In this document: positions 1-64,000 of the stretch, piece after piece | Position numbering within the stretch: the stretch's first letter is position 1 | Layout of the letters: each line of letters starts with the position of its first letter | NCBI GenBank assembly: GCA_965202585.1 | Contig: OZ241830.1 | Span: forward strand, 15,810,001 to 15,874,000 | Direction: 5' to 3' | Length of the DNA: 64,000 nucleotides | DNA from: Thalia democratica | Taxonomy: Eukaryota | The notes under the pieces: generated by a model | The model's input: the letters and a program-made list of their open reading frames with translations, nothing else | What the model was told of the DNA's origin: nothing | Database searches by the model: none | Translations under genes and position numbers: made by a program

Positions 1-2165
1 TAATTCAAAACTATTACACAATTTGTTTAAAATTTGAGGTTTTTTTAAAATTTTATTTGAAATTTTAAGTTTTTCAAATAGTATCGAATTCAAGAATTTT
101 CTATGGTTCCAGGTTAAACCTTCTTGTTATTGCTGTATTTAAGTTTTATTTTTAATTTGTTAAAAAAAAAAACTATTCAAATTTTGTTCCTTTATTCTTC
201 TCAAAAAAACTTGGTGCATATTTAGGAAAGATAAACAACGTTATTGGTTACAGATACACACTATATATGTTTCTTACTCTCCAAAGTTCTTAATTTGTTA
301 ACTATGATCACTTTTATTTCAGTGTACAGTTTATTAGCTTACATTTCAAATAATGTTTAGCTGGTATGAAGAAAAACAAGTTAGTTTTAAAATAGGGTAA
401 TAACCTAAAAGTTTTAATTATTTTGTAAACACCCTGCGCGTATATTACAAATAGGTATGCAATATTAGTATTTTGCAGTTGAACAACAACATTAAATTTA
501 ATCTTAAGACTTATAGGTTTGGGTTTTTTTATGTGTTTATAACTTTTTTTTTGAAGATAAGCGTCATATTTACTGAAAGATATTTTTACAATATATACAA
601 CAATAAAAACTAGAATGTATATTTTTAAGAAAATCTAGTCGTTGTTTACTATAACTAAGGTTCCTCTGCGCTTTTTTAACAAAATGAGTAGAAAAACTGT
701 TTTAAAATTATGACTATATACAACAACTTGTCCTTTATCAGCAATATAATTAATTATAAGTACATAATATATTATTTACGAGACTGAATAACTTTAACAC
801 TAAATAAACGAGTTTAGTTTTGACAACTTACTTTTTGTTCAAAAAACCTCATTAGAATCTAATGGCAGCATACATGCTGATTTTGTTAACAAAGCAGAGT
901 ATTTAGTTTTTGAGTTTTTTGAATTTAGTAGACGGTAAAGAATTAAATAAGATTCACGTCTGCTAGTAAACTTTGCTAAACTACAATGTTTTGGTTTCAA
1001 AAGTTTAAAAACAAAATTGCGCGCAATGAAAATTTTTGCAGTCGTTTTAAAATTAAAAATAGATTTATAATTGTTTGACCAATAGGTTTTTAAACGTATA
1101 AATATTTTTTTGCTAACTTACTACAGTCGTCAAAACTACATCAGCTGTGCCTTTTCTGTACTGTGTACTGTATAGTACGTTGTTTATTTTAGTGTGCAAA
1201 CACTTCGGTAAACACTGTTGGCTATGAAAGTGGTATGTTTACGTTAAATGCAAAAAGTTTTACAAATACAAAGTCATGCATTTTTTAAAACTAAGTTTGT
1301 ATAATTTATAAAAAATGTGTTGTAAATTGTGATAAAGTTTGCTTTACGTTGTGTGAATTTTGTTATCCTATTTAAAAAAAGTGCTATTTTGGTTATTTTT
1401 AATTAAAAAACGACTATAGCATGACTATTTGAATTTTGAAAATTAGTTAGATTATTAAAAAAAAATGTTTGTACATAGAAGATAAAACAGATCGTTATAA
1501 TTGTATGTTATTTTATTTAAACTTTAATTATAATTTTAATTATTGAAGTCTAAAAACAAAAATTTTTGATATTTTATAAACTTTTTGTAAACTTAAACAT
1601 AGTTTTAAAGGTTTAAATTATGTTTATATTATTTATTTTGCAATTTTTTATCACTGCGTAACCCAAATATCTTATTTATAGTAAGTACGTATAGTATACA
1701 TCGTATACCTTACTTGGATGTTGTTTGATTTATTTTTTACTTGCAACCTATAATTTAGCTGTTATACTTTTAACATTACAAACAGTTAACAAGACTTAGT
1801 TTCTTTTTTTGACTAGTTTTTAGTTTGAACTGTTGTTTGTAAGTTTTAAAATAAATTAGTTTTCGCATTTAGTAGATTTCCTTGTAAGTTTTTTTTAAGT
1901 TCTGTATTGTTAGTTTTCTTTCTAAAGTATTGAAATTGTGAATGCTACTATACACTAGAAAAAAATCACGCTAAGCATACAATTTTGTATGCACATATTT
2001 TTTGATTCCATACGAATATTTTCAACGAGTATTAAAATACAAATTTCTAACACATGTTCGATCCGATCGAGGTTTGTTTGATATTTTTAGCTATTAAGTA
2101 TTTTTTTTATTTAAAATAGTACTGCTCTAAAGTTTAAACTTTTGTTTCTCGAGATTAGATCAAGA

Positions 2166-2378
2166 CGGGTCAGTTGCGCACATGTGACAGCTTAGCACGG
2201 TTAACTTGTTAAATCACCGCTACAATCGTCAACCACTGCTCGCCAAGCCGGCAGAAGAAACCGCTTACCGATTCAGGGTAAGAGTTAGGGTAACGATGAT
2301 AGTAAAAAATGTTAATAACAACAATTGAATAAAGTATAAACCCGTAGCAAAAGTGTCCCATTGTGCGTTTCTGACGCC
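2166..2378. mobile_element. Degraded MITE-like repeat related to the element at 9751-9979
   Basis: Its internal segment (accgcttaccgattcagggtaagagttagggtaacg) matches 9866-9925 in reverse complement. Weak terminal inverted similarity; no TSD found. Confidence 0.4.
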
Positions 2379-3307
2379 TACCAAAATAAAATGCACTTGT
2401 ACACGAAGTACATACATGTTTTAATTTTATAAGAAACGTTTTTCATAAAAAACAAAAAGTTTTCTAAAATTCCCATAAATGTAATTTTTCTGTAAGGACT
2501 ACTGCTTCAAAATATAAACATATTATAATTTAGACCTAAAATAAAAATAAAGTTTAAAATAGAGCTTGTATAACTTTTAATAAAATATACCGAAACATGT
2601 TTGACTTATTTCGCTTGTAAAGATAAAAGATTGAAAACATTTTTTCAAACTTTATGTATGTATATTTTTATTTGTTAATCATTATATCGTCACTTACACA
2701 TAAAAAATAGTTTTATGTTTGCTAAGCTTTAATTTTGTAATAAACTATATTTTATTTAAAAAAAGCAATAAAAACTCAAACGTACAAAAAAAAACTTAAA
2801 ATAATTAAAATAAAATGTTTCTTTCAACTTCTTATTTCTAAAATAAATCAAGGCTGTCGTACATAATTTAAATTAAATTAAAATCCATTAAAAATGAAAT
2901 ATGAATAACAAATGACTTATGTAAAAAAGTCTATTCAAAATTAACTAAAACAGCAGTGATCAAGTTAATGGTGTTATGATTTAATAGTATCGAAATAAAT
3001 ATTTTATCTAAGCAAATAGTTTATCATAACAAGTGTAACCGCAACAGAAGTAACATAACAACTCGATTTTGACTTATAATGGTTAAATTTTTTAAACTAT
3101 CCTTAGTAATGAAAAACTTAAAATAAATAAAAGTTATTATAACGTACTATGGTTGTTCGTTAACATTTTCGCAGACAGTTGAGTATCAACTTGTTTAAAT
3201 AATCTTAACTAGTATGAAATGGTTGCGGCAACTGTAAAATTTTGAAAACAACGTAATCATTAGTACAGTACGACGTCATTAAAAAAAACGACGTCATCAA
3301 TACGTCA

Positions 3308-6300
3308 TCAACAGAGCCCGCACGTTTTCTTGCAGTTAATTTTCATGCTGCTGAACGAGCTGCAATAAGCCCTCAAGTGTTTGCAGCTCGTGCTCCATTC
3401 AACATGGTCCTCGCAGATGCCTCCCTCCGTAACTAAAACAGTTCGAAAATAAGTTGATGTACTTTTTAACGTTTGTTGACTAGTGAAGTTATTTATAATT
3501 TTTATTTATATATAAAGTTTAAAATACTAACTAAATCTTGTGTAGAAAAACAGTTTTTATAAAAATATAAGTTATCACAATGCTTCCTTATTGCAAACTT
3601 GTATTTATAGTATGAAAATAAAATTACAAAACAGCATTATTACAAAATTAAATTAATAAAAAGAGTTTTCATTATCATTCAAGCTATTAGCAAAAGTATT
3701 AATAAAACATTTAAACAAACTTCTCTTCGAGTAGCAGCAAGTCTTGTCGCAATTCACTCTCACATTCTCATCCGTTTTACACTGTGGCACCCTGTTCAAG
3801 CAGTACGAGAGAGGCTCTTCGTTTGTTTTCTCATCGCAATTTTCGTCCGCTAGTTGGCACTCTCCTATGCACACTTTGGCGTCCATCGACAACCCGGCAC
3901 ACTTGTCACCGTGTGGGCATGTTCTGGATAAGAGTTTTGCGATATAAAAACAAAATACATGTTTAAATTATATATGAACATTTAAAACATGTACTTTTCC
4001 ATATCGATCAATGTACTTGGGGAAATTAAAGTATGTTTAATTAATAAACGTAAGTGATTCAGAATTTATCACATAACTTTATTATATAAAATACACTAAA
4101 GCTTGTTAAATTCTATGTGACCACCATAGCGAAATTTTTACTGTTTTTGAAATATTTCCTCGCAGAAAAACATAGAACATTTTAAGTAAAAAGATTTTTT
4201 AAAGAATTTGTAGAAACAACAGTTGTATATAAAAACTAAATACGACACTAGTTTGACCTTATGACGTCACAAACCTCATCCTCGTAGACAACCCAGGAAC
4301 TCCGCACTTTTCCGGGCACTTGGACCAGCTGCTCCATTCCGCCCACAACGTGCAGGGCGGCAATTCGCCACAAGAAGCTCTTTCCTCTTTACTCGAGTCC
4401 TTGGGGCAGACCTGTCCCGTCGGGCAGCCCCTGGTCCTCGTTTTGACGCCTGACGTTCCGCATGTTTGCGTGCACGATGACCACGGCGTCCAGTCGTCCA
4501 TGACTGGATAATTAGTAAGTTATTTCACAATCAACAAGTATAAGTTAGAGTTTAAAGAATTTTTATCTGAATATTTAGAGATAAATGTAAAAAGTATATT
4601 TTATGATTATGATTAAGAACTAAAAGTTTGATTTTCAGAGATCATTCATAGTTCAAATTAATGTGTTAATTTTCTTCTAACTCTGTTCGTTATACACTTC
4701 AAATAAGCAGTTGTTAGTTTATAAAGACTAATACTTTACTTCACGGGTTACGTTATCAACTAAAAGTAAATAGTTGTATTCAATTAGTAAAAACTAACAG
4801 AAATCACAGGAAATAGTATTACATTCATCTTCTTCTTCATCGTCACCCTCACAGGCGCCATCAACCGGACAAAATCTCACTCTCTTTTTAACTCCTCCTC
4901 CGCAATTCGCGCTGCATTCGCTCCATTGACCCCACGAAGACCACATTACGCATGGCGCTGTAAAAATTTTTCTATTTTTTATAATTTATTTAAGTTTATA
5001 ATATTTTATTAAAAAGCTACAAACATGAGTTTATGCCATGACGGCCATACTGATAACATATATGATACACAAGATGCTGTTAGTATTTTGATTTTAGATT
5101 TAAGACTTTATTAAAAATCAATAAACATAAACAAGTTGTTTATAGTAATCTCTATTGAAATGTTTTATTTATATTTTAATGTATACCTTGCAACTAAGCA
5201 TTAGTTATTTAAGTTTATTAAAAACTAATCACTCAGGTTTTAATAATATTTTATCGATTTTTTATAGTGCCACTTCACACAATAGTTGTTTTTGTTTTTG
5301 TTTAAAAACTTATTGTGTTTTAAATAGTTTTTTTAGTATGATTAGGTAGATTTATTGAAATAAAAAAAATATAAAACAAGTCAAAAAATCTTTTATTAAC
5401 GACTTATGTATAAATAACAAACAATTACCAGTTTTGTTTAAAAACAGGTTAACAAAAAGCTATAAATGTTAAATGCCTAAAACAATTTATGTTGTTTTGG
5501 ACTTGTGACGAAATATTTTTACCAACCTCTTTGTTAAAAGTTTAAAAAAAACATGACTTCAAACCACGCGATTTTTTTGAACTTCTTTTTTTATTTGCTA
5601 TAAAAGTTGTAGCAAAAAGTTATAAATAAATTTTAGCTTTGTTCAGTTAATTTGTTTTCAAAATTGTTTTTACTTAAACAATTAAAACTAAACCAACACT
5701 TCTCGCAGTCCACGACTTCAGTATCATCACCAGGACAGTTGTTTCCTCCCTGACAAACCCTTGTCCTTTCTTTTACTGATTGGACCCCACAACTTTCAGA
5801 ACACTCGCCCCAGCTCGACCACTGTGACCACTGCTCGCAATCTTGCACGTTGCATTCCTGTGGTTGGTAATAAAGTTGTATGACGTATAAGAAAATTGAG
5901 TTAAGTGTAATGAACTAATTAACATTGCATTAAAACGAGGTAATTTTCCAAGCTGTGTTTCGAAATACGATTTGAAATGAAAATAGACTAAAATTAATTT
6001 GATTTGACTTTATAAAGTAAACTGTACTTTGCTTAAAAGTTTACTTATAAATTTAGAAATAGATTTATGGTATTAAAAGTATTTTGAAGCTTAAATTATA
6101 AGTTATACGCGGTATTTTAAAACATTACTTTACTGATCAAAAGCATAGATTTGAGAAAGAAAAAAATCCAAGTACAAAGTTTAAAGTAATTAACATACAG
6201 GAAATCAATGCTTGTATTTTTTCGTTCAACAAAGTCATGTTTGTTTACAAAACAATGCACACGGTGTAATTAAAATAAACTCAATCCAGTTCAGTTCACG

Positions 6301-9300
6301 TGCTTTTGAAATACAATCCGTCTTGATTACATTTTTAAAAACATTTCTTAGTAGTCATTTTACTGTACGTATAAAATAAAAACTAGTATCAAAAGTAATT
6401 GTTGTTTATTTTTGTATTTTAAATTATACTTCAAAAATTTTAAAACTTAAGCATATAATCAAAAAGTTAACAGAGTAAACATTAAGCTTTACTCGTTTTT
6501 TAGAACTATGATGAACAATAATAAGTAATTTATTAGGTAAATTGTTATTTACGTTTGATCAAATAATTATATAAACGATAAACCCCAAAAAGAAAATATA
6601 CGATATTATGAAACTTAGAAATTTAAAAGTGAACTCAAATTAAATTATATACAATCACTTTAATGGTTTTCAAGTCATTTTTTCATTAGTTTTGCCTAAA
6701 CTTACTTATAGAAATAAGTTATTTCATGTTAACCATTCAAACACATCAGTATATATTTCTAAAGTATTTGAAAAAGTACTAGCTATGTACTTTTTTAACA
6801 GTAAAGTACACTTCCAAACATAACAGGTATATATTAATACGTCTCTACTTGCATCTTTTATTTTGTAATCCCTAATACAAACTAATTTTTTTACTTAAGT
6901 ATGCTACGACGTCTTACCTCAGTACGTAAATGTTACTGAAAAAGACATCAATAAAAGTTTACCTAGTATCTATACTTGGTTTTCAAACTTTTCAAAAAGT
7001 TGCATTTTTTTAATCCTTAAAAAATTGTCAAACTAAACATATACACGGTAAAGTACCTAATTTGTTTTGCAGAACTGTTCGAATTATGACTTCGCTTTAT
7101 GGTTTTTTAACATACAATTATTTTTATTACAACTATTATGACGTCATACCTCGGTCATCACAGGAGCGCCCCAACAACCGTACTGACCGACTTGTCCCCC
7201 GCTGCAAGTCCTTCTTCTCCTTCTGACGCCAACACCGCACGTACGTGAGCATTCCGACCACGGCTTGTAGTCAGCCCAAGCTAAAATGATATAACTAAAG
7301 TATATATAATTTTTTTTGAGAATTTTCGCGTTTAAATGGCTTTATGATTTTATTGTAAAACATAAAGCTTGAGTGAAGTTTTATCAGAACAAAAGTATAA
7401 CCTCATACATATTAAGCTTTTAGGCCAATTATATAACAAATGTTTAATGTTAATAATAAATAAACACACTAAACGGTTTAAAGACACCAGGCTTCAAAAA
7501 AAAACTTTTTAGTTGTAAAATCAGTTATGATTCATTTAACATTATTTAGATACAATAAAACTAACAAAGCATATAGATAAGCATACACTTAAATGGTTTA
7601 GAAACACTTGATAGCAGATAACTAAATAAACATACACATTGTATATAGGTTTAAAACCCAGTTTAACCAAAGTAGTATTAAACCAACTTGGCATGTTGCA
7701 CCTTGCCGTGTAACATCTCTCTTCTACAACATCATCACCAGCACAGTTTAGGGACTTACCCTGACATTTTCTCCTTTTCACACGTGTGCCCTCACCGCAG
7801 GAAACGCTGCAAGCCGTCCAGTTCGACCATTCAGACCAACCTTGAGGTCTCACTTTCTCTTCAGATGCTGTGTAAAGTTTCTTATTTTTATTAGTTATTC
7901 TTTGGAAATAACTTTAGACTTTATATACAGCTGAGTAAATGTTTCTAAGTAACTTATTCAAAATTAGAATCTAAAATTTGAAATTTCAAAACTATATGGA
8001 TGCAAAACAAATCAAGTTTAACTTTTAACAAAAAGTTTTACTCATTGCTGAACAATAATTGTGAACGATTCAAAATCTATAACAAGTACAAAAAGTATCT
8101 CACTAGTAGCTGTTGCGATCCCTGTTTTGTATTCGATCCATCCACTGTACCAGTCAACATTCGTGAACGTCATCAGTGACGTGTGATCGGGGTAGACGCA
8201 ACTATCGCCTCTAGTGGCGACACCCGCGATGTAGAAATCGCAAGATGTGGATCGCTGGCAGATCATCAGACCCCCTTGCTCGCCTGTTTCGAATAACAAA
8301 AATAACAATCGATAAACTCGCCTGTTTCGGTTAATTAGATTAAATTTAAGTAAAGAGCAAATAAAAAATTGATAAGTATCATAAATTTATTAAAAAATTT
8401 AATTTATCTGTAATACATAATCTTAGAAAATTATAAGATAATAATGATGAACTTGTCTGTTTTGAGTTCTTAGATAAAAATCGACAACAAAGAATAAAAA
8501 AACTTATAACCTTCAAACTGTAACTATAATATCTACGGTACGGTTCAGCTCATTATGATTTTCAGTAAAGTTTTTCTAACTAAACTAGATTTTTATATAT
8601 GTATAGGCATTTCTTAGGAGACAAATAAAGTGCAATAAAGTTCATTTTTTTTGTTATAGCTCACCTCGATATATTTAGGTTTTTATATTACTAGTTAAAT
8701 TAAAACTTACAATGTACAATTTCACAACACTTTTAACTTGTAAAGCTAACACTTTTACATTTTTTTAACAACATCAAAGATTTCAACATAAATACCCGGA
8801 CAGCTGCTTCTGTACTTGTTGTATGTGAACTGTCCGCATAACAAGGCCCTGCTGTCATCGTAATCGACCATATTGTCCGCATACAAGCACGTGCTCGTGT
8901 CGGCAACCGTCATGTTTATGTGGGCGAACTTCAGCGCTACGTCGAAATCATCGCTGTATTCGTCAACTGTTTAAGTTAAATGTTACGTTGAATTTTCTAC
9001 TTAAACAAATTGTTTCATTTATAAATTGAATAAAAAAAACATCTTGTTTTTGATTTGTTGCAAAGCTTTAATGTTTTTAAATACTCCAGACTGTAATCCT
9101 GAAAATGTATTACTTCAACTTAAATGTTATGTTGAAACCATTCGATTTGAATAAATTATTTTAGTACTAGTTAGTTTTACCTTAACTGTATACAAAAACA
9201 TTTATAATTATTAACAAAATTTTTATTAATAATAAATGTTTTAGTCTGTAACGTTTAAAAATTGGTATAATCAATGTAAAAAGGGTTCATAGGCTTCAAA

Positions 9301-12300
9301 AAATGTTTTACTAAAGGTATAAACAATTTTGAACGTTGTAACTTCATTAACCATCCTATAAAGATAAAACAAAATCTTGTAGATAGTTTCAAATTTTTTA
9401 AAAATTTAAATCAAAATATAGTTTTTTAAATTTGAAGGGGAACGTCACAAATAAAAATAAAAGAAATAGTTACTAACCGTGAGTTTCAAATCCGTTGATC
9501 CAGCACTTGTCTCCCACATTAGGTCTTTCCCCGGAAGGAAGACACGCCGGGTAGGCCCATTCCGTCATTTTAACATCCTGGCTCAGGTGGAGCAGGGCCA
9601 AGTCGTTGTTGGGGTGATCGTAATCAGGGTGAATTATCACCTAATAGCAAAAGTTATTTTTTCTAAGTTTGTATAAAAACAAACAAAAACATTAGGTCTT
9701 AAAAGTAAATTGAGTTTACTGTAATCACAAAACTACAATGTGGATTATCATTATACTTTTAAAATCCACCGCTTTCAAAATCAACCCAATTTTTTTATAC
9801 TTTATTTATTTAATATTTTATTCAATTTATATATTTTTGCATTTAAATTTTTTTTAAATTTATTTTTACTACCACTGTTACCTCTAACGCTAACCCTAGA
9901 TCGGTAAGCGGTTCTCGAATTTGACTGGGTAAATTTTGACTGGGCGGACTTGAACGCGGGTGGATTTTGAACATGTCCCGGATTATCACTTTTGTGATGA
10001 TGTACAATTTTATGGAAATGAAAAAGTATAAAGTATAAATAGTTGTTTAGGTCCTAGTTGTAGCATAATTAAAGCAGTAAAATTAAAATTTAAGTAGAAT
10101 ATAAGATGATAAACACCTAAAACAAAAAAAAAATAAAAGTAAAAACAAACAAATAACGAAAAGTATTATTGTTGTTTAGTACAAAAAAGTGTATAATAAT
10201 TTTAAATGTTTTTAAATTCTTTAATTAGTTGCACCACAAATAAAAATCTGAAATATAGATTTAACTTGTCAAAAGCGCAGTAATTTTTTGTCTTTTATAA
10301 TTAATAAACTAAAACTAGGTTTTATAGTACACGAAAATAAACGTAACACAAAATTTAGCTTATATATTTAGCATTAATATTATATATTTAAGTTAGTACA
10401 AATAAATGTTGTAGATAAAATTTTTCTGTGTTTTTATTCGTAAATAAAATTAAAACATGTAATTTATAACGATAATCTAAATTTCAAACCAAACACACTA
10501 CAAACTCAAATGAGAAAAGTAAAAAAAAGAATATTACTTACCGAGTTATTACTTAAGTTATATTATAACAAACAAGCAAAAAATAATAGTTTATAAAATC
10601 ACCAAGTTAAAAATGTTTCTCGTATGGTTAAAATACGTTTATTTTACTTCTTAAAACTACCAAAGTATATTATTTACGTAAATAGTTATCATATATATAG
10701 CCATATTTTGTTGTAATTTACAGAAAACTTTAAAAATTATGATACTTTTATTAGATAGACAAAAGTTTTTACTCAGTTATCTGTAAGTATTTTAATAATC
10801 TGAAAAAATAAAAATTATTTGAGCTATTTAGAATATCGATTATTTTAAAGAAAACTAAATCAATAAGAAATATTTTAATAATTACAGACGTCGTATCTTA
10901 TTTTTGTTATTTGCGTATAATTAGTTTTAAAAGTTTAAAAAGTATTAATAACGCGCCTTTAATTAAACAAAGAAAAAAAAAACTTTTTAATAGTAACCTG
11001 AATTTAATAACCAAAACAACTTCATCAATTATGGTATAGACTGCTTGAGAGTTTTTAATGACAATAGTAGTGGTAAAAGGTAATCAAAAGCAATAGTTAC
11101 TGCAATCTAAAGTAATTTTCGATTAGTAATAAGAATCAATCATTTGTTGGGTATTTTAATGATTGCTGTTAAATTATAGTTTATATATAAAAGAACCACT
11201 CAAATATCTACAGTTGTTTTAACAACTTCTGTTAAGTAAATCACATTAGATTAAAGCAGTATTTATTAGATTTTATTAAATCTAGTTTATGCTAATTTGG
11301 GTATAGATTTTATTTATAATTTCTATGATGTACTAATGCAGGTGTTTTAATTAATAAGTTTAACAAAGAAGTTATATAAACAAGTTAAATTAGCTTTCTG
11401 AAGCATTATTTAAGAAGCATCTCTTATAGTTTTAAACTACAAAAAAAAACATTTTTTACTCTTTTTATAATTTAGACATTTTAAAAATGTTTTTAAAGAG
11501 CATAAGTTTACGTATTTATTCTTTTTTTTATACAACAATTTTTTAACAAAGGATCACATGTGCAAAACAATATCGTTTAAATTGTTCACAAGAATAATTA
11601 AAAGTATTGTCAATAATTAACACTTTCATTTCTTAAGTTTTATCTCCAATATTTTAAATTAATTTTTTAAAACAAGTGTGCTAAGTTTTATATGGGGAAA
11701 ATACTTAAATTAAAAGTATTTTAAATCTGTTTAGTCTAATATCTACTTTCTTTTTGAAAATCCTAATAATTAATCTATACTAATTGTAAAGTCACATTCT
11801 ACTCCAATAATCTTATAAAAAGATACAATATTTTTTTTTAATCTTACAGCATCTAATACACTTAACTTCCAACAAACAAAAAAGATATGGCAGCCAACAG
11901 AAACCCCTTACCATTACCTGAAAACGACTTGGTTGAAGCGTACATTTTTTACAGGCGTGTTATCGGTATCTTAAGAAGTAAGAATAAGTTGTGACTTTTT
12001 AAATTTAATCACTTAACTTAAAATTTTAAGTGATAAACTACTACGATAAATATATTAAATAATTGCTACATCAAAGTTGAAGCAGCAAAGTTTCAATACA
12101 ATATTTTCCTTTATTATTTAGCTGGTCTATTACTTAAAAAAGTTAGCAGATAGCGCTTTCATAACGTATACATCTTTCTTAAACACTTCTACTAAAAGCT
12201 TCAAAATTTAAGTTTGAATATGATTTTTATTGTTTAGCTAACCTGGCAGTCATAAAATAAATACAAGTTAAATATATATTTACTAATGTACCTTACTTTT

Positions 12301-15300
12301 ACTTGAACTAAGAAGACAACAATTTCTTTATTTAATCTTCCCAGTCCGTAACTCCTACCTACTTAACATAATTAATAAAGCTCTTGTGTACGTATATAAC
12401 TTTACTGTTTCTTCCACCAGACAGACATTTCTACCTTGCGCTCAACGGAAGCAGGCGAGACGAGGAAGACTACCTGGCGCGGGTGGAGACCGATGGTGAG
12501 GGCAGGATCCTCGGCAGGATCAGAGGAAGAAACTGGGGCAAGATGGACAGGCGGGAGTACGCGGATAGAGGCTGGAAGAACGAAGACTTCGAGAGGGACG
12601 ACGGGATCAAGGTGGGTGTGGATTATATAAACAAGGACGGGTTGGTCACGTTGAGGTACCAGCTTCCGTCCGGTGAACGTCGCAGGAGGACTTTTCGGCC
12701 GCACCTGGGATAATTTGATGTTGTGAAATTTTTGATTCTCGTGTGATTTTTTTATGTGTTCTCGTACTAGTAATAAACCAAGTTTCCCTAATCTGTGTGA
12801 TCCGTGTATGAATAGAATTGTATTAGTAACGCAAATAAAACTGAAAATATAAAGTTTGCAAAAAAAAAAAAGAGAAAAAATCCTTTTTGGCTCCGTATTG
12901 ATTTCTCAATTTATATATTTTAAAAGCATGTTTCAGTGAAATTATTTGAAGTCTTCGAAGTTATAAAAACTTAGTCAAGGTAAAAAATACAATTCGATTC
13001 CTTCGTAAATTCCAAAAGTATTTTATGAAAGAGAGTTTTATTAAAATTAAACAATTATTTAACATGTATTAAATAAATGACATATTCTTCTTTTTCTGTT
13101 TTGAAAACTTGGTTTGTGGTGACAGAGTCGCAATGTTTTGTAATTGTAAGTTTTGTAACAATTAAAAATAAAAACTGCTGCCCTTTTTTATGGGTTTCGT
13201 TATAAATGTGGTGGTAATCTTTTTAATTTAAACTATGAAAATTGATAATTTTAATTTGAAATTAAGTTTTATTAAATGTTTTGTTAGTTCGGTCATAAAT
13301 ATCTATAAACTATGTCAAAGTAAATCATATATTTAAATAAACTAAAGTAATATTCTTGTTGCTTTTAGCACAAACCAAACTGTAAATTAACCTGAAAAGC
13401 TCATACTCAGCAGAAATTTTACTGTACTTATAACTTAACCAACAAAACAAATCGTTTATTTTAAGTACCTCTAACTTCAATGTAGTATACATTATTGCTG
13501 TTATTAAGTTTGGTATTTGCAGAGTAAGTTGTGTCGCTTGTAGAACCAATAAAACAATGCAATTTCAACTAGGCTTGGGTAATAAACATATAAATAGGTA
13601 AACTAAAGTTTTCCGTTATAAAACTTTATTTCAAAATACTACAATAAATTTAGTTTATATTAAACAAAGAACATAACTTGTTAAAAACTGAGTTTTTCGT
13701 TAAGTAAAAAATAAAAAATAAACTTCTCAAATAGTAAAGAAATTGAAAGAAAACACTAGGTTTTTTTATGCTTATATTTATACAATATATATAACTTCTA
13801 TTTGATTAGTTAGTAACTGACTTAAATTTGAAGATTTTACATATATACAAACTTTTTTTCAACAAACTGTTACCATACCTCGTAAACTTGCAGATCTTGG
13901 AATCCTCCTGACACGTAATCCCTCACGTAACCCCCATAACCCCTGTTACCGAACTGAACGTGAACACTGTTAAAGTCATCAACATCTATGCAGTGAGCTG
14001 CAGTAAGGACCCAGTCTGATGATATGAGGACACCGACGCATGGCTGATCGTCCACGTACACTAGCGCCTTTAATGTTTTTTTTTTTTATTTAGACAACTT
14101 TATCAACTGCATATCTTTAAAATTGAAGTTTTAAATTTAACTAGAATTTTAAGATTGGAACTTATGTTTGTATTTAAAATTTAAGTTAAATAAACTTTAT
14201 AGGATAACATTCAATGTTTAAAACGTACATGCAGAAAACTTAACAAACAAAAACACTTGAATCAAACTCACAGTCCATGGAAAGTCTAGTAAATTTGGAT
14301 CTTGTCCTTCCAATAAATCATCGTGCCTCCTCCCATTGTGTCTGTTCTGGCCACATTTGTCTGAAAATATTGTCCCTATTATCAGTTTATCAATGTTACA
14401 TTAAACTGTAAAAAATAGGTATTTAATGAGTTTTTGTTTACAAAAAAAAAGTTATTAAGTTAAGATAAAATTCGATAAAAATATATCGGTTCAAGCCATA
14501 TTTGTCTAAAAGTATTAATAGTTTCATGAATAACCTATCAGCGTTAAGTTGAACTGACTTACATAGGAAGCATTATTAGTTTCTTATCAAAATATTGTTA
14601 AGTTAACTTTTTATTTAATGCTTGTACGAAAAAGTTTAATTGCGATAAAGTCATAAAAGTTAATTAAACAAAAAAGAAGTGTTTAAAATTTTCCTAAAGT
14701 TTAAGTACAAGAGCCTCACTTTTCGATATTTTGCAGCATTTATCTTGTTCCATGTACGAAATGAGAGGTTGATAGCACTGGTGCTTGGTTGAACACTCGT
14801 AACCTCTCAAGTGGTTGTTGCAATACAATCCCTCGTCACAAGGGTTCGTCAGGCACTCGTCAATATCTGTTTAAGTTTTTAGTATTTAAACTTCATTACA
14901 AATCAAGAGTGATTCTGGTACTATTAATTTTATGCATCAAAAATAGTATACAAAATCTGGTTTGTTAAGCTCAAGTTTAGAGCCCAGTACAACAGGTTAC
15001 AAATGACTCGTGATTTCTGTATAGTTTGTATTTTGTTTCAACTAAAACAAATTAAAAGAGTGATTTTGGTACAGGTTATTTTTTATGCATGAATTTAAAA
15101 ATTGTCTTTAAAATATGGTTTGTTTAGCAAAAGCTTTAAATGAAAATTTAAAAAATGAATACATGATCTTCTTTATAAATTTTTTCTAAACGTTATAAAT
15201 ATTTAAATGAAAATAGTTCCTTTTTGTTAAAAGCTTATTTATTAAAGCATGTACTTTTGCAAGTATTATTTTATTTACCTTCACACTTTCCGTCAATCAT

Positions 15301-18300
15301 TTGGTATCCTTCCCAGCATTTGCACTCAATAGCGCCATCGTGTGACTGCTTTTCACACGTTTGGCTGCAACCGTTATTTGCACATTCGACTGTTAAAATA
15401 TTAGAAAACATTATACAATCAGTTTTTTAATATTGATTATTTTACTGACAATTAATTAATATCATGTGAATGTATTCACAAGTTTGACTACAACCATTTT
15501 TTGAAAGCTGGACTGTTAAAATTTTAAAACATTTAGAATATATGTATTCAATTAAAATGTTTAGTTTTATGTTTTACTCACAAGTATGTTTTCTTTAAAA
15601 TGTGTAGTTAACTTATAATTAATCAAAACATATTAGTAGTGCTTCTTTAAAACTTTTGGAAACCATAAAAAATATTTGAATCTGAATTTCGTTTCAATGG
15701 TAAAGTAAACATTAAAAAATAGCTACACACATTATAGTTAAAACACATCTAAATTACTTCATCCTTCAACCTTAGATACTTATTAATTTATTTTTATTTA
15801 TAAAAGGAATCGAGTTTAAAGCTTTGTTTTTATAGACTTTACAACATTAAACAATTTGTTTTATCAACTACATATAACTATACAAACCAATATATAAAAT
15901 ATCCAAAAACTTTTTCTTAATTTGATTCAAGATAACTTAAATTTTTCAAGTAAATAACTAATGTTTTTATTTAAGTATATCTTGGAATCGAGTTTAAAGC
16001 TTTGTTTTTATAGACTTTACAACATTAAACAATTTGTTTCATTAACTACATACAACTATACAAAGCAATATATAAAATATCCAAAAACTTTTTCTTAATT
16101 TGATTCAAGATAACTTAAATTTTTCAAGTAAATAACTAATGTTTTTATTTAAGTACAACATTTGACCAATGGTATTATCAATGACCATACTTGAACTACT
16201 ATAAAACATAACTAAAAACAAAAATAAGTTAAAGAAAGTTTTCAAGTGAAAAATGAAATGACACTAAAGCGATGTATTACTTATTTTCATGTTTCATAAA
16301 CATTGAATTTGACAAATTTAAATAGTAACTAGAACAAAAGTATACCTACGTAATATACATACCAAAAACAAAAAGTAAAATTATTCAAATTTAAATAGTT
16401 GCCAGGCGACCGCAGACTTTTCTCAAATATTTTTGATGAAAAATAATATGTTGAGAAACGATCAGATTTGAAAGTTACAAAGCATACTTTCTCATAGCTC
16501 AACCGTTTTTATTAAGCTTATTTTAAAAATAAATTAAGGTTAAGCCTCGCTTACAACGTGGGTTATAAATGATAAATTATATAAATTAAGTATAAAAGTC
16601 TGAATAAAAACACTTATCATAGTTCTATGAGTCTATTTTTTAAAGTATTTTTTTATCGTTTTGAATAAGTAAACAACATATTAGAATAAATAAAATAATA
16701 AAACCGCAATCAACAAAAAAATAAACAAACAATAATATATTGTAAGAAAACACTCATGAAATAATGAAAAGAAAATTTTAAAGCTTATTTTTGTTATTTT
16801 AGGAAAAAGTTTAAAAAACAATACCTACCAGGGTCTACCCATTTATCGTTGCATCCAATATCGCACAAAATGGGACACAACTTTTGTATTTGTGACCGGT
16901 GACACTGGTCCTTTATTGATTCGTTGCAAACGTTCACGTCCTTACACGTGTCATTTGATAACACTGAGAAAAAAATTGAAGTATTTTAAAGCATGTTTTT
17001 TTTGTTTTGGAAACACTGAAATACTTTTAAGAACATAAATGTAACAATGTTACTTTATAACTACTATGAGTGTTTTACATTTTTAATAAAAACAAAACAC
17101 ATTTCAAAGTTTTATATTGGAGTAATTTTACATTTGATCATTATGAACATATACTAAGTAGGTTATAAATATTTAATTTAAAAAAGTAAAATTTGATTAA
17201 CTAATTTGATAAAAAAAAATTTAGTATAAACTTAAATACAATAAAGTAAAATCTTGTCACCGTAATGGAAGTTCTGTAAAACTAAAACTTAAATGTATGG
17301 TTTATTTGTTTCGACATAAGTGCGAAAACGTTACATATGTAAAAAAAACATTTACAATTTGTACAACTAGCAGCAAATCATATTTGTATGGAAACCAAAC
17401 AATATAGTTTGTGGGTTATTTGTTTCAAATTAATGTCCATTGTAAATACTTTTTAAACACACTTAAGCTTATAAACTTACACCTAAAAAAAGTTAAAAGT
17501 CTTAACATTAGTGAAAACTTTATAAAACTTAAGTTTAGGAAGGAGCATGTAATATATTTTGCCTAAAACATTCAGAATTTTGCGTATAGAAATCATTTTA
17601 GTTATTAGCAAACCATATTTGTAAACAAAAAATTACATTCGTAATAAATAAATAAAATTTTCATACTACTAAATTTGAAAATAGTTTTAAAGACTTAGTA
17701 CTTTTTAATGAAAACAAGTATTATATTAAAACTTTACAAAAATATGTTATGCTCTAACAATTGAAAAGTACAAGATAAAATTCACAACACCGTTTAACCA
17801 TACAAAGTTGGATAAAACAAGAAAAAGTGAACGTACCTTTGTTCAATATGGATAAAATTATGCAAATTATTCCGCTATTCTTTAATCTGTAAATAGAAAA
17901 TTGTTTAGGTACCATATAAACCTCAAAACTAGTCAAAATTGTTTAAAAAAACAATTATTTTATAGGCATTCTGTATAATTAAAAGAGGATTGAATAAAAC
18001 CTAACATAAGCTACATAAATCACACAACTATATAAAAAAGTAATTAAAAAATATATTGAAATTAAGAACATTATTTTTCCTCTATATAATTAAACAAAAA
18101 CAAAACAAATATTTATATTCAATCAAAAACTTCATAAAATTTTTGGAGAAAGCAGAATCGTCATGTGTTTGTAAAAACATTTCTTAAAAATATACATTAC
18201 ATATACATAAATATATAAAAACACATTTCTCATTATGTATTCAGAGAAATAAGCTTGGAATGTAAACTTGTATCACCTTATACGAACTTTCAATTTAAAA

Positions 18301-18903
18301 CACGTTTACAAGTGGTTGTGAACTTTTCAATAACGATTTAAAGGTAAAGTTATACAAGTTTAAAACTTATACATTGATTTTTAACCAAACTTACATGATA
18401 GAGCAACAAATTATAATTTAGTTATTTAGGTTTTCATTTTAGAGGTATCAAAGTATGAAGGCTAAAAGATAGTACTACCGTTTGTCAGGAATTTTAATTC
18501 AAAAAAAATTCTACATGTTTTCAATGATTAAGTAAACTAAATATTTATTTCAAAAACTTTCTTGCATATTAAAAGCAAATAATTTAATATTAATTAATAT
18601 ACAATCTTAGAATTAAAATATTTATTAGAAATGAAACTGCTAACAGTAACCGAATGCTAGATTTTGATTTTAGATGTTGTAAACAACTTTTGAAAAAATA
18701 AAGTGTCTTGTGTCTGAAAAATGGCTTCAATTTACTAAAAAAAAAATTAAAAAAGCTTGAAAAATATTGTGGTAAATGGTGCATCAATAAAATACAATAG
18801 CCATGAACGTTATTCAAAATATAATACGAGCCAGTACGTAATTGAAATGAATTTAATTAAAATAAACTATGTATGTAAAAAAACAAACTTACATTCCAAA
18901 CAT
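3308..18903 (-). CDS. Secreted multidomain serine-protease homolog (pseudoprotease), about 810 aa: signal peptide - ShK - EGF - cbEGF-like - trypsin fold (His and Asp kept, Ser replaced by Gln) - 6x TSP1 - 2x ShK; 17 coding exons
   Basis: Exons, all GT-AG and phase-consistent: 18893-18903, 17837-17886, 16829-16963 (ShK CKDVNVC...CPILCDIGC), 15279-15389 (EGF), 14720-14866 (DIDEC), 14272-14360, 13879-14067 (WVLTAAHC), 9478-9640 (NDLALL), 8796-8966, 8104-8283 (junction gives CPGEQGGLMIC), 7688-7867, 7150-7280, 5698-5857, 4799-4957, 4275-4503 (TSP1 WSxWSxCSxSCG motifs), 3721-3923, 3308-3432 (ShK CEDH...CKKTCGLC then stop). Total 2433 nt = 811 codons. The N-terminus MFGILKNSGIICIILSILNKVLS looks like a signal peptide. 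The first two exons are less certain than the rest. Confidence 0.9.
9751..9979. mobile_element. Mutator-like MITE with a degraded left end
   Basis: 9-bp direct repeat GGATTATCA at 9742-9750 and 9980-9988; inverted subterminal motifs aaaatccaccgc / gcgggtggatttt; right terminus CATGTCCC. The internal part resembles 2258-2315 in reverse complement. Confidence 0.6.
11887..12713 (+). CDS. Nested antisense two-exon gene, 127-aa Arg/Asp/Gly-rich protein of unknown family
   Basis: Exon 1 is 11887-11977 (MAANRNPLPLPENDLVEAYIFYRRVIGILR, donor A|gtaaga). Exon 2 is 12421-12713 (acceptor tttcttccaccag), in matching phase 1, ending at TAA. Exon 2 has strongly GC3-rich codons in an AT-rich intron. AATAAA occurs near 12773 and 12834. 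It lies inside intron 9641-13878 of the minus-strand gene. Confidence 0.7.
15806..16155. repeat. Intronic tandem duplication with a 178-bp period, two copies
   Basis: ggaatcgagtttaaagctttg...gtttttatttaagta occurs at 15806-15977 and 15984-16155, nearly identical. Confidence 0.92.
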
Positions 18904-21900
18904 GCTTATTAAGATGTCAAGTTTTTTAAAGGATCTGAAAAGGTTAACTTTTAAATTAAAAATTTAAATCTAAAACGACCTTAGACGTCTTAGAAAATTA
19001 CAGTTGCAGTTTATTAACAAAATGAAATATTTCCAATGAAAAAAAAAGTTACTAAATATTAGTTAACAAAAAAAATTGTTCTTTAAAAGTCTCAAAGTCT
19101 TTTAGATTAGATTTATCTTTTATAAATTCATTTTCTAAAAACATTATTAAGATCAACAAACACCACCTAACAATAATGAAAATATTAATTAACTTCAAAA
19201 AATTATATTGTCACAAATGCCTTATGTTTATCTTTTCAAAAGATTGTTGTGTAAAAACTTAAACTAGAAATTTAAACTTTTTTAATTTTTTTATTAAAAA
19301 AAAATTGATTAAAACTTGGTTTAACAACTACAATCTAAAGTTTCAAAACAAAAAGTTCTACACAAGGCACTTATCTCAACCTCAAAAAAAGAAAAAATAG
19401 TAAAAATCAAAACTAAATTTAGACTAGTTTTTATTTTGTTTACTAGTTTTTATGAAGCCAAATAGACAAAACTTAATTTAGAAATCACATGTTAAACTTA
19501 AACATAAAAAATATTTTTACACTAACTATTTTTTCTCATTCTTTTTATTGGTTAAACAATTTAAAAAAAAAAGCTTAATTCTAGATATGTCTGAATGAAC
19601 TTGTTTTTAAAAGCTTCATAGATAAAACTTGGTTTAGAAATCACAAGCTCTATTAGTTTAAAATATCGCTTTTAACCAAAAACTATTTATCTCACCTCTT
19701 TAGTTCTCTACACAATAAAATCTAAGCTAAAACTTTAAATTAGTGTTTAACGTTGTCTTCAGCAGTTTCAAAAGTATAACAATACTTATCGCTAAAAATA
19801 CACACTACCAAACATAATAAGTTTTTTTCACAAAAAGCTCTTATCTCAAACTATTTCATTGCGGTAATGAGCACATTTCAAATTGTTCCAATCTCATGTA
19901 TTTTTCCTTACAAGCCCCCGGGACATTTTCTGCGAATTGAATAACCTGTGGATGATTATTTATAGAAGTCAGTTGTGACTACCAACATGTACTACATGGT
20001 TAGACGTAAACATTTTCTTTCGCTTTTATTAGAAACATTCTTTTGTTTAACTACGATTTGAAATAAACTTTTGCTTAAAATATTAGACGTAGATATATTT
20101 TTCGCTTTTAATGGAAACGTTCTTTTGTTTAATTTAGCTTTAAAATAAAAGTTTCTGTTTCAAAACAATTGAAACTATATTTTGTTGCTTAGTTTGTGGT
20201 TACAGTTTTTACACTTGGAAACATATTTTTTGTTGTTGTATGAGTAATACTAAAACATAAAAATCAATGTTTGTTTTTAGCAATCAAAACAGGCAAATCA
20301 TTTTTTTTTGTCTAAAAGTAGGAAAAAATATATTTACATATTAAAAGAAATGATTTCTAATTAACTTTGACAAATGAGTAGATAATTTTTAGTTCAATGA
20401 ATTTCCTTAGATAACTTCTACAAATTGAACAAAAAATTTAGTAACGTTTTTAAAGTTTTTCTTTTTTTATTGAATATTAATAAACGAAGATTTATTACTT
20501 TTGAATGTTTAAGTAACAGTATTTTAAATATATATTTTTTTTCTAACTTTTTTATTTTAGTGTTAGAACTCATAAAGCTGCATATTATGCTTATATGCTA
20601 TTCTTTGAGTTTCAAACAGATTTAAACTTTGTAGCCCATGTGATATACCGACTATGTTCTTATTAATATTTTGAAAACATTAACAAAATTTCCGAATACT
20701 AAAAACAAAATTTTTCGTCGTTTTTAAAATTAAGGATTAAAGTTTATAAACAATCTACCGCAGTTAGCCAACCCAAGAGCAAAAACATTGTAACTTAAGT
20801 TTTGTTTACTTTAAACGTGCTAAATGTTTATACTTTATTTAGAAAGGTTTTTGAATATGCATCATAATATCTTAAAGATAATAAATTTAAATTTACTTTT
20901 ATACTGTATTGTTTACTTTACTTTTGTTTACTTTTAGTTTATCATTTTTACTTAAAAAGGTTTGTAAACATTGTATTTAAAATATTAATATACATATAGT
21001 AACAAAAATTAAATCAGAAATAAAATAAGAAACATTCTTTAAATATGTTAGCCGAAATTAGTGTTTAAAAAGTATATTTTTCTTATTACTTTATTAGCGT
21101 TCTTTATTAGTATACTCTTGTATAAGTTTTAAGATTTTAATTTTTGTTACTTAAAGTTTTTCATGTTATTGTCTACTTAATTTAGCTAAATTGCAATAAG
21201 GTTAGTTTTACTAATAAAATTTAATTAGACTAAGTTTTACTTTATTCAAAGTAGTTAATGTTTTTATTTAGAACCATCATATTCTACCGCTGAGATATTA
21301 CTTGTTAATAAACTGTAAGAACTTTATAGTTTTATAAATTTGTTCAGTTATTGTATCCTACTTAACTTCATCGTTTGATGCTAATAGCCCCATTCTAATA
21401 AAAGTAAATTTACATTTCTTATAACTAACAATCGATATTAAACTACCTTTTTTTCTGTCAAAGAAAATATTTATAAAAATGGATAATATGACAACGTTTA
21501 AAATATTTCAATTTTTTTATACTTACCAGCTAGGTATTACTCATCGTTAAGTATAATTGGAGTGGATTGTTATTGATAAAGTTGTGATCAATTTATTAAG
21601 ACGTAGCAAAATGATGCTGTATATATTTTAATTGCTTCAAAATTATACTACATTTTTATATTACTTCAAGTTTCTAGGTGCTTTGAATATTCTAAACGTT
21701 TTTTAAGTTAAAATTTGATTCAAAACTAATCAAAACAGATTTGAAATCAAATCAAACACATCGGTAATAACAGCATAAAAAAAACATTTTACTAGATTGG
21801 ATTATTATTAGAAACTATATAATTTAAAAAAAATGTTTGTTTTTTGTTTCATACTCTGTACAAAATTAGAGTTTAAACTAAAAATAATAAAACTAATAAG

Positions 21901-22129
21901 ATTATGTGTTTCCGTTAAAAAAAAAATAAAGAGATCTCAACTACTTGAGGAGAAATAATGAATTTATTCTTACAAAAATTTATTTTACAAACTAAGTTTT
22001 GGTCAAAGACCTCGTCAGTGCTTAATTAAATCTAAAAAGATGTCTAGAAAATAGTATAAAAACATTTTAATTATAACAAAAACAAATTTACTCAAAATTT
22101 TTACTTAAAAAACTAAACAAATAAAATTT

Positions 22130-23200
22130 CAATATCAAGATTGAATTTAAGGTAAGGTTAAAACTTTAGTTAAGTTTTAGAATCATTATAAAAACAATAA
22201 TAATAATAAAAATTGTATGTAGCTTTCTTTTTTCTTCTAGTTAAGTTTCAAAGTAAACGTTGCTTAAGCCAGGGGTCGGCAAACTGCGGCCCGCTGGTCA
22301 AATGAGGCCCTTATAAGCCAAAATCTGCGGCCCGCGAGCTCCTTTTTAGCCAAAAATAAAGATTTTAAAAGCAATAAAAATAAAAGATTTTGTAATAGAA
22401 AAATACACTTAGGCTCTTATTTCAATAAATAATCTTTATTAGTGCTCTAACATTGCTTAATTTATCAAATTTTTGATCTTAAATACCATCTTTTTACTTA
22501 TTAATTTAACTTTAAAAAAAATGCGGCCCTCAAAGATTTTTTTTAAATAATGCGGCCCGCAAGCAATTTTTAATAGGAAAATTAGCCCGTGAGTTACATA
22601 AGGCTGCCGACCCTGGCTTAAGCAAAAATGTAGTTAATAAATTAGCTTAAATTTGAGATGCATTTGAACGTAGCTTATTTTATTGTTACGCAACTAATGA
22701 AAATTTAAACAATCTTGTGCTTATAACAGCTATGAAAATTTGAAGTCCCGCCCAAATGCTTTATATAAAAACTAATAATTAAAACAATTTTTTACCTCAA
22801 AAAAAAACAAGTGAAACTTTAATATTGTCTTGGGCATGACGTTAAACTGTTTTGGTGTATAGCTCGATAACTGAAAGGTTTTTGTACACCAGGTCCTTGG
22901 ACCAAACCTTTTGAGCGTATTTTCTGCCGTTCATTAAACAATATATTAAGATTGAATTTGTGGTAAAGTTTAAATTTTAGTTAAGTTTAAAAATCAAAAA
23001 ACAACACAAATAATTATGAATATCTGTATGTAACTATCTATTTTCTTCTAGTTAATTTTCAAAGTAAACATTGCTTGAATAAAAATGTAGTTAATAGTAT
23101 TAAGTGAGCTTAAGTTATGATGCATTTTTATCAAGCTAATTTTTGTTGTGACTTAACTATTGAAAATTTAAGTAGTTCTGTACTTGTAATAGTTACGAAA
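22130..23200. repeat. Old diverged tandem duplication; the first copy is interrupted by the hAT MITE
   Basis: 22130-22269 plus 22616-22745 aligns with 22945-23200 (aagattgaattt...cttctagttaa...caaagtaaac(g/a)ttgctt...aaaaatgtagttaata). Confidence 0.75.
22270..22615. mobile_element. hAT (Charlie-like) MITE, 346 bp
   Basis: TIRs CAGGGGTCGGCA / TGCCGACCCTG; 8-bp TSD GCTTAAGC at 22262-22269 and 22616-22623; subterminal GCGGCCC repeats. Confidence 0.88.
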
Positions 23201-25261
23201 ACTTGAAATGCAAAGCCGACAGAAGGGACAACCTAAATAAACGGTACGTGCTCTTTTATTCCTGCCTGCACTTCCGAAAACTCCACTTCAAAACTTAAGT
23301 TGCCCGTAATGCAGGTTTTATGCATGCTCTTAATAAATTTTTGTGTAGCTATTATTTTCTTAAAACTAAAGGTTTTTAAGTAAAAATCATCCAAGCAAAA
23401 ATTCAATTTTAATGTTTCAATAACATTAACAATATGTGTTACTTACATTTAAACCACAACCTTTACATTTACCAAAACATGTTTATAATCTTTTGACATA
23501 TCTTAAAACTACTAGGAACACATTATCGTTATTTTAAAGTTTTCAAATAACGTTTAAGCACGTTCCAACTTTCTTAAGTAAAACTGCAAAACGAGAATTT
23601 AGCTATTTTGGAAAAATTAAATTTATTTTTATTTTTTGAACAAACAAGCATCAAATGACTTTAAAGTTTAAACATAAGTGTTTTAAAAGTTAATTTTAGA
23701 GCAAATTTTCTTGATCTGCTTTGTTTTTAAACCTTGAATTTGTAATATATATTTAAAAAAGAACTTTTAATATGATGTTCTAAAAAGAATATGAAATACT
23801 TTGTTAATAACTGTTTTAGAGATCGAACAAACTAATAGACTGCAGTATAATAACTTTTTTTAACAACATAAGTAATCCAAATCTTAATAAAAATCAACTT
23901 TTCATATTTATAAAATAAATAAACTAAAATTTATCAAACACCGTCGAACTGATAAAAAAACATAACATTTAAAGTATTGTGTTAAGTTAATTAATTTTCT
24001 TTTTGTTATTTTTGAATTAACATACACAACCTAAGTTTATTTTACTATGTGTTAATTATATTGTTTCGCTTATTCACTATAGTTTTGTTTTTTGCAGTTT
24101 TATAGATAACATTTCAAATGGTAGTTTGTTAAGTTGCTAATTCTATTCATAGTTTTATAGCTTATTGACCAAAAAAATGATCTGAATATTTGGTCCTAGG
24201 ACCATGTGCACGAGGAACCTTTCGGTTATGGAGTCGCTCACCACGGATACTTTTTAACGTCTTATCAAGGACGAATTTAGTTCAACTCTAAAATCATATT
24301 TTACTTCAACTGTTTTAATTTTTTCAAACGACGTAGTTTGACATCCTTCTACAGTTTGTTTAAAAGGTAGTTTTTTTTTTTGAATTCCTTGTTTAAAAAA
24401 CAAACTGCTTTAAAAAACTAAACAAACAGAAGCTCGAAGGTTTTAAAATTAAGATTTTTAATACTTCCTTGATGAATTTGACCTTTCAATTTTTCAAGTA
24501 AAAACACGATTTAGTAATATGTTTTCTTAACATGCTGCAATTTAAATCAAAATGCCATAAACTTTATAAAAATGACATTTAAAATCGATCATAAATACCA
24601 AGCCTAAAATTTCAAAGTTTTTAAGTTTTTTAAAAGTTAATATCTTTAACTTTTAAAAAGTAAGTTTTTTTGTTCTAGTATGAAGAAGGATATTCGATAC
24701 AGATATTATTTTGTTACTAAATTCAACAGATTTGAAAGGTTGAACAACATACCATGGCTAGTAGCTACATTTATACGGCTTGTATTTTTTTCGTTGTATA
24801 TGATTAAGTGCGTGTATGTGTAATGTTTTTATGTTCAAGTAGTCTTTAGTTTTATTACAATATTTAAACACTAAAAATATACTTTTATTTCAATATTTTT
24901 CGTATTTTGTTTGAACAGCTAGTTAGAAAATAGATGAAATCTATATATAGAAGAGGTATAAAAAATGTTGTAGGTTATATTTGTTTTCAAATGTAGCAAT
25001 TTAATCCTTTTTTAAAATAGTTTACTATAACTGAATGATAAACTTGTAATTGTACTTCCTACAGTTGTAGTTAGTTTATAAAGAACGTTACTTATTACTT
25101 TAAATTTCTTATACTGTTGTTTTACTTTTAGATTAATTTTTTCATATAACTTTTTAAACTTTTAATAAAAAATAAAAGAAGGCGGAATGACATAATTTTT
25201 TAATACCCATCAGTTATTTTAACTAACTTTGAACGTTTGATAGCATAGTTCGATTAAGTAA

Positions 25262-26969
25262 ATGATTTTTATTGGTTTAATATTTACCGTCCTGTCCATC
25301 GCGGATTCCAAAACATGCAAGGAAAGTGACTTTGAAAGGTATACTAAGGAACAATTCGAAATTTCTTCTGACAGTTTTGTTATTCCTTGGTGCAACGAAA
25401 CAAATAAAAGCAACCCTTTTTGTGCGTGCCAAGACCATTACTACGGAGCATACTATCAGAAAAATATTTACAATCTACACAAGTTGAAACTAATACACCA
25501 CTGTCCCAGTTTACTACCACTCAAAGAAATTGCTTTGTATATACAATTTAGATCTGATTTCACTACAAACACTGAAAACAATGGTAAAAGTTTAGATAGC
25601 TTCTGTAAAAAGTTTCAGAGTGAATTCTTAGATAGTTTTATATTTAGTGGTTGGAAGCCAAGTCTCTCGAAAGCATTTTGTGACTTGTACTACTACTATG
25701 AACACAAAAAACAGCATGTATATCTCATAAAATACTATGAGAACTCGATGTTTAGTTCAAACAACGTGGTGATTAAAATCAAAAATTACCTTAAACCATA
25801 TTCCTGGTTTTTAACAACATCGTAAGTTGATAAATATGCTGTAAATTCAAAACAATGTACATTTTTTAATTTTAAATACATAAAAGTTAGTAGTTCACCA
25901 AGTTTAGTCATAAATTATCTAGTAATAATATTAAAGTACTTTTATTTTCAGGCAAAAAGCAACAGTCATAATAGTGTTGACTACTATAGTTGTGATTGGA
26001 GTAGTATCGGTAATTGGAAACACCTTACTACTGGTTGTCGTGAAAAGATCGAAGAAATTACGTCATAGTCAGTACATTTACAAATGTTCAATAGCAGTAT
26101 CTGATATTATATGGGGAACTGTTTTATGTGTTTATTTATTTGATACCACTTTTCATGAATTTGGTCTAGAGTATACATATGAATCTGTAAACTATAAAAT
26201 TCCTTCAACTATTAAAGGTAATAACAATAAAATTATTTTTACATTTGAAATTGATTACTTTTCTCTTGCTTCTAATTATAAAAACTCTTACAATAGTTTT
26301 ATATTATCTAAACTCATCTGTTTTATTCCAGTAACTCTTTTTGTTTCATTAACAACTTTAGTGCTTGCTGCAAGCGATAGATATTTCGCAATAGCATTTC
26401 CTTTTAAGTACAGAAGAACAAATACTGTAAAGTTGGCAAAAATAATAACTGCAATCGTATGGGTATTAAGTACTCTTGGCGTTTTATATACTGAAGATAG
26501 AGCTGAATTTACTAATGACCGTAGAATGGCTTTACTACAAGCAAAAACTTGGGTTTACCAACCCCGTAACGATAGCATTAACCATAAAGTCATAGCTGTA
26601 ACTTTGTTTGTGTTGTTTGGTTTACTTTGGATCTTAACTTTGCTTACTTTGCTCAGCATTTATAGAAACTTTAAAAAATCACAAAAGTTAAATAAAAAAG
26701 CTATGAATGCGGCTGCCCATGAAAAACAAATGGCAATAGTTTTAGTGGGTATGGTAGTGGTGTTTACTTTTAGCATGTCACCTACAATTTATCACCATGT
26801 GAACGTTTTTGTGCACAATAATATTTTAGGATGTTTTTACTTTTTTTCAACCAAAGACTTTTTCATCTCAAAATGTTTTTTGTACACAAATTCAGCATGG
26901 AGTTTTTTAATTTACAACTTGTTGAACAAAAAGTTTAGATTGGAATTACGTAAACTGTTTAAAAAATAG
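25262..26969 (+). CDS. Class A (rhodopsin-like) orphan GPCR, about 525 aa, with signal peptide and about 190-aa Cys-containing ectodomain; two exons
   Basis: Exon 1 is 25262-25821 (donor TC|gtaagt) and exon 2 is 25952-26969 (acceptor tttattttcag); phase 2 joins the two ORF-track ORFs. Seven hydrophobic segments with TM1 IGN, TM2 IAVSD, TM3 SDRYFAI, TM4 W, TM6 SMSP and TM7 NSAWSFLIY, then an NKKFR helix-8-like segment. Confidence 0.88.
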
Positions 26970-27294
26970 TTTCAAACCAAATAACTTGCCAAGTTACTAG
27001 AATCAAAGTTGTAAATACTTTTTTTTGTTGTGACTTGAATTTATAATAATGTTGTAAATAATTTTATACACGTCTTTCAAACTAGCTCATTTAACATAAT
27101 AAAATTAAGTTTATGGTTAAATTCACTCCCTTATAAAGTAATAAAAAGTTATACAGTACTTTTGTATATATTTGTGCAAATACAAATTTTTTTTAGTATT
27201 TTAACCAATAAAAAAAAGGGAAAAAATAATATTTTTAACATAAAATACAGATAAATTTCAACGTTAAAGTATTTCAGCTTATATAAAGAATTTG

Positions 27295-27725
27295 TGACCT
27301 ATTTTTCAAATATTTTTATGTCTGCTATTAGTATTGTTTATCTCGGTTTAAAAATAAAATTAAAGATATTTTTTTAAGTTTAAAAATTTTCTCTAACTCT
27401 ATGTTTTTTTTTCTTTTACGTTTTAGGCTTAACCTGTATTTTAACTTTTATCTTATTAGATATATTTTTGAGTACATTATGAATAAAAAGTTGTTTAAGT
27501 AAACACTTTGTATATATAACTAAGTTAATTTTATTTTGATTTTATTTTCTTTTCTTTCATTTTATTGATTGTCTTATTTCAAAACGTTTAAAATTTCAGA
27601 TTAAAACATCAATTTTGTTAGCTCGTAAGAAATTGTTAAAGCATGTTGTGTCTCGAGTTGTTTTTTCGTACACCAGGTCCTTAGACCAAACTCTTTGAGC
27701 GCTTTTTTATAGTTCAATAAACAAT
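27295..27725 (+). repeat. Dispersed repeat, direct copy at about 43945-44350; core also at 22853-22918 (+), 24189-24246 (-) and 37042-37090 (-)
   Basis: Shared motifs gtctgctattagt, gagtacattatgaataaaa and gtacaccag(g/t)tcctt(a/g)gaccaaa. Confidence 0.7.
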
Positions 27726-28609
27726 ACATATTTTATAGTTAAAAAGTATTACAAACTTTTTATAACAGATACTATGTTATTAATTTTTACGTTATTAATT
27801 CTTAAGACTTTTTTTATTAAAAAGATCCTACTACTGACATTTAATAAAACTGTAAAAAAAAATCAAATTTTATACTTTTTATGCTTTTTTTTTTTTCTTA
27901 GCGTATTTATTTTAAACAATAAACTGAAGTAATGACAAACGTTCTAAATTAACTATAATCAGACTACACTAAACATCTAAGTTAAACAATGTAAAAAATG
28001 TTTAAACATTTTAGTATTACCTAAACTTTTTGTTTAATTTTTTTTTATTCACTTAAGGTAATTACTACTTATTAAACTTAAGAGGTTATATTAATTTTAA
28101 AGAAATTGAAGCAAAAATTATTAATAAGCAGCGGTTTTTAACTACACTTAACTTATAAAACAATTTTTTTAACATTAGGTTTTAAGAAAAAAAAGCACTC
28201 AATAGAATTTGGGCTAATAACTAATTAATAGCTAACTGAAGTTTATTATTAAGTAAAGTTTTTAGTAAAATAAAAAATAAATAATTTTGAAAATTTAACT
28301 ACTTATAGCTTAAATAATATTTTTTAAACTATGACTACATAGACAAGATAATCTGTATTCACTTTAAGTAATAAAGTTAAGTGACTGTACTTATTCAGTT
28401 ACACCGCACTTAAAATTTTCATAGCGTTAATAGAACCTACTACTGTTTTAAAGATCAGATAAATCTAATGTATGTAAAAGAAAAAGTAAAAATAAAGTAC
28501 TTATCGAAATTTTATTAAGTTAATAATAGTGTAGTTTGTTTAATTAAACAATATTACAGTTAATTTTAAATTTTAACAGTTTTGATCTGAACAAACTTAA
28601 TTTTTCAAC

Positions 28610-29505
28610 TGTCAAAAAACAAATAAAACGTTTTTCAAGTTTGCTTAATATCACTGCAAAACTCATACTCAAATCTAATAGAGAAAAAAATTAAGAAAAA
28701 TTCTTTATTGGAACAAGTAAGATTTTGACAGAAAAATGTGATTAAATTTTCAATCATGTTGCTGAAGGGCTTGTGATCAAGTGTGATTTTGAGATTTATT
28801 TTCGAACTCTTTGCATTTATTTCTTTAGAATCAGATCAATGGTTTTGGAGAACAAACGCAGCTCATCAGCTTGCAGTGTGGTCCCGGTAGGATGCCATAG
28901 CAGGTGCTCATGCTTTCCGAACCAGTGAAGAGAACCACGGAGGTGGGAAAATGGTTAGAAACAACTATAGTTTGTTTATTTCGTATAAATGATATTTCTA
29001 AACAGTGGAGGTGAACATAAATGATAGCCGGGTAGTGTTTACTGACTGACTTTTGTCAAAAAACAAATAAAACGTTTTTTCAAGTTTGCTTAATATCACT
29101 GCAACACTCATACTCAAATCTAATAAAGAAACAAATTAAGAAAAATTCTTTATTGGAACAAGTAAGACTTTGACAGAAAAATGTAATTAAATTTTCAATC
29201 ATGTTGCTGAAGGGCTTGTGATCAAGTGTGATTTTGAGATTTATTTTCGAACTCTTTGCATTTATTTCTTTAGAATCAGATCAATGGTTTTGCCTAAGAA
29301 CAAACGCAGCTCATCAGCTTGCAGTGTGGTCCCGGTAGGGTGCCTTACAGCGGGTGCTCATGCTTTCCGAACCAGTGAAAAGAACCACGGAGGTGGAAAA
29401 ATGGTTAAAAACAACAATAGTTTGTTTATTTCGTATAAATGATATTTCTAAACAGTGAAGGTGAACATAAAAGATAGCCGGGTAGTGTTTGCTGACTGAC
29501 TTTTG
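28610..29505. repeat. Tandem duplication, two highly similar copies of a unit of about 444 bp
   Basis: tgtcaaaaaacaaataaaacg starts at 28610 and again at 29054. Both copies end ggtagtgttt(a/g)ctgactgacttttg. Confidence 0.92.
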
Positions 29506-32032
29506 CTTTTAAAAAAAATAAAAAGCAAGCCTGTGTTTAGATATCCAAAGCATTGTAAATATTGGTGAAAAGAAAATGAAATTCAGAGTATGCTCGTATT
29601 GTAAAACTGTAAAGTATTACTAAAAATTTCCTAAAAAAGAATTAAACAAGTTGTAAAAAGTTAAAGATAAAGTGAATAAAATGTGTATGTACGAAAATTA
29701 AGTTTACCATAAACGGTTTAGAAACAACAAAAAAGTATAAGTAAGAGTATTATTTACCTTTCGCTAATCAGTCATAAAAGTTTTTGTTATAAGATTGAAG
29801 AGTAGAAAACATGCTATGATGGCATAAAAAAAACCTGAAACCTTTGAGTCAAAAACCCACTTTTTTCTTCAACCCACTTCAATTGTAATTTAATAAACAT
29901 AATACGTTACTTTTGATATATAGATGTTGTATGAAAATCTGGATAATGATAAAGGTTTTAGTTTTAGTTGTTAATTATAAAGCTTCAACCACCGTTTGAG
30001 CGCAATTTACTGTTTTAGTAATTAACAACTCTGCTGCGGCCCTTATATCTTATAAACTTATGAATAATTTAACATTTTTTTTCCTTAAGTTACTAAACCG
30101 TATTAGAGGTGTTTATCAAAAACACAGTCTAAATTTAAAAAAAATAGTAAAAAGCTTCATTAGGACATCTTGAAATTAACAAGTAAACATTTAACACGAA
30201 AATATTAAATCCTTTAGTATAATGAAATTTTCTATACATTTAAGGCGTATATTATTTAAAAAGTTTTTTTTTCTAAAATGTTAGATATTTTAAACTAAAT
30301 AAAACGAAGGATGTGTTAAAAGTATTTAAATTATTTTATAATATACTTATAATATAACTATTTAAATAATAAGCATCTTAGATACATCGATCTCAGTTAC
30401 CATTTAGAAACTTTCTATAAATTAAAAAAAAACATAACTTTACAATTAAAAGTTTTAGAAACATTGTTGTCTAAATCTGATATAATAGTTAGCAGATGTT
30501 GTGATATATGAATATTAACTATAGGTGAATCACTATGCCAATTTTTTATATAATTAATTAATAAAGTAAATAATTTAGACTGGCCTACATTAGGGTCTTC
30601 TAAACTTGGCGATATCTCCTCGAAAAATTGGCTTTTAGTAGGTTAGCGGTAACTTTTTTAATTTCTACTTTATTTTTACTAGTTTGATTTTACTAATTAC
30701 CCCTAAGTGTAAGCTTTTAAAAGCAAAAAAAGTGTGCAGAACTATTTATAGCTTTTAAGTATACTAACAAAAATAAATTTATGTAACAAACAAGGTAATA
30801 AAAATAAATTGTAAATTAAAACTAGGTATAACCATAAAATTTTGTATAGATAAACATTATAAAAATGACTTTGATGAGAACTGGTCGTAAAGTCTATAAA
30901 AGTTATTATTAGAATAATGATCATAAATGGTTTATACTTTAGTAAATTATAACTTTTTTATTTTAAATTTAGTTATTTTCAATAAGCAACCAACACCTTA
31001 TTTAATATTGAATTTGTCACAACGTTTTATGAATTTCACAGGTGCAAATTTTAGTAAGCTATTTAAAATAACATACTTTGTATTTAAAGTTAACTTGTAT
31101 TCCGTTTAAATAAATAACATAAACTTATAGCAGTTTCACAGTTAGTACTCAATTAGATATACCTTTATTATGCAGTAATTGCACTTTTCATTATGCAAGT
31201 CATATAAACCGTCTCATTCTACAGTTACAAAAAGCTACTATTTTTTTAATAATTAAACACAGCAGTAAACTTTGCACCATTTTACTAATTAAGAAACTGC
31301 AATTTTTATTATGCAAGTTTTATTAGCAGTCTCATCGTTCAAAACTGTTTTAAATTGTGCAGTTATAAAAAGTAATGTTTTTCAAAAATTAAACCCAAGA
31401 GTGAATATCGCACTACTTTATCATTTAAATTAAAAAAAAGCTAGGTAAAGTATCTAACAAAAGTAAAATTAATTAAGCTAACTAAAAGTATAAGTTTTTT
31501 GAGACAACTAAGCTTTGAAAGTTCAAAATATTTAACATTAATTAAGTTTAAAATATTTTACTTTTAATATAGAAAACTAACGATTTACACTTAAATCTAG
31601 TTTACTAAGGTGGAACATCATTGAGTAAAATGTTTTTTAATATTTTGTCGATTACCTCTTAAATTTTCCATTAGGAGCCAAAAAAAAATATGCACAGCTA
31701 TTTGTAGCTTTTAAATAAATTAACAAAAGTTAATTTGGATAACAATCAAAGTAATAAAAATAAACTGTGAATTAAGTTATTGTCATAAAATTTTGTACAG
31801 ATAAGTTTTAACTGTCGACAGTGAATTAGAGTTTAAAAAATAGTTTTGAAACTGACTTTGTTTTCATTTTAAGAAAAATAATTTTACTTAAAGAATTTTA
31901 AGACTAAACAACTAAGAAGAATAAAACAAACAAAATAAACAAATTAACTCGAAACTAAATATCTTTCAAGTTTCAACCTCCTCTTATCAAACCTCATTTG
32001 TCTGCATTCAGTTACTTTATTCGATTATACGC

Positions 32033-33577
32033 TTAGACACCCGCATCGTTAGATTGTGACGTCAAACCTGCTTGTGATGACGTAATGTTTAACTGTGACG
32101 TCACCGACGTTCCCTTCAACTTCTGAGGCATTTCCTCACTAACTTGTGACGTCACATGCAACCCATCGTTCGATTGTGACGTCACATGCGAAAGTCCCTG
32201 GCTTTTTTGTGACGTCACAGGCATTCCCTCCCCAAGGTGCGGTGTCGACTGGCACCCGCAGCTTTTGATCCTCACAAATTTTCTCCTCACCCTCCTTCTA
32301 CTTCCTTTCTCCTTTCCTCCGCAACGCAACCTGGCGGTTACTTTTTCGTAATCGTACGGCATGCAGAACGAGCAAGATTTGAAGTGGTCAAAAGTTGAAG
32401 TGTCGACTATTGATTTGTCGTTGGGGATTTTTATCGAGGTTGGGATGAAGAATGAGTTGCATTGTCCGTAGCAGAACCTGTTTTCATAAAAAGTGTAAAC
32501 TTTATATAAATATATATATATATAAAAGATTTATTTAAAGATGCAAAACTCAAAGGACTCGAGTTTCGTGACTATTTACTCATCAGCTTCAAAACAAGTT
32601 TAAAATAAAGCACAAAACAAAATCACTAATGAAAGTAAAAAAATTTTTTGCATAAATAGATTATGACGTAATTTTAAAACTATCAAAATTCATATTTATA
32701 TTTGGATTTTGATAGTTTCAAAATTACGTCATAAACTATTTATGCAAAAATTTTTTTTACTTTCATTAGTGATTTTGTTTTGTGCTTTATTTTAAACTTG
32801 TTTTGAAGCTGATGAGTGAATAGTCACGAAACTCGAGTCCTTTGAGTGTTGCATCTTTAAATAAACCTTTTTATTAATAAAGCCCTCAAGGTGGGCTCAG
32901 TGTGAAAAATTTAGTTTATTAAGTTAAATAACTTAATTCTATATATATATATATATAGATATATCAAAAGGTTTATTTCAAGATGTAAAACTTAAAGGAC
33001 TCGAGTTTCGTGCTTATGCACTCATCAGTTTCAAAACAAGTTTAAAATAAAGCAAAAAAACTATCTATTTATGCTAAAATTTTAACTTTCATTTGTGTGT
33101 TTTGTTTTGCGCTTTATTTTAAACTTGTTTTGAAGCTGATGAGTGCATAAGCACGAAAGTTGAGTCCTTTAAGTTTTACATCTTAAAATACTTCTTTTTA
33201 TTAATTAAGCTCTTAATGTTGGCTTAATGTGAAAGATTTGATTTAACAACTTAAATAACTTAACTATATAGATATATATATAATTAAGTATATATTTCTT
33301 AGTAATAATATTTTTTATTATACATAAAACTCAACCTGTTTCTAATTTTTCCTGTACAAAGACCATCTTCAGTAGTGATAACTTGTGTGACAAACTTCGT
33401 TTTACACCAGTCCTTCTTAACAAGTTTTTTGTTTGCAACCACGAGCGCCTCTTGTGTTGACTTCAGCAAATCCGCATCCTTCCTCCTCGCATTGTACGGC
33501 TTCCAACGACGGGAATTACCCTCGAGTGAGAGTTGAAGTAGAAGGAGGAGGGTCAGAATTAATTTGCTTCTAACCAT
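32033..33577 (-). CDS. grem: Gremlin-like DAN-family BMP antagonist, copy A, 228 aa; two exons
   Basis: Exon 1 is 33336-33577 and exon 2 is 32033-32477 (phase 2, AG|gttgag ... aacag|G). Signal peptide MVRSKLILTLLLLLQLSLEG, then KKDWCKT...NRFCYGQCNSFFIP...SCSFC...RC...SCGC. All nine DAN cystine-knot cysteines are present, with close similarity to the vertebrate Gremlin motifs KRDWCKT and NRFCYGQCNSFYIP. Confidence 0.93.
32549..32593 (-). ncRNA. Minimal type I hammerhead ribozyme with one stem II mismatch
   Basis: Minus strand reads TTTGAAG-CTGATGA-GTAA(ATAG)TCAC-GAAA-C(TCGA)G-TC|CTTTGAG. It is sense to the gremlin A pre-mRNA. Confidence 0.75.
32802..32846 (+). ncRNA. Minimal type I hammerhead ribozyme with intact core
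   Basis: TTTGAAG-CTGATGA-GTGA(ATAG)TCAC-GAAA-C(TCGA)G-TC|CTTTGAG: both conserved core boxes, a 4-bp stem II, palindromic ACTCGAGT stem III, a GUC cleavage triplet (predicted cut after 32839) and a wobble-rich stem I. Confidence 0.85.
32938..32963. repeat. (TA)n microsatellite; shorter tracts at about 32508-32524 and 33266-33281
   Basis: Seen directly; these tracts bracket the foldback elements. Confidence 0.85.
32991..33035 (-). ncRNA. Minimal type I hammerhead ribozyme with intact core and mismatched first stem I pair
   Basis: Minus strand reads TTTGAAA-CTGATGA-GTGC(ATAA)GCAC-GAAA-C(TCGA)G-TC|CTTTAAG. It is sense to the gremlin A pre-mRNA. Confidence 0.78.
33129..33173 (+). ncRNA. Degenerate hammerhead ribozyme with disrupted stem III
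   Basis: TTTGAAG-CTGATGA-GTGC(ATAA)GCAC-GAAA-G(TTGA)G-TC|CTTTAAG. The core boxes are intact but the stem III pair is G-G. Confidence 0.6.
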
Positions 33578-36493
33578 AGTTAAATTAGTTGAAATTTACA
33601 ATACTTTTATTATTCAACCTGTTGAGCAGAAAGAAGAGGTTTAAAAATTACTTCGATATAATAAACATTTAATATAAAGTTTAAATATGTGAGTATCTCT
33701 CTTATAAAAATATTTGTTAATATTAGTACAAATAATCTCTTTCGAATCAATATTTACTGAAATTAGTTTTAAATGGAAAAAAGTATACATTTAAATATAT
33801 TTACTCAAAACCATTTTTGTGTTTAAAAACCAGTTAAAGTTTGCATTTGTTATGGGATAATAAACAATTAACGATATTTTATCTAAAGATTTTCATTTAA
33901 TAAAAAAATCTATGCTTGTTTTATGTAATACATTATCTATATAAACCTTTATGAAGTGTAAATATTAGAAAACACAAACAACTGTTTTTAGTCACTTATT
34001 TCCAAATTCAAAGATAAAACTTACTCTTAAATCTATTTATGTATATTCGAGTATTTAAAATACTTAATACTGGTAAAATAGGTTAAACTTTCCTGTTTTG
34101 AATAACGTTTTTTTAATGCTTTTACAACTAAGAACTTACAATTATAATAAATAAATTGTTTTTTATATACTAGAACTAATGCTTAAAAAACAACGGCTAA
34201 ATACAAATGCTTTTAAGTTTGAGCATGAATTATACTTTTCAATAAAGACACCTATGTAGGCTTCCTGGCAGCTAGTGGACTAAACTATAACGAATAATGA
34301 GAAAAATTATCTTCTTATTAACCAAGGCTCGCATTTTTTCTTCAATAGTTTTTCTCTCGTATTGGTTTTTATCTTGAACATTCTGAGCTTTTTAAATATT
34401 TCAAGTTAGATTTTCGTAAGTCTTCTGTATTAAAAGTTTTTAGGTTAATGTCCCAATTACTAAAATATATCTATGCACTTATATAAATTTAAATTTGAAT
34501 TAACTTTATTATTAAGACTTTGAGTATTATAAGCTTCAAAATTAAATAATAAAGTAAAAGCAAGTATAATGAAATAAGAACGAAAAATGATTTTGTTTTA
34601 AATAATAATATTTAAATTTTTTTATTTGTTACTTCAAGATATATAAATTTAGGTTAAAAAATATTGTTTTAACTGTCGAAAATACATTTTTAATGCTTTT
34701 GTGAACGCAAGTACTTTGAAAACACCTAAAAATCTTTCTACTAATTTAAGATTAAAAAATAATAATTGTTGTTCTTTGAAATTTTAAAGGGATTTAAACA
34801 CTGTTTAGCAGTTTTAAAAGCATTACATCAGTACAGTTGCTTTTGATATAATTTCAGTTTAAAGTATATCATAACAAGCATTTAAGTAGTTGAATAATAG
34901 CTTATAATTACGTAACTACTTAGATTTTATCATAGGCATATGATAAACACAAATATGTTTTTAATACATTTGTTTTGATAACCTTACAGATAACTTATGC
35001 CTTATTTAATTTTGAAAATTGAAAATTATTTAAAAATTATGAAAATAATTTGAAATTATTCATTCTCACTTACAATGACATATAATAAAATTTAATATTG
35101 TAGCTAAAATAAATTAAACACAAATATAGTAGGTTTGTATTACGACTTAGAATAAATTAGGTTTGAAAATAATTTCAAAGTTAAATACAGTTACTAGAAG
35201 ACATATTGAAAATAGATTTTTAAATAAACTTCTTTTTCTACGCTATATACAACTGTAAAAACTTAATATAATAATAAGAACAAAATCTTAAAAATTTATT
35301 TTGATAGAAAAGGAAATTAAATAATTGAAATTAATTAAAATTTATCAAAGCACTTTAACAACTTTACGGGTCAAATCTTTAAATTTTCTGCGACTTTTGA
35401 GAACAGTTTAATATGTTTCACACATTGTTTCAAAAACTACTCCAAAAACAGTAGTAACCTTTTTCAAAACTCTAGCAGAAAAATATTTAACAAAAAGAAT
35501 ACACTGGTATAATAAACAAAATACATGCAGTATGTAATTTTTAATTTCCGTAAAATTTTAAAGGTTTTAACATAAAATACTTTTATCTTTAGTTAGTAAG
35601 CTAATTGATTTTATATACGATTAGATTGCAAACTGAAATTAAAACTTAAAGTATTGAAAAATGAATTGTTTGATAAACTACAGTAAGACAACAACAAATA
35701 CTTTTAAACCGATGTACAGCATACCAACGAAGTACTTAAATAAAAATCACATTCCTGCATAGCAATTGTTAAGTGGGTTTAGAGTTAAAGTTCTACTTTA
35801 GGCGAAGCAAGTTAAACTAAAATAAAAGTAAGTCGTGAAAAAGTTGTTTTTGTTGAAAACTGAACTATTTGTTTCTTAAAATAGCTGGAGCCAGCAAAAT
35901 ATTTTACGTAAAAACATTTTTAATTGGCACCAGTCTTTAGACACATATGTTTATATATGACAACAAATCTTACAAGTTTTTATCTAAAAGTGATTATCAT
36001 TAAGTCGCGCCAAAATTGTTCAAAATGGTTACGTCACTTTTAGTAACTTTTATTCTGCTTTGTTGTAAACTGGAAGTAGTTAATTTTTATTTTTGCTGTA
36101 CAGTTTTATTTTCTGTACAAATATCAATCGTCGAATATGGCTTTATGAGTTACTGCACAAAAATGTTTTTTGTTTTGTTGAACATTTTTAATTTTAATTA
36201 CTGAAAAATAATAATACCAAGTTGTAATAAAGTCAGGGCTACTTGTTAAGAAAGGTTAAAATATCTTAAATTAACACCAAAATGAATTGAATTAGATAAC
36301 GATGAGTCGGCAATATTATATACCGCGCAAGACGACACAAGTTTGTTATTGAAAAAGTCCAAACACTCGCAAATCTGATTAAACGCCAATTAACGTTTTC
36401 ACTCGCCGCACAAAAAACTTTTTAAATATCCAGTCTCGCACGAGGCGTCAATGAAAAATTTGATAAATGATAAATATTTGTTAACACTCACCG

Positions 36494-36508
36494 GGCGCCT
36501 ATGTGTCT
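36494..36508 (+). promoter_or_regulatory. BMP-responsive element GGCGCC-N5-GTCT (Smad1/5 plus Smad4 bipartite site) upstream of gremlin A
   Basis: The sequence GGCGCC-tatgt-GTCT exactly matches the GRCGNC-N5-GTCT consensus. It lies in a block conserved in arm B, about 2.9 kb upstream of the ATG. Confidence 0.6.
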
Positions 36509-39500
36509 CAATTTGTAAAAAAATACTTTCTACAAATTCGATTAGCAGAAATCATAATTAAAAAGCACACACTAAATTGTTTGCTTTCTGATGGAAAAGC
36601 GACTTTTAGGCTTGTTTACACTTCCTGAAAGTGTTTTAAACCATTAAAACAGTTGACTTAGTTGAATTAGCAGCGAATTTAAGTTTTTATTTGGGAATTA
36701 TTACAAGCAAACATTTTTATTTAGGCGCCAGTTTAATGCAAAAGGTCTACACAGAAATGTTAAAAAAAAATGCTAGACGATGTTTACATTTAGGATTATG
36801 GTTTGACCTCGCTTATGACTAATGGATTAAGATATTTATTAATTTATATCATTTAAGATCCATTAAGTTTGTTCTTAGCTTTAATTATTTGCTTGTATTA
36901 AAAAAATCTATAACTCATAAACGTAAGCTTGACTTTATCATCTTTTATAGTTTCTACTAACTTATATGCTGCCGGATTTATTTAAAGTTTATTGATAATG
37001 TTCATAAAAAGATAAAAAAAGCGCTAAATATGACTAATTCTAGAACCAGGTGCACAAAAGAACCTTTTGGTTACCGAATTGTACACCGCTTAACTACTTT
37101 TTAACATCTTGCTCTGAGTTAGGATTCTTAATATGAAAAATTAAGTTTTAAAATCATTGTAGTTTTTACGTGTATATTCTAGTCTAACAACTAAAACTTT
37201 TTGATACAAAGTATTGTTATTTAATCGATTATTTAGAAAAACTGAAAAGAAAACTAAACGCAATTGCTTGAAAAAAGAATAACTTATAAGAAGTTTACTC
37301 TAAACTTGTATAAAAAGACAAAGAAACTCATTCTAACAAAAACAAATTTGAATACTTTTAAAATTTCTTTTTCAGTACAACTTAAGTTGTAAGAAAGGTA
37401 TTTGATAAAGATTAAAGCTCATTGATATATAAGCTTTAATTGTCTCAGTTCAGTTTATTTAGTTGTGCGGCATACCGACTTAAAAGTTAAGCTTTTAGTC
37501 AACAATTTTTATAACTTACATAATTTTAGTCAAAAAAGTCTATATTGTCACATAAGATATTTTTGTTTTGTATATATTTTTTGTTTATTGTTAGGTAAAA
37601 ACTGTTTGAAAAAATATCATAAAAAGTTATATTTGTTAATATTTGTAACAGTTGTTTAAACAGGCAATTTTACACATTTCACACGAAACACAAACTCTAA
37701 ACTTCACAATCAATATTGCGTGACAAAACCACTAGTTTATTATTACAAACTTCCGATACAAATTAACAAACTGTTACAATTATGACAGCTTATAAATATT
37801 TACACAACTTTACACCCCTTTTGATGATCAACTTCCACACAAAACTTACAAAACCGCCCTATTATAAACTAACAATCACAACATTACACTAACGAGAACG
37901 TAAACAAACATTAATGCCCGCACAACAGAAGTTAACAGAATTGAAAACTGCACGAGTTGTTATTTCAAACCTCGAATGGGGGTCGCGCCTTTCGCTTGTG
38001 CAAATAAACTTTCGGTACTTATTGTCATTTGCACATTCGACTGGTGCCAGTGGTAGACGCTGGTTGACAAAAGATTAAAAGTTTGTAATAACAAAGTTAA
38101 ATTGTCATCTGGGTCAAAGAGTAGTCAGTAAGTCGCAGTTTTGTAAAATGCTTTGTTTTTGTTTCGAGAAACGAAAATATACAGTTCATTTGATTGTGTT
38201 GTAAAATTTAAATACAGATGAACAATACAAGAAGTTTTGGGTACAAATAACTATTGTTTGTGGGTATATTTTTTTTAATAGTAAAAATAATTCCTAAATA
38301 AATCTTGATGTCATGTCATTAAAGTTTTTAGATAACTCTACTGATAACTACAGCACTTATTTGTTTTAACTATGTATAACAATAAACAAACGTGATTGAA
38401 GTTAGTTAAGTTTTAGTAAATTGCGAACTTATCAAATTTATATTTTACTATAGTAGAAAGCGCTTAAAACTTTAAATAGTCAAAGAGAGTCTTTCTTTTT
38501 TTATGCTTACAAAATAAAACCACAGACTGCAGTAAAGAAAAAATTAAAATGTTATTTTTATAGTTTGCTTTTGGCTGTAAAACTTTCTGGTTTGATTAAA
38601 TTTAAGAATCAGACAGACTCCATTAATTTGTATATACAAACAAAAAGTTTAAACTAACATTCGTTATTTTTGTACTAAATTACATCACGTTTTTAGTTAA
38701 AAGTCAACTTTTAAAAACACACTGAACTTTAAACCTCTTAAACCCTAGCCGGTTAGAGATAGTCGGTTTTTAATACGAGCTCGTAATTTTAGGTAGCTTA
38801 TCAATGTTTTCATCAAGTTTTTTGATCTTGCAGACTCCGTTGACTTGTTTTCCATAAACAAATTTGCGCTTCCAAACTTCTACTTCCCCTAACTACTGTC
38901 GAAAAACTTCTGCTTCTTATTTATTGTTTCTACTTATTATGTTTTGCTGGCATCATAGGCTTTGTAAATAGCCAAAAAGTTAACCTGGCGACTGTCGCGC
39001 CACAATTTTATAATTGTTATTTTTTATTTTCTATAAATCTCATAGTCAAAATGCTAGACTTTTAAGTTTACTTGTTTTTTGTACCTTAATTCAGAGTATT
39101 AAGTTATCAATCAAAATGTACTAAAAGTTTTGAATAAACGAAGTTAAAGTGTAATATCATTAACAGGTAAACTTTATTTGTCGTAATTTCATCGATACTA
39201 AATTGCTGCGATAACTTTCTTGTACCAAAGCATTTTGTTCGAAAAGTTTGTTTTAAAAAAGCGCTAATAAATACTTATATATATTTTTTATGTATAACTT
39301 CAGAATGCTTCTACTGGACTTAAAATTGAAGTAGCTAAATATCTATTACAAAACACAATAAATACTACGAAACAATAGTTCTTTGGATTTTATTTACAAT
39401 TTGCAATAACTTAAAGACGCAATGTTTAAAATATTTTTGTTGTTTGTAATATATATCTATATGTAAATAAATAAGTGTTTTAACAACGTATTTACTAGTA

Positions 39501-40920
39501 TAGCGTTATTTGTAGAATATTATAGTGCTAAATTTTGTTCAAGAAAATTCAAAATTCAAATTTATAAAGTTGTTGGTTTTACCTTGATGTGCTATAAGGT
39601 TTTAATCAAAGTTTGATTTTTTTGATTAACAACTTCAATAAGTTAGTAAAATGTTATAAGATTATCAAAACGGCTTAATAAATAATATCAAATGTAAGTG
39701 TATTTACGTAACATTGTCAATTACATAAATTATTGGTTTATTACTTGTAACATCCTTAAAATGTGACGTAATAGTAGCAATTTCGGGAAAGTATAAACTT
39801 GGTTTTAAATTTTGTCGCTGGTTTAATAAACGACGGTTACTATATGTCTGAGCTCAAAACAACTTTTTGATGAGATTAAAAATGTCTTTGAAATAACTTT
39901 AAAGAACTAGACAAATACAATATTTAGAAACCTAAAAAAAACTTTCTGTACTTTATGAACATGTTTGATAGTCTTGATGTTAGTTTATAAACTTACATTT
40001 GCAAAACTTTTTATTTCACTTAAATGTCATACTTATTAAAAGTAAGTTAAAAGCTAACCTAACATTTTGCACGAAACATATTAACGTTGCCTATGGAAAT
40101 ATATAATTCTTTTATAATAATAACTCAATTTATTAATAAAAAGCATTAACAAAGTCTGGTAGCGATTATACTTAAATAGATTAAACATTCAAAATTATCT
40201 GAAAACAGCAATGTTAACAAGTTAATAACAATCAGAGCTTCATAAAACATCAGGTAACCTTAACAATTATCGGTATTTTTTTTACGTCACAATCTGATGA
40301 TTACGACGTAACAAGAGCGGATTTGCGACGCCGGTAATAATCAAATTAGAAGATTCAAATAATTTTCATTTGGCGCCGTGTTTTTGATTGGTGGCGAGTT
40401 GTAATTGGTTAATTTTATTTTAATCAGCTGATTGGTGATAAGCTTGAAAATACGGCGCCTTTGAAATTTTCTTTCCAAGTGTTAAATATTTATTAAATAT
40501 TCTGAAAACACGCTTAACTCTGCAAGACTTTTAACAACGTAGGTTCTTGTTTGCAGAAACCATTAGAACAAACTGGTGTAATTTAAGTTTTTTAGAAGCA
40601 AAAAATGAGTTTAGTTACCAATATTGTTTTATTAATGAATACAATTTTTAAACTTTTACAGTAATGAGAATTAAACGTTAGGTTTTGAATTTAATTAGAA
40701 GATTCACATGGTTTTGTACGTGGCGCCTCTGAGAACTCAAGTTTTATATTAATTTGATGATAAAATGTTGTTTTATTTTATGATGTTTTGATAATCTGAT
40801 TTATGATAAGCCGAAGAGTGCGGCGCCGTGTTTTGATATTCCGAGAACATTTAACAAATATTTATATTTTCAATGTGTCGTTGTTGTTATACCAAACTTG
40901 GCTATATCTTTGTGTTGTTC

Positions 40921-41333
40921 GGGTGCACGACTATTCAAATTCCGACAATTCAAATTCTTAAATAAAAACTGAAACCGCCTCAAATAAAGAAGTAATGTAT
41001 ATTTTTCAAATATAAAAAATACATGTGTAGGTAATATTAATATCTACAAGATATATTTCTTTCTTTTTGCAAAACATTGAATAATTTTTAAGATACGGCT
41101 CAAATAAAGTAAAAAACAGAGTTATTTTTAGTAATTTTAAAATATCTTGAAAAATATTTTTGACTTTGCAAAAAAAAAATAGCTTGTAGATATTAATAAA
41201 ATCTACATACATATTTTTATTTTTTTTCAAATTTGTTTAACTTATTGAGATATAGTCGTTTAAATATTTAAATATTTTAAAGAATTTGAATTGTCGGAAT
41301 TTGAGTTGTCCGAGTTTGAATTGTCATGTAACC
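40921..41333. mobile_element. Mutator-like (MULE) MITE, 413 bp
   Basis: 9-bp TSD GTGTTGTTC at 40912-40920 and 41334-41342; termini GGGTGCACGAC / GTCATGTAACC; a 25-bp perfect subterminal inverted match (TCAAATTCCGACAATTCAAATTCTT) with short internal tandem repeats. Confidence 0.78.
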
Positions 41334-42019
41334 GTGTTGTTCTTAACAAAAATTGATTGAAAATTGATAATTGAATTAAATAATTGTAGTTTGACTGTTG
41401 CATTACGAAATTTTAATAAATTAAAACGTAGTAGATTATCAGTTGCTTCAAAAACAAATTTTATTGAAATGAAAACTACATTGTTAAGTACCATTTTATA
41501 GATGCTTCATATACAAACTTAAAAATTAACATCGTAAAACGAAATTTAATAAACTAGCTTAAAAAGTTGTTTTGTGATAAGGAAATAACCAAGTTTTGAT
41601 TTCAAAATACAATATAATATAACTATTCTTAAAATGTATTCTGTGCATTGATAATTTGTTGAACAAAACTATATTTTTGATGAATTTTTTTTTTGCAAAC
41701 AACTCATTATTTAAAGTATCTAAGAATAATACAATAGCAACAAAATATTTTTTTAAGATTTTATAAAATTATCTTTAAATAAGACTTAAAGAATATAGAA
41801 ATAAATAGATCAAACAGCTTAAAAACTAGACAAGTTTGTTTTATCAACTTTAAATTTTTTACGTTAAACAAAGCTTATCAAAAGTTTTTAAGGATTTTCA
41901 AAGGTTAGTTCAGTTAGACGTTTCAGTCAAACAAATAAACTCACGCAAACAGAGTTTTGACAATCTGATTATCATACATGTTTTGTCTTGTTAAGCCCAA
42001 TCAATTCTTGCGTTAGAAA

Positions 42020-42051
42020 GTTGTCATGGCAACCATGATTGGTTTGGCGCC
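42020..42051. promoter_or_regulatory. X-box + CCAAT + TTTGGCGCC module (arm A); mirror copy at 48245-48276
   Basis: GTTGTCATGGCAAC-catg-ATTGG-tt-TGGCGCC is identical in reverse complement at 48245-48276, while the wider surroundings diverge. Confidence 0.55.
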
Positions 42052-42599
42052 AAAAATGAAAGTTTTGTATGGAAGTTTGTTGTCAGCATACGCGCGCCCG
42101 AGTTAAGCTGGGGATTATATTTTTTGAACCTCCTTATATGCTTATTATCTTCGGCACTACCTTTTGGTACGCCGCAGGAAATAATTTCATTATCAATAAG
42201 TTAAAAAAAAATGTTTTCTAATACATGTAATAACTCAAAAATATTTTTGGTTTTCGTGCTGTCAATAAAAATACTTTTTTTCAATAACTAGATTTTTTTA
42301 AGCGCTTACTCTGTACTAGTAAAATATTATAGAGAATAATCTCTTAACGTACTGCATATATACTAAATCTAGTCAAATTAGGTTGACTAATTAAATAGGT
42401 TTAAAATTTACTTTTTTGAATGTGTCTAGTAGTGCACAAACAACAACGACAACTGTTTTAAAGAATAATGGTTTCATTTTGAACTTTTTTAAAAACATTA
42501 ATTTCTTTAAATTATGTTTTCGTTTCAATTAAAAACTTGTCCTTTTTATAATGTAAAATGACGCGTTTTTTTATTTGTAAAGTTTTCTACTTTATTGCC

Positions 42600-42850
42600 A
42601 TAACTACTAATGAGGCAACAGACGTCTGTGATTGTTTGGCGCCAAAACTCAGTACTCGTTGCCACCCGCGGTTGTAAGTGGTTTCCATGGCAACGTCACG
42701 GGGTTCCACCGGGTTGCCAGGGCGTCCTGAAGGCGCCTCAGAATTCGAAATGTGTTTTCTGTTGCCGCCGCGCTGAAACAAGTTTTATCTGCTGCATTCG
42801 CATTGCAGCAACATTTTGCGATTTTTCGCGGCACGTTTTTTTGTGTTTTA
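42600..42850. promoter_or_regulatory. GC-rich conserved non-coding element with an RFX X-box, several GTTGCC half-sites and two GGCGCC hexamers (arm A)
   Basis: GTTTCCATGGCAAC at 42681-42694; GGCGCC at 42638 and 42732; conserved in reverse complement at 47395-47640. Confidence 0.6.
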
Positions 42851-45688
42851 CGCTATCAAGTTAGCGAGAGAGTTCAAGGAAAGAGAGACACAATTTAAAA
42901 TATGAGAAAAAATGAGTCTTAGTTGTTGAGAAGGAATTTTATTATAAATTTTCAAATCATATACGAGTCGCTGCAATAAAGCTTACAAAAAATAAGAAAT
43001 TTAAATAAAATTACGGGTTTAAAATACAACTTGTAATATTTTTGTTTAAAGTCTTTAAGAAAACTTGTATTTTGGTTTATACCTTAATTTTTCAAATATT
43101 TCTTTTGAATGTCAGTTAAGAAAGCAAAATTCAACTAAAATTAACTACAAATAGTTACATGCGAAACTGCCCTTTAGTTAAGAAGAAACTTTTTATCGAA
43201 ATTTTATCAGAAAATAGCTACTTATAATAAATTGTTAAGCCTTAAGAACTTAAAAAAATGATTTTATTAAATTATTGTTACGAATAACAACTGAAGATAA
43301 ATTAATCGGGTTAAAAGTTTTCAAAAACACTAGGACTTATTTTTTTGCTCTTCATCTGCAACCCCAGAATATCTAAAATAAGTTTCAAGTTAAAAAAATA
43401 TGAGGGAGTTCATGCTCAAATAATGATAATTTTAGTAAATCGTACATGAGTAATGTCTTACATAAAACAGTTTAGATAACAAAAAAACGTGGACTATTTA
43501 AGCAGTCGTAATTAAAATTATTAAAATAAGTTAACACTTTTTTTTTTTGAATCAATGACCATTAGAAAATTGAAGGTTCTTGAAATTTATGATCGGGCAT
43601 AACTGTATATTTTATTCAAATATTAGAAATATGGAAAAAACAAAAATAACAACGTTTGAAAACACATCAGAATAAAAACAGTCAAATAAATAATTAGAAA
43701 ATAAAATTTTTATTTTCTTAAACATCCATTTAAGATTAAAGTTCCAAAAGTAAAAACAATTTTTCTGAAAGGTCCCACTCAAAAATTTAAACCCCAATTT
43801 AATGTATGTTTTTAAATTAATGGCAAAGGAGCATTCTCTAGAACTAAAAAAGATATTAGTTAGCTTTATAATAAGGAAAATAGTTGGATCTAAAACTTTG
43901 ACTTTAAAAAAAATTGCAACAAATGCTAATCGAGATAAGTTAACGCTCATTTCAAGTATTTTCTTGTCTGCTATTAGTGTTGTTTAACTTGTTTTACTAA
44001 TTAGGTTTAAGTTTAGTTTTTAAGTAAAAAAATGATCTCATTTTCTATGTTTATTCTTTACGCTTTAGGGTTAGACTTTATTTTCATTATATCTTACTAG
44101 ACAAGTTTTAGAGTACATTATGAATAAAACTTTATTCAGTTAACAAATAACTTAGTTAATTTTATTTTCTGTTCTTTCTTTTTATTAATTGTTTTATTTT
44201 TAAAGGTTTAAAAGTTCAGACTAAAAAATTTTTTTTTAGCTTTTTAGAAATTATTAAGCATGTGGTGTATGCCTCGATAACCGATTGGATTTTTAGTACA
44301 CCAGTTCCTTAGACCAAAAATGTTGAGCGATTGTTTTTATCGTTTATTCTATTTTATTTTATCTATTTATTTAAAACATTCTAAAGTAAAGTTTTTGTAT
44401 TGTTATTGTTGTTTGCATGGTGCTTCAACACAATATGTTCATTCATGTCATGTCTTGTTTTATATAGAGTAGCTCTAAGTATTATTCGATATCGGCATTT
44501 AGTATAAGTAAAGTATAAATTCTATCATGGATTTTAGTTTGGATGTACACTTCACTATACCCTTATATATTTGTTTATCTTAACCATTAAGTTATGCTCA
44601 GTAGTGTAAATTAAAGTTTTAAAATTTGATAAAAATGAAACCTATTAGAAATGTTACTTCTTATTTTCATCCACAGAGCAACTAATTAGATACGTTTAAT
44701 AAAATTCTTAGTTAAAATTCTAAAATATTTTTTTTTTAATATCTTAGTTTTTTGAAGGTTTTTGCCATTTTATAGGTTTTAATTGTTTTTCTTCTAGTAT
44801 ACTATATTTAATTAAAAAACTTTCTTTAAAATAACTTTAATAATTTTAATAAGTTTTTTTTAGCCAAAATTGTCACACTAATGCTGGACACTTTCAAAAA
44901 AAGTTTTATCAACTTTTTACTTAAAAAAGTTTTTTGATTTATAACTCATGCTGTTGCAATTTCCTGGTTTCAAATTTTTTTTTAACTTCAGAATACTTTG
45001 ATACTAAAGTAGTAATAACTAGATTAGTTATATGTAAAGTTTGAAATATTTAATGAACACTTTTAGCAAATTAAAGTTTTAAATATATAGTTTTTAAAAA
45101 TCAAGTACATTAAAAATTGCATAAACTCGATTCCTAAAGATATTAATATTTTTATAAACCTGATAAATAACAACAAATACCCTTTAATATATAAACTTTG
45201 CTTTATACAGTGTACTATTTAGCTATTAAATACTGTTTTTACTAAAAATATTTTTTTATATCTACAAATATAAAACTATAAGATTAAGAAAATATATGAC
45301 AGGTTTTTAAACTTTTTACATGATATTTATTTTGTAACGTTTTTGTAAATTTATGTTTTTTTCAAAAACTAACTGACTCTATTTAAAAATAAATATAAAC
45401 TATAGTTTTTTTTCAATTATGTAAGTTATCTTAACTTCTATAAATACTGCCACCTATTTGTTTATATTTTTTGTAAGAAAGTCAATCTTATTTAGTTTGT
45501 TGCAAATATTAAACAGATATCCAATACACTGTGATAGATACTGAACCTAGTAACATTATAATAAATTTTTTAGTTGTTTTGTACTTAATAAAACATTTTC
45601 TTATAGTTTATACTACACTGTCATTTTTTTCAAAGTAAGTAAAGAATCTTTTTATTTTAGAATTATCTTCTATCTATTTTATTTATAG

Positions 45689-45830
45689 CAGGGTTTCTCA
45701 AAGTAGGCCCCTTTAGGATCATAACCAGCAAAGGGACCACAGGGTGGCCATGAGGTCATAAATTAAATTTTACACTACATGTTCTGGAGTTGACGAGGAA
45801 AAGCAAAAAAAAAAAGGTCTCAGACATTTT
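45689..45830 (+). mobile_element. Truncated left end of a hAT-Charlie-like element
   Basis: It begins CAGGGTTTCTCAAAGT, a typical Charlie-type terminus. No matching right end was found. Confidence 0.4.
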
Positions 45831-45940
45831 TAATGGTAGCTTTGAAACTTATGCTAGACACTATGGAAATATTAAAACAAATTATGGGGTAATAAGATAT
45901 TAAAGACAAAATTAGGTGAAAAATATTCAAATCACAAAAA

Positions 45941-46190
45941 GTAGGCGCTGGGCAGCTAGCCGAAATGGTTTCAGCTGCCGGTCCTACGTATCAAGCTCAC
46001 GTCCTGATGGAATAGTCATTTCAGTCTGAAAATACGACCAATCTTCACAACCTAATACACATCGGGCTAACAGAAGTGCTGGCCACTGATCGTATTCTTA
46101 TATTCTTGCGTAGTCGTCCCCATGGTAAGCGACCACCGGGACTCGAACTCGGGACGCAGGACCAGCAGTTGGAAAGCAAAACCGCCTGTT
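45941..46190 (-). mobile_element. tRNA-derived SINE remnant; partial second copy at about 46362-46420
   Basis: The minus strand has a B box / T-arm CCCGAGTTCGAGTCCCGG (B box 46140-46148) after a degenerate TTTCCAA loop, then a GC-richer body ending GCGCCTAC-TTTTT. The end aaaagtaggcg...gctgccggtcct recurs at about 46362. Confidence 0.55.
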
Positions 46191-47394
46191 TAATCTAATT
46201 ACGGTATATATAAAATTTTAATAAATTATTAAAAAATAAGAGTTGAGACAGTTTTTTTGTTAAACCAATTTCATTCTTTATAAAATTTTAATTTAATTTT
46301 TTGAATACACTTATTATTTTTAAAATATCTAAGACAGAATTAGATAAAACTGACTTAAATTTAAAAAAAAGTAGGCGTTTTGGCTTGGGCTGCCGGTCCT
46401 GCGTACCAGACAGATACCCTTGCAGGCTAGGTAGATTAAATATATTAACAAACTGGTTAACAGAAAGATCTATTTTTATTTGTACATCTTCTTTTAAAGT
46501 TGTAAAAATTGTACTAACTGCTTTTTTTGAGAGAGGAAATTAGTTATATCTTGTAATTGCAATTATATCAACTATTTTTTGGTCTTTCATACCTATACAG
46601 TTTTTTTGTTTGTTACTATGTAATCAAACGTTTTAAACTGATGTTTAAGAAAAAGTATTATTTTTTTATTTTCATTAAATCATTTCTTTATTACTTAGGT
46701 TTATTTAAACGACATTTCAAATTAACTGCAAAGTTTTATTTCTTAGAGTAAATTATGAATAACTGTTTATTGTTTCTAAAATAAATTTTATAATTTTGTT
46801 GATTGGTGACCTACTATTGTTTTAATGTAAAGCTTTACGGTTAAAAATTTAATTCATACTTTCCACAACCAAATATTCAAAAAAAAAACTAAGTTAAAGT
46901 TTACTCAATAAAAGTTTTTGACTAGTTCATTATTAAAAACTTTTTTATAAATATTCTAGAAATATGATTTAGCTATGTTTTGTTTATGCTATAACGAACA
47001 TAGAGAAAATTTTCATAGAATTAGAAAATAAATATTATTATCGATATAAAAAAACATTAAAACAAAACAAACCTAGTTTAAAAAGCTTATTTTAAGTCAA
47101 TAGTTCATATAGTAGTATTTTGTTATGTTTGCAGGTGTAAAATGTGCAACTATATTATAATTAACTTTAATTTAAATATATACTAAACAATTTCTTAACT
47201 AATTATTTAAAAAATTCAAAATTAATAAACTACATAATCGATAATACTTAAAACAACTACTGGTAATCTTATAAACTCAAAACTTATGTTTAAACATTCT
47301 TGCAACGATTCAGTCACTGATTAAAACTTTTAACAAAAACGCTTCTCGACGACCAGAACTTGCATTTTTTATCAATTCCAAAATTTTCTCATTA

Positions 47395-47640
47395 ACACGC
47401 AAGAAAGCTTGCCGCGAAAAAACACTGATTTTTGCAAAATGTTGCTGCAATGCGAATGCAGCAGATGAAACTTGTTTCAGCACGGCGGCAACTGAAAACA
47501 CATTTCGACTCGTGAGGCGCCATCACGACGCCCTGGCAACCCGGTGGAGCCCCGTGACGTTGCCATGGATACCAATTAGCAACCGCGGGTGGCAACGGGT
47601 ACTTGTATTTGGCGCCAATAATATCGCAGACGTATATTAC
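47395..47640. promoter_or_regulatory. Mirror conserved non-coding element (arm B)
   Basis: GTTGCCATGGATAC at 47559-47572; GGCGCC at 47516 and 47611. Confidence 0.6.
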
Positions 47641-50600
47641 CTCATAAGCAGTCGCCCTGTATACTATGGCAAGAAATTAAAGTTTTACGGGTTAAATAAA
47701 TAAGTTTTCTATAAAAAGTTCAAGGAGATCAGAGGGTAAACACGACAAAAAATTTATTGAATCTTAATGTGTTGTAATAAAAGTTAAAAGACTAATAGTA
47801 TTATTTTTTTAGCTAGTTAGTTTTATATATATTTTTTTGTAATAGTTAACTAATACACACAGTTGAAAACGTTAACTTGAAAGTACACAATTGATTAAGT
47901 TTGTTTGATATTAATAAGTTATTAACTTTACTAATTTAATAGTATTAAGAAGTTAAGGCGAAAGTTGAACTTTTATATATCTTAATTAGCAAAACTAACA
48001 ACAACATACAGTTTTCTAAGTCAAAAATGGTCTTTGTTTGCAATTTAAAGCCATAATCATAGTTTTATAATTACACGTAATTCAAAGCGTGTTCTTCTAA
48101 ACGTCACTAACAACAAATCATCGTTGATCGTAGATCAAGTTAAAAGATAACAAGCAGATAAGAAGCTTCACGAAAATATAATCCCCGGCTTAGAAGGAGC
48201 GCGCGTATGCTGACAACAAACTTCTAAACAAAACTTTCATTTTTGGCGCCAAACCAATCATGGTTGCCATGACAACTTTGACGCGAAGCGGTTTTGTTAG
48301 CACTGATTGGGCTTAACAAGACAAAACAAATATGATGCAAAGGAAAATAATCGGATTGTCAAAACTGTGTTTGCGCAAACTCAGTTATTTGACTGGAACG
48401 TCTTACTGTGGCTTGATTGCCTTTAGAACCTTCTAATGAGTTTGAATAAAGTTAAAAACTTCTTATATGTTTCGTTTAATTTAAAACGTTCTATTCAATT
48501 AAAAAAAACTTGTTTAAATCGTAAGCTTTTTGACCTGCTTAATTCTACAAATATTATTCAAAACTTCTTTTTTAAGTGTTTGAAGAGAATATTACGAATA
48601 TTGTTTTCATAAGTTTGCTAAAACTAAAATTTGCTTTTTAAAACAACTAGATACTTATAAGCAAGCCGTAAAAACAAGGTCAAAAACAAGTTCTAGTTAT
48701 TAATTTTTCTGACAGTTATACCAGAAAATTTCATTTATAAAGGCTGTTTTAACCATTGAAAGTTTTTAATAAACATAAAAAGATTTAAAAATAGTTGGGT
48801 AAAAATACAGTACTCAGCTTTTATAATGTTTTAGAGCATTTTTAAACTAAATACTTACGATTTATTCTACTTTAAATTTCAGTAGAACAGAGTAAACATA
48901 AACTATTGATTCTTATTTAAGTTTATTTATGATCTTTTAAAGTAAAGTAAAACTTAAAATAAACTTAAAACAAAAGTTTGATAAACATTCACTAATTTTA
49001 CTTACTTATAGAACCTAACGTTTTGTTTTCATTAATGTAAATATTTAATAATTTACATTTATAAAAAAAAACATTATTGGTATCTAAACTCAATTTTTTG
49101 CTTCTAAAAGATTTAAATTACACCAATTTGTTTTAAATATTTCTTCAAACAACTAACCTACCTTCTTATAAGTATTAAAGAGTTTAGCGTGTTCCTCAAA
49201 ATATCAAATGAATATTTAACACTTTTAAATTCTCATAGGCGCCATATTTTGAAGCTTATTAATAATCAGCTTATCAAAATGAAATTAACCAATTACAACT
49301 CGCCACCAATCAAAAAATACGGCGCCAAATAATAATTATGTGAATCTTCTAATTTGATTATTGCCGGCGTCGCAAATCCGCTTTTGTTACGTCATTATCA
49401 GCAGATTTTCACGTCACACCGGTGCCAGATGGAATTTCGTTTGCCAAAAAATATAGAGATGTTCAAATCTATTATGAAGCCCTGACTTCGATTATATATT
49501 GTAAATGTCTTTATAACTTTTTGTTTTTTTATGAGAATATTAAAGCTTAAATTGTTTCATAATTATAAATTAATATAAGAATAAATATATAATATATACC
49601 TAGTTATATATAATAATTTTTAAATATCCAGCTAGAAATAATTATGTCATAAAGAGTTAAGTATAAAAGTCTGTAACTATTTTTAAATAGAAATTAAAAG
49701 ATTGTTGTATATAACTAAATTTATACCATAATCTTATCAGTTTTATGGAAGGTTATTCCGATGATGCGCTAAACAAAACTAATTAATATACTTTTTCTAA
49801 ATGAGTGACTTATAATTAAACTTTTTAGTTTTAAAATTATTAACAAAACCAAACTACTCAATAACATATATACTATTTTTAAATAAGTATGTAAAGTAAT
49901 TTTTATTTATGGTTATTTTTTTCTAAAAGCAACACTTATGTGTTTAATGCGAAATAGTGTGTTAGCTTTTAATAATTTAACAATAAGTATAAAATTTTCG
50001 AAGAAAATAAAACTATTTTCACATATATGTGTAAACTGTGGTCAATTTACATATTTTAAACAAAAACTTTGCCGATATCAGGTTATAAACTAACAGCCAT
50101 AGTACCAAATATGTTTCAGATAAGATTAATTCTGCAGTTTTTTCAAAATTTCGGCATCAAAAGCAGTTTTTTGTCTCGACGTTTAAAACAAGTTCAAAAG
50201 CACTTTTAATCTATTAAGAAGTATAAAGAAGCTCAAACTAATAGTCATCGAAGTTTGATAAAGTTATATCAGAAAAAAAAACTTTCACCTTTTCTAAGCT
50301 TATCGCCATTACGTCACACTGAAGAATGACGTCACAATAAAGTTTGCATGTTGCCAGCTGATGTACGTAGTTTTGGGTGCATTATTTAAATTTAAGGACA
50401 AATTAAACTAGTTGATGGGTATGATTTACATGTTTCTCTGTATGTTATTTATGTTACAGTTTTCATGAATGTATCGATTATAATAACCTTATAAGAATTT
50501 AATAAAACAAACACATAGGTTCTGAAATAGTAACTAATTTCTAGAAAAATAGATGAGTTGAGTTTTATATATAATCTAATAAAAATATAGGTTTAGAAAA

Positions 50601-53272
50601 ACCGTTTTCAGATTAGTAATCTTTTAATTGTAATATTTGTTTAAACTGCATCCATTAAGGTTAACTATTTAAAATTTACTTTATATTTTTAGAAAAAAAA
50701 TAACTTAATCTTATATTTTCAATTCTTTTTTAAAAAACCAAACTGTTTATTTTTGCTTTTATTTAAAACATTATATTTGATAACTTTATATAGTCTAGTT
50801 TTAATCTGTAAAACATCCATCAAGTTAATATTTAATAAAATAGCATATTTTGAAATAACAATCTAATTAATTAAACTATTGAGCTAAAACTTAAAGTTAT
50901 AACATTTGACGAAGACATACCAACTAATAATGTCAAAGAAATTTTTATATAAACACCTAAAGTAATGCATTATCATAAAATTGTGGCGCGACAGTCGTCA
51001 GGGTAACTTTTTGACATTTTACCAAGCCTATGACGCCAGCAAAACATATCATGTAGAATTCTTTCGACAATAATACGGTAGAAGTTTGGAAGCGCAAATT
51101 TGTTTATGGAAAACAAATCAACGGAGTCTACAAGATCAAAAAATTTGATGAAAACATTGATAAGCTACCTAAAATTAAGAGCTCTTATTAAAAATCGATT
51201 ATCTCCAACCGGCTAGGGTTTAAGAGGTTTAAAGTTGACTGTTTCTTTTTTTTTTGTAAACTTTTAACTTTTAAAATGTTGTGTATATTGCTTTATATTT
51301 ATTTAATTTAGTACAACAATAATGTTAGTTTAAACTCAGTGTTTGTATAAACAAATTAATGGAGTCTGTCTGATTCTTATACAAAATCACATAAGAAATT
51401 TTAGGAAACATAAATAAGCTAGAAACAAAACGTTTTTGTTTTGTCTGCAGTCTGTGTTTTTAATTAGTAAGCATAGAAAAAACGACTCTCTTTGACTTTT
51501 TAAAAATTTTAAAGCGCTTTTTACATAAATAAAGTAAAATCTTGTTTAGTCAGTATTTTACTGAAAAAAAAACTTCAATCATGTTTGTTTATAGTTATAT
51601 TTTGTTAATAAATATAAATTAAATATTCAGGTTATAACTTAAAATAATAGTTAGTACGAGGCAAACAGTTGTATAAAGTTTATTCTAACTAAAAAAATAA
51701 ATTTATACCTACAAATGATAATTATTGCTACCGAAAACAAACTTCTTGTATTGTTACTTTATATTCTAATTTACAACACAATCAAATGAACTGTATATTT
51801 TCTTTTCTCGAAACAAAAATAAAGCATTTTACAAAACTGCGACTTACTGACTACTCTTTGACCCAGATGACAATTTAACTTTGTTATTACAAACTTTTAA
51901 TCTTTTGTCAATCAGCGTCGACCACTGGCACCAGTCGAATGTGCAAATGACAATAAGAAACGAAAGTTTATTTGCACAAGCGAAAGGCGCGACCCCAATT
52001 CGAGGTTGAAATAACAACTTGTGCAGTTTTCAATTCTGTTAAATTCTGTTGTGCGGGCATTAATGTTTGTTTACGTGCTCGTTAGTGTAATGTTGTGATT
52101 GCTAGTTTACAAAAGGGCGGTTTTGTAAGTTTTGAAGGGAAATTGGACTTCAAAAGGGGTGTCGGATTGTGTAAATATTTACAAGCTGTCATAATTGTAA
52201 CGGTTTGTTAATTTGTTTCGGAAGTTTGTGATAATAAACTAGTGGTTTTGTCACGCAATATAGATTGCTCAAGTTTACAAATCGTTTGTTTTTATGTGAC
52301 TTGTAAAATTATCTGTTTAAACAAGTGTTACTAACTTAAACAAGTTTAGTGTTTTGATATTATTATTATGAGCAATTTTAATATAAACATTAAACATAAG
52401 CATATATTTTCTAATAAAAAATAGTAAGTGTTTATTGATGTCAAATAAAGTAGACTATTCTTTTGAAAATTAATTTTAAATTAATTATCTCATTACTAAT
52501 TTACTTAATTTCGAATCTATAAAAATCTATTTTAAACCAGTGGTTTGTCTTTTGATAGTTTTATAGTTTGTTTAGTTTAGTAATTTATAAATATAATTAA
52601 GTTTAACAAAACTTTAAAGTTCTTATTTGTTTAAAAAACTTTAGATTATTCATTTAAAAAGGTTTAAAATAGTTTTAGTAAAAGTTGTAAGGAATTTAAG
52701 TACTACGATTTTCACATATCTTATATTCTTCAAAAAGCAGTTGATTAGTAATACATATTTGCTTGACAAATAGTTTTTGAAATATTCATCAGATTCAAGA
52801 ACTACAAGCAAAAAGAGTTTGCGTAAACTAACTAAGAATGATATACTTGATCATGATTAACAAAATTAATAACTTAATTTCAAATTTGAGAAACTTTAGA
52901 AAATAAACCACAGATTTAATGGACAATAAATGTTAATGATGCATTTGTTCGTTAACTAGCAATTCGGAAGGTCAAACCATTATTTAAAGTGTAAACAGGG
53001 TCTTGTGTATTTTTTTCAAGGCAATTCCGTAGAGACTTTTGCATTTAGTTAGCGCCTAAATAAAAGCTTTTGCCTGTAATAATTCTAAAATAACAGCTTT
53101 AAATCGCTGCTAAATCAACTAATTAACTGTTGTAGCCTATTTAAAACACTTTCAGGAAGTGTAAACAAGCCCTAAAAGTCGCTTTTCTATCAGAAAGCAA
53201 ACAATTTAGTGTGTGCTTTTTAATTATGATTTCTGCTAATCGAATTTGTAGAAAGTATTTTTTTATAAATTG

Positions 53273-53287
53273 AAACACATAGGCGCC
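53273..53287 (-). promoter_or_regulatory. Paralogous BMP-responsive element upstream of gremlin B, with one mismatch in the Smad4 half-site
   Basis: Minus strand reads GGCGCC-tatgt-GTTT. It is the mirror of 36494-36508. Confidence 0.45.
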
Positions 53288-56264
53288 CGGTGAGTGTTAA
53301 CAAATATTTATTATTTATCAAATTTTTCATTGACGCCTCGTGCGAGACTGGATATTTAAAAAGTTTTTTGTGCGGCGAATGAAAACGTTAATTGGCGTTT
53401 AATCAGATTTGCGAGTGATTGGACTTTTTACAATAACAAACTTGTGTCGTCTGGCGCGAAATATAGTGTTGCCGACTCATCGTTATCTAATTCATTTTCA
53501 TTTTCTGGTGTTTTTAGAGATATTCTCAACGAGTAGCGCCGACTTAGCTACAAATTGGTGTTATTAACTTTGAATAAACAAAATTATAACTTATTTAAGC
53601 TTATGAAAAGATTTGTGAAATAAAGTATAAAATAAAATGATTAGTCTGTTAATGTTAAGTTGCAAATGGTATATAAATACGGTTAAAAACTTCCTATACT
53701 AGTAAAATTATAACTGTTCAAAAAAATTACAAACATTTTTGTGTAGTAATTCAATAAAGTTATATTCAGCGATTGATATTAAAAAACGAAACTGTACGAT
53801 AAAAACAAAAATTGACTACTTCCAGTCTACAACAAAGTAGAGTAAAAGTTACAAAAGTGACGTAACTGTTAAACTTTTTTGAACAGTTTTGGCGCGATTT
53901 TATAATTTTTACTTTTTAAAATAAAAAAGTTGTAGAATTTTATCATATGTATTTTAAAACAACAAATGTCTAATGACTGGTGCCAATTAACAAATGTTTC
54001 TACGTAAAATACCTTGCTGGCTCCAGCTATTTCGAGAAAGTCAACAAAAACAACTATTTCAAGACTTGTTTTCATTTAAACATAAACTGCTTTGACTGAA
54101 ACTGAAAAATTGAGCTTTGACTATAAAATCACTCAACTAAATGATCGAAGTAATTATAAAAGCTTGTTATTTATATTTAAGTGCTTCGCTGGTATGCTGT
54201 AAACCGGTTTGAAATTATTTTGCTGATGTTCAAGCTTAGTGCATAACACTAAAGTTTTTTGATTAACTTTACTTTTATTTTAGTATCCAATATACTCGTA
54301 TTTGAAAGCTTATAAGCTAACTTACAAAAATAAAGGTTTTTGATGTTAAAACCTAAAATTTGTTTACTGAAAGTAAAAACTAAGTACTCTAAGTAGTTTG
54401 TAAATTATATATGGTATTATTTTTATTGCTTAAGTTTTAAAAAGTGTTGCTGATGTTTCTATCATATCAAAATAGAATATATATATATAGAATCAAATAT
54501 ACATAAAATATAAGATTGTTCTAAACAGTTGTACAGGTTTTAATCTTTTAACTAATAAGTTCGTAAAATGCTTCGATAGTTTTTATTTTGAATAATTTTT
54601 TGATTAATTTCTTCTTTTGTCAAATTTATTTAAAAAGATTTTTTAAATATTAATTTAACTTTAGTTTTATGTTGAACACTGATTATTAAAGGAACTTCGT
54701 TTGAACTTTCTTTCAAATATTTGTACTAATAGCTGTATGTTCAACTTGACATTTTTTCGAATCTAGTAGTTTACATTGTAATGCATTCATACTACTATAA
54801 TGTTATTTTTTTTCCAGCCAAACCATTTAACTTTATGCTTATGTATTTATAGTTAAGAATGCACGGAATTTTCAAAATGCAACTATCTATAAGATATCTG
54901 TAAGGTTATCAAAACAAATGTATTAAAAACACATAGGGTTTATCATATGCTTATTATGAAATTACGTAATTATAAGCTATTATTCAAGTAATTAAACGAT
55001 TGTTATGATATAAATTAAACTGAAGCTATATAACAAGCAACTGTACTGATGTAATATTTTTAAAACCGCTTAACAGTGTTTAAGCCCCTTATAATCTATA
55101 AAAAAAAATTAATGTATATTTTTCACTCACATCTTAAACTAATAGAAAACTTTTTAATGTGTTTTCAAAAAACTTTTGTTTCTCATAAAATCGTAAAATA
55201 AAATTGTAAATAAGTCGACAGTTCTTAATTTTTTTATAAAGCTCATTTTTTCATATTGACTGACAAAAAATGTGATTTCTATATAATGATTTTTTTTATG
55301 TTGCGGTGTTATGTCATGCAGCTTTTATAAGGATTTCTATTAAATCTTGAAGCTTAAAATATTTGAGGCTTTAATAATATAATTAGACTTTTGAGGTATA
55401 AAACACATATATTTTACTTAGTACAAGTTAGATTTTATATTTGTTTTGAACTTACGTAAAAAATACAAAACTTTGTTTAAAAACCTTTTTGAAAGTAAGA
55501 ACGAGAGAATAAAAAGTTTGGAGAAAAAATGCAAACTTACTTAATAAGAAGCGTATTTATCTTATTTGTTGTATAATTTATTCAAAAGACTGCTGAAAAA
55601 CTGAAACAGATATATTTGTTGAAAAGAAGCTAATAATTAGTTTTTTATTAGTTAATTCTCTATCAGTCTGTTATACTACAACTTGAAGTTTAATAAAATC
55701 TGTTTTTTTTTGCCGTTCGTATAAGTATCAGTTCTAGTGAATAACAAAATAAATTAAAACTAAAATTAGGCGTTTTAAGTTACAACAGTATGAAAGTGTT
55801 TTAAAAAAAGTAAATTTAAACTTGTTCTAGTTAGTACAAAAAACTCTTCAAGCAGATATTTTTAAATAATTCTAGAGTAAGGTTTGTTGTTAAGCTTTGA
55901 AATAATTGACAGACAACAGCTAAAACTTTATTTAAAAAAATTACATCACATAAATAATTACATCTTGATAATCAAAGAATATAAAAGAGTTGTGTATTGC
56001 TAAAATATAGAAAATTATATAAGTTATTATTAAATATAAGTTATTTTACAAGAAAACTTTAAAGAAGGTACGACTAGTTGTTTCAGTATTTATAACAGTT
56101 GCAGTATTAAAATTTAATTTCAGAAACAAAACTAGTTTTAGTTGTATATAGTTTATTTATTTTTGTTTTTATATTCGAAAAGTTTACTGTAAAAGTTTTA
56201 TTAAAACCGTTAGTTAATTTGTATACTCGTTCACAGATTTAAGCATACTAAGAAATTTTTTATC

Positions 56265-58066
56265 ATGGCCAAGATAATTCTGTCCCTCCTCCTTCTACTT
56301 CAACTCTCACTCGGGGGTAATTCCCGTCGTTGGAAGCCGTACAATGCGAGGAGGAAGGATGCGGATTTGCTGAAGTCAACACAAGAGGCGCTAGTGGTTG
56401 CAAACAAAAAACTTGTTAAGAAGGACTGGTGTAAAACGAAGTTTGTCACACAAATTATCACCACTGAAGATGGCCTTTGTACGGGAAAAATTAGAAACAG
56501 GTCAGGTGTTTGTTTATCAACAAAAACATGTTGTTTATCAAAATAAGTAGTTCTTTTAAAATAGTGCTTAAAAGAGCTAAACATTATTAAGTAAAACTTT
56601 AACGACGAAGCATTTTTATTAAAACTAAATTATAACTAAAACAATTAAATCTAAATATTTCAAATGAAAAAAAAAGTATAAGAATTGATACAGAATATTT
56701 TGTAAGTCTAAGAACGTGTAGAATTTTTTTATTTTTCACTAAATTGAAACATCTTTAAATTTTTCTTAATTTAATTTTTTTTTATTTAGGTTAAACTAGG
56801 GTCGACGTGTGATAACGTAATAGAGGTTGAGCAAAAAAAAAACAAATTAATTATATGTTATATTAAGCTTTTTTATTAGTTTTTATTACAAATGTACATA
56901 AAAATACTTTTGAAGAATTTGTTTTGCTTCAATGACTTCACAATACATCACAATACACTATCTCGTGGTTTGAAATAATTAAATGTTAGTTAGTAAATAA
57001 TTCCGAAAATAAATAATTAACCTAACAGGAATCGTTATGACAAAGCAGTGACTCTTAAAGTAATTAAACCAATGTACAACCAGCCTACATACGTTGCTGT
57101 ATTTAAAATAATAAAATATATTTTTTAGTAGAGTGATAAAAAACAAAAATAAGCAAAAAAAAGGTTTAAGTGATAAAGTTAACTTAATTACTTATATTTT
57201 TTATTTTATACAAAATTTTGTAAATTTATCATGTTTTACTTAGTGTGATTCCAGATTATGAAAAATTGTAAAAACAAATAACATTTTTAAGCGTTTTTGT
57301 TAAAATATAAAGTAAGCTGATCATGTGTAGTAAGCTAAGGAATACTAACAATATGTAAAACTGTTGTAAGTACCAAATAAGTTGTAGTTATTAACCTAAT
57401 AAAATATATGTTGATTTTCCGAGCCTATCTAAGTATGAGTTCTGTTAACATGAATTTCAAACACTAATGACAATTTATTCATAAATTGCGAAAGTTATAA
57501 TGCATAACAAAATTACAGGACTGAATTTATTCCGATGTGTTAAGATATTTTTTAAAGACAATATAAAATTACAATTGTTTGTACTTTTACTCTTTTACAA
57601 AATATTGTCATGTAATTTATGTTTTTATAAACAGCAAATTATAAATGATAGATGCAAGAGCTGGAAATTTTTTATTGTGTTTCTGTACTTAACACATTTT
57701 TAATTTAATTGAAAATTTATTATTTTCCACAACAGGTTCTGCTACGGACAATGCAATTCATTTTTCATCCCAACCTCGATAAAAATCCCAAACGACAAAT
57801 CAACAGTCGACACTTCAACTTTCGACCACTTTAAATCTTGCTCGTTCTGCATGCCGTACGATTACGAAAAAGTAACCGCCAGGTTGCGCTGCGGAGGAAA
57901 GGAGAAAGGAAGTAGAAGGAGGGTGAGGAGAAAGTTTTTGAGGATCAAAAGCTGCCAGTGCCAGTCAACACCGCGCCTTGGGGAGGGAATGCCTGTGACG
58001 TCACAATTAAACATTACGTCATCACAAGCAGGTGTGACGTCACAGTTTAACAGGACGGAGGTTTAG
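56265..58066 (+). CDS. grem: Gremlin-like DAN-family BMP antagonist, copy B, 188 aa; two exons
   Basis: Exon 1 is 56265-56500 (donor AG|gtcagg) and exon 2 is 57736-58066 (acceptor ccacaacag). Same nine cysteines and a near-identical core to copy A, with a shorter C-terminal tail. Confidence 0.93.
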
Positions 58067-61000
58067 GAAAATGTTGAATTACAGTTCAACAACTATGCTT
58101 TGATTAGAGGTGGGAGATGAAAAGAAGAATTTGAATGTTTTTATATACTGACTATATGTAATTTGCTTTCGAGTTACAACATAAAGTTATACTTACAGTT
58201 AAAAAAATAATTTGTCGTAAATTTATGATTATACAATGAAATTAATGTATGACCAACTTACATAAGTATCATCTTTAATTTGAATTTATATTGTCGTTGA
58301 GAAATTTTTCAGTTTAAAAAGTATTAATGTTTTATACAACTTATAAATTTATTGTAAAATATAGTTATATAAACTAGCATGTTTTATAATTTATCAATAA
58401 ATAATATCACTGCTTTTTCTTTAAAAAATATTTAAAATTATGTTTTTTTAGTTTTTAAAATATTTTTAACAAGCCTACTAATACCTTAAATACTAGCCAT
58501 TAGGAGTATCAATAGCTTCTGTTTAGAAAAAAGCTTATGTTTCTACTTAGGTTTGTTTGTTCATATCTATAAAAACATAAATGTTTAATTATTTTAGGCT
58601 TACAATTCTGTATCAAGTTTTAACATTAGCAATGTAGTTGTAAAATATTTGTTACTAAAACTAACAATTATTTAAAAAAAAATCTAAACTTTGAAGTTTA
58701 TATTCCTTTATAGTTATAGAAAACCCGATAAACGTAAAAGGTTTTTAAACATTTTATTTAAAACATTTTTAATTTTTATAGTACTATAAAATGAATTACG
58801 TTTGTGTGATTAATGAACAAATTAAACAGCTTAACCGCCCTGAATAGTTTGAAGATTTTATATGTTTTTATAAAAATATATACATTTACATAAATATAAA
58901 CGAAAACTTTAAAACTGTTATAGAAATTTGAAAACAATATAAGAAACTATGTAACAAAAACTTAAAACAAGTACAATATTTTTTTATTAAGAGTTAAACT
59001 TTAATAGCAAAAATACGATTACATTGGGATAGATATGTATTATTAATAAAATATGGTTAAAAAGTGTAGATATTATGAAAAATAAACAAGTTTTGAATTA
59101 AAAAAAGCTTTGCTATAAAGGAATATTTTGTTATATAATCAAAGTATAGGATAAAAATATTAAACTAAATTAAACAGATAATTTTATAAGTGGATAATAA
59201 ATTATAAATTTTAGCTTAAATCTGATTTAAATAATCAAAAAATTTAAGTTTTTAATTAGATAACTAAATAAATAGTGAGATTTTTTTAAACTTCAAAAGT
59301 TCAGAATCAGTTTTTATTTGTAACATTCAATAAACCATAGCAATTGCAGCAGTTACTTTTAGAAAAAGCTAATTTGTTGCAACTTTATGCTAATACTTGG
59401 CTAAACAAACTGTAAGAAATAACTTTGATACATAAACTATAAGTTTTGTGATCTTAAAGTAAAATAGTTTTTTGATTCAAAATTAAGTTTTTTCAGAATT
59501 ATATTTACCTTAAGTATGTGTAATTAAAAAACGATTAATTAAAACAAAGTCGACAATTTAGTTAGTGTCTAGATTATAAAAACATTATCTATTAATTTTA
59601 GCAGTAACACATATTATAAATACAAAAAACTTAAACTTGTTTTTTAATAATTTATAGCGCTCAGCAAAACTGCAAATTACATCGAAAATAACCAAAAAAT
59701 GAGTAGAAGTAAAACTTTTCAAACGAGCTAAAATGCGCAAGTTCTAATTTTTATGAAGCTTTTTTTGCATTTGTTTTAAACATTTTTTGTTTAGATATTT
59801 AACTTTTAGTTGATTTTAAAGTAAAATGAATTAATCAATTTAAAACTTATAGCACATTTCAGTTTTGTGTTAGCAACTTAAAATGTTTAAAAAAAAAATT
59901 AAATGCTTAAACTTTAACTGATAACTTTTAGTTTTGTTTATTATAACTGTTTTAATATAACTGATTATTTATTAACATAAGTTTCCTCGTGACGTCAGCA
60001 AAACAACACCACAAGCCTTCGTTTCAATTTGAAATACTTTAATAAACACAAACCTTAGAAATATAAATGAGGTAGTTATTGGTACAATCTGTATAAACTT
60101 TTAAAGTTACTCAAAGTAACTCTATAAAGAAACAACACAGTAAAAAGTTTAAACACTTATAACCTTTGTTTTGTTTTTCATTCGAAATAAATTACTGTCA
60201 AATTGTGCTATATAGGAAACGATGTTTAGAAAATGTTATAATAAAATGAGTTTAAAAGTAAACATTTTATTTTAAAAAATTTAAGTTATCTGAATACTTT
60301 ATACCTTAACAAAATACTTCAAACGTAATTATAGAAATTACAGTAAAAAATAAGACAATTTAATGTACAACAGCTTATTTATTGACAAATTAGTTAACAA
60401 ACACTTTACTTAGATTTTCAAGTTTTATAACATAATATTATAAATAAAAATTTTTAAATTAGTTTATAAGTAATTTTTTCTTGTGTAGTATAAATGTTTG
60501 CAATGAAATGTTTTTATTTTAAGATAATGCAATCTACTTTCAGTTCAATTACTAAATTAATTATTATTGTTATTTAAAGTACTGCACTTTGTTTGTTGGT
60601 ATTCGTTACCCGAAAAATGTTTATTATTTTATACGATACACTAAACTTAATTTTTGTTTGAGCACTAGCACTCCTAGTGAGTTTATATTACGTTGAATCA
60701 GATTTAGTTGTCGCATTTAAGGTGAGAAGTTAAACACGAGCACTTTTCAATCAATAGATAAACTGATTTAAAAAATTGGCTAAAAATATTATTTCTTTAA
60801 ATCAACATTCTTATGTCGTCATCAAGTTTTATTTTAGGTGTAATTCGATGTTCACAGAACAAGGTTGTATTTAATGTATTGAATTTATAAAAAATATTTT
60901 GATGAATTACATTAAAAAGTAAACAAAACTTTAGACAACAAACTTTCTAACTTAAATTTAATATTTATTATGAAAAATCAATACAATTTAATTTAAATTA

Positions 61001-64000
61001 AGTATTCTTAAATTCAAAATAGTTAACGTTTAATAAAGCTACGACTATTTACGCAAACGGAAAATAAAAATTATAATTTTTTTATAAATTACTGTATAAT
61101 TTCCGACACAGTTACATTCTTGCAATTAGATGCGACAGTTTTTATAACAATAATTCTATTTACTAGTTTGAACAACAATAATTTGTGTTATTGAAGTAAG
61201 TGTCAGCTAACTTGATTACATATTTGAGTTGCAAAAATAAATATTCAGTATAACAAAAGATAACAAAAAATATATTTAAGTAAAATTGAGGATTGCAAAT
61301 TTAAAGTAGCAGATATTTTAAAAAAACTGTTAAGACGTAATTAGTAAATGTGCGACGCAAATTGAAATATCAAAGTTAAAAATAGTTAAATGTTAAAAAC
61401 ATTTTTTAGTAAATATTAACCTTGCTTTGATATCTTTATATGCTAATAATCTTTATATGATAAATACGTATATAAAGTAAAACAAGGTTCTATGTAAAAT
61501 TTTAATAATATTAATGCTATACACAACAATTGCATAGCTAAAACCTTTTACTTAAAGTATTCAATTAAATTTGGTTGTTTAATCTAACCAAACAAAATTC
61601 TAAATATTTATGTTTTAATATACAAAAGAGTCAACTTGAATTAGGTCAACTTAACGGCAACAAATTATAGTTATTAGATTAACTTAAACAAAAAATATCT
61701 AATATAACGTTTATGTGCGATCTCTTTAACCATAACAACAATATTCAAATACTCCAAAACCACAACAATAAGCAAATTATTATTTTTTAATTTAGAGTTT
61801 AATTTTTTTTTTAAGTCACCGTATGACATAACAGAATCATTTTCGCTAAATTTCGCTTCTAATTGAAATATATATTTAAAGTCATTTTCTTAATAATTGT
61901 TTAACGTAGTTTTCAATACTGTTGAAAAACTTTTTAAGTCATTAAATTTGACTATAAATTTATACTTATTAAAAGCTTTTAAACTGTTAGTCAGGAATAC
62001 AATTGTAGTATATTTTTAAAATTTAAATATTTTGTAATTTAAAACATTTGTTTTTTAAATTTAAACATTTAGTTTTTTTTAAATTTAAAATTACTTTTAG
62101 CAACGAATATTTTAACTTGTAATTTTCTTGCAAAAATCTTTGATAAAACAACTGAGTTTTTTTAAACATTTATCTTTTACTGACAAAAAAAAAAGTTAAA
62201 TGCATTTATTAATTTAAGAAAATTGATTAATAAAATATAAAACTACAGTTAAAAAGTAATTAATGGATCAAAATTTTAGTGAAAACTGTAAAAAATTAGA
62301 ATTATAACTTCGAAGCAATAACAACTAAAAAAGAAGCTACGATTGTTCGAAAACATCAAATTAAAATTAGAGTGTTTTATAAACGACCTTTAAATTAATA
62401 TTAAAAAAACTAAAGTGAGTTTTATCAGGTTTCGTCACTTACAACAAATGTTATTAAATTTTTAAAATAAGAAAATTTTTTATGGAATTTATTGTGTTAG
62501 CTAAACAAATTTAGTTTCTTTGAACATTTATTATGCCAACTTAAACATGAGGAACAAAATGCGACAAAATTGCAGAAGTACGAACGCATTTAATTTAAGT
62601 TAAAAAATAGTGTAGTCCAAAATAACCAAACTTTAAATTATTATATTTGTTTAATACTTTTTATTAAAAAAAGAAAATAATTTAATTTCTAGTGATTTTA
62701 TGAATTTTAACTTTTAAACTTCAACTTTAAATTTGATTACAGTAAGAATCATATTAGTAAACTCTCAACAACAAATAGTTATTTTTAAGTAAATTACTAA
62801 ATTTTTTTGGTAGTTTTAGCTAATTTGGGGTATCTTTTTATCAAAAATTACAAAGATTAATGTTATAAGAATTTAAAATTTGAGTTATCTAACAACAATT
62901 ACGATTATTTTAGTAAGATTAAACCAAAAAGCTAAAGTTTCTTTTAATCACTGCGTGACGTCATGTAAACTATTCTCGCAAAAATGTTCTACTAGTTTAT
63001 ACATAAACAATAAATAATAATAAACCAGTTTTGTTATTTAAATTACCGTTCGTCTTTGACGAAAACTTTTAAAGTCACTCAAAGTGTCTTAAAATTAAAC
63101 TGTTACTCTACCTATAAAGTGTGTTTGTACTTTTAAGGTGTATTTGAAATATGCTGACGAAGTTTCGATGTTTTCGTTTTAAAAACCTGTTTAGTTCATT
63201 TCGATTTTAGTTACTTATACATAGATATTATTTTAATTAAATATTTACAAAGTAGTTTAATAATTTGCAAAGTTATATGTTTCAAAATTTTACGATGCAT
63301 TCAGGGACGTAGCTTGGTACGGTTCTGCAAATCTGCCAAAAAAAAAAAGAATCAGCTTTTTATTCAAAAATAAATATGCCTTTCTTTCTTAGCTTTTAGT
63401 ACTCATTCGTACTTAGTTACGCACTCCAGAGAGATACTTTTCAAAAAAATGTATTCTTTAGCACTTTTAGTATCGAAAATTAAACTAATTAAATACATTC
63501 AACTTATATAAATTTAGCTCATTTAGATTTCGTTATCAAAAAGCTATGCATTTCAAAAGTGATTCTAATAAAATGTGTAGCTTTTTATTCAAAAGTAAAA
63601 TAATACAATTTTATGTTAAAAATTTTGAGTAGTTTAATATTGTTTCTATTAACTATTTTAAATGCAGGATTTAAAAAATTACTACAAAAATTCCAAAAGT
63701 TGTACAGTTAATTATGTTTATGATTTTTGTGTTACGATGTAATTTTCTTATTCTTATTTCAAGTTCAAAGTTACACATGAAACTTGTTGCATTTAGATAG
63801 TCGCATATCACGAAATCATCAGGGAGTTAATTGAATCCAGGGACGTAGCTCGTTCGAAAAAGTTACGAATCAACAAAAAATTCAAACACCTGAAATGACG
63901 CGTGATAACGTCCTAGCGGGAACAAGCGAATTAAACTACCTCTAGTGTTATTTAATTTTATATAAAAAATGCAGTTATGCAAATAATCAAAAAAAAAATT

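What the first reader, a model, noticed from the sequence alone, without database searches (positions are those of the whole stretch)
11850..12870. Orphan 127-aa gene nested antisense between the catalytic-His and catalytic-Asp exons
Seen: a phase-matched two-exon ORF, MAANRNPLPLPENDLVEAYIFYRRVIGILRNRHFYLALNGSRRDEEDYLARVETDGEGRILGRIRGRNWGKMDRREYADRGWKNEDFERDDGIKVGVDYINKDGLVTLRYQLPSGERRRRTFRPHLG. It has strong splice signals, an upstream acceptor, polyA signals and the most GC-rich codons in the window. It has no Cys and no signal peptide, is highly charged, and shows alternating hydrophobic strand patterns. I do not recognise the family. Inference: a lineage-specific small beta-rich protein; a horizontal or transposon origin is possible but not shown, since host exons are also GC-rich.
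Basis: partly seen in the sequence, partly recalled or inferred. Interest (0 to 1): 0.75.

Follow-up and report, generated by a model that had tools for sequence, protein, structure and literature searches.

The report
Small tunicate-family gene nested in intron
The two-exon 127-codon reading frame is real and belongs to a small, previously undescribed protein family found only in this pelagic tunicate and its plankton relatives, so it is not a lone orphan, a transposon or a bacterial import; whether this copy is expressed could not be tested.

Summary
The gene has ATG at 11887, a GT donor at 11978, an AG acceptor at 12419-20 and a stop at 12711-13. It encodes 127 aa without Cys, has two AATAAA signals downstream, and exon 2 is the GC-richest stretch of the window. 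It lies antisense in the intron between the Trypsin-His and Trypsin-Asp exons of a minus-strand gene.

It is not an orphan. The genome holds 8 intact and 2-3 decayed paralogs. All the others lie on contig C7, apart from a near-identical copy on the small contig C452. About 20 more relatives occur on unnamed marine (mostly Tara Oceans) metagenome contigs.

The exon-1 motif, the start position and a phase-1 intron one codon before R-x-F-Y are shared across subfamilies. Pairwise dN/dS is 0.12-0.49. No named protein, Pfam family, solved structure, virus or prokaryote matches among 1.8-5.8 billion proteins. AlphaFold models (pLDDT about 68) give helix, hairpin, helix and a three-strand sheet, with no fold match above noise.

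Cautions: only DNA runs exist, so the splice junction is unconfirmed. The window copy's own branch has dN/dS about 0.75, and it lacks two near-invariant residues.

Verdict: probably a functional, diverged, tail-less family member that reached this intron by DNA duplication. Its biochemical function is unknown. Interest is modest.

The parts
11814..11821 (+). TATAAAAA string 28 nt upstream of position 11850; possible core promoter element
   Evidence: Read. Such strings are common in 74% A+T DNA, so this is weak.
11830..11849 (+). Pyrimidine run ending in AG; candidate spliced-leader trans-splice acceptor (or the 3' end of a 5'UTR intron)
   Evidence: The genome carries 1299 copies of the ascidian-type SL 16-mer against 9 for the reversed control. 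The intronless paralog L006 has a similar AG about 25 nt before its ATG. Use of the site is inferred.
11850..11886 (+). Putative 5' UTR (37 nt)
   Evidence: Read; inferred.
11887..11977 (+). Coding exon 1 (30 codons plus 1 nt). It encodes the N-terminal helix and carries the family motif D-L-V-E-A-Y-I.
   Evidence: One search finds the motif upstream of exon 2 in paralogs L008, L011/L012, L013 and L014, and fused in frame in L006/L009. The paralog model places a helix at residues 3-23.
11978..12420 (+). Phase-1 GT-AG intron, 443 nt, GC 0.26
   Evidence: The same acceptor position and phase occur in L007, L008, L010, L011 and the metagenome contig L031. Phase-1 donors were read in L008 and L011.
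12421..12713 (+). Coding exon 2 (97 codons including the split one, plus TAA). It holds the family core R-H-F-Y-L-A-L-N-G-S, E-T-D, N-W-G and F-x-R-D-D-G.
   Evidence: HMM E = 1.9e-37. dN/dS values come.
12714..12860 (+). Putative 3' UTR with AATAAA at 12772-12777 and 12834-12839
   Evidence: The region 12714-12814 and a further block at 12825-12973 align at 68-71% with the probable ortholog contig L015.
13870..14061 (-). Host gene exon with the trypsin catalytic-His region (ORF bounds, not exact exon ends)
   Evidence: Pfam Trypsin, profile positions 26-55, E = 4e-7; the L-T-A-A-H-C motif is seen.
9473..9640 (-). Host gene exon with the trypsin catalytic-Asp region (ORF bounds)
   Evidence: Pfam Trypsin, profile positions 75-129, E = 8e-10; the N-D-L-A-L-L motif is seen.

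Best explanation
This is a genuine protein-coding gene. It has its own transcription unit on the plus strand inside a 4.2-kb intron of a minus-strand trypsin-like/TSP1 gene. It belongs to a multigene family so far seen only in this tunicate genome and on marine plankton metagenome contigs. The family domain is about 125 aa. It consists of an N-terminal helix (exon 1), a beta hairpin carrying W-V-E-T-D-x-E-G-R-I-L, a loop with N-W-G, a helix, and a three-stranded sheet. Some subfamilies add a long acidic, Trp-containing tail. The window copy belongs to a short, tail-less, GC3-rich subfamily. Because it keeps the family intron, it reached contig C6 by DNA-level duplication and not by retroposition. 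All other copies, including a decayed sibling, lie on contig C7, apart from a near-identical copy on the small contig C452. Shown: gene anatomy, family membership, the conserved intron, protein-level constraint in the family, and the absence of any known relative. Inferred: transcription from the intron, possibly with spliced-leader trans-splicing at the AG ending at 11849, and a 15-kDa basic, intracellular product. My guess for its action, at low confidence (about 0.2), is that the domain binds a charged partner such as nucleic acid or an acidic protein. On that guess, the tail-less window copy acts as a free domain.
For: The ORF and its signals are confirmed.

Family membership: 10 places in the window's own genome match by protein search and 11 match rows by HMM, of which 8 are intact. 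HMM searches found 13 and 14 further proteins among 1.84 and 5.8 billion.

Shared gene structure: the exon-1 motif and the start position are shared. The phase-1 intron sits at the identical position in three subfamilies and in another species' contig.

Constraint: pairwise dN/dS is 0.12-0.49 wherever dS can be measured. The haplotype differences inside this CDS are 4 synonymous to 1 non-synonymous. A rough binomial against about 72% expected non-synonymous gives p of about 0.02; this is my own arithmetic.

Internal control: the decayed sibling L013 has stops in both exons, has lost the acceptor AG and the N-W-G motif, and has GC 0.44. The window copy keeps its ATG, GT, AG, reading frame and poly(A) signals.

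Orthology: the 3' flank is conserved with contig L015. The tree places the window copy as sister to 7 metagenome sequences with support 97/94.
Against: There is no expression evidence. Only two DNA-type runs from one sample hold the stretch. Their contigs cover the intron evenly and none joins 11977 to 12421.

The branch to the window copy (including the sister clade's stem) has dN/dS of about 0.75, against 0.12 inside the sister clade.

The window copy has R where at least 90% of members have W (domain position 20). It ends one residue short of the near-invariant P of the K-P-W motif.

At GC 0.58, open frames are easy to obtain by chance: the antisense frame is also open for 100 codons.

Haplotype differences are about as dense in exon 2 as in the intron.

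The structure models have only medium confidence (pLDDT 68-69), and nothing supports the proposed binding function directly.
Confidence: 0.7

Rival explanations
1. It is an intact-looking relic: a duplicated family member that landed in the intron, is no longer expressed or constrained, and has not yet acquired a disabling mutation.
For: The branch dN/dS is about 0.75. The near-invariant W20 and terminal P are lost. GC-rich sequence keeps several frames open, including a 100-aa antisense ORF. No RNA evidence exists. Exon and intron haplotype diversity are similar.
Against: The start codon, both splice sites, the reading frame across 384 nt and two poly(A) signals all survive, despite dS of about 0.6-0.7 to the nearest relatives. 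CDS differences are 4 synonymous to 1 non-synonymous. GC3 of 0.74 is kept in a 26% GC genome. The truly decayed sibling L013 has dropped to GC 0.44 and carries stops in both exons.
Confidence: 0.2
2. It is a fragment of a transposable element, or a gene acquired horizontally from a bacterium or virus; its GC-rich composition would betray a foreign origin.
For: Exon 2 is the GC-richest stretch of the window. The family is multi-copy.
Against: Only 3 other genomic places match at the DNA level. They match at 73-75%, and only within the coding part. No TIR or LTR frames the gene. The copies are old (40-55% aa identity, dS saturated). No prokaryotic, phage or viral relative was found. A conserved spliceosomal intron is present. 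Host exons also reach GC 0.48-0.58, and paralogs range from GC 0.37 to 0.50, so the GC richness is local and not foreign.
Confidence: 0.03
3. The GC-rich block is a minus-strand exon of the host protease-like gene, and the plus-strand ORF is its mirror image.
For: A 100-aa ORF is open on the minus strand at 12402-12704.
Against: The His and Asp exons already abut in the Trypsin profile, with no missing segment. The minus-strand product has no Pfam hit. In the A+T-richer paralogs L006, L009 and L011, only the sense frame gives an ORF of 90 aa or more. Substitution patterns fit the plus frame.
Confidence: 0.02

Closest known systems
Taxonomically restricted (lineage-specific) gene families of animals
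   Same: There is no detectable homolog outside a narrow lineage. The proteins are small, evolve fast and lack any known domain. The copies include tandem clusters and pseudogenes.
   Different: It is not a single de novo orphan. It is an established family with several subfamilies, a conserved intron and clear purifying selection in most members.
Nested opposite-strand genes inside introns (general knowledge: e.g. OMG/EVI2A/EVI2B in a human NF1 intron, and the cuticle gene in Drosophila Gart)
   Same: A complete small gene with its own start, splice sites and poly(A) signals lies antisense inside a host intron.
   Different: Expression of neither partner could be examined. There is no sign of any functional link to the host gene. 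The other family members were not checked for nesting.
PUR/Whirly-like strand-strand-helix nucleic-acid binders (PDB 3k44 Pur-alpha)
   Same: There is a weak structural resemblance of the C-terminal sheet. Pur-alpha and Pur-beta appear in two hit lists. Like them, the protein is basic.
   Different: Z is only 3.7 over 41 residues, below the noise level the tool quotes (Z 7-8). There is no sequence signal. This is a lead only, not membership.

Membership tests
Unnamed tunicate family defined here (alignments A1/A2) | Profile match to the core domain (R-x-F-Y-L-A-L ... E-T-D-x-E-G-R-I-L ... N-W-G ... F-x-R-D-D-G) | tested here: met
   The HMM of A2 hits window 12423-12707 at E = 1.9e-37. All 15 invariant columns of A1 are present in the window copy, although the window sequence is itself part of that alignment.
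Unnamed tunicate family defined here (alignments A1/A2) | N-terminal motif D-[LYF]-[VI]-[ED]-A-Y-I encoded 5' of the core, with the start codon just upstream | tested here: met
   Found in the window and in L006, L009, L008, L011/L012, L013 and L014. ATG-initiated in the window, L006, L009 and L008.
Unnamed tunicate family defined here (alignments A1/A2) | Phase-1 intron one codon before the R of R-x-F-Y (absent in the intronless 66.47-Mb subfamily) | tested here: met
   The same acceptor position occurs in the window, L007, L008, L010, L011 and L031. Phase-1 donors were read in the window, L008 and L011.
Unnamed tunicate family defined here (alignments A1/A2) | Near-invariant W after Y-L-[VA], and P of the terminal K-P-W motif | tested here: not met
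   The window has R at domain position 20 and ends H-L-G before the P. The sister clade keeps the W and a P.
Pfam DUF6797 (lead from the protein atlas) | Match to PF20601 | tested here: not met
   hmmscan up to E = 10 gave no PF20601 hit for the window protein or any of 23 members. The atlas lead was not reproduced with paralog L006, which pointed to galectins instead.
Galectin (lead from the protein atlas for paralog L006) | Match to PF00337 or a galectin-like beta sandwich | tested here: not met
   No Pfam hit. No galectin appears among the fold-search rows shown.
Transposable element fragment | Many copies with similarity extending into the flanks; terminal repeats or TE protein domains | tested here: not met
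Horizontally acquired prokaryotic or viral gene | Closest relatives in bacteria, archaea or viruses; no spliceosomal intron | tested here: not met
   Searches found none. A conserved intron is present.
Trypsin (host gene, context only) | His and Asp regions on the exons that flank the nested gene | tested here: met

The most novel reading that the evidence does not exclude
The family is a new protein fold or domain invented in pelagic tunicates. On this reading the window copy is not decaying but neo-functionalised: its high dN/dS reflects adaptive change after relocation into the intron, loss of the acidic tail leaves a free, arginine-rich binding domain, and GC3 of 0.74 reflects high expression.
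Probability: 0.15. Interest if true: 0.5.

Novelty: new member of a known kind. Interest (0 to 1): 0.3.

Why it matters
The result adds an undescribed, lineage-restricted protein family to the tunicate gene catalogue. The family has about 8 intact genes here, several subfamilies, and no Pfam, PDB or named relative. It also corrects the 'orphan' label. The family gives a compact case for studying how young animal gene families diversify: tail-bearing and tail-less forms, intron-bearing and intronless forms, a relocated copy nested in another gene, and decayed siblings as internal controls. It does not open a long-standing question, and without expression or biochemical data its functional importance is unknown.

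Tried and rejected
RNA evidence: the single run search returned only two DNA-type runs from one sample. Laying them showed even genomic coverage and only spurious short-sided joints, with none at 11977/12421. The splice junction and the comparison with the host gene therefore remain untested.

Protein-atlas leads: DUF6797 came up for the window and galectin for paralog L006. They disagree with each other, have low recognition scores and have no HMM support, so I dropped them.

Fold searches on two models (AFDB clusters, ESM atlas, PDB Foldseek, exhaustive PDB, Swiss-Prot models): the best results were Z 4.1 and TM 0.5 or below over partial stretches. That is below the tools' own noise levels. 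At pLDDT 68 this does not prove a new fold.

A profile search against PDB sequences found nothing at E up to 10. PHROGs gave nothing consistent.

The viral contig scan found no relative.

Hit P0012 (365 aa, six weak repeats) is a repeat protein that matches only a short G-T-I-L...D-G-K-N-W-like stretch. I judged it spurious.

GC-biased substitution on the window branch: 23 weak-to-strong against 16 strong-to-weak changes, which is not significant.

A papers search gave context on salp genomes only (742-901 Mb, over 80% repeats; PMC10686999) and nothing on this family.

I did not model the spliced 127-aa protein itself, because a spliced sequence has no reference in the tools. I modelled exon 2 and the intronless paralog instead.
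Full report
**Observation**

- The ATG lies at 11887-11889 and exon 1 runs to 11977.
- The donor is GAA|GTAAGA.
- The intron is 443 nt with 26% GC.
- The acceptor is a pyrimidine tract followed by CAG, ending at 12420.
- Exon 2 runs from 12421 to the TAA at 12711-12713.
- The intron is phase 1, and the joined product is the 127-aa sequence quoted in the finding.

A pyrimidine run ending in AG at 11848-11849 lies 37 nt before the ATG. AATAAA occurs at 12772 and 12834.

Exon 2 has GC 0.57 and GC3 0.74. The stretch 12417-12709 is the GC-richest 293-nt segment of the whole 64-kb window, at 0.584 against a mean of 0.262. The protein has no Cys, is 37% charged, has 22 Arg and has pI 9.7.

The nesting is real. 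The minus-strand ORF pieces 13870-14061 and 9473-9640 match Pfam Trypsin at profile positions 26-55 and 75-129. The gene therefore lies antisense in the intron between the catalytic-His and catalytic-Asp exons. The antisense ORF over exon 2 (12402-12704, 100 aa) has no Pfam match, and the host does not need it.

**Organism context**

- The genome is 802 Mb.
- The ascidian-type spliced-leader 16-mer, recalled from my own knowledge of Ciona, occurs 1299 times against 9 for its reversed control.
- Relatives of the gene sit on Tara Oceans and other metagenome contigs; the Tara records are labelled marine.

Together these point to a pelagic tunicate that uses SL trans-splicing. That makes the upstream AG a plausible trans-splice acceptor, but this is inference. 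Published salp genomes are of similar size (PMC10686999). I did not establish the species.

**It is not an orphan**

A six-frame protein search of the window's own genome found 10 places. A family HMM returned 11 match rows, two of them on the same decayed locus.
- The window copy is on contig C6.
- Three tandem copies lie at C7 51.82-51.85 Mb. They have 250-300-aa frames that continue into a long acidic tail.
- Two intronless 130-132-aa copies lie head to head at C7 66.47 Mb.
- One copy lies at C7 51.48 Mb, with a near-identical copy on C452.
- Decayed copies lie at C7 51.35 Mb and C7 47.37 Mb.

An exhaustive HMM search of 1.84 billion representative proteins found only 13 hits. A profile search of 5.8 billion found 14. 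All are unnamed ENA metagenome genes on short A+T-rich contigs. One hit, P0012, is a spurious repeat protein. No UniRef or NCBI-named protein appeared.

**Shared gene structure**

The exon-1 motif (D-L-V-E-A-Y-I in the window) is found upstream of the core in L008, L011/L012, L013 and L014. It is fused in frame in the intronless copies, 6-8 residues before R-H-F-Y, just as the predicted splice produces in the window.

The acceptor lies exactly two nucleotides before the Arg codon of R-x-F-Y in the window, L007, L008, L010 and L011. The same is true of the metagenome contig L031. Phase-1 GTAAG/GTAAA donors were read in the window, L008 and L011.

This independent agreement is the best available support for the 11977/12421 junction in the absence of RNA.

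**Selection**

Pairwise dN/dS is 0.12-0.49 wherever dS is not saturated, so the family is protein-coding in this frame. In the A+T-richer paralogs only the sense frame gives an ORF of 90 aa or more.

The tree places the window copy as sister to seven metagenome sequences, with support 97/94. Together they form a short, tail-less subfamily. Its GC3 is also high where measured (0.68 in P0001). Contig L015, which encodes P0001, aligns with the window through exon 2, about 100 nt of 3' UTR, and a further block to 12973 at 68-71%. It is therefore probably the ortholog in a related species.

The window copy is the odd one out in several ways.
- Its terminal branch is long, at 0.37.
- The path to it has dN/dS of about 0.75, against 0.12 within the sister clade.
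- It has R in place of a W kept by at least 90% of members.
- It stops just before the near-invariant P.

Several points argue against decay.
- The start codon, both splice sites, the frame and the poly(A) signals are intact.
- The five haplotype differences inside the CDS are 4 synonymous to 1 conservative replacement, Q to E.
- L013, a decayed relative on C7 that shares the window's P-L-P exon-1 start and L-R-F/Y...P-S-G strand, shows what decay looks like. It has stops in both exons, has lost the acceptor AG and the N-W-G motif, and has GC 0.44.

**What the protein is**

No Pfam family matches the window protein or any of 23 members up to E = 10. There is no PDB sequence relative and no PHROG or viral-contig relative.

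AlphaFold models were made of exon 2 (pLDDT 68.8) and of the full-length intronless paralog (pLDDT 68.0). They agree on the elements:
- an N-terminal helix encoded by exon 1;
- a beta hairpin;
- a loop;
- a helix;
- a three-stranded meander.

Five structure searches gave nothing above the tools' stated noise. The best was Z 4.1 over 43 residues, and all hits covered only the C-terminal meander. The two protein-atlas leads, DUF6797 and galectin, contradict each other and fail the HMM test.

The family is therefore undescribed. Whether the fold is new cannot be decided at this model quality.

**Origin**

A transposon is excluded. Only three other places match at the DNA level, at 73-75%, and only inside the coding part of exon 2. 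No terminal repeats frame the gene.

Horizontal transfer has no support. There are no prokaryotic or viral relatives, and the intron is conserved.

Because the window copy keeps the family intron, it arose by DNA-level duplication. Every other copy, including the decayed sibling, lies on C7, apart from the near-identical copy on the small contig C452. The simplest history is therefore relocation from C7 into this C6 intron. This is inference.

High GC is not foreign. Host exons reach 0.48-0.58 and paralogs span 0.37-0.50. A test for GC-biased substitution on the window branch was not significant, at 23 against 16.

**Mechanism**

Shown: the gene anatomy, family membership and family-level constraint.

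Inferred: the gene is transcribed on its own from within the host intron. It may be SL trans-spliced at the AG ending at 11849. It yields a 15-kDa, basic, Cys-free intracellular protein without a signal peptide.

The conserved charged positions are E-T-D, three Arg residues, N-W-G and R-D-D-G. The long paralogs add acidic Trp-bearing tails. Both features suggest a binding module for a charged partner. I commit to that reading at low confidence only. Nothing links the gene functionally to its host.

**Expression**

No RNA run is served for this organism. The two runs that hold the stretch are DNA-type contigs from one sample. They cover the intron evenly and show no 11977/12421 joint.

**Verdict**

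'Orphan' and the transposon or horizontal-transfer hints are rejected. The gene is a probable functional, diverged member of a new tunicate-restricted family (0.7). The main rival is an intact relic (0.2). This is an ordinary kind of finding with a modestly interesting family behind it.

Noticed in passing
Pfam gave no hit for this piece at E up to 0.01.
   Followed up: partly
window 9714-10027: The summed contig word depth jumps from a background of roughly 30-350 to about 1,600 (9714-9870) and then about 45,000-49,000 (9871-10027) in both DNA runs. A very high-copy repeat sits in the same host intron.
   Followed up: no
G000 C7:47371831-47372073 (L013) and C7:51346284-51346634 (L029): Both are decayed family copies with stops and frameshifts. 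L013 shares exon-1 and C-terminal features with the window copy and may be its nearest sibling within this genome.
   Followed up: partly
L011 1195-1275 (G000 C7:51.478 Mb): This paralog has CTG where its decayed neighbour L014 has the ATG start. It either uses an upstream exon or a non-ATG start, or it has lost its start codon.
   Followed up: no
L008 1800-2361, L010 1800-2394, L007 940-1450 (-): The long paralogs carry acidic tails with repeated Trp/Phe-acidic motifs (of the D-D-W-F-E-D-D-I-F and E-S-W-Y-D-E type). Metagenome relatives P0005 and P0015 have them too. They look like short linear interaction motifs.
   Followed up: no
G000 C1, e.g. 58668396-58668430, 67172907-67172936, 58893195-58893236: The spliced-leader 16-mer occurs about 1300 times in the genome. 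It often appears as head-to-head pairs a few bases apart, consistent with earlier notes on SL-carrying retro-elements.
   Followed up: no
window 25974-26969 (+): An intronless 331-aa ORF with several hydrophobic segments, possibly a membrane receptor. An adjacent 187-aa Cys-containing ORF lies at 25262-25825.
   Followed up: no

Follow-up and report, generated by a model that had tools for sequence, protein, structure and literature searches.

Hammerhead ribozyme motifs in a gremlin intron of Thalia democratica as probable passengers of ordinary, Penelope-style retroelement insertions

Four type I hammerhead (HHR) motifs are found in a 64,000-nt window of the Thalia democratica genome (the whole stretch of DNA analysed here), each inside the intron of a gremlin gene, gremlin A. 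Their paired sense and antisense arrangement had led a first-pass annotation to propose a post-transcriptional control restricted to this gene; they are instead the real but ordinary content of a transposon insertion, and not a gremlin-specific control device. With a probability of about 80%, we read the locus as two independent insertions of a non-coding hammerhead retroelement family, made in the style of Penelope-like elements (PLEs) and carried by gremlin A as passengers. In the mechanism proposed here, a short AT-rich retroelement would have inserted twice, independently, into a TA-rich site of the intron. Its basic unit measures about 170 bp and reaches about 235-260 bp where the optional 64-nt 3' tail is present; the family would be non-autonomous, a hammerhead-bearing element of the animal non-LTR retrozyme or pLTR-derived kind, mobilised in trans by the RT/GIY-YIG proteins of resident PLEs. 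The hammerheads of the gremlin pre-mRNA would be passengers that most likely never fold or cut, and the gremlin A intron would be removed normally.

The intronic location given in the first-pass annotation is confirmed by the exons (Table 1), whose DAN-domain halves flank a GT..AG intron running from 33336 to 32479 on the minus strand; two repeat copies, together with their TA runs, fill about 800 nt of its 858 nt. A metatranscriptome RNA contig joins 33333 to 32474 (CT..AC on the plus strand) with the intron absent. The exon junction is thus used by some gremlin of this type, which may or may not be gremlin A, since the contig is 4-7% diverged and could originate from a relative or from the paralog. 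Gremlin A itself is probably transcribed. As had also been pointed out, only one of the two paralogs of the window carries hammerheads: the 1.23-kb intron of the other contains none, and its sequence is unrelated to that of the gremlin A intron.

Table 1. Positions of the gremlin genes, hammerhead motifs and repeat units, counted from the first nucleotide of the window.
Feature	Position	Strand	Description
Gremlin A exon 2	32033..32478	-	C-terminal half of DAN domain and repeat tail; PF03045 E 3e-7
Gremlin A intron	32479..33336	-	GT..AG, 858 nt
(TA)n-rich left flank of copy A	32503..32524	.	similar TA runs beside copies at other loci
Copy A, inverted tail-less unit (left arm)	32524..32695	-	95% complementary to 32700-32871; 4 nt between arms
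Hammerhead 1	32549..32593	-	sense in gremlin pre-mRNA; core 32586->32556; 25.9 bits
Copy A, tailed-unit body (right arm)	32700..32871	+	5' end matches solo-unit 5' end elsewhere (about 32703-32707)
Hammerhead 2	32802..32846	+	core intact; helix I 7 bp; helix II GTGA/TCAC; antisense to gene; 24.3 bits
Copy A, 64-nt tail	32872..32935	+	one end of pair only; two small stem-loops
(TA)n separating copy A and copy B	32936..32962	.	
Copy B, inverted tail-less partial unit, 97 nt	32963..33059	-	90% complementary to 33105-33201
Hammerhead 3	32991..33035	-	sense in pre-mRNA; core and palindrome intact; helix II GTGC/GCAC; 27.4 bits
Copy B, tailed unit	33060..33282	+	older subfamily; best genomic relatives 89-91% identical, start at equivalent of 33063
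Hammerhead 4	33129..33173	+	palindrome of helix III lost (GAAAGTTGAGTC), probably inactive; 23.0 bits
Gremlin A exon 1	33337..33577	-	signal peptide and N-terminal half of DAN domain; PF03045 E 2.4e-4
Gremlin paralog	56259-56498 and 57731-58047	+	exons 95-97% identical in DNA to gremlin A

Exact CTGATGA-N-GAAAC-N-GTC cores were read in the sequence, and recovered by a pattern scan of the window (CTGATGA-N(6-30)-GAAAC-N(2-12)-GTC), at 32556-32586 (-), 32809-32839 (+) and 32998-33028 (-); these three matches compare with 0.00 expected from the control, 100 dinucleotide-preserving shuffles. The fourth core, at 33136-33166 (+), retains CTGATGA..GAAA..GTC, and its helix III reads AGTTGAGT where the others have ACTCGAGT, the palindrome and the C15.2-G16.2 pair being gone; this motif, deprived of the helix III palindrome, is probably inactive. 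All four motifs possess the catalytic core CUGANGA ... GAAA ... UH with the G10.1-C11.1 pair. Helix I is 7 bp long throughout (three pairs being G·U), except for a C.A at its first pair in motif 3; helix II has 4 bp and a 4-nt loop in motifs 2 to 4, and an A·C mismatch in motif 1 (GTAA/TCAC); and helix III consists of 2 bp with a palindromic UCGA loop in motifs 1 to 3 and is broken in motif 4. The predicted cut falls after the C at 32556 in motif 1, at 32839 in motif 2 and at 32998 in motif 3. The 45-nt spans delimited by the first-pass annotation are exact, with 7-nt helix I strands on each side, and the cores are present in all four copies; two of the copies are nevertheless imperfect, motif 1 through its helix II mismatch and motif 4 through the loss of the palindromic stem III found in the other three.

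In the canonical metazoan type I hammerhead, a palindromic loop closes a helix III of 1-2 bp, and activity is expected from dimers only (PMC4209133). Judged from their sequence, the motifs are of this canonical architecture, as defined by Cervera and de la Peña, and they bear out the earlier assignment to the type I hammerheads, palindromic in helix III, that are associated with PLEs and retrozymes. The comparison with Rfam models recommended by the first-pass annotation gave a divided answer: in a 1.8-kb search with Infernal, all four motifs were recognised as Hammerhead_1 (RF00163), at 23.0-27.4 bits and E values of 5e-4 to 1.3e-2, but Rfam at gathering thresholds gave no match over the whole window, the four motifs all lying below the RF00163 gathering score of 34.

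A 183-nt query, made of the arm and tail of copy A, yielded 1,673 first-look candidates in the 802-Mb genome, and the 40 candidates that were scored covered essentially the full query at 97-100% identity, on many chromosomes. The exact HHR core pattern has 623 genome-wide matches, against 0 for the control. Given hundreds to thousands of near-identical copies, there is nothing in these hammerheads that is specific to gremlin. Metagenome contigs, scanned for an exact pattern, gave 0 matches, and parts of the element are covered by RNA-library contigs, which are assembled contigs in which ends, strand and circles are unreadable.

The repeat units are non-coding and AT-rich (29% GC), with no ORF and one type I hammerhead each. 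When the unit was compared by BLAST with 33 loci, the commonest form, seen at about 20 of 29 sampled loci, proved to be a solo unit that starts at the equivalent of 32703-32707 and ends either near 32871-32881 (about 170 bp) or past the tail (about 235 bp, or about 260 bp if the terminal TA run is counted). The relatives of copy-B type are mostly solo units too, starting at the equivalent of 33063. Many BLAST matches had the appearance of hairpin copies with one common junction; these were mostly solo units cross-matched by the palindromic query.

The covariation of stem II between GTGA/TCAC and GTGC/GCAC, already remarked at this locus, holds genome-wide, the fourth pair of helix II being A-U in 305 cores, C-G in 232 and a mismatched combination in only 8. 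This change marks two subfamilies, and it represents one compensatory event inherited by many copies rather than many events; it argues well for the retention of a foldable helix II in those lineages that spread. Between the subfamilies, the 80-nt hammerhead block is the best-conserved part of the unit, its identity of 86-95% exceeding the 72-84% of the tail and the 36-73% of the 5' region. The differences that it does contain leave the structure intact: in helix II a C-G pair takes the place of A-U, in helix I A-U takes that of G·U, and loop II is altered. Along young copies, decay is even. Copy A, which is 97-99% identical to other genomic copies, appears by this measure as a young insertion, and copy B, of another subfamily, as an older one, since even its best relatives reach only 89-91% identity.

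The two tailed units of the window, which differ in subfamily, each have their own inverted arm, and there is no head-to-tail tandem organisation. In copy A, the outer end of the left arm corresponds to 32871 of the right arm. The paired sense and antisense look of the motifs arises because a tailed plus-strand unit is joined head-to-head to an inverted tail-less unit, and this hairpin shape, flanked by (TA)n, is an insertion pattern. Furthermore, the two arms of each pair share identical subfamily substitutions, as would be given by a single insertion event that copied one template twice.

Head-to-head pairs are a minority form of the family, and their junctions and truncation points vary. 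Of the core pairs of C1 that lie less than 1 kb apart, 11 are divergent, at spacings of 61-937 nt, whereas 3 are convergent and 2, about 300 nt apart, are in tandem; random orientation would give divergent, convergent and tandem pairs at about 1:1:2. The arms measure about 111 nt in L002 and L004, are asymmetric in L005, L028 and L073, and are full-length around a 27-nt spacer in L018; in L075, arms of 247 nt surround 153 nt of extra 5' sequence. In all 11 of the head-to-head pairs examined, both window pairs included, exactly one partner is tailed and the other ends near 32871-32881, and solo units are found with either 3' end. Counted from the predicted hammerhead cut, one of these 3' ends is reached after 32 nt and the other after 96 nt. 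The units have a common 3' end and a variable 5' extent, and TA runs stand at both ends of the insertions, here and also at other loci.

At the RNA level, the intron is predicted to fold into two very long hairpins, at -405.3 kcal/mol (shuffles average -134.5; z = -41). The insertion might consequently be thought to matter through double-stranded RNA, the 97-172-bp hairpins being diced or edited and acting either in trans on the family or on the kinetics of gremlin A splicing. We regard this as unlikely. The extreme predicted stability of the hairpins speaks for it, as does the gremlin-like spliced RNA contig, with a gene that is probably transcribed; a third argument, the matches to plant miRNA precursor models, loses its value in that these were obtained at relaxed Rfam thresholds, lie far below the cut-offs and reflect only the generic shape of a long hairpin. 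Moreover, there are hundreds of similar hairpin copies, among which the gremlin one is not singled out.

The same geometry recalls a foldback or MITE-type DNA transposon, with long terminal inverted repeats and insertion at TA, of which the hammerheads would be incidental passengers. The near-perfect 172-nt inverted arms and the TA-rich flanks on both sides would fit such an origin, to which we nevertheless attach very little weight: most copies are solo, with no inverted partner, so that inverted termini are unnecessary for spread; the junction positions vary between pairs; the outer ends are not equivalent, the tail being present on one side only; and a common 3' end with a variable 5' extent is typical of reverse transcription. 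Terminal inverted repeats with equivalent ends on every copy, by which a MITE or foldback element would be identified, are not found in this family.

The preferred reading, that of retroelement insertion in the style of PLEs, accounts for these features through what has been described for PLEs elsewhere. Their insertions contain a pLTR hammerhead, an inverted 5'-truncated copy upstream and a tail at one end, with a bias to (TA)n (PMC8557442). At AT-rich sites, both strands of the DNA are cut by a purified PLE protein, which also extends them, and it starts RT at two internal sites about 90 nt past the hammerhead cut, the stretch between them constituting the tail (PMC11167929). The element presents the inverted 5'-truncated copy with variable junctions, the one-end tail, the two 3' ends and the (TA)n target; because the inverted 5' copy, the tail at one end and the (TA)n ends match the PLE signature, the family is taken as PLE-mobilised.

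PLEs are abundant in the T. democratica genome, as judged from ORFs assigned by their YIDD and GIY..YIG motifs; Pfam found the GIY-YIG domain as the only domain of the PLE ORF, the RT domain being undetected, and a PDB sequence search of the ORF brought up nothing, while its Atlas neighbours provide a lead only. The sampled PLE family forms a 5'-truncation series with a common 3' end. Resident PLEs also make head-to-head inverted copies, exemplified by a 4.77-kb, 99% palindrome in L080 and, in L077, by a 378-nt inverted 3' fragment that abuts the 5' end, and partial tandems also occur. The inverted arrangement had been described as PLE-like in the first-pass annotation, and the similar inverted pairs of resident PLEs bear this out. 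A second set of PLE ORFs is 40-42% identical to the first, with open frames of about 850-960 aa, some of them in 3.6-kb tandems. Tandem PLE ORFs of about 960 aa, with spacers of about 0.7-1.2 kb, occupy C7:24117729-24127369, C10:37044023-37050214 and C2:69742929-69749062, and an inverted pair is located at C8:48237355-48243298.

No RT/GIY-YIG ORF lies in or beside the element. In one sampled PLE family, neither a hammerhead nor any similarity to the element turned up at twelve GIY-YIG loci of 3 kb and five PLE loci of 10 kb, and none of the PLE ORFs listed on C1, C2 and C4 falls within a few kb of a listed core match. A genome-wide search for the element and for a parent, suggested earlier, was thus answered for its first part, with more than 1,600 candidate copies, and not for its second, no parent being present among the sampled RT/GIY-YIG loci. 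Since no homology to a resident PLE was found, it is from the shape of the insertions that we infer mobilisation by a PLE enzyme. Any ribozyme activity of the hammerheads is likewise putative.

The kinds closest to the gremlin intron element are the animal non-LTR retrozymes and PLE pLTR-derived fragments. The former (Cervera and de la Peña, 2020, PMC7229834; Li, Clavereau and Pollet, 2026) are alike in being short (150-450 bp), AT-rich and non-coding, in carrying one type I hammerhead with a short palindromic helix III, in being high-copy, species-specific, often monomeric and often intronic, and in their supposed dependence on PLE enzymes. Animal retrozymes have been argued to derive from PLE pLTRs, with monomers making up anything from none (0) to all (1) of the copies, and with about 43% of the Xenopus copies in introns (bioRxiv 10.64898/2026.07.22.740005). 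Retrozymes differ, however, in that they are defined by head-to-tail tandem arrays giving circular RNAs, whereas the T. democratica family is mostly solo and head-to-head, with a tandem layout in only 2 of the 16 close pairs.

The same genome also has a separate, classical family of hammerheads in 327-328-bp tandem arrays, whose scores of 33-43 bits nearly always exceed the Rfam cut-off and whose sequence has no relation to that of the gremlin intron element. The two right arms in the intron happen to be spaced by 327 bp. This was considered as a link to the tandem arrays and set aside as a coincidence, the arrays being unrelated in sequence.

With PLE pLTRs (Craig et al., 2021, PMC8557442; Frangieh et al., 2024, PMC11167929) the element has in common a terminal-repeat hammerhead, an inverted 5'-truncated upstream copy, an optional tail at one end, AT-rich or (TA)n targets and two alternative 3' ends past the hammerhead. 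It departs from them in that no RT/GIY-YIG ORF adjoins it and no homology could be detected between it and the resident PLE family that was sampled; moreover, its tail measures 64 nt, against 30-40 nt in PLEs, and its hammerhead is of the canonical type with a 4-bp helix II, whereas many PLEs carry a 'min-HHR'. More tentatively, the family may be a SINE-like partner of PLEs that spreads at (TA)n in linear form, as solo units or head-to-head pairs, and has no tandem-array and circular-RNA cycle. If so, the hammerhead block would owe its retention to recognition by the enzyme or to processing assisted by protein, rather than to the production of circles. The long hairpins thus left in introns might, in addition, feed a small-RNA response against the family.

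The amniote HH9 and HH10 intronic hammerheads, which de la Peña and Garcia-Robles are said to have described in 2010, are reportedly single-copy, conserved across orthologs and able to fold as monomers. Like them, the gremlin motifs include a sense-strand type I hammerhead within an intron of a protein-coding gene. Unlike them, they are young transposon copies, absent from the paralog, whose folding requires a partner and which an antisense arm masks.

This need for a partner is also apparent in predicted folds. The minimum-energy fold of isolated 58-nt hammerhead segments, taken as monomers, is not a hammerhead, and their energies are no better than those of shuffles; two copies of motif 3 co-fold, at -27.3 kcal/mol, as a double hammerhead in which the intermolecular helix III is 8 bp long. 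In the minus-strand pre-mRNA, motif 3 comes first and motif 1 second, 442 nt apart within one transcript, and the complement of motif 4 precedes motif 3 as that of motif 2 precedes motif 1, in agreement with the earlier statement that the transcript contains two sense ribozymes, each preceded by its antisense arm. Both sense HHRs originate from inverted arms that have no tail, and each is predicted to sit in a 97-172-bp hairpin with a complementary arm that is transcribed first. The release of both sense segments from these hairpins would cost about 187 kcal/mol, and the double hammerhead would return only about -26 to -31 kcal/mol.

Sequestration of the ribozymes and formation of a dimer able to cut the intron had been presented as alternative fates. 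The first is predicted to be strongly favoured over the dimer hammerhead in the gremlin pre-mRNA, as expected when opening the hairpins costs far more than the dimer gains and the complementary arm is made first; the second, with its cutting, would be very unlikely. On the same modelling, sequestration would be expected likewise in transcripts of the opposite strand. The supposed paralog-specific post-transcriptional switch, in which the two sense hammerheads would pair via helix III and cleave the pre-mRNA so that less gremlin A is produced, with the antisense arms tuning the effect, is accordingly hardly tenable: two sense motifs with a common ACUCGAGU palindrome do occur in one transcript, the predicted dimer of motif 3 is a double hammerhead and the paralog is without hammerheads, but the copies come from a common repeat and are ordinary members of a family with more than 600 cores, copy A is young and its motif 1 has a helix II mismatch, the sense motifs are predicted to be locked in hairpins behind the opening cost given above, and minimal metazoan hammerheads cleave poorly, dimers included (PMC4209133).

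For gremlin or BMP biology, the insertion adds nothing specific. For annotation, the lesson is that sense and antisense hammerheads within an intron may resemble a designed switch and yet be a routine product of the insertion of a hammerhead retroelement. The locus constitutes a clean, small example of Penelope-style architecture on a unit of only about 200 bp, and the family could be used as a compact substrate for testing the priming of PLE enzymes on both strands.

Directly past the (TA)n that adjoins tail-less arms of the window element, the hammerhead-bearing repeat carried by the gremlin A intron, the sequence AATTTATTGAAATGGCGATTTTAAAAAT..CTGG.. was found at four independent loci (L005, L007, L011 and L029). 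This shared stretch represents either a separate repeat that likewise seeks (TA)n or an additional module of the element itself. At locus L073, a 299-bp tandem has window-type hammerheads interleaved with a different, second hammerhead-like motif (CTGAKGA-CGCG..CGCA-GAAAC-AGCTGTA, with the palindrome ACAGCTGT), whose copies lie about 107 and 87 nt downstream of the two window-type cores, respectively.

Type I hammerheads also occur in every unit of large tandem arrays of the genome. Their scores range from 33 to 43 bits and almost all exceed the Rfam cut-off, with ACCGGU as the helix III palindrome. These arrays are a classical retrozyme or satellite family that bears no sequence relationship to the window element.

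Among the Penelope-like elements, the near-perfect palindrome at locus L080 consists of two 5'-truncated ORF copies arranged head-to-head, and at L077 a 918-aa ORF copy carries an inverted 378-nt 3' fragment at its 5' end. In a second family, 40-42% identical to the first, to which these two loci belong, the ORFs (about 860-960 aa) are intact and form head-to-tail tandems that repeat roughly every 3.6-3.7 kb.

Coordinates of the repeats and gremlin features in the Thalia democratica assembly
Feature	Locus or window position	Contig position
Palindrome, 4.77 kb, 99% self-complementary	L080:4052-8815	C5:59770051-59774814
Second Penelope-like family, tandem sets		C7:24117729-24127369; C10:37044023-37050214; C2:69742929-69749062
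Large tandem arrays, period 327-328 bp	L031-L060	C1:105486267-105551147; C73:5057-57503
Second hammerhead-like motif	L073:956-989; 1235-1268	C1:114685255-114685567
TGTGACGTCA, five to six copies, coding C-terminal tail, gremlin A exon 2	window 32044-32230	
Gremlin paralog exon alignments	window 33334-33561 vs 56502-56275; 32207-32482 vs 58006-57731	

At the RNA level, a spliced gremlin-like contig of 818 nt from a 2016 marine metatranscriptome (run X1) aligns to window positions 32001-32474 and 33333-33580 with 4-7% divergence, and the window repeat is partly covered by RNA-library contigs at 90-99% identity. The gremlin A tail contains a CRE-like palindrome, TGTGACGTCA, whose copies, 30-51 nt apart (repeat families D3, D5 and D6), encode VTSQ repeats.

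The coding exons of the two gremlin paralogs share 95-97% DNA identity. At each of the two exon-intron boundaries this similarity breaks off no more than about 4 nt away, and at the CDS start it gives out about 16 nt into the coding sequence; introns and flanks are unrelated. The comparison suggests that the pair was shaped by exon-limited gene conversion or by intron replacement.

What the first reader, a model, noticed from the sequence alone, without database searches (positions are those of the whole stretch)
32033..58066. Head-to-head gremlin pair on a roughly 26 kb inverted duplication, with exons far more alike than the surrounding DNA
Seen: two intact gremlin ORFs about 22.7 kb apart, diverging from a shared region. 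In exon 1 after the first few codons I count 7 substitutions in about 225 nt, 4 of them synonymous. The introns and the DNA between conserved blocks could not be aligned by eye. Inference: an old duplication whose coding exons are kept similar by arm-to-arm gene conversion, as in palindromic amplicons, giving a doubled BMP-antagonist locus with mirrored enhancers. Caveat: highly heterozygous genomes can produce false duplications. Against that, similarity fades right after the stop codons, and no mirror of the GPCR appears before 64 kb.
Basis: partly seen in the sequence, partly recalled or inferred. Interest (0 to 1): 0.72.

Follow-up and report, generated by a model that had tools for sequence, protein, structure and literature searches.

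The report
Mirror-image gremlin genes kept alike
Two head-to-head copies of a gremlin-like BMP-antagonist gene sit on an old, mostly decayed inverted duplication, and their exons plus about nine upstream regulatory blocks have stayed nearly identical because the copies repeatedly overwrite each other (gene conversion), a known process seen here in an unusually clean form.

Summary
Arms 32048-42850 and 47393-58051 are collinear inverted copies around a 4.5 kb spacer. Each carries an intact two-exon DAN/gremlin gene. The start codons are 22.7 kb apart and the genes diverge.

Most of each arm is only 50-70% alike. Eleven islands are 90-98% alike: both exons and nine non-coding blocks.

Purifying selection alone cannot explain this.
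- Synonymous divergence between the arms is 0.07-0.17.
- It is about 0.5 to a related lineage S (metagenome contig L053), which is no more distant in neutral DNA.
- In the islands the path between the left copy and the right copies is about 9 times too short relative to the S branch (chi-square p = 2e-22).
- One control island (40284-40494) shows what selection alone gives.
- A second contig, O, groups with the left copy by its 3' flank but not in exon 2.

It also extends to enhancer-like blocks that carry conserved GGCGCC (SMAD-type) motifs.

New here: a third copy lies 50 kb beyond the right copy, inside a 48-62 kb tandem repeat. That repeat could instead be a haplotype mis-join.

The closest precedent is the Drosophila Amy and Hsp70 palindromic pairs. 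This is a new member of a known kind, of moderate interest.

The parts
32048..42850 (-). Left arm (L) of the inverted duplication, 10.8 kb
   Evidence: Collinear inverted BLAST matches. Identity profile.
47393..58051 (+). Right arm (R) of the inverted duplication, 10.7 kb. From 47208 it is also the start of a 48 kb unit repeated in tandem downstream.
42851..47392 (.). Unique 4.5 kb spacer between the arms, built largely of dispersed repeats
   Evidence: No arm-to-arm similarity. Many genome-wide copies of its parts.
33336..33577 (-). Left gremlin-like gene, coding exon 1: signal peptide and N-terminal part of the DAN domain
   Evidence: Pfam DAN hit.
32033..32477 (-). Left gene, coding exon 2: rest of the DAN cystine knot plus a VTSQ-repeat tail, with the stop codon
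   Evidence: Pfam DAN E = 1e-12. Best solved relatives are Gremlin-2 and Gremlin-1.
56265..56500 (+). Right gremlin-like gene, coding exon 1
57736..58066 (+). Right gene, coding exon 2. Its tail is 38 aa shorter than in the left copy.
42668..42806 (.). Non-coding island 1, GC 55%, mirrored at 47447-47586. Carries GGCGCC.
42027..42082 (.). Non-coding island 2, mirrored at 48214-48269. Its GGCGCC is conserved in L, R, Q and S.
40284..40494 (.). Control island, mirrored at 49207-49414. Conserved across species with two GGCGCC motifs, but not recently homogenised. L-R identity is about 88-90%, the same as S-L.
38730..38869 (.). Non-coding island 3, mirrored at 51092-51231
37711..38198 (.). Non-coding islands 4 and 5, mirrored at 51777-52263. 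L-R identity 88-97%.
36301..36625 (.). Non-coding island 6, mirrored at 53155-53481, 98% alike. Holds a BMP-response-element-like GGCGCC-N5-GTCT at 36494-36508, conserved in L, Q and S.
34806..36086 (.). Three short islands (36044-36086, 35889-35928, 34806-34857), mirrored at 53809-55071

Best explanation
This is an old inverted segmental duplication. Each arm carries a two-exon gremlin-like (DAN-family, secreted cystine-knot) BMP-antagonist gene with about 9 kb of its upstream regulatory DNA.

Neutral DNA in the arms has decayed to background. The two exons and nine upstream conserved non-coding islands have been repeatedly homogenised by ectopic (non-allelic) gene conversion between the copies.

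Shown:
- the mosaic of similarity along the arms;
- the intact genes;
- cross-species conservation of the islands;
- branch lengths that are incompatible between islands and neutral DNA;
- synonymous sites that are unconstrained yet homogenised.

Inferred:
- Breaks in one arm are repaired from the other arm.
- Tracts are confined to blocks that purifying selection keeps similar enough to pair, so selection and conversion reinforce each other.
- The inverted orientation turns crossovers into harmless inversions instead of deletions.
- The islands are BMP-responsive enhancers, so the antagonist copies keep a mirrored feedback landscape.
For: Structure.

Gene identity: Pfam DAN on both exons. Only Gremlin-1 and Gremlin-2 are hit among solved structures. 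Nine cysteines are conserved in all copies.

Synonymous divergence in the mature DAN region: L-R 0.14, L-Q 0.07, R-Q 0.17. R-Q neutral identity is 86-92%, so synonymous sites run at the neutral rate.

Three-way site counts: unique changes in the islands are L:R:Q = 33:48:49. Outside the islands they are 2936:392:484.

Four-way counts with S = L053:
- Islands: S-unique 127, L-unique 15, R/Q stem 12, R 26, Q 27.
- Well-aligned non-island DNA: 130, 144, 102, 49, 48.
- Heterogeneity chi-square = 99.8, p = 2e-22.
- Conflicting splits (LR|QS plus LQ|RS) number 18 against 12 for LS|RQ in the islands. In neutral DNA they number 12 against 102. Fisher p = 6e-8.

Exon 1 dS: 0.46-0.52 to S, but 0.08-0.11 between the arms.

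Contig O: L-type 3' flank (72% versus 49%). Yet in the exon 2 core there are 0 sites supporting L+O, 11 O-only sites, and L-Q at 96.5% exceeds L-O at 92.2%.

Internal control: island 40284-40494 has L plus stem = 13 against S = 14, the selection-only expectation.

Islands are non-coding: no 3-periodicity, against 5/20/10 in exon 1.

GGCGCC occurs 16 times against 0.55 expected. Fifteen of the 16 lie in the arms, and five positions are conserved in L, R, Q and S.

Gremlin is a positively regulated direct pSMAD1/5 target in Nematostella (PMC10849676).
Against: - Site numbers per island are small, and gene trees of single exons are unresolved stars.
- The outgroups are short metagenome contigs of unknown species. 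It is not settled whether S is an orthologue of R/Q or branched off before the duplication.
- No individual conversion tract was delimited, and the shared-state sites are interleaved rather than clustered.
- No RNA data were found, so expression, the transcription start and enhancer function are inferred.
- GC3 is raised in the gremlin genes generally, including the unlinked copy on contig C1. It therefore gives no specific sign of GC-biased conversion.
- The clock copy Q may be an allele of R rather than a paralogue. That changes the dating, not the conclusion.
Confidence: 0.85

Rival explanations
1. Purifying selection alone keeps exons and enhancers alike. No sequence is exchanged between the arms.
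For: The islands are conserved in lineage S at 83-95%, so constraint is real. One island (40284-40494) fits this model fully.
Against: Constraint scales all branches alike. In the islands the L-to-R/Q path is about 9 times too short relative to the S branch, and no longer than the young R and Q tips. Synonymous sites evolve at the neutral rate between R and Q and towards S (dS 0.17 and about 0.5), yet L-R and L-Q dS are 0.07-0.14.
Confidence: 0.05
2. The L/R inverted pair is an assembly artefact: two haplotypes of one locus joined head to head.
For: The sample is very heterozygous. Run X1 carries a second L-arm haplotype about 10% diverged. Other notes on this genome suspect haplotype mis-joins.
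Against: About 85% of the arm length is only 50-70% alike, with different intron lengths (858 versus 1235 nt) and different flanks. That is far beyond the roughly 10% allelic divergence. L itself has its own pair of haplotypes in X1. Independent metagenome contigs carry distinct L-type (O, 5' part of L050) and R-type (S) flanks. The 174 kb examined has no gap.
Confidence: 0.02
3. Exons are homogenised through a spliced RNA or cDNA intermediate rather than DNA-to-DNA conversion. This would explain why similarity stops within a few bases of exon borders.
For: Similarity ends 2-5 nt beyond three exon borders.
Against: It cannot explain nine non-coding islands up to 9 kb upstream with the same collapsed branch pattern. 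One sharp border is simply explained by a roughly 760 nt high-copy repeat inserted in the left intron. That repeat is absent from the related contig L050, whose intron is about 97 nt.
Confidence: 0.03
4. The third copy Q is not a gene copy. It is the other haplotype of R, mis-joined in tandem, so the locus is a true pair and R-Q differences are allelic.
For: R-Q identity (84-92%) equals the divergence between the two L haplotypes in X1 (about 89-91%). The repeat is strictly head to tail (U1 47208-95625, U2 97081-159545 in extended coordinates). Two other roughly 46-58 kb tandem repeats in this genome were flagged the same way.
Against: There is no gap. A 1455 nt repeat-derived filler at the junction matches neither the spacer nor the DNA after U2. 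Summed contig depths on the islands reach about 250-260 against about 87 on L-only DNA, but those sites lie near contig ends, so the figure is unreliable.
Confidence: 0.4

Closest known systems
Drosophila Amy-p/Amy-d and Hsp70Aa/Ab palindromic gene pairs (ectopic gene conversion; review PMC3924832)
   Same: Tightly linked mirror-image paralogues. Paralogues within a species are more alike than orthologues. Silent sites are homogenised. Concerted evolution is confined to selected sequence while flanks evolve independently. The inverted orientation makes crossovers harmless.
   Different: Here the gene is a developmental signalling antagonist. The arms are about 10.8 kb with a 4.5 kb spacer. Homogenisation also hits about nine discrete distal non-coding islands up to 9 kb upstream, whereas for Amy the review describes coding-only concerted evolution. 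A third, direct copy may take part.
Large palindromic amplicons of sex chromosomes
   Same: Inverted arms around a unique spacer, with arm-to-arm conversion.
   Different: Those arms are near-identical along their whole length. Here only about 15% of the arm is alike and the rest has decayed to 50-70%.
Gremlin of Nematostella vectensis (PMC10849676)
   Same: A DAN-family BMP antagonist that is itself a positively regulated direct pSMAD1/5 target with a binding site in its regulatory region. The islands here carry conserved GGCGCC and one GGCGCC-N5-GTCT element.
   Different: The paper treats a single gremlin gene. Here there are 2-3 linked copies plus one unlinked copy. BMP responsiveness is not tested here.

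Membership tests
DAN / gremlin family of BMP antagonists | DAN domain (Pfam PF03045) above the curated threshold | tested here: met
   Exon 2 products score 48.5 and 58.1 bits against a cut-off of 22. Exon 1 products match profile positions 5-41 just under the cut-off, because the domain is split by the intron.
DAN / gremlin family of BMP antagonists | Cystine-knot cysteine pattern (nine cysteines, including the FCYGQC and SCSFC motifs) and an N-terminal signal peptide | tested here: met
   All nine cysteines are present in L, R and Q. A hydrophobic N-terminus is read directly from the translations. No signal-peptide predictor was run.
DAN / gremlin family of BMP antagonists | Closer to gremlins than to other DAN members | tested here: inconclusive
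   The only solved structures hit at E < 0.01 are Gremlin-2 and Gremlin-1. No family-wide tree was built.
DAN / gremlin family of BMP antagonists | Binds and blocks BMP ligands | not testable with these tools
   Needs a binding or signalling assay.
Concerted evolution by ectopic gene conversion | Paralogues within the genome are more alike than orthologues or outgroups in the tract, while flanks follow the duplication history | tested here: met
   island branch pattern versus neutral DNA p = 2e-22. O groups with L in the flank only.
Concerted evolution by ectopic gene conversion | Homogenisation of silent sites that are otherwise free to change | tested here: met
   dS L-R 0.11-0.17 and L-Q 0.07-0.08, against R-Q 0.17 and about 0.5 to S.
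Concerted evolution by ectopic gene conversion | Variants shared between paralogues, or delimited conversion tracts | tested here: inconclusive
   There is an excess of LR|QS and LQ|RS sites in the islands (Fisher p = 6e-8), but they are interleaved. No tract was delimited and there is no population sample.
Whole-arm palindromic amplicon | Arms near-identical along their full length | tested here: not met
   Background identity is 50-70%. Only eleven islands reach 90% or more.
False (haplotypic) duplication in an assembly | Copies differ by no more than allelic divergence along their whole length | tested here: not met
   This holds for L versus R: the arms are 50-70% alike against about 10% allelic divergence. 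For R versus Q the feature is met and the question stays open.

The most novel reading that the evidence does not exclude
Gene conversion here acts as a mechanism that keeps whole cis-regulatory landscapes of paralogues in step. Discrete BMP-responsive enhancers up to 9 kb from the genes are co-converted with the exons in separate short patches. One equally conserved enhancer (40284-40494) has escaped, and the coding tails diverge by repeat indels. The system is still active in a hyperdiverse marine species, with inversion-type recombinants (L-type 5' joined to R-type 3', contig L050) segregating.
Probability: 0.4. Interest if true: 0.6.

Novelty: new member of a known kind. Interest (0 to 1): 0.42.

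Why it matters
The locus lets the two forces that keep duplicates alike be told apart within about 26 kb. Selection alone gives about 88-90% identity (the control island and the outgroup S). Selection plus conversion gives 95-98%.

It also suggests that conversion can synchronise distal enhancers of a dosage-sensitive developmental antagonist, not only coding sequence. This bears on how duplicated regulators avoid or delay subfunctionalisation.

On the practical side, paralogue trees or dS-based dating for this gene family in this clade would be badly misled. The neighbouring roughly 50 kb tandem repeat needs checking before copy number is reported.

Tried and rejected
- Rfam and tRNA scans of the whole window found nothing, so the islands are not known RNA genes.
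- The islands are not coding: no codon periodicity and no conserved open frame.
- The JGI metagenome scan gave only distant DAN genes, at most 52% identical.
- A protein search with the short R-type exon 2 ORF found no R-type orthologue.
- No RNA run holds the locus, so expression, transcript start and splicing could not be checked.
- Read laying returned contigs only. I first read summed depths of about 250-260 on the islands as proof of three loci. I dropped this because those sites lie within about 30 nt of contig ends, where consecutive contigs overlap.
- At L-unique island sites, letters matching R/Q may come from cross-laid R/Q contigs. They are not counted as L polymorphism.
- GC3 as a footprint of GC-biased conversion was rejected, because the unlinked, unconverted C1 copy has even higher GC3.
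- Single-exon ML trees are unresolved stars and add nothing beyond the site counts.
- The C1 copy is not the source of S: no flank similarity.
- The alt L haplotype is not elsewhere in the assembly.
Full report
ANATOMY

The window is G000:C6:15810001-15874000 of an 801 Mb genome with about 26% GC. Runs and contigs that hold the locus are labelled marine metagenome, including Tara Oceans records. No N occurs in the window or in the 110 kb fetched beyond it.

Inverted-repeat search and self-BLAST give ten collinear inverted matches. They define a left arm L at 32048-42850, a right arm R at 47393-58051 and a 4.5 kb spacer. The outer limits fall about 15 nt before the two stop codons. Nothing left of 32 kb is mirrored right of 58 kb, and that includes the GPCR ORF at 25974-26969.

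Each arm holds an intact gene with one GT-AG intron in the same phase (AG|G codon).
- L, minus strand: exon 1 33577-33336, exon 2 32477-32033, 228 aa.
- R, plus strand: exon 1 56265-56500, exon 2 57736-58066, 188 aa.

Both exons hit the Pfam DAN domain. The only solved relatives are Gremlin-2 and Gremlin-1. All nine knot cysteines are present.

A MOSAIC, NOT A UNIFORM PALINDROME

Global alignment shows background identity of 50-70%, close to noise in such AT-rich DNA. Eleven islands reach 90-98%: the two exons and nine non-coding blocks between 34.8 and 42.8 kb. A tenth non-coding block at 40284-40494 is 88-90% alike.

The non-coding islands show no codon periodicity (for example 10/9/11 and 11/12/10, against 5/20/10 in exon 1) and no conserved open frame. 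They match no Rfam family or tRNA. Their GC is 27-56% against 24-25% outside.

GGCGCC occurs 16 times in the window against 0.55 expected. Fifteen occurrences lie in the arms, in mirrored positions. Five positions are conserved in all copies and in another lineage. One forms a GGCGCC-N5-GTCT element at 36494-36508 that is conserved across lineages.

In Nematostella, gremlin is a positively regulated direct pSMAD1/5 target (PMC10849676). The enhancer reading is therefore reasonable, but it remains an inference.

A THIRD COPY

A search of the whole assembly finds four gremlin-like genes: L, R, a copy Q at C6:15917731-15918021, and a distant one on contig C1 with 60% amino-acid identity.

Q belongs to a strict head-to-tail repeat of the DNA that starts at 47208. 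Coordinates below are extended ones, that is, window coordinates continued into the loci fetched beyond its end.
- Unit 1: 47208-95625.
- A 1455 nt repeat-derived filler.
- Unit 2: 97081-159545.
- Identity between the units: 84-92% throughout, introns included.

Q is intact, at 216 aa.

SELECTION OR CONVERSION

Four lines of evidence bear on this.

(a) Silent sites. In the mature DAN region dS is 0.17 for R-Q, matching their neutral divergence. Silent sites are therefore not constrained. Yet dS is only 0.14 for L-R and 0.07 for L-Q, although the L flanks are saturated.

(b) Three-way site counts. In the islands, changes unique to L, R and Q number 33, 48 and 49. Outside the islands they number 2936, 392 and 484. 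Constraint lowers all branches in proportion, so it cannot remove the long L branch alone.

(c) Outgroup S. A protein search with exon 1 returned ORFs on marine metagenome contigs. L053 (10.4 kb; L051 and L052 are 99% identical to it) is collinear with a whole arm, from island 1 to the intron. It is absent from this assembly and is not the C1 copy.
- In well-aligned non-island DNA the branches are about equal: S 130, L 144, R/Q stem 102, R 49, Q 48.
- In the islands they are S 127, L 15, stem 12, R 26, Q 27.
- Heterogeneity is chi-square 99.8, p = 2e-22.
- Exon 1 dS is 0.46-0.52 to S and 0.08-0.11 between the arms.
- The three possible informative splits are about equally frequent in the islands (12, 11, 7), against 102, 7, 5 in neutral DNA (Fisher p = 6e-8). 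That is a reticulate signal.
- The block at 40284-40494 is an internal control. There L plus stem (13) equals S (14), as selection alone predicts.

(d) Outgroup O. O is the 755 nt contig L014. It aligns with L for 170 nt beyond the stop codon (72% against 49% for R and Q) and shares L's C-terminus, so it is an L orthologue. In the exon 2 core, no site supports L+O, 11 sites are O-only, and L-Q (96.5%) and L-R (95.0%) exceed L-O (92.2%).

ML trees of single exons are unresolved stars. That is consistent with these results but adds no support.

CONCLUSION ON MECHANISM

The duplication is at least as old as the split from O and S. The islands are under purifying selection, since they are conserved in S at 83-95%. 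Exons and nine islands have in addition been homogenised among the copies until about the time R and Q diverged, and probably since.

The mechanism is inferred. Conversion tracts can start and extend only where selection has kept enough homology. Neutral DNA has drifted past that limit.

One abrupt border has a simple cause. The left intron is filled by a high-copy repeat, with summed contig depth of 10^4-10^5. The related contig L050 lacks this repeat, and its intron is about 97 nt.

ARTEFACT QUESTION

Contigs of run X1 show two L-arm haplotypes on neutral DNA. One is identical to the assembly (depth 35-39). The other is about 9-11% different (depth 47-51). Run X3 (organism B) has only the second. 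The second haplotype is not elsewhere in the assembly.

L and R cannot be alleles, because they are far more diverged than this and have different introns and flanks.

R and Q are exactly as diverged as the two L haplotypes. Two other tandem repeats of about 46-58 kb in this genome were flagged as possible mis-joins. I therefore leave a 40% chance that Q is the other haplotype of R. The filler at the junction and the absence of a gap argue for a real duplication. Depth sums from contigs are not reliable enough to decide.

Either way the conversion result stands. If Q is an allele, L differs from R in the islands no more than R's alleles differ from each other.

COMPARISON AND SCORE

The closest precedents are the palindromic Amy and Hsp70 pairs of Drosophila. 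In those pairs, paralogues are more alike than orthologues, silent variants are shared, and for Amy concerted evolution is confined to coding sequence (PMC3924832).

The present case adds patchwise homogenisation of distal conserved non-coding elements in a developmental antagonist locus. It is a new member of a known kind. The example is clean and could be tested at the bench, but it is not a surprise to a specialist. Interest is 0.42.

Noticed in passing
G000:C6:15857208-15969545 (window 47208 onward, continuing about 95 kb beyond the window end): Head-to-tail repeat of a 48-62 kb unit, 84-92% alike, carrying a third intact gremlin copy (216 aa). A 1455 nt repeat-derived filler sits at the junction. 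Unit 2 has an extra roughly 8.5 kb insertion and an expanded internal tandem array. It is either a real tandem duplication or a haplotype mis-join.
   Followed up: partly
L050 (Tara Oceans contig, 1096 nt), compared with window 33732-33297, 32515-32207 and 57731-58320: One contig joins an L-type 5' flank, exon 1 and a short L-type intron to an R-type tail (with R's 38 aa deletion) and an R-type 3' flank. This is the product expected from a crossover between the arms inside exon 2, that is, an inversion of the interval. It could also be a metagenome assembly chimera.
   Followed up: partly
window 32496-33290 (left intron): The left intron is almost wholly a high-copy repeat, with summed contig depth 10^4-10^5 in all runs. 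The related contig L050 lacks it, and its intron is about 97 nt. R, Q and S have an unrelated intron of about 1.2 kb.
   Followed up: partly
window 33800-35800, runs X1 and X3: The sampled individual carries two L-arm haplotypes about 9-11% apart in neutral DNA. A run labelled as another organism has only the non-reference one. This suggests extreme heterozygosity or admixture of two lineages.
   Followed up: partly
G000:C1:40927229-40928177 (L012): The unlinked fourth gremlin-like gene has GC3 of 0.84-0.98 in a genome of about 26% GC. The linked copies have 0.52-0.58 and the neighbouring GPCR ORF has 0.26.
   Followed up: no
window 32033-32220 and 57990-58066; Q in L009; O in L014: The C-terminal tails are built of VTSQ units encoded by TGACGTCA-containing repeats. 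They differ by large in-frame indels among L (228 aa), R (188 aa), Q (216 aa) and the outgroup O. This is the one coding part that escapes homogenisation.
   Followed up: partly
L054 versus L052 and L053: Contig L054 is 99.5% identical to the S locus from codon 10 of exon 1 through the intron. Its first 243 nt differ and encode an L-like signal peptide. It is either a second paralogue in lineage S recombined within exon 1, or an assembly chimera.
   Followed up: no
window 53261-53301: In the right copy the AGAC half of the conserved AGAC-N5-GGCGCC element reads AAAC. L, Q and S keep AGAC.
   Followed up: no

Follow-up and report, generated by a model that had tools for sequence, protein, structure and literature searches.

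The window analysed here, a 64,000-nucleotide stretch of the Thalia democratica genome (assembly GCA_965202585.1, contig OZ241830.1, positions 15,810,001 to 15,874,000), holds two gremlin genes lying head-to-head, and a third, tandem copy (C) is found about 50 kb downstream. The assignment of these flanking genes to the gremlin/DAN family in an initial annotation of the window was correct: the DAN domain PF03045 is recognized on exon 2 (E 9.9e-13) and on exon 1 (E 0.0012), relatives bear the same domain, and the spliced reading of gremlin A gives a 228-aa protein. The spacing described for Hydra gremlin (10.1101/510602) does not match the one found here. A strong splice acceptor at 33620-33619, beside the ATG exon of gremlin A, may imply either a non-coding exon further upstream or trans-splicing. 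Two inverted arms, separated by a unique spacer, carry a series of conserved modules (M5, M3, M2, and M1) lying upstream of the gremlin ATG exon at distances of 3 to 9 kb, together with a conserved non-coding block (Table 1).

Table 1. Features of the two gremlin arms, in window coordinates.
Feature	Position	Strand	Remarks
Gremlin A exon 2	32033..32477	-	rest of DAN domain and VTSQ-repeat tail
Gremlin A ATG exon	33336..33618	-	ATG at 33577
Module M5, copy A	36283..36739		gene-proximal; GGCGCC at 36494, 36724
Conserved non-coding block, copy A	37572..39014		without GGCGCC
Module M3, copy A	40284..40684		GGCGCC at 40372, 40454
Tandem duplicate of M3	40685..40860		arm A only; GGCGCC at 40722, 40822
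Module M2, copy A	42017..42135		X-box (GTTGTCATGGCAAC), CCAAT box, then TTTGGCGCCAAAAA; hexamer at 42046
Module M1, copy A	42603..42850		53% G+C; TTTGGCGCCAAAA (42638), GGCGCC (42732)
Unique spacer separating the inverted arms	42851..47392		
Module M1, copy B	47393..47652		GGCGCC at 47516, 47611
Module M2, copy B	48144..48408		GGCGCC at 48245
Module M3, copy B	49012..49414		GGCGCC at 49238, 49321
Conserved non-coding block, copy B	50972..52407		
Module M5, copy B	52969..53589		GGCGCC at 53282
Gremlin B ATG exon	56237..56500	+	ATG at 56265; splice acceptor precedes
Gremlin B exon 2	57736..58066	+	

The feature that sets these modules apart is the hexamer GGCGCC. All 15 positions originally listed between 36494 and 53287 carry it, and the only other occurrence in the window is an exon site at 4854, for a total of 16. 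The expectation that chance would supply fewer than one likewise holds, as 100 dinucleotide-preserving shuffles of the window averaged 0.55 sites and never exceeded 2. The 801.8 Mb genome contains 13,311 GGCGCC, one per 60 kb, and 13,482 instances of the control hexamer CCGCGG; the 16.8 kb span would be expected to contain 0.28 sites and contains 15 (Poisson P ~3e-21). Given the duplication of the locus, only about nine of the 15 are independent, ancestral sites, and arm A by itself has nine in 6.3 kb (Poisson P ~4e-15). When G/C-only hexamers in the field are ranked, GGCGCC stands at 15 and the runners-up at no more than 7, even with both strands counted for these rivals, several of which overlap GGCGCC. 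The enrichment is thus specific to GGCGCC and is not shared by G+C-rich words generally.

The field had initially been described as mirrored, and six pairs of sites do correspond between the arms (36494/53282, 40372/49321, 40454/49238, 42046/48245, 42638/47611, and 42732/47516), with 36724, 40722, and 40822 confined to arm A. The mirror symmetry results from the gene having been duplicated in inverted orientation, and the unit has a third copy outside the window. Membership of a repeat family, originally proposed as grounds for refuting the BMP reading, does not apply: M1, M2, M3, and M5 are each found exactly three times in the genome, always at the gremlin locus, and the GGCGCC field is consequently not a dispersed repeat. 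Three-way identity among the paralogous copies is 81-91% within the modules versus 50% overall (86% in M2 and 87% in M5, where copies A and B are 98% identical over 259 nt). Of the seven alignable ancestral GGCGCC sites, all three copies preserve five, including both sites of M3, and the tandem duplicate of M3, at only 64% identity to its parent, has nevertheless kept two of two hexamers (P ~0.0045). The hexamer is not significantly better conserved than the modules surrounding it. In DNA of a close relative aligned to 47450-53449, none of the 40 differences listed, out of a set with 139 more, changes a hexamer.

The modules contain considerably more than the hexamer. In M3 copy A, CCAAT boxes (ATTGG) lie between the two hexamers, and two CRE-like ACGTCA/GACGTAAC sites lie upstream of them; M1 copy A has a perfect X-box GTTTCCATGGCAAC, four more GTTGCC/GGCAAC half-sites, and CAGACGTCTG. 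In M5 copy A, on the gremlin strand, the hexamer at 36494 is followed by CG|GTGAGT, which resembles a splice donor, and a TATA-like box may be present near 36320. Several other candidate functions were considered and rejected. The copies of the conserved block at 37.6-39.0 kb are 80-97% identical, and a coding gene there is contradicted by open frames that differ between the copies. M1 is neither a structured RNA nor a tRNA: Rfam yields nothing for it up to E 1, no tRNA is predicted, and its folding z-scores of -1.4 and -1.35 indicate no unusual stability. A YY1/Pho-like reading of GGCGCCATATTT at 49238 fails in copies A and C, which read GGCGCCGTATTT, and a CDE/CHR reading of GGCGCCTTTGAA at 40454 is neither conserved in B and C nor correctly spaced. 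Half-sites in the NFI consensus are separated by a spacer, and the TTGGC/GCCAA half-sites seen here have none, excluding NFI.

GGCGCC is, as the initial annotation stated, an accepted Smad1/5 site, to which two MH1 domains bind (PMC4605309). The bipartite arrangement claimed for the site at 36494 is real: positions 36494-36508 form an exact GGCGCC-N5-GTCT, and both copy A and copy C have the exact element in M5. In M5 copy B the half-site reads GTTT for GTCT, a one-base difference at 53274 where contigs of the close relative have a G that would give GTCT, although these contigs may derive from a paralogue. The site at 42732 reads GGCGCC-N5-GACG on the minus strand and fits the looser GGCGCC-N5-GNCV, and its counterpart at 47516 in M1 copy B, GGCGCCA-TCAC-GACG, fits the activating element of flies, GGCGCCA-N4-GNCV. 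A Smad4 half-site at N5 is therefore exact at one of nine ancestral sites, with a second fitting GNCV and the other seven having none. Within 60 nt of the GGCGCC sites there is no excess of GTCT/AGAC (6 versus 5.8 expected).

Genome-wide, GGCGCC and GTCT are separated by N4, N5, and N6 in 40, 225, and 44 instances, respectively, against about 45 expected, an approximately five-fold excess at N5, of which about three-fold remains if one satellite, which makes up roughly 40% among the first 100 listed N5 hits, holds the same share throughout. The Thalia democratica genome clearly uses the bipartite Smad1/5-Smad4 grammar, which is under selection in it. A bHLH gene locus (C2:65.515-65.595 Mb) has 31 GGCGCC in 80 kb, 11 of them in canonical elements, so that the lone hexamers there accompany undoubted BMP-type elements; that exactly 5 bp separates a Smad4 half-site from the hexamer at a third of these sites would be difficult to account for if Smads did not read it. 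The bHLH field resembles the gremlin field in its extreme local hexamer enrichment, its AT-rich DNA, and its association with a developmental regulator. It differs in its share of exact bipartite elements, which make up a third or more of its sites and often have E-boxes beside them; the gremlin field has only one. In assemblies of other organisms, distant gremlin-like loci (L033-L035) have only 2-3 GGCGCC per 20 kb versus 0.5-1.1 expected and no canonical bipartite element, a result that weighs against the BMP reading and is mild support for it at best. An MH2 search gave hits to Smad genes, and a CHRD (chordin) search gave no match.

The hexamers may thus be understood as transcription-factor sites within conserved cis-regulatory modules that were copied along in the gremlin triplication. 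Their likeliest reader would be a BMP-activated R-Smad (Smad1/5), with MH1 domains dimerizing cooperatively on the GGCGCC palindrome, and in the gene-proximal M5 Smad4 would bind GTCT five bases from the hexamer. BMP signaling would then raise gremlin transcription, and secreted gremlin would in turn damp BMP, closing a negative feedback loop. From the sequence we infer Smad1/5 as the reader, activation as the response, and gremlin as the target gene. There is precedent for such an arrangement, as pSMAD1/5 directly targets and positively regulates gremlin in Nematostella (PMC10849676), and in the mouse limb bud a SMAD4 peak lies in the Grem1 enhancer CRM2 (PMC8455560). The original proposal that BMP directly regulates its own antagonist here is accordingly sustained in part: the gremlin genes, the motif-specific and conserved enrichment, the genomic grammar, and the precedent all favor it, but the single exact bipartite element among nine, the lack of surplus GTCT/AGAC, and three E2F-type palindromes do not. 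On balance, it is roughly an even call whether the GGCGCC hexamers are Smad1/5 sites through which BMP induces gremlin. The broader proposition, that GGCGCC on its own, with no Smad4 half-site, functions as a Smad1/5-only element (or one acting with RFX/NF-Y) from which BMP-sensing landscapes are built around BMP-pathway and developmental genes, is doubtful.

E2F had been named from the outset as the alternative reader. Its sites have a TTTSSCGC core, ideally the palindrome TTTGGCGCCAAA, and this form is seen at three of the nine ancestral sites (M1a, M2, and M3a), which are perfect or near-perfect palindromes, but not at the other six. M1-M3 would in that case be E2F/DP sites acting with NF-Y (CCAAT), RFX (X-box), and CREB/ATF in proliferation-linked enhancers or cryptic promoters, and only M5, if any, would respond to BMP. 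HT-SELEX consensus motifs include the perfect 12-mer as an E2F motif, and the literature lists it as such. M1 and M2 bear the motif TTTGGCGCCAAA(A) and M3 bears ATTTGGCGCC, all conserved in the paralogous copies, and the nine ancestral sites would be expected to include about 0.06 perfect 12-mers but include two. CCAAT boxes adjoin the sites, four distinct X-boxes (seven matches on both strands) all fall within M1/M2, and both M1 and M3 contain CRE-like sites, a combination more characteristic of promoters. However, the six remaining ancestral sites lack a T-run or A-run flank and are thus poor E2F sites, and the other E2F variants, TTTCCCGC and TTTGGCGG, are absent from the field. Genome-wide, the perfect 12-mer occurs 74 times versus about 84 expected given GGCGCC and AT-rich flanks, and the bHLH locus has the same TTT/AAA flanks on its canonical GGCGCC-N5-GTCT elements. 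Further, M1-M3 are distal, 6.5-9 kb from the gremlin ATG exon, with no conserved reading frame nearby. No transcript contigs cover the B-arm modules at 47450-53449, a weak point in that none of the six runs for this DNA is on record as RNA and that, of the four aligned (X3-X6), X4-X6 yielded 18-34-nt chance matches only. This account is rather improbable as an explanation of M1-M3.

It is equally unlikely that GGCGCC is read by another factor altogether, or is a by-product of G+C-rich X-box/CRE islands that mark developmental loci throughout the genome, with BMP having no specific part. The X-boxes of M1 and M2 and the heterogeneous flanks of the hexamers are consistent with such islands, but the enrichment is peculiar to GGCGCC and does not extend to G+C-rich words at large, and the exact 5 bp spacing to a Smad4 half-site at a third of the bHLH-locus sites is difficult to reconcile with them. 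Finally, a functionless cluster of chance or historical origin, multiplied by segmental duplication and homogenized by gene conversion, would accommodate the inflated count, the near-identity of M5 between arms A and B (suggestive of gene conversion), and the unexceptional conservation of the hexamer within its modules, but is very improbable in light of the nine sites in one arm, their placement in conserved islands amid otherwise decayed DNA, and the retention of both hexamers in the diverged M3 duplicate.

Should the sites prove BMP-responsive, the locus would be a compact and unusually legible case of a pathway inducing its own antagonist, and its three diverging copies would provide a natural experiment in the evolution of feedback enhancers after duplication. 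If so, the gremlin and bHLH loci together would make it possible to chart BMP targets from sequence alone in a species for which functional data are almost nonexistent. The rarity of GGCGCC in this genome makes the BMP prediction cheap to test and, should the broader lone-hexamer proposition hold, could let BMP-sensing landscapes, including the triplicated gremlin unit, be read off the sequence. The conceptual gain is modest, as BMP-gremlin feedback is already established in cnidarians and vertebrates.

CCAAT boxes neighbor E2F palindromes in cell-cycle promoters, and the gremlin field shares both the palindrome and the adjoining ATTGG, with a perfect 12-mer in M1 and M2 and half of one in M3. 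Unlike those promoters, the field is distal and without a known transcription start, and most of its sites lack E2F flanks. Relative to the vertebrate Id/Vent2 BRE, GGCGCC-N5-GTCT, the palindrome is identical, and the exact 15-bp form is present in M5 copies A and C. Among the bipartite elements described in Drosophila (PMC7669266), where the silencer form is GRCGNC-N5-GNCT, the activating form is matched by the 42732/47516 site. The field differs from the described bipartite elements in consisting mostly of lone hexamers without a Smad4 half-site, and the CCAAT and X-box motifs around them are not part of those elements. With the gremlin feedback of Nematostella and mouse it has in common a BMP antagonist with Smad-type sites upstream, distributed over several separate modules. 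Where those systems present single peaks, however, the sequence here presents a far higher density, nine sites per 6 kb, and a gene triplicated together with its landscape.

The dense, mirrored field of GGCGCC hexamers described in the initial annotation is exact in every coordinate listed, and a count over the window gives 16 sites, 15 within 36494-53287 and a sole outsider in an exon at 4854, in DNA whose G+C content is about 25% all along. The enrichment holds against a dinucleotide-matched background, shuffles of which contained a mean of 0.55 and a maximum of 2 sites per window. Across the 801.8 Mb assembly GGCGCC occurs 13,311 times (1 per 60 kb), the same frequency as that of the control word CCGCGG (13,482); from this frequency 0.28 sites are expected in the 16.8 kb span, and a single arm of the field holds nine in 6.3 kb (P about 4e-15). 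Among the 36 G/C-only hexamers the word is a clear outlier in the field, scoring 15, with the next words, whose counts take in both strands and several of which overlap GGCGCC, at 7 or below and CCGCGG at 2. In a whole-genome search each GGCGCC-bearing block has three copies, all at the gremlin locus. The field is neither a repeat family, the possibility that the initial annotation named as refuting its reading, nor merely G+C-rich DNA.

The six mirrored pairs are likewise real, and are the paralogous positions of an inverted duplication. Two DAN-domain genes, gremlin A and gremlin B, stand head to head on either side of the span, and the mirror pattern arises because their upstream regions are inverted duplicates. 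The two arms (about 34.7-42.85 kb and 47.4-55.1 kb) enclose 4.5 kb of unique sequence; three sites (36724, 40722 and 40822) occur in arm A only. Sequence extended past the window end shows the B unit to be tandemly duplicated as well (period about 50 kb), and there is therefore a third gene, gremlin C, whose copies of the upstream modules add five GGCGCC sites. The tandem duplication that includes gremlin C is about 25 kb long, window 47208-72536 matching 97081-122761 at 78-92% identity. Arm A alone also carries, between M2 and the M3 duplicate (see table), a roughly 400-bp foldback-like element (40929-41335), 67% self-complementary and related to 75471-75899 past the window end.

A three-way alignment of the gremlin upstream regions is 50% identical overall, with islands at 81-91%, four of which are occupied by the hexamers; the conserved non-coding modules that bear them are here called M1, M2, M3 and M5. 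M5 carries GGCGCC-TATGT-GTCT, the bipartite site reported in the initial annotation, and on the gremlin strand its hexamer runs into CG/GTGAGT, a splice-donor look-alike. Because the ATG exon of gremlin begins at a strong splice acceptor, we infer that M5 may hold a 5' non-coding exon and promoter, or that gremlin may be trans-spliced. The conserved block devoid of GGCGCC has no reading frame shared across its copies; it probably represents either an enhancer of its own or a non-coding exon. RFX-type X-box matches in the whole 64 kb window (42020-42033, 42681-42694, 47559-47572 and 48263-48276) all fall inside M1 or M2. Rfam gave no match in the window at gathering thresholds, nor at E-values up to 1 in 36-43 kb, no tRNAs were found, and M1 folds no better than its shuffles (z = -1.4 and -1.35).

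Positions of the gremlin genes, their upstream modules and the bHLH exon (window coordinates unless a contig is named)
Feature	Position	Strand	Description
Gremlin A, ATG exon	33618-33336	-	DAN-domain gene
Gremlin A, second exon	32477-32033	-	DAN-domain gene
Gremlin B, exons	56237-56500, 57736-58066	+	DAN-domain gene
Gremlin C and same upstream modules	C6:15,907,000-15,918,100		beyond window end
M5	36283-36739		most gene-proximal module; copies A and B 98% identical over 259 nt
Conserved block without GGCGCC	37572-39014 and 50972-52407		1.4 kb, non-coding; 80-97% identity among three copies
M3	40284-40684		two hexamers 76 nt apart, CCAAT boxes between them, CRE-like sites upstream
M3 tandem duplicate	40685-40860		arm A
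M2	42017-42135		X-box, then CCAAT, then TTTGGCGCCAAAAA
M1	42603-42850		53% G+C; TTTGGCGCCAAAA, second hexamer, perfect X-box GTTTCCATGGCAAC, four further GTTGCC/GGCAAC half-sites
HLH exon	C2:65566654-65566971	+	bHLH gene of the C2 field

GGCGCC is the accepted BMP R-Smad site, where two MH1 domains bind cooperatively (PMC4605309), and the vertebrate and fly BMP response elements pair it with a Smad4/Medea half-site at a distance of 5 bp (PMC7669266); the initial annotation likewise takes the hexamer for a Smad1/5 site and its combination with a Smad4 half-site for a bipartite element. Genome-wide, GGCGCC is followed by GTCT at a spacing of five nucleotides 225 times, at four 40 times and at six 44 times, with about 45 expected from composition. 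Some 40% of the first 100 five-nucleotide matches listed belong to one satellite, and if the proportion is the same throughout the 225 the spacing-specific excess after its removal is about three-fold. The satellite (period about 420 bp; C1:13381824-13383521, C2:12072090-12076947 and elsewhere) carries GGCGCCCGCCTGTCT, an exact match to the BMP element, and needs to be masked in genome scans for it. Besides this satellite, GGCGCC is borne by a tandem repeat at C1:5.30 Mb (period 650 bp) and by an 85-bp unit that is repeated in tandem at many loci. A Smad gene with an intronless MH2 domain lies at C2:34771247-34771738 (minus strand), with exact GGCGCC-N5-GTCT elements 17 kb upstream and about 100 kb away (C2:34788889 and C2:34872798).

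When duplicate copies are counted once, about nine ancestral sites are left in the gremlin field, and only that in M5 has GTCT at the five-nucleotide spacing, in copies A and C, copy B having GTTT. Contigs from a sequencing run on DNA of a close relative read G at window 53274, which would restore the half-site in copy B; this base may genuinely distinguish the two organisms or may have been cross-mapped from copy A or C. A second site (42732/47516) fits the looser GGCGCC-N5-GNCV, its B copy being the exact fly activating element. The remaining seven of the nine have no Smad4 half-site, and the count of GTCT/AGAC within 60 nt of the sites is at chance level (6 versus 5.8 expected). The M5 element is the strongest BMP candidate, the case for the distal lone hexamers being less certain.

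A second field, found through a pair search, surrounds a bHLH gene at C2:65.515-65.595 Mb (C2:65515001-65595000), with 31 GGCGCC sites in 80 kb versus 1.3 expected. Eleven of the 31 are exact GGCGCC-N5-GTCT elements, seven of them inside a recurring composite, CACGTGA-N8-TTTGGCGCC-N5-GTCT-N2-TCACGTG, in modules otherwise without mutual similarity; five further sites have GTCG at the same spacing, four of these within X-box-like sequences such as GTCGCCATGACAAC. This locus shows the bipartite element to be heavily used in this organism, and lone sites share the landscape with it.

That the modules are instead of E2F type, the alternative raised at the outset, is unlikely. Suitable flanks are found at three ancestral sites (M1a, M2 and M3a), two being the perfect 12-mer, and these adjoin CCAAT, X-box and CRE-like motifs in an arrangement closer to promoter grammar. 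However, the flanks are missing at the other six, the field is free of other E2F variants, the gremlin ATG exon is 6.5-9 kb distant from the modules, and the perfect 12-mer is not over-represented in the genome given its AT-rich flanks (74 observed, about 84 expected). At the bHLH locus the TTT/AAA flank suggestive of E2F is also found on undoubted bipartite elements. Just outside M5 lies a paralogous pair of TTTGGCGCG (36006 and 53888), which with TTTCGCGCC at 53453 makes up the only non-GGCGCC matches to the E2F consensus in the window. At C5:17552175-17552219 two TTTGGCGCCAAA palindromes stand 27 bp apart. As the second runs on into AAAAAGTCT, it matches both the E2F-type palindrome perfectly and the bipartite BMP element exactly.

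Of the seven ancestral sites that can be aligned, five are intact in each of the three copies and the other two differ by a single base in one or two copies, a conservation not significantly above that of the surrounding modules in the three-copy alignment. More telling is the M3 duplicate, only 64% identical to M3 and still with both hexamers intact (P about 0.0045). The hexamers very probably function as sites within cis-regulatory modules linked to the gremlin paralogues, and their having no function is highly improbable. That some other factor reads them is about as unlikely as the E2F reading.

The best single explanation, with roughly even chances of being correct, is that BMP Smads read the hexamers: at the gremlin modules they would thereby close a BMP-to-gremlin feedback. 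The proposal that BMP signalling regulates its own antagonist here is supported in part, by the genomic spacing excess, the M5 element and precedent elsewhere, and weakened by the seven sites lacking a half-site and the flat GTCT count. Gremlin-like loci from distant organisms have a mild GGCGCC excess only. The feedback itself is already known biology: in Nematostella pSMAD1/5 directly and positively regulates gremlin (PMC10849676), and in the mouse Grem1 is activated by BMP4 and one of its enhancers has a SMAD4 peak (PMC8455560).
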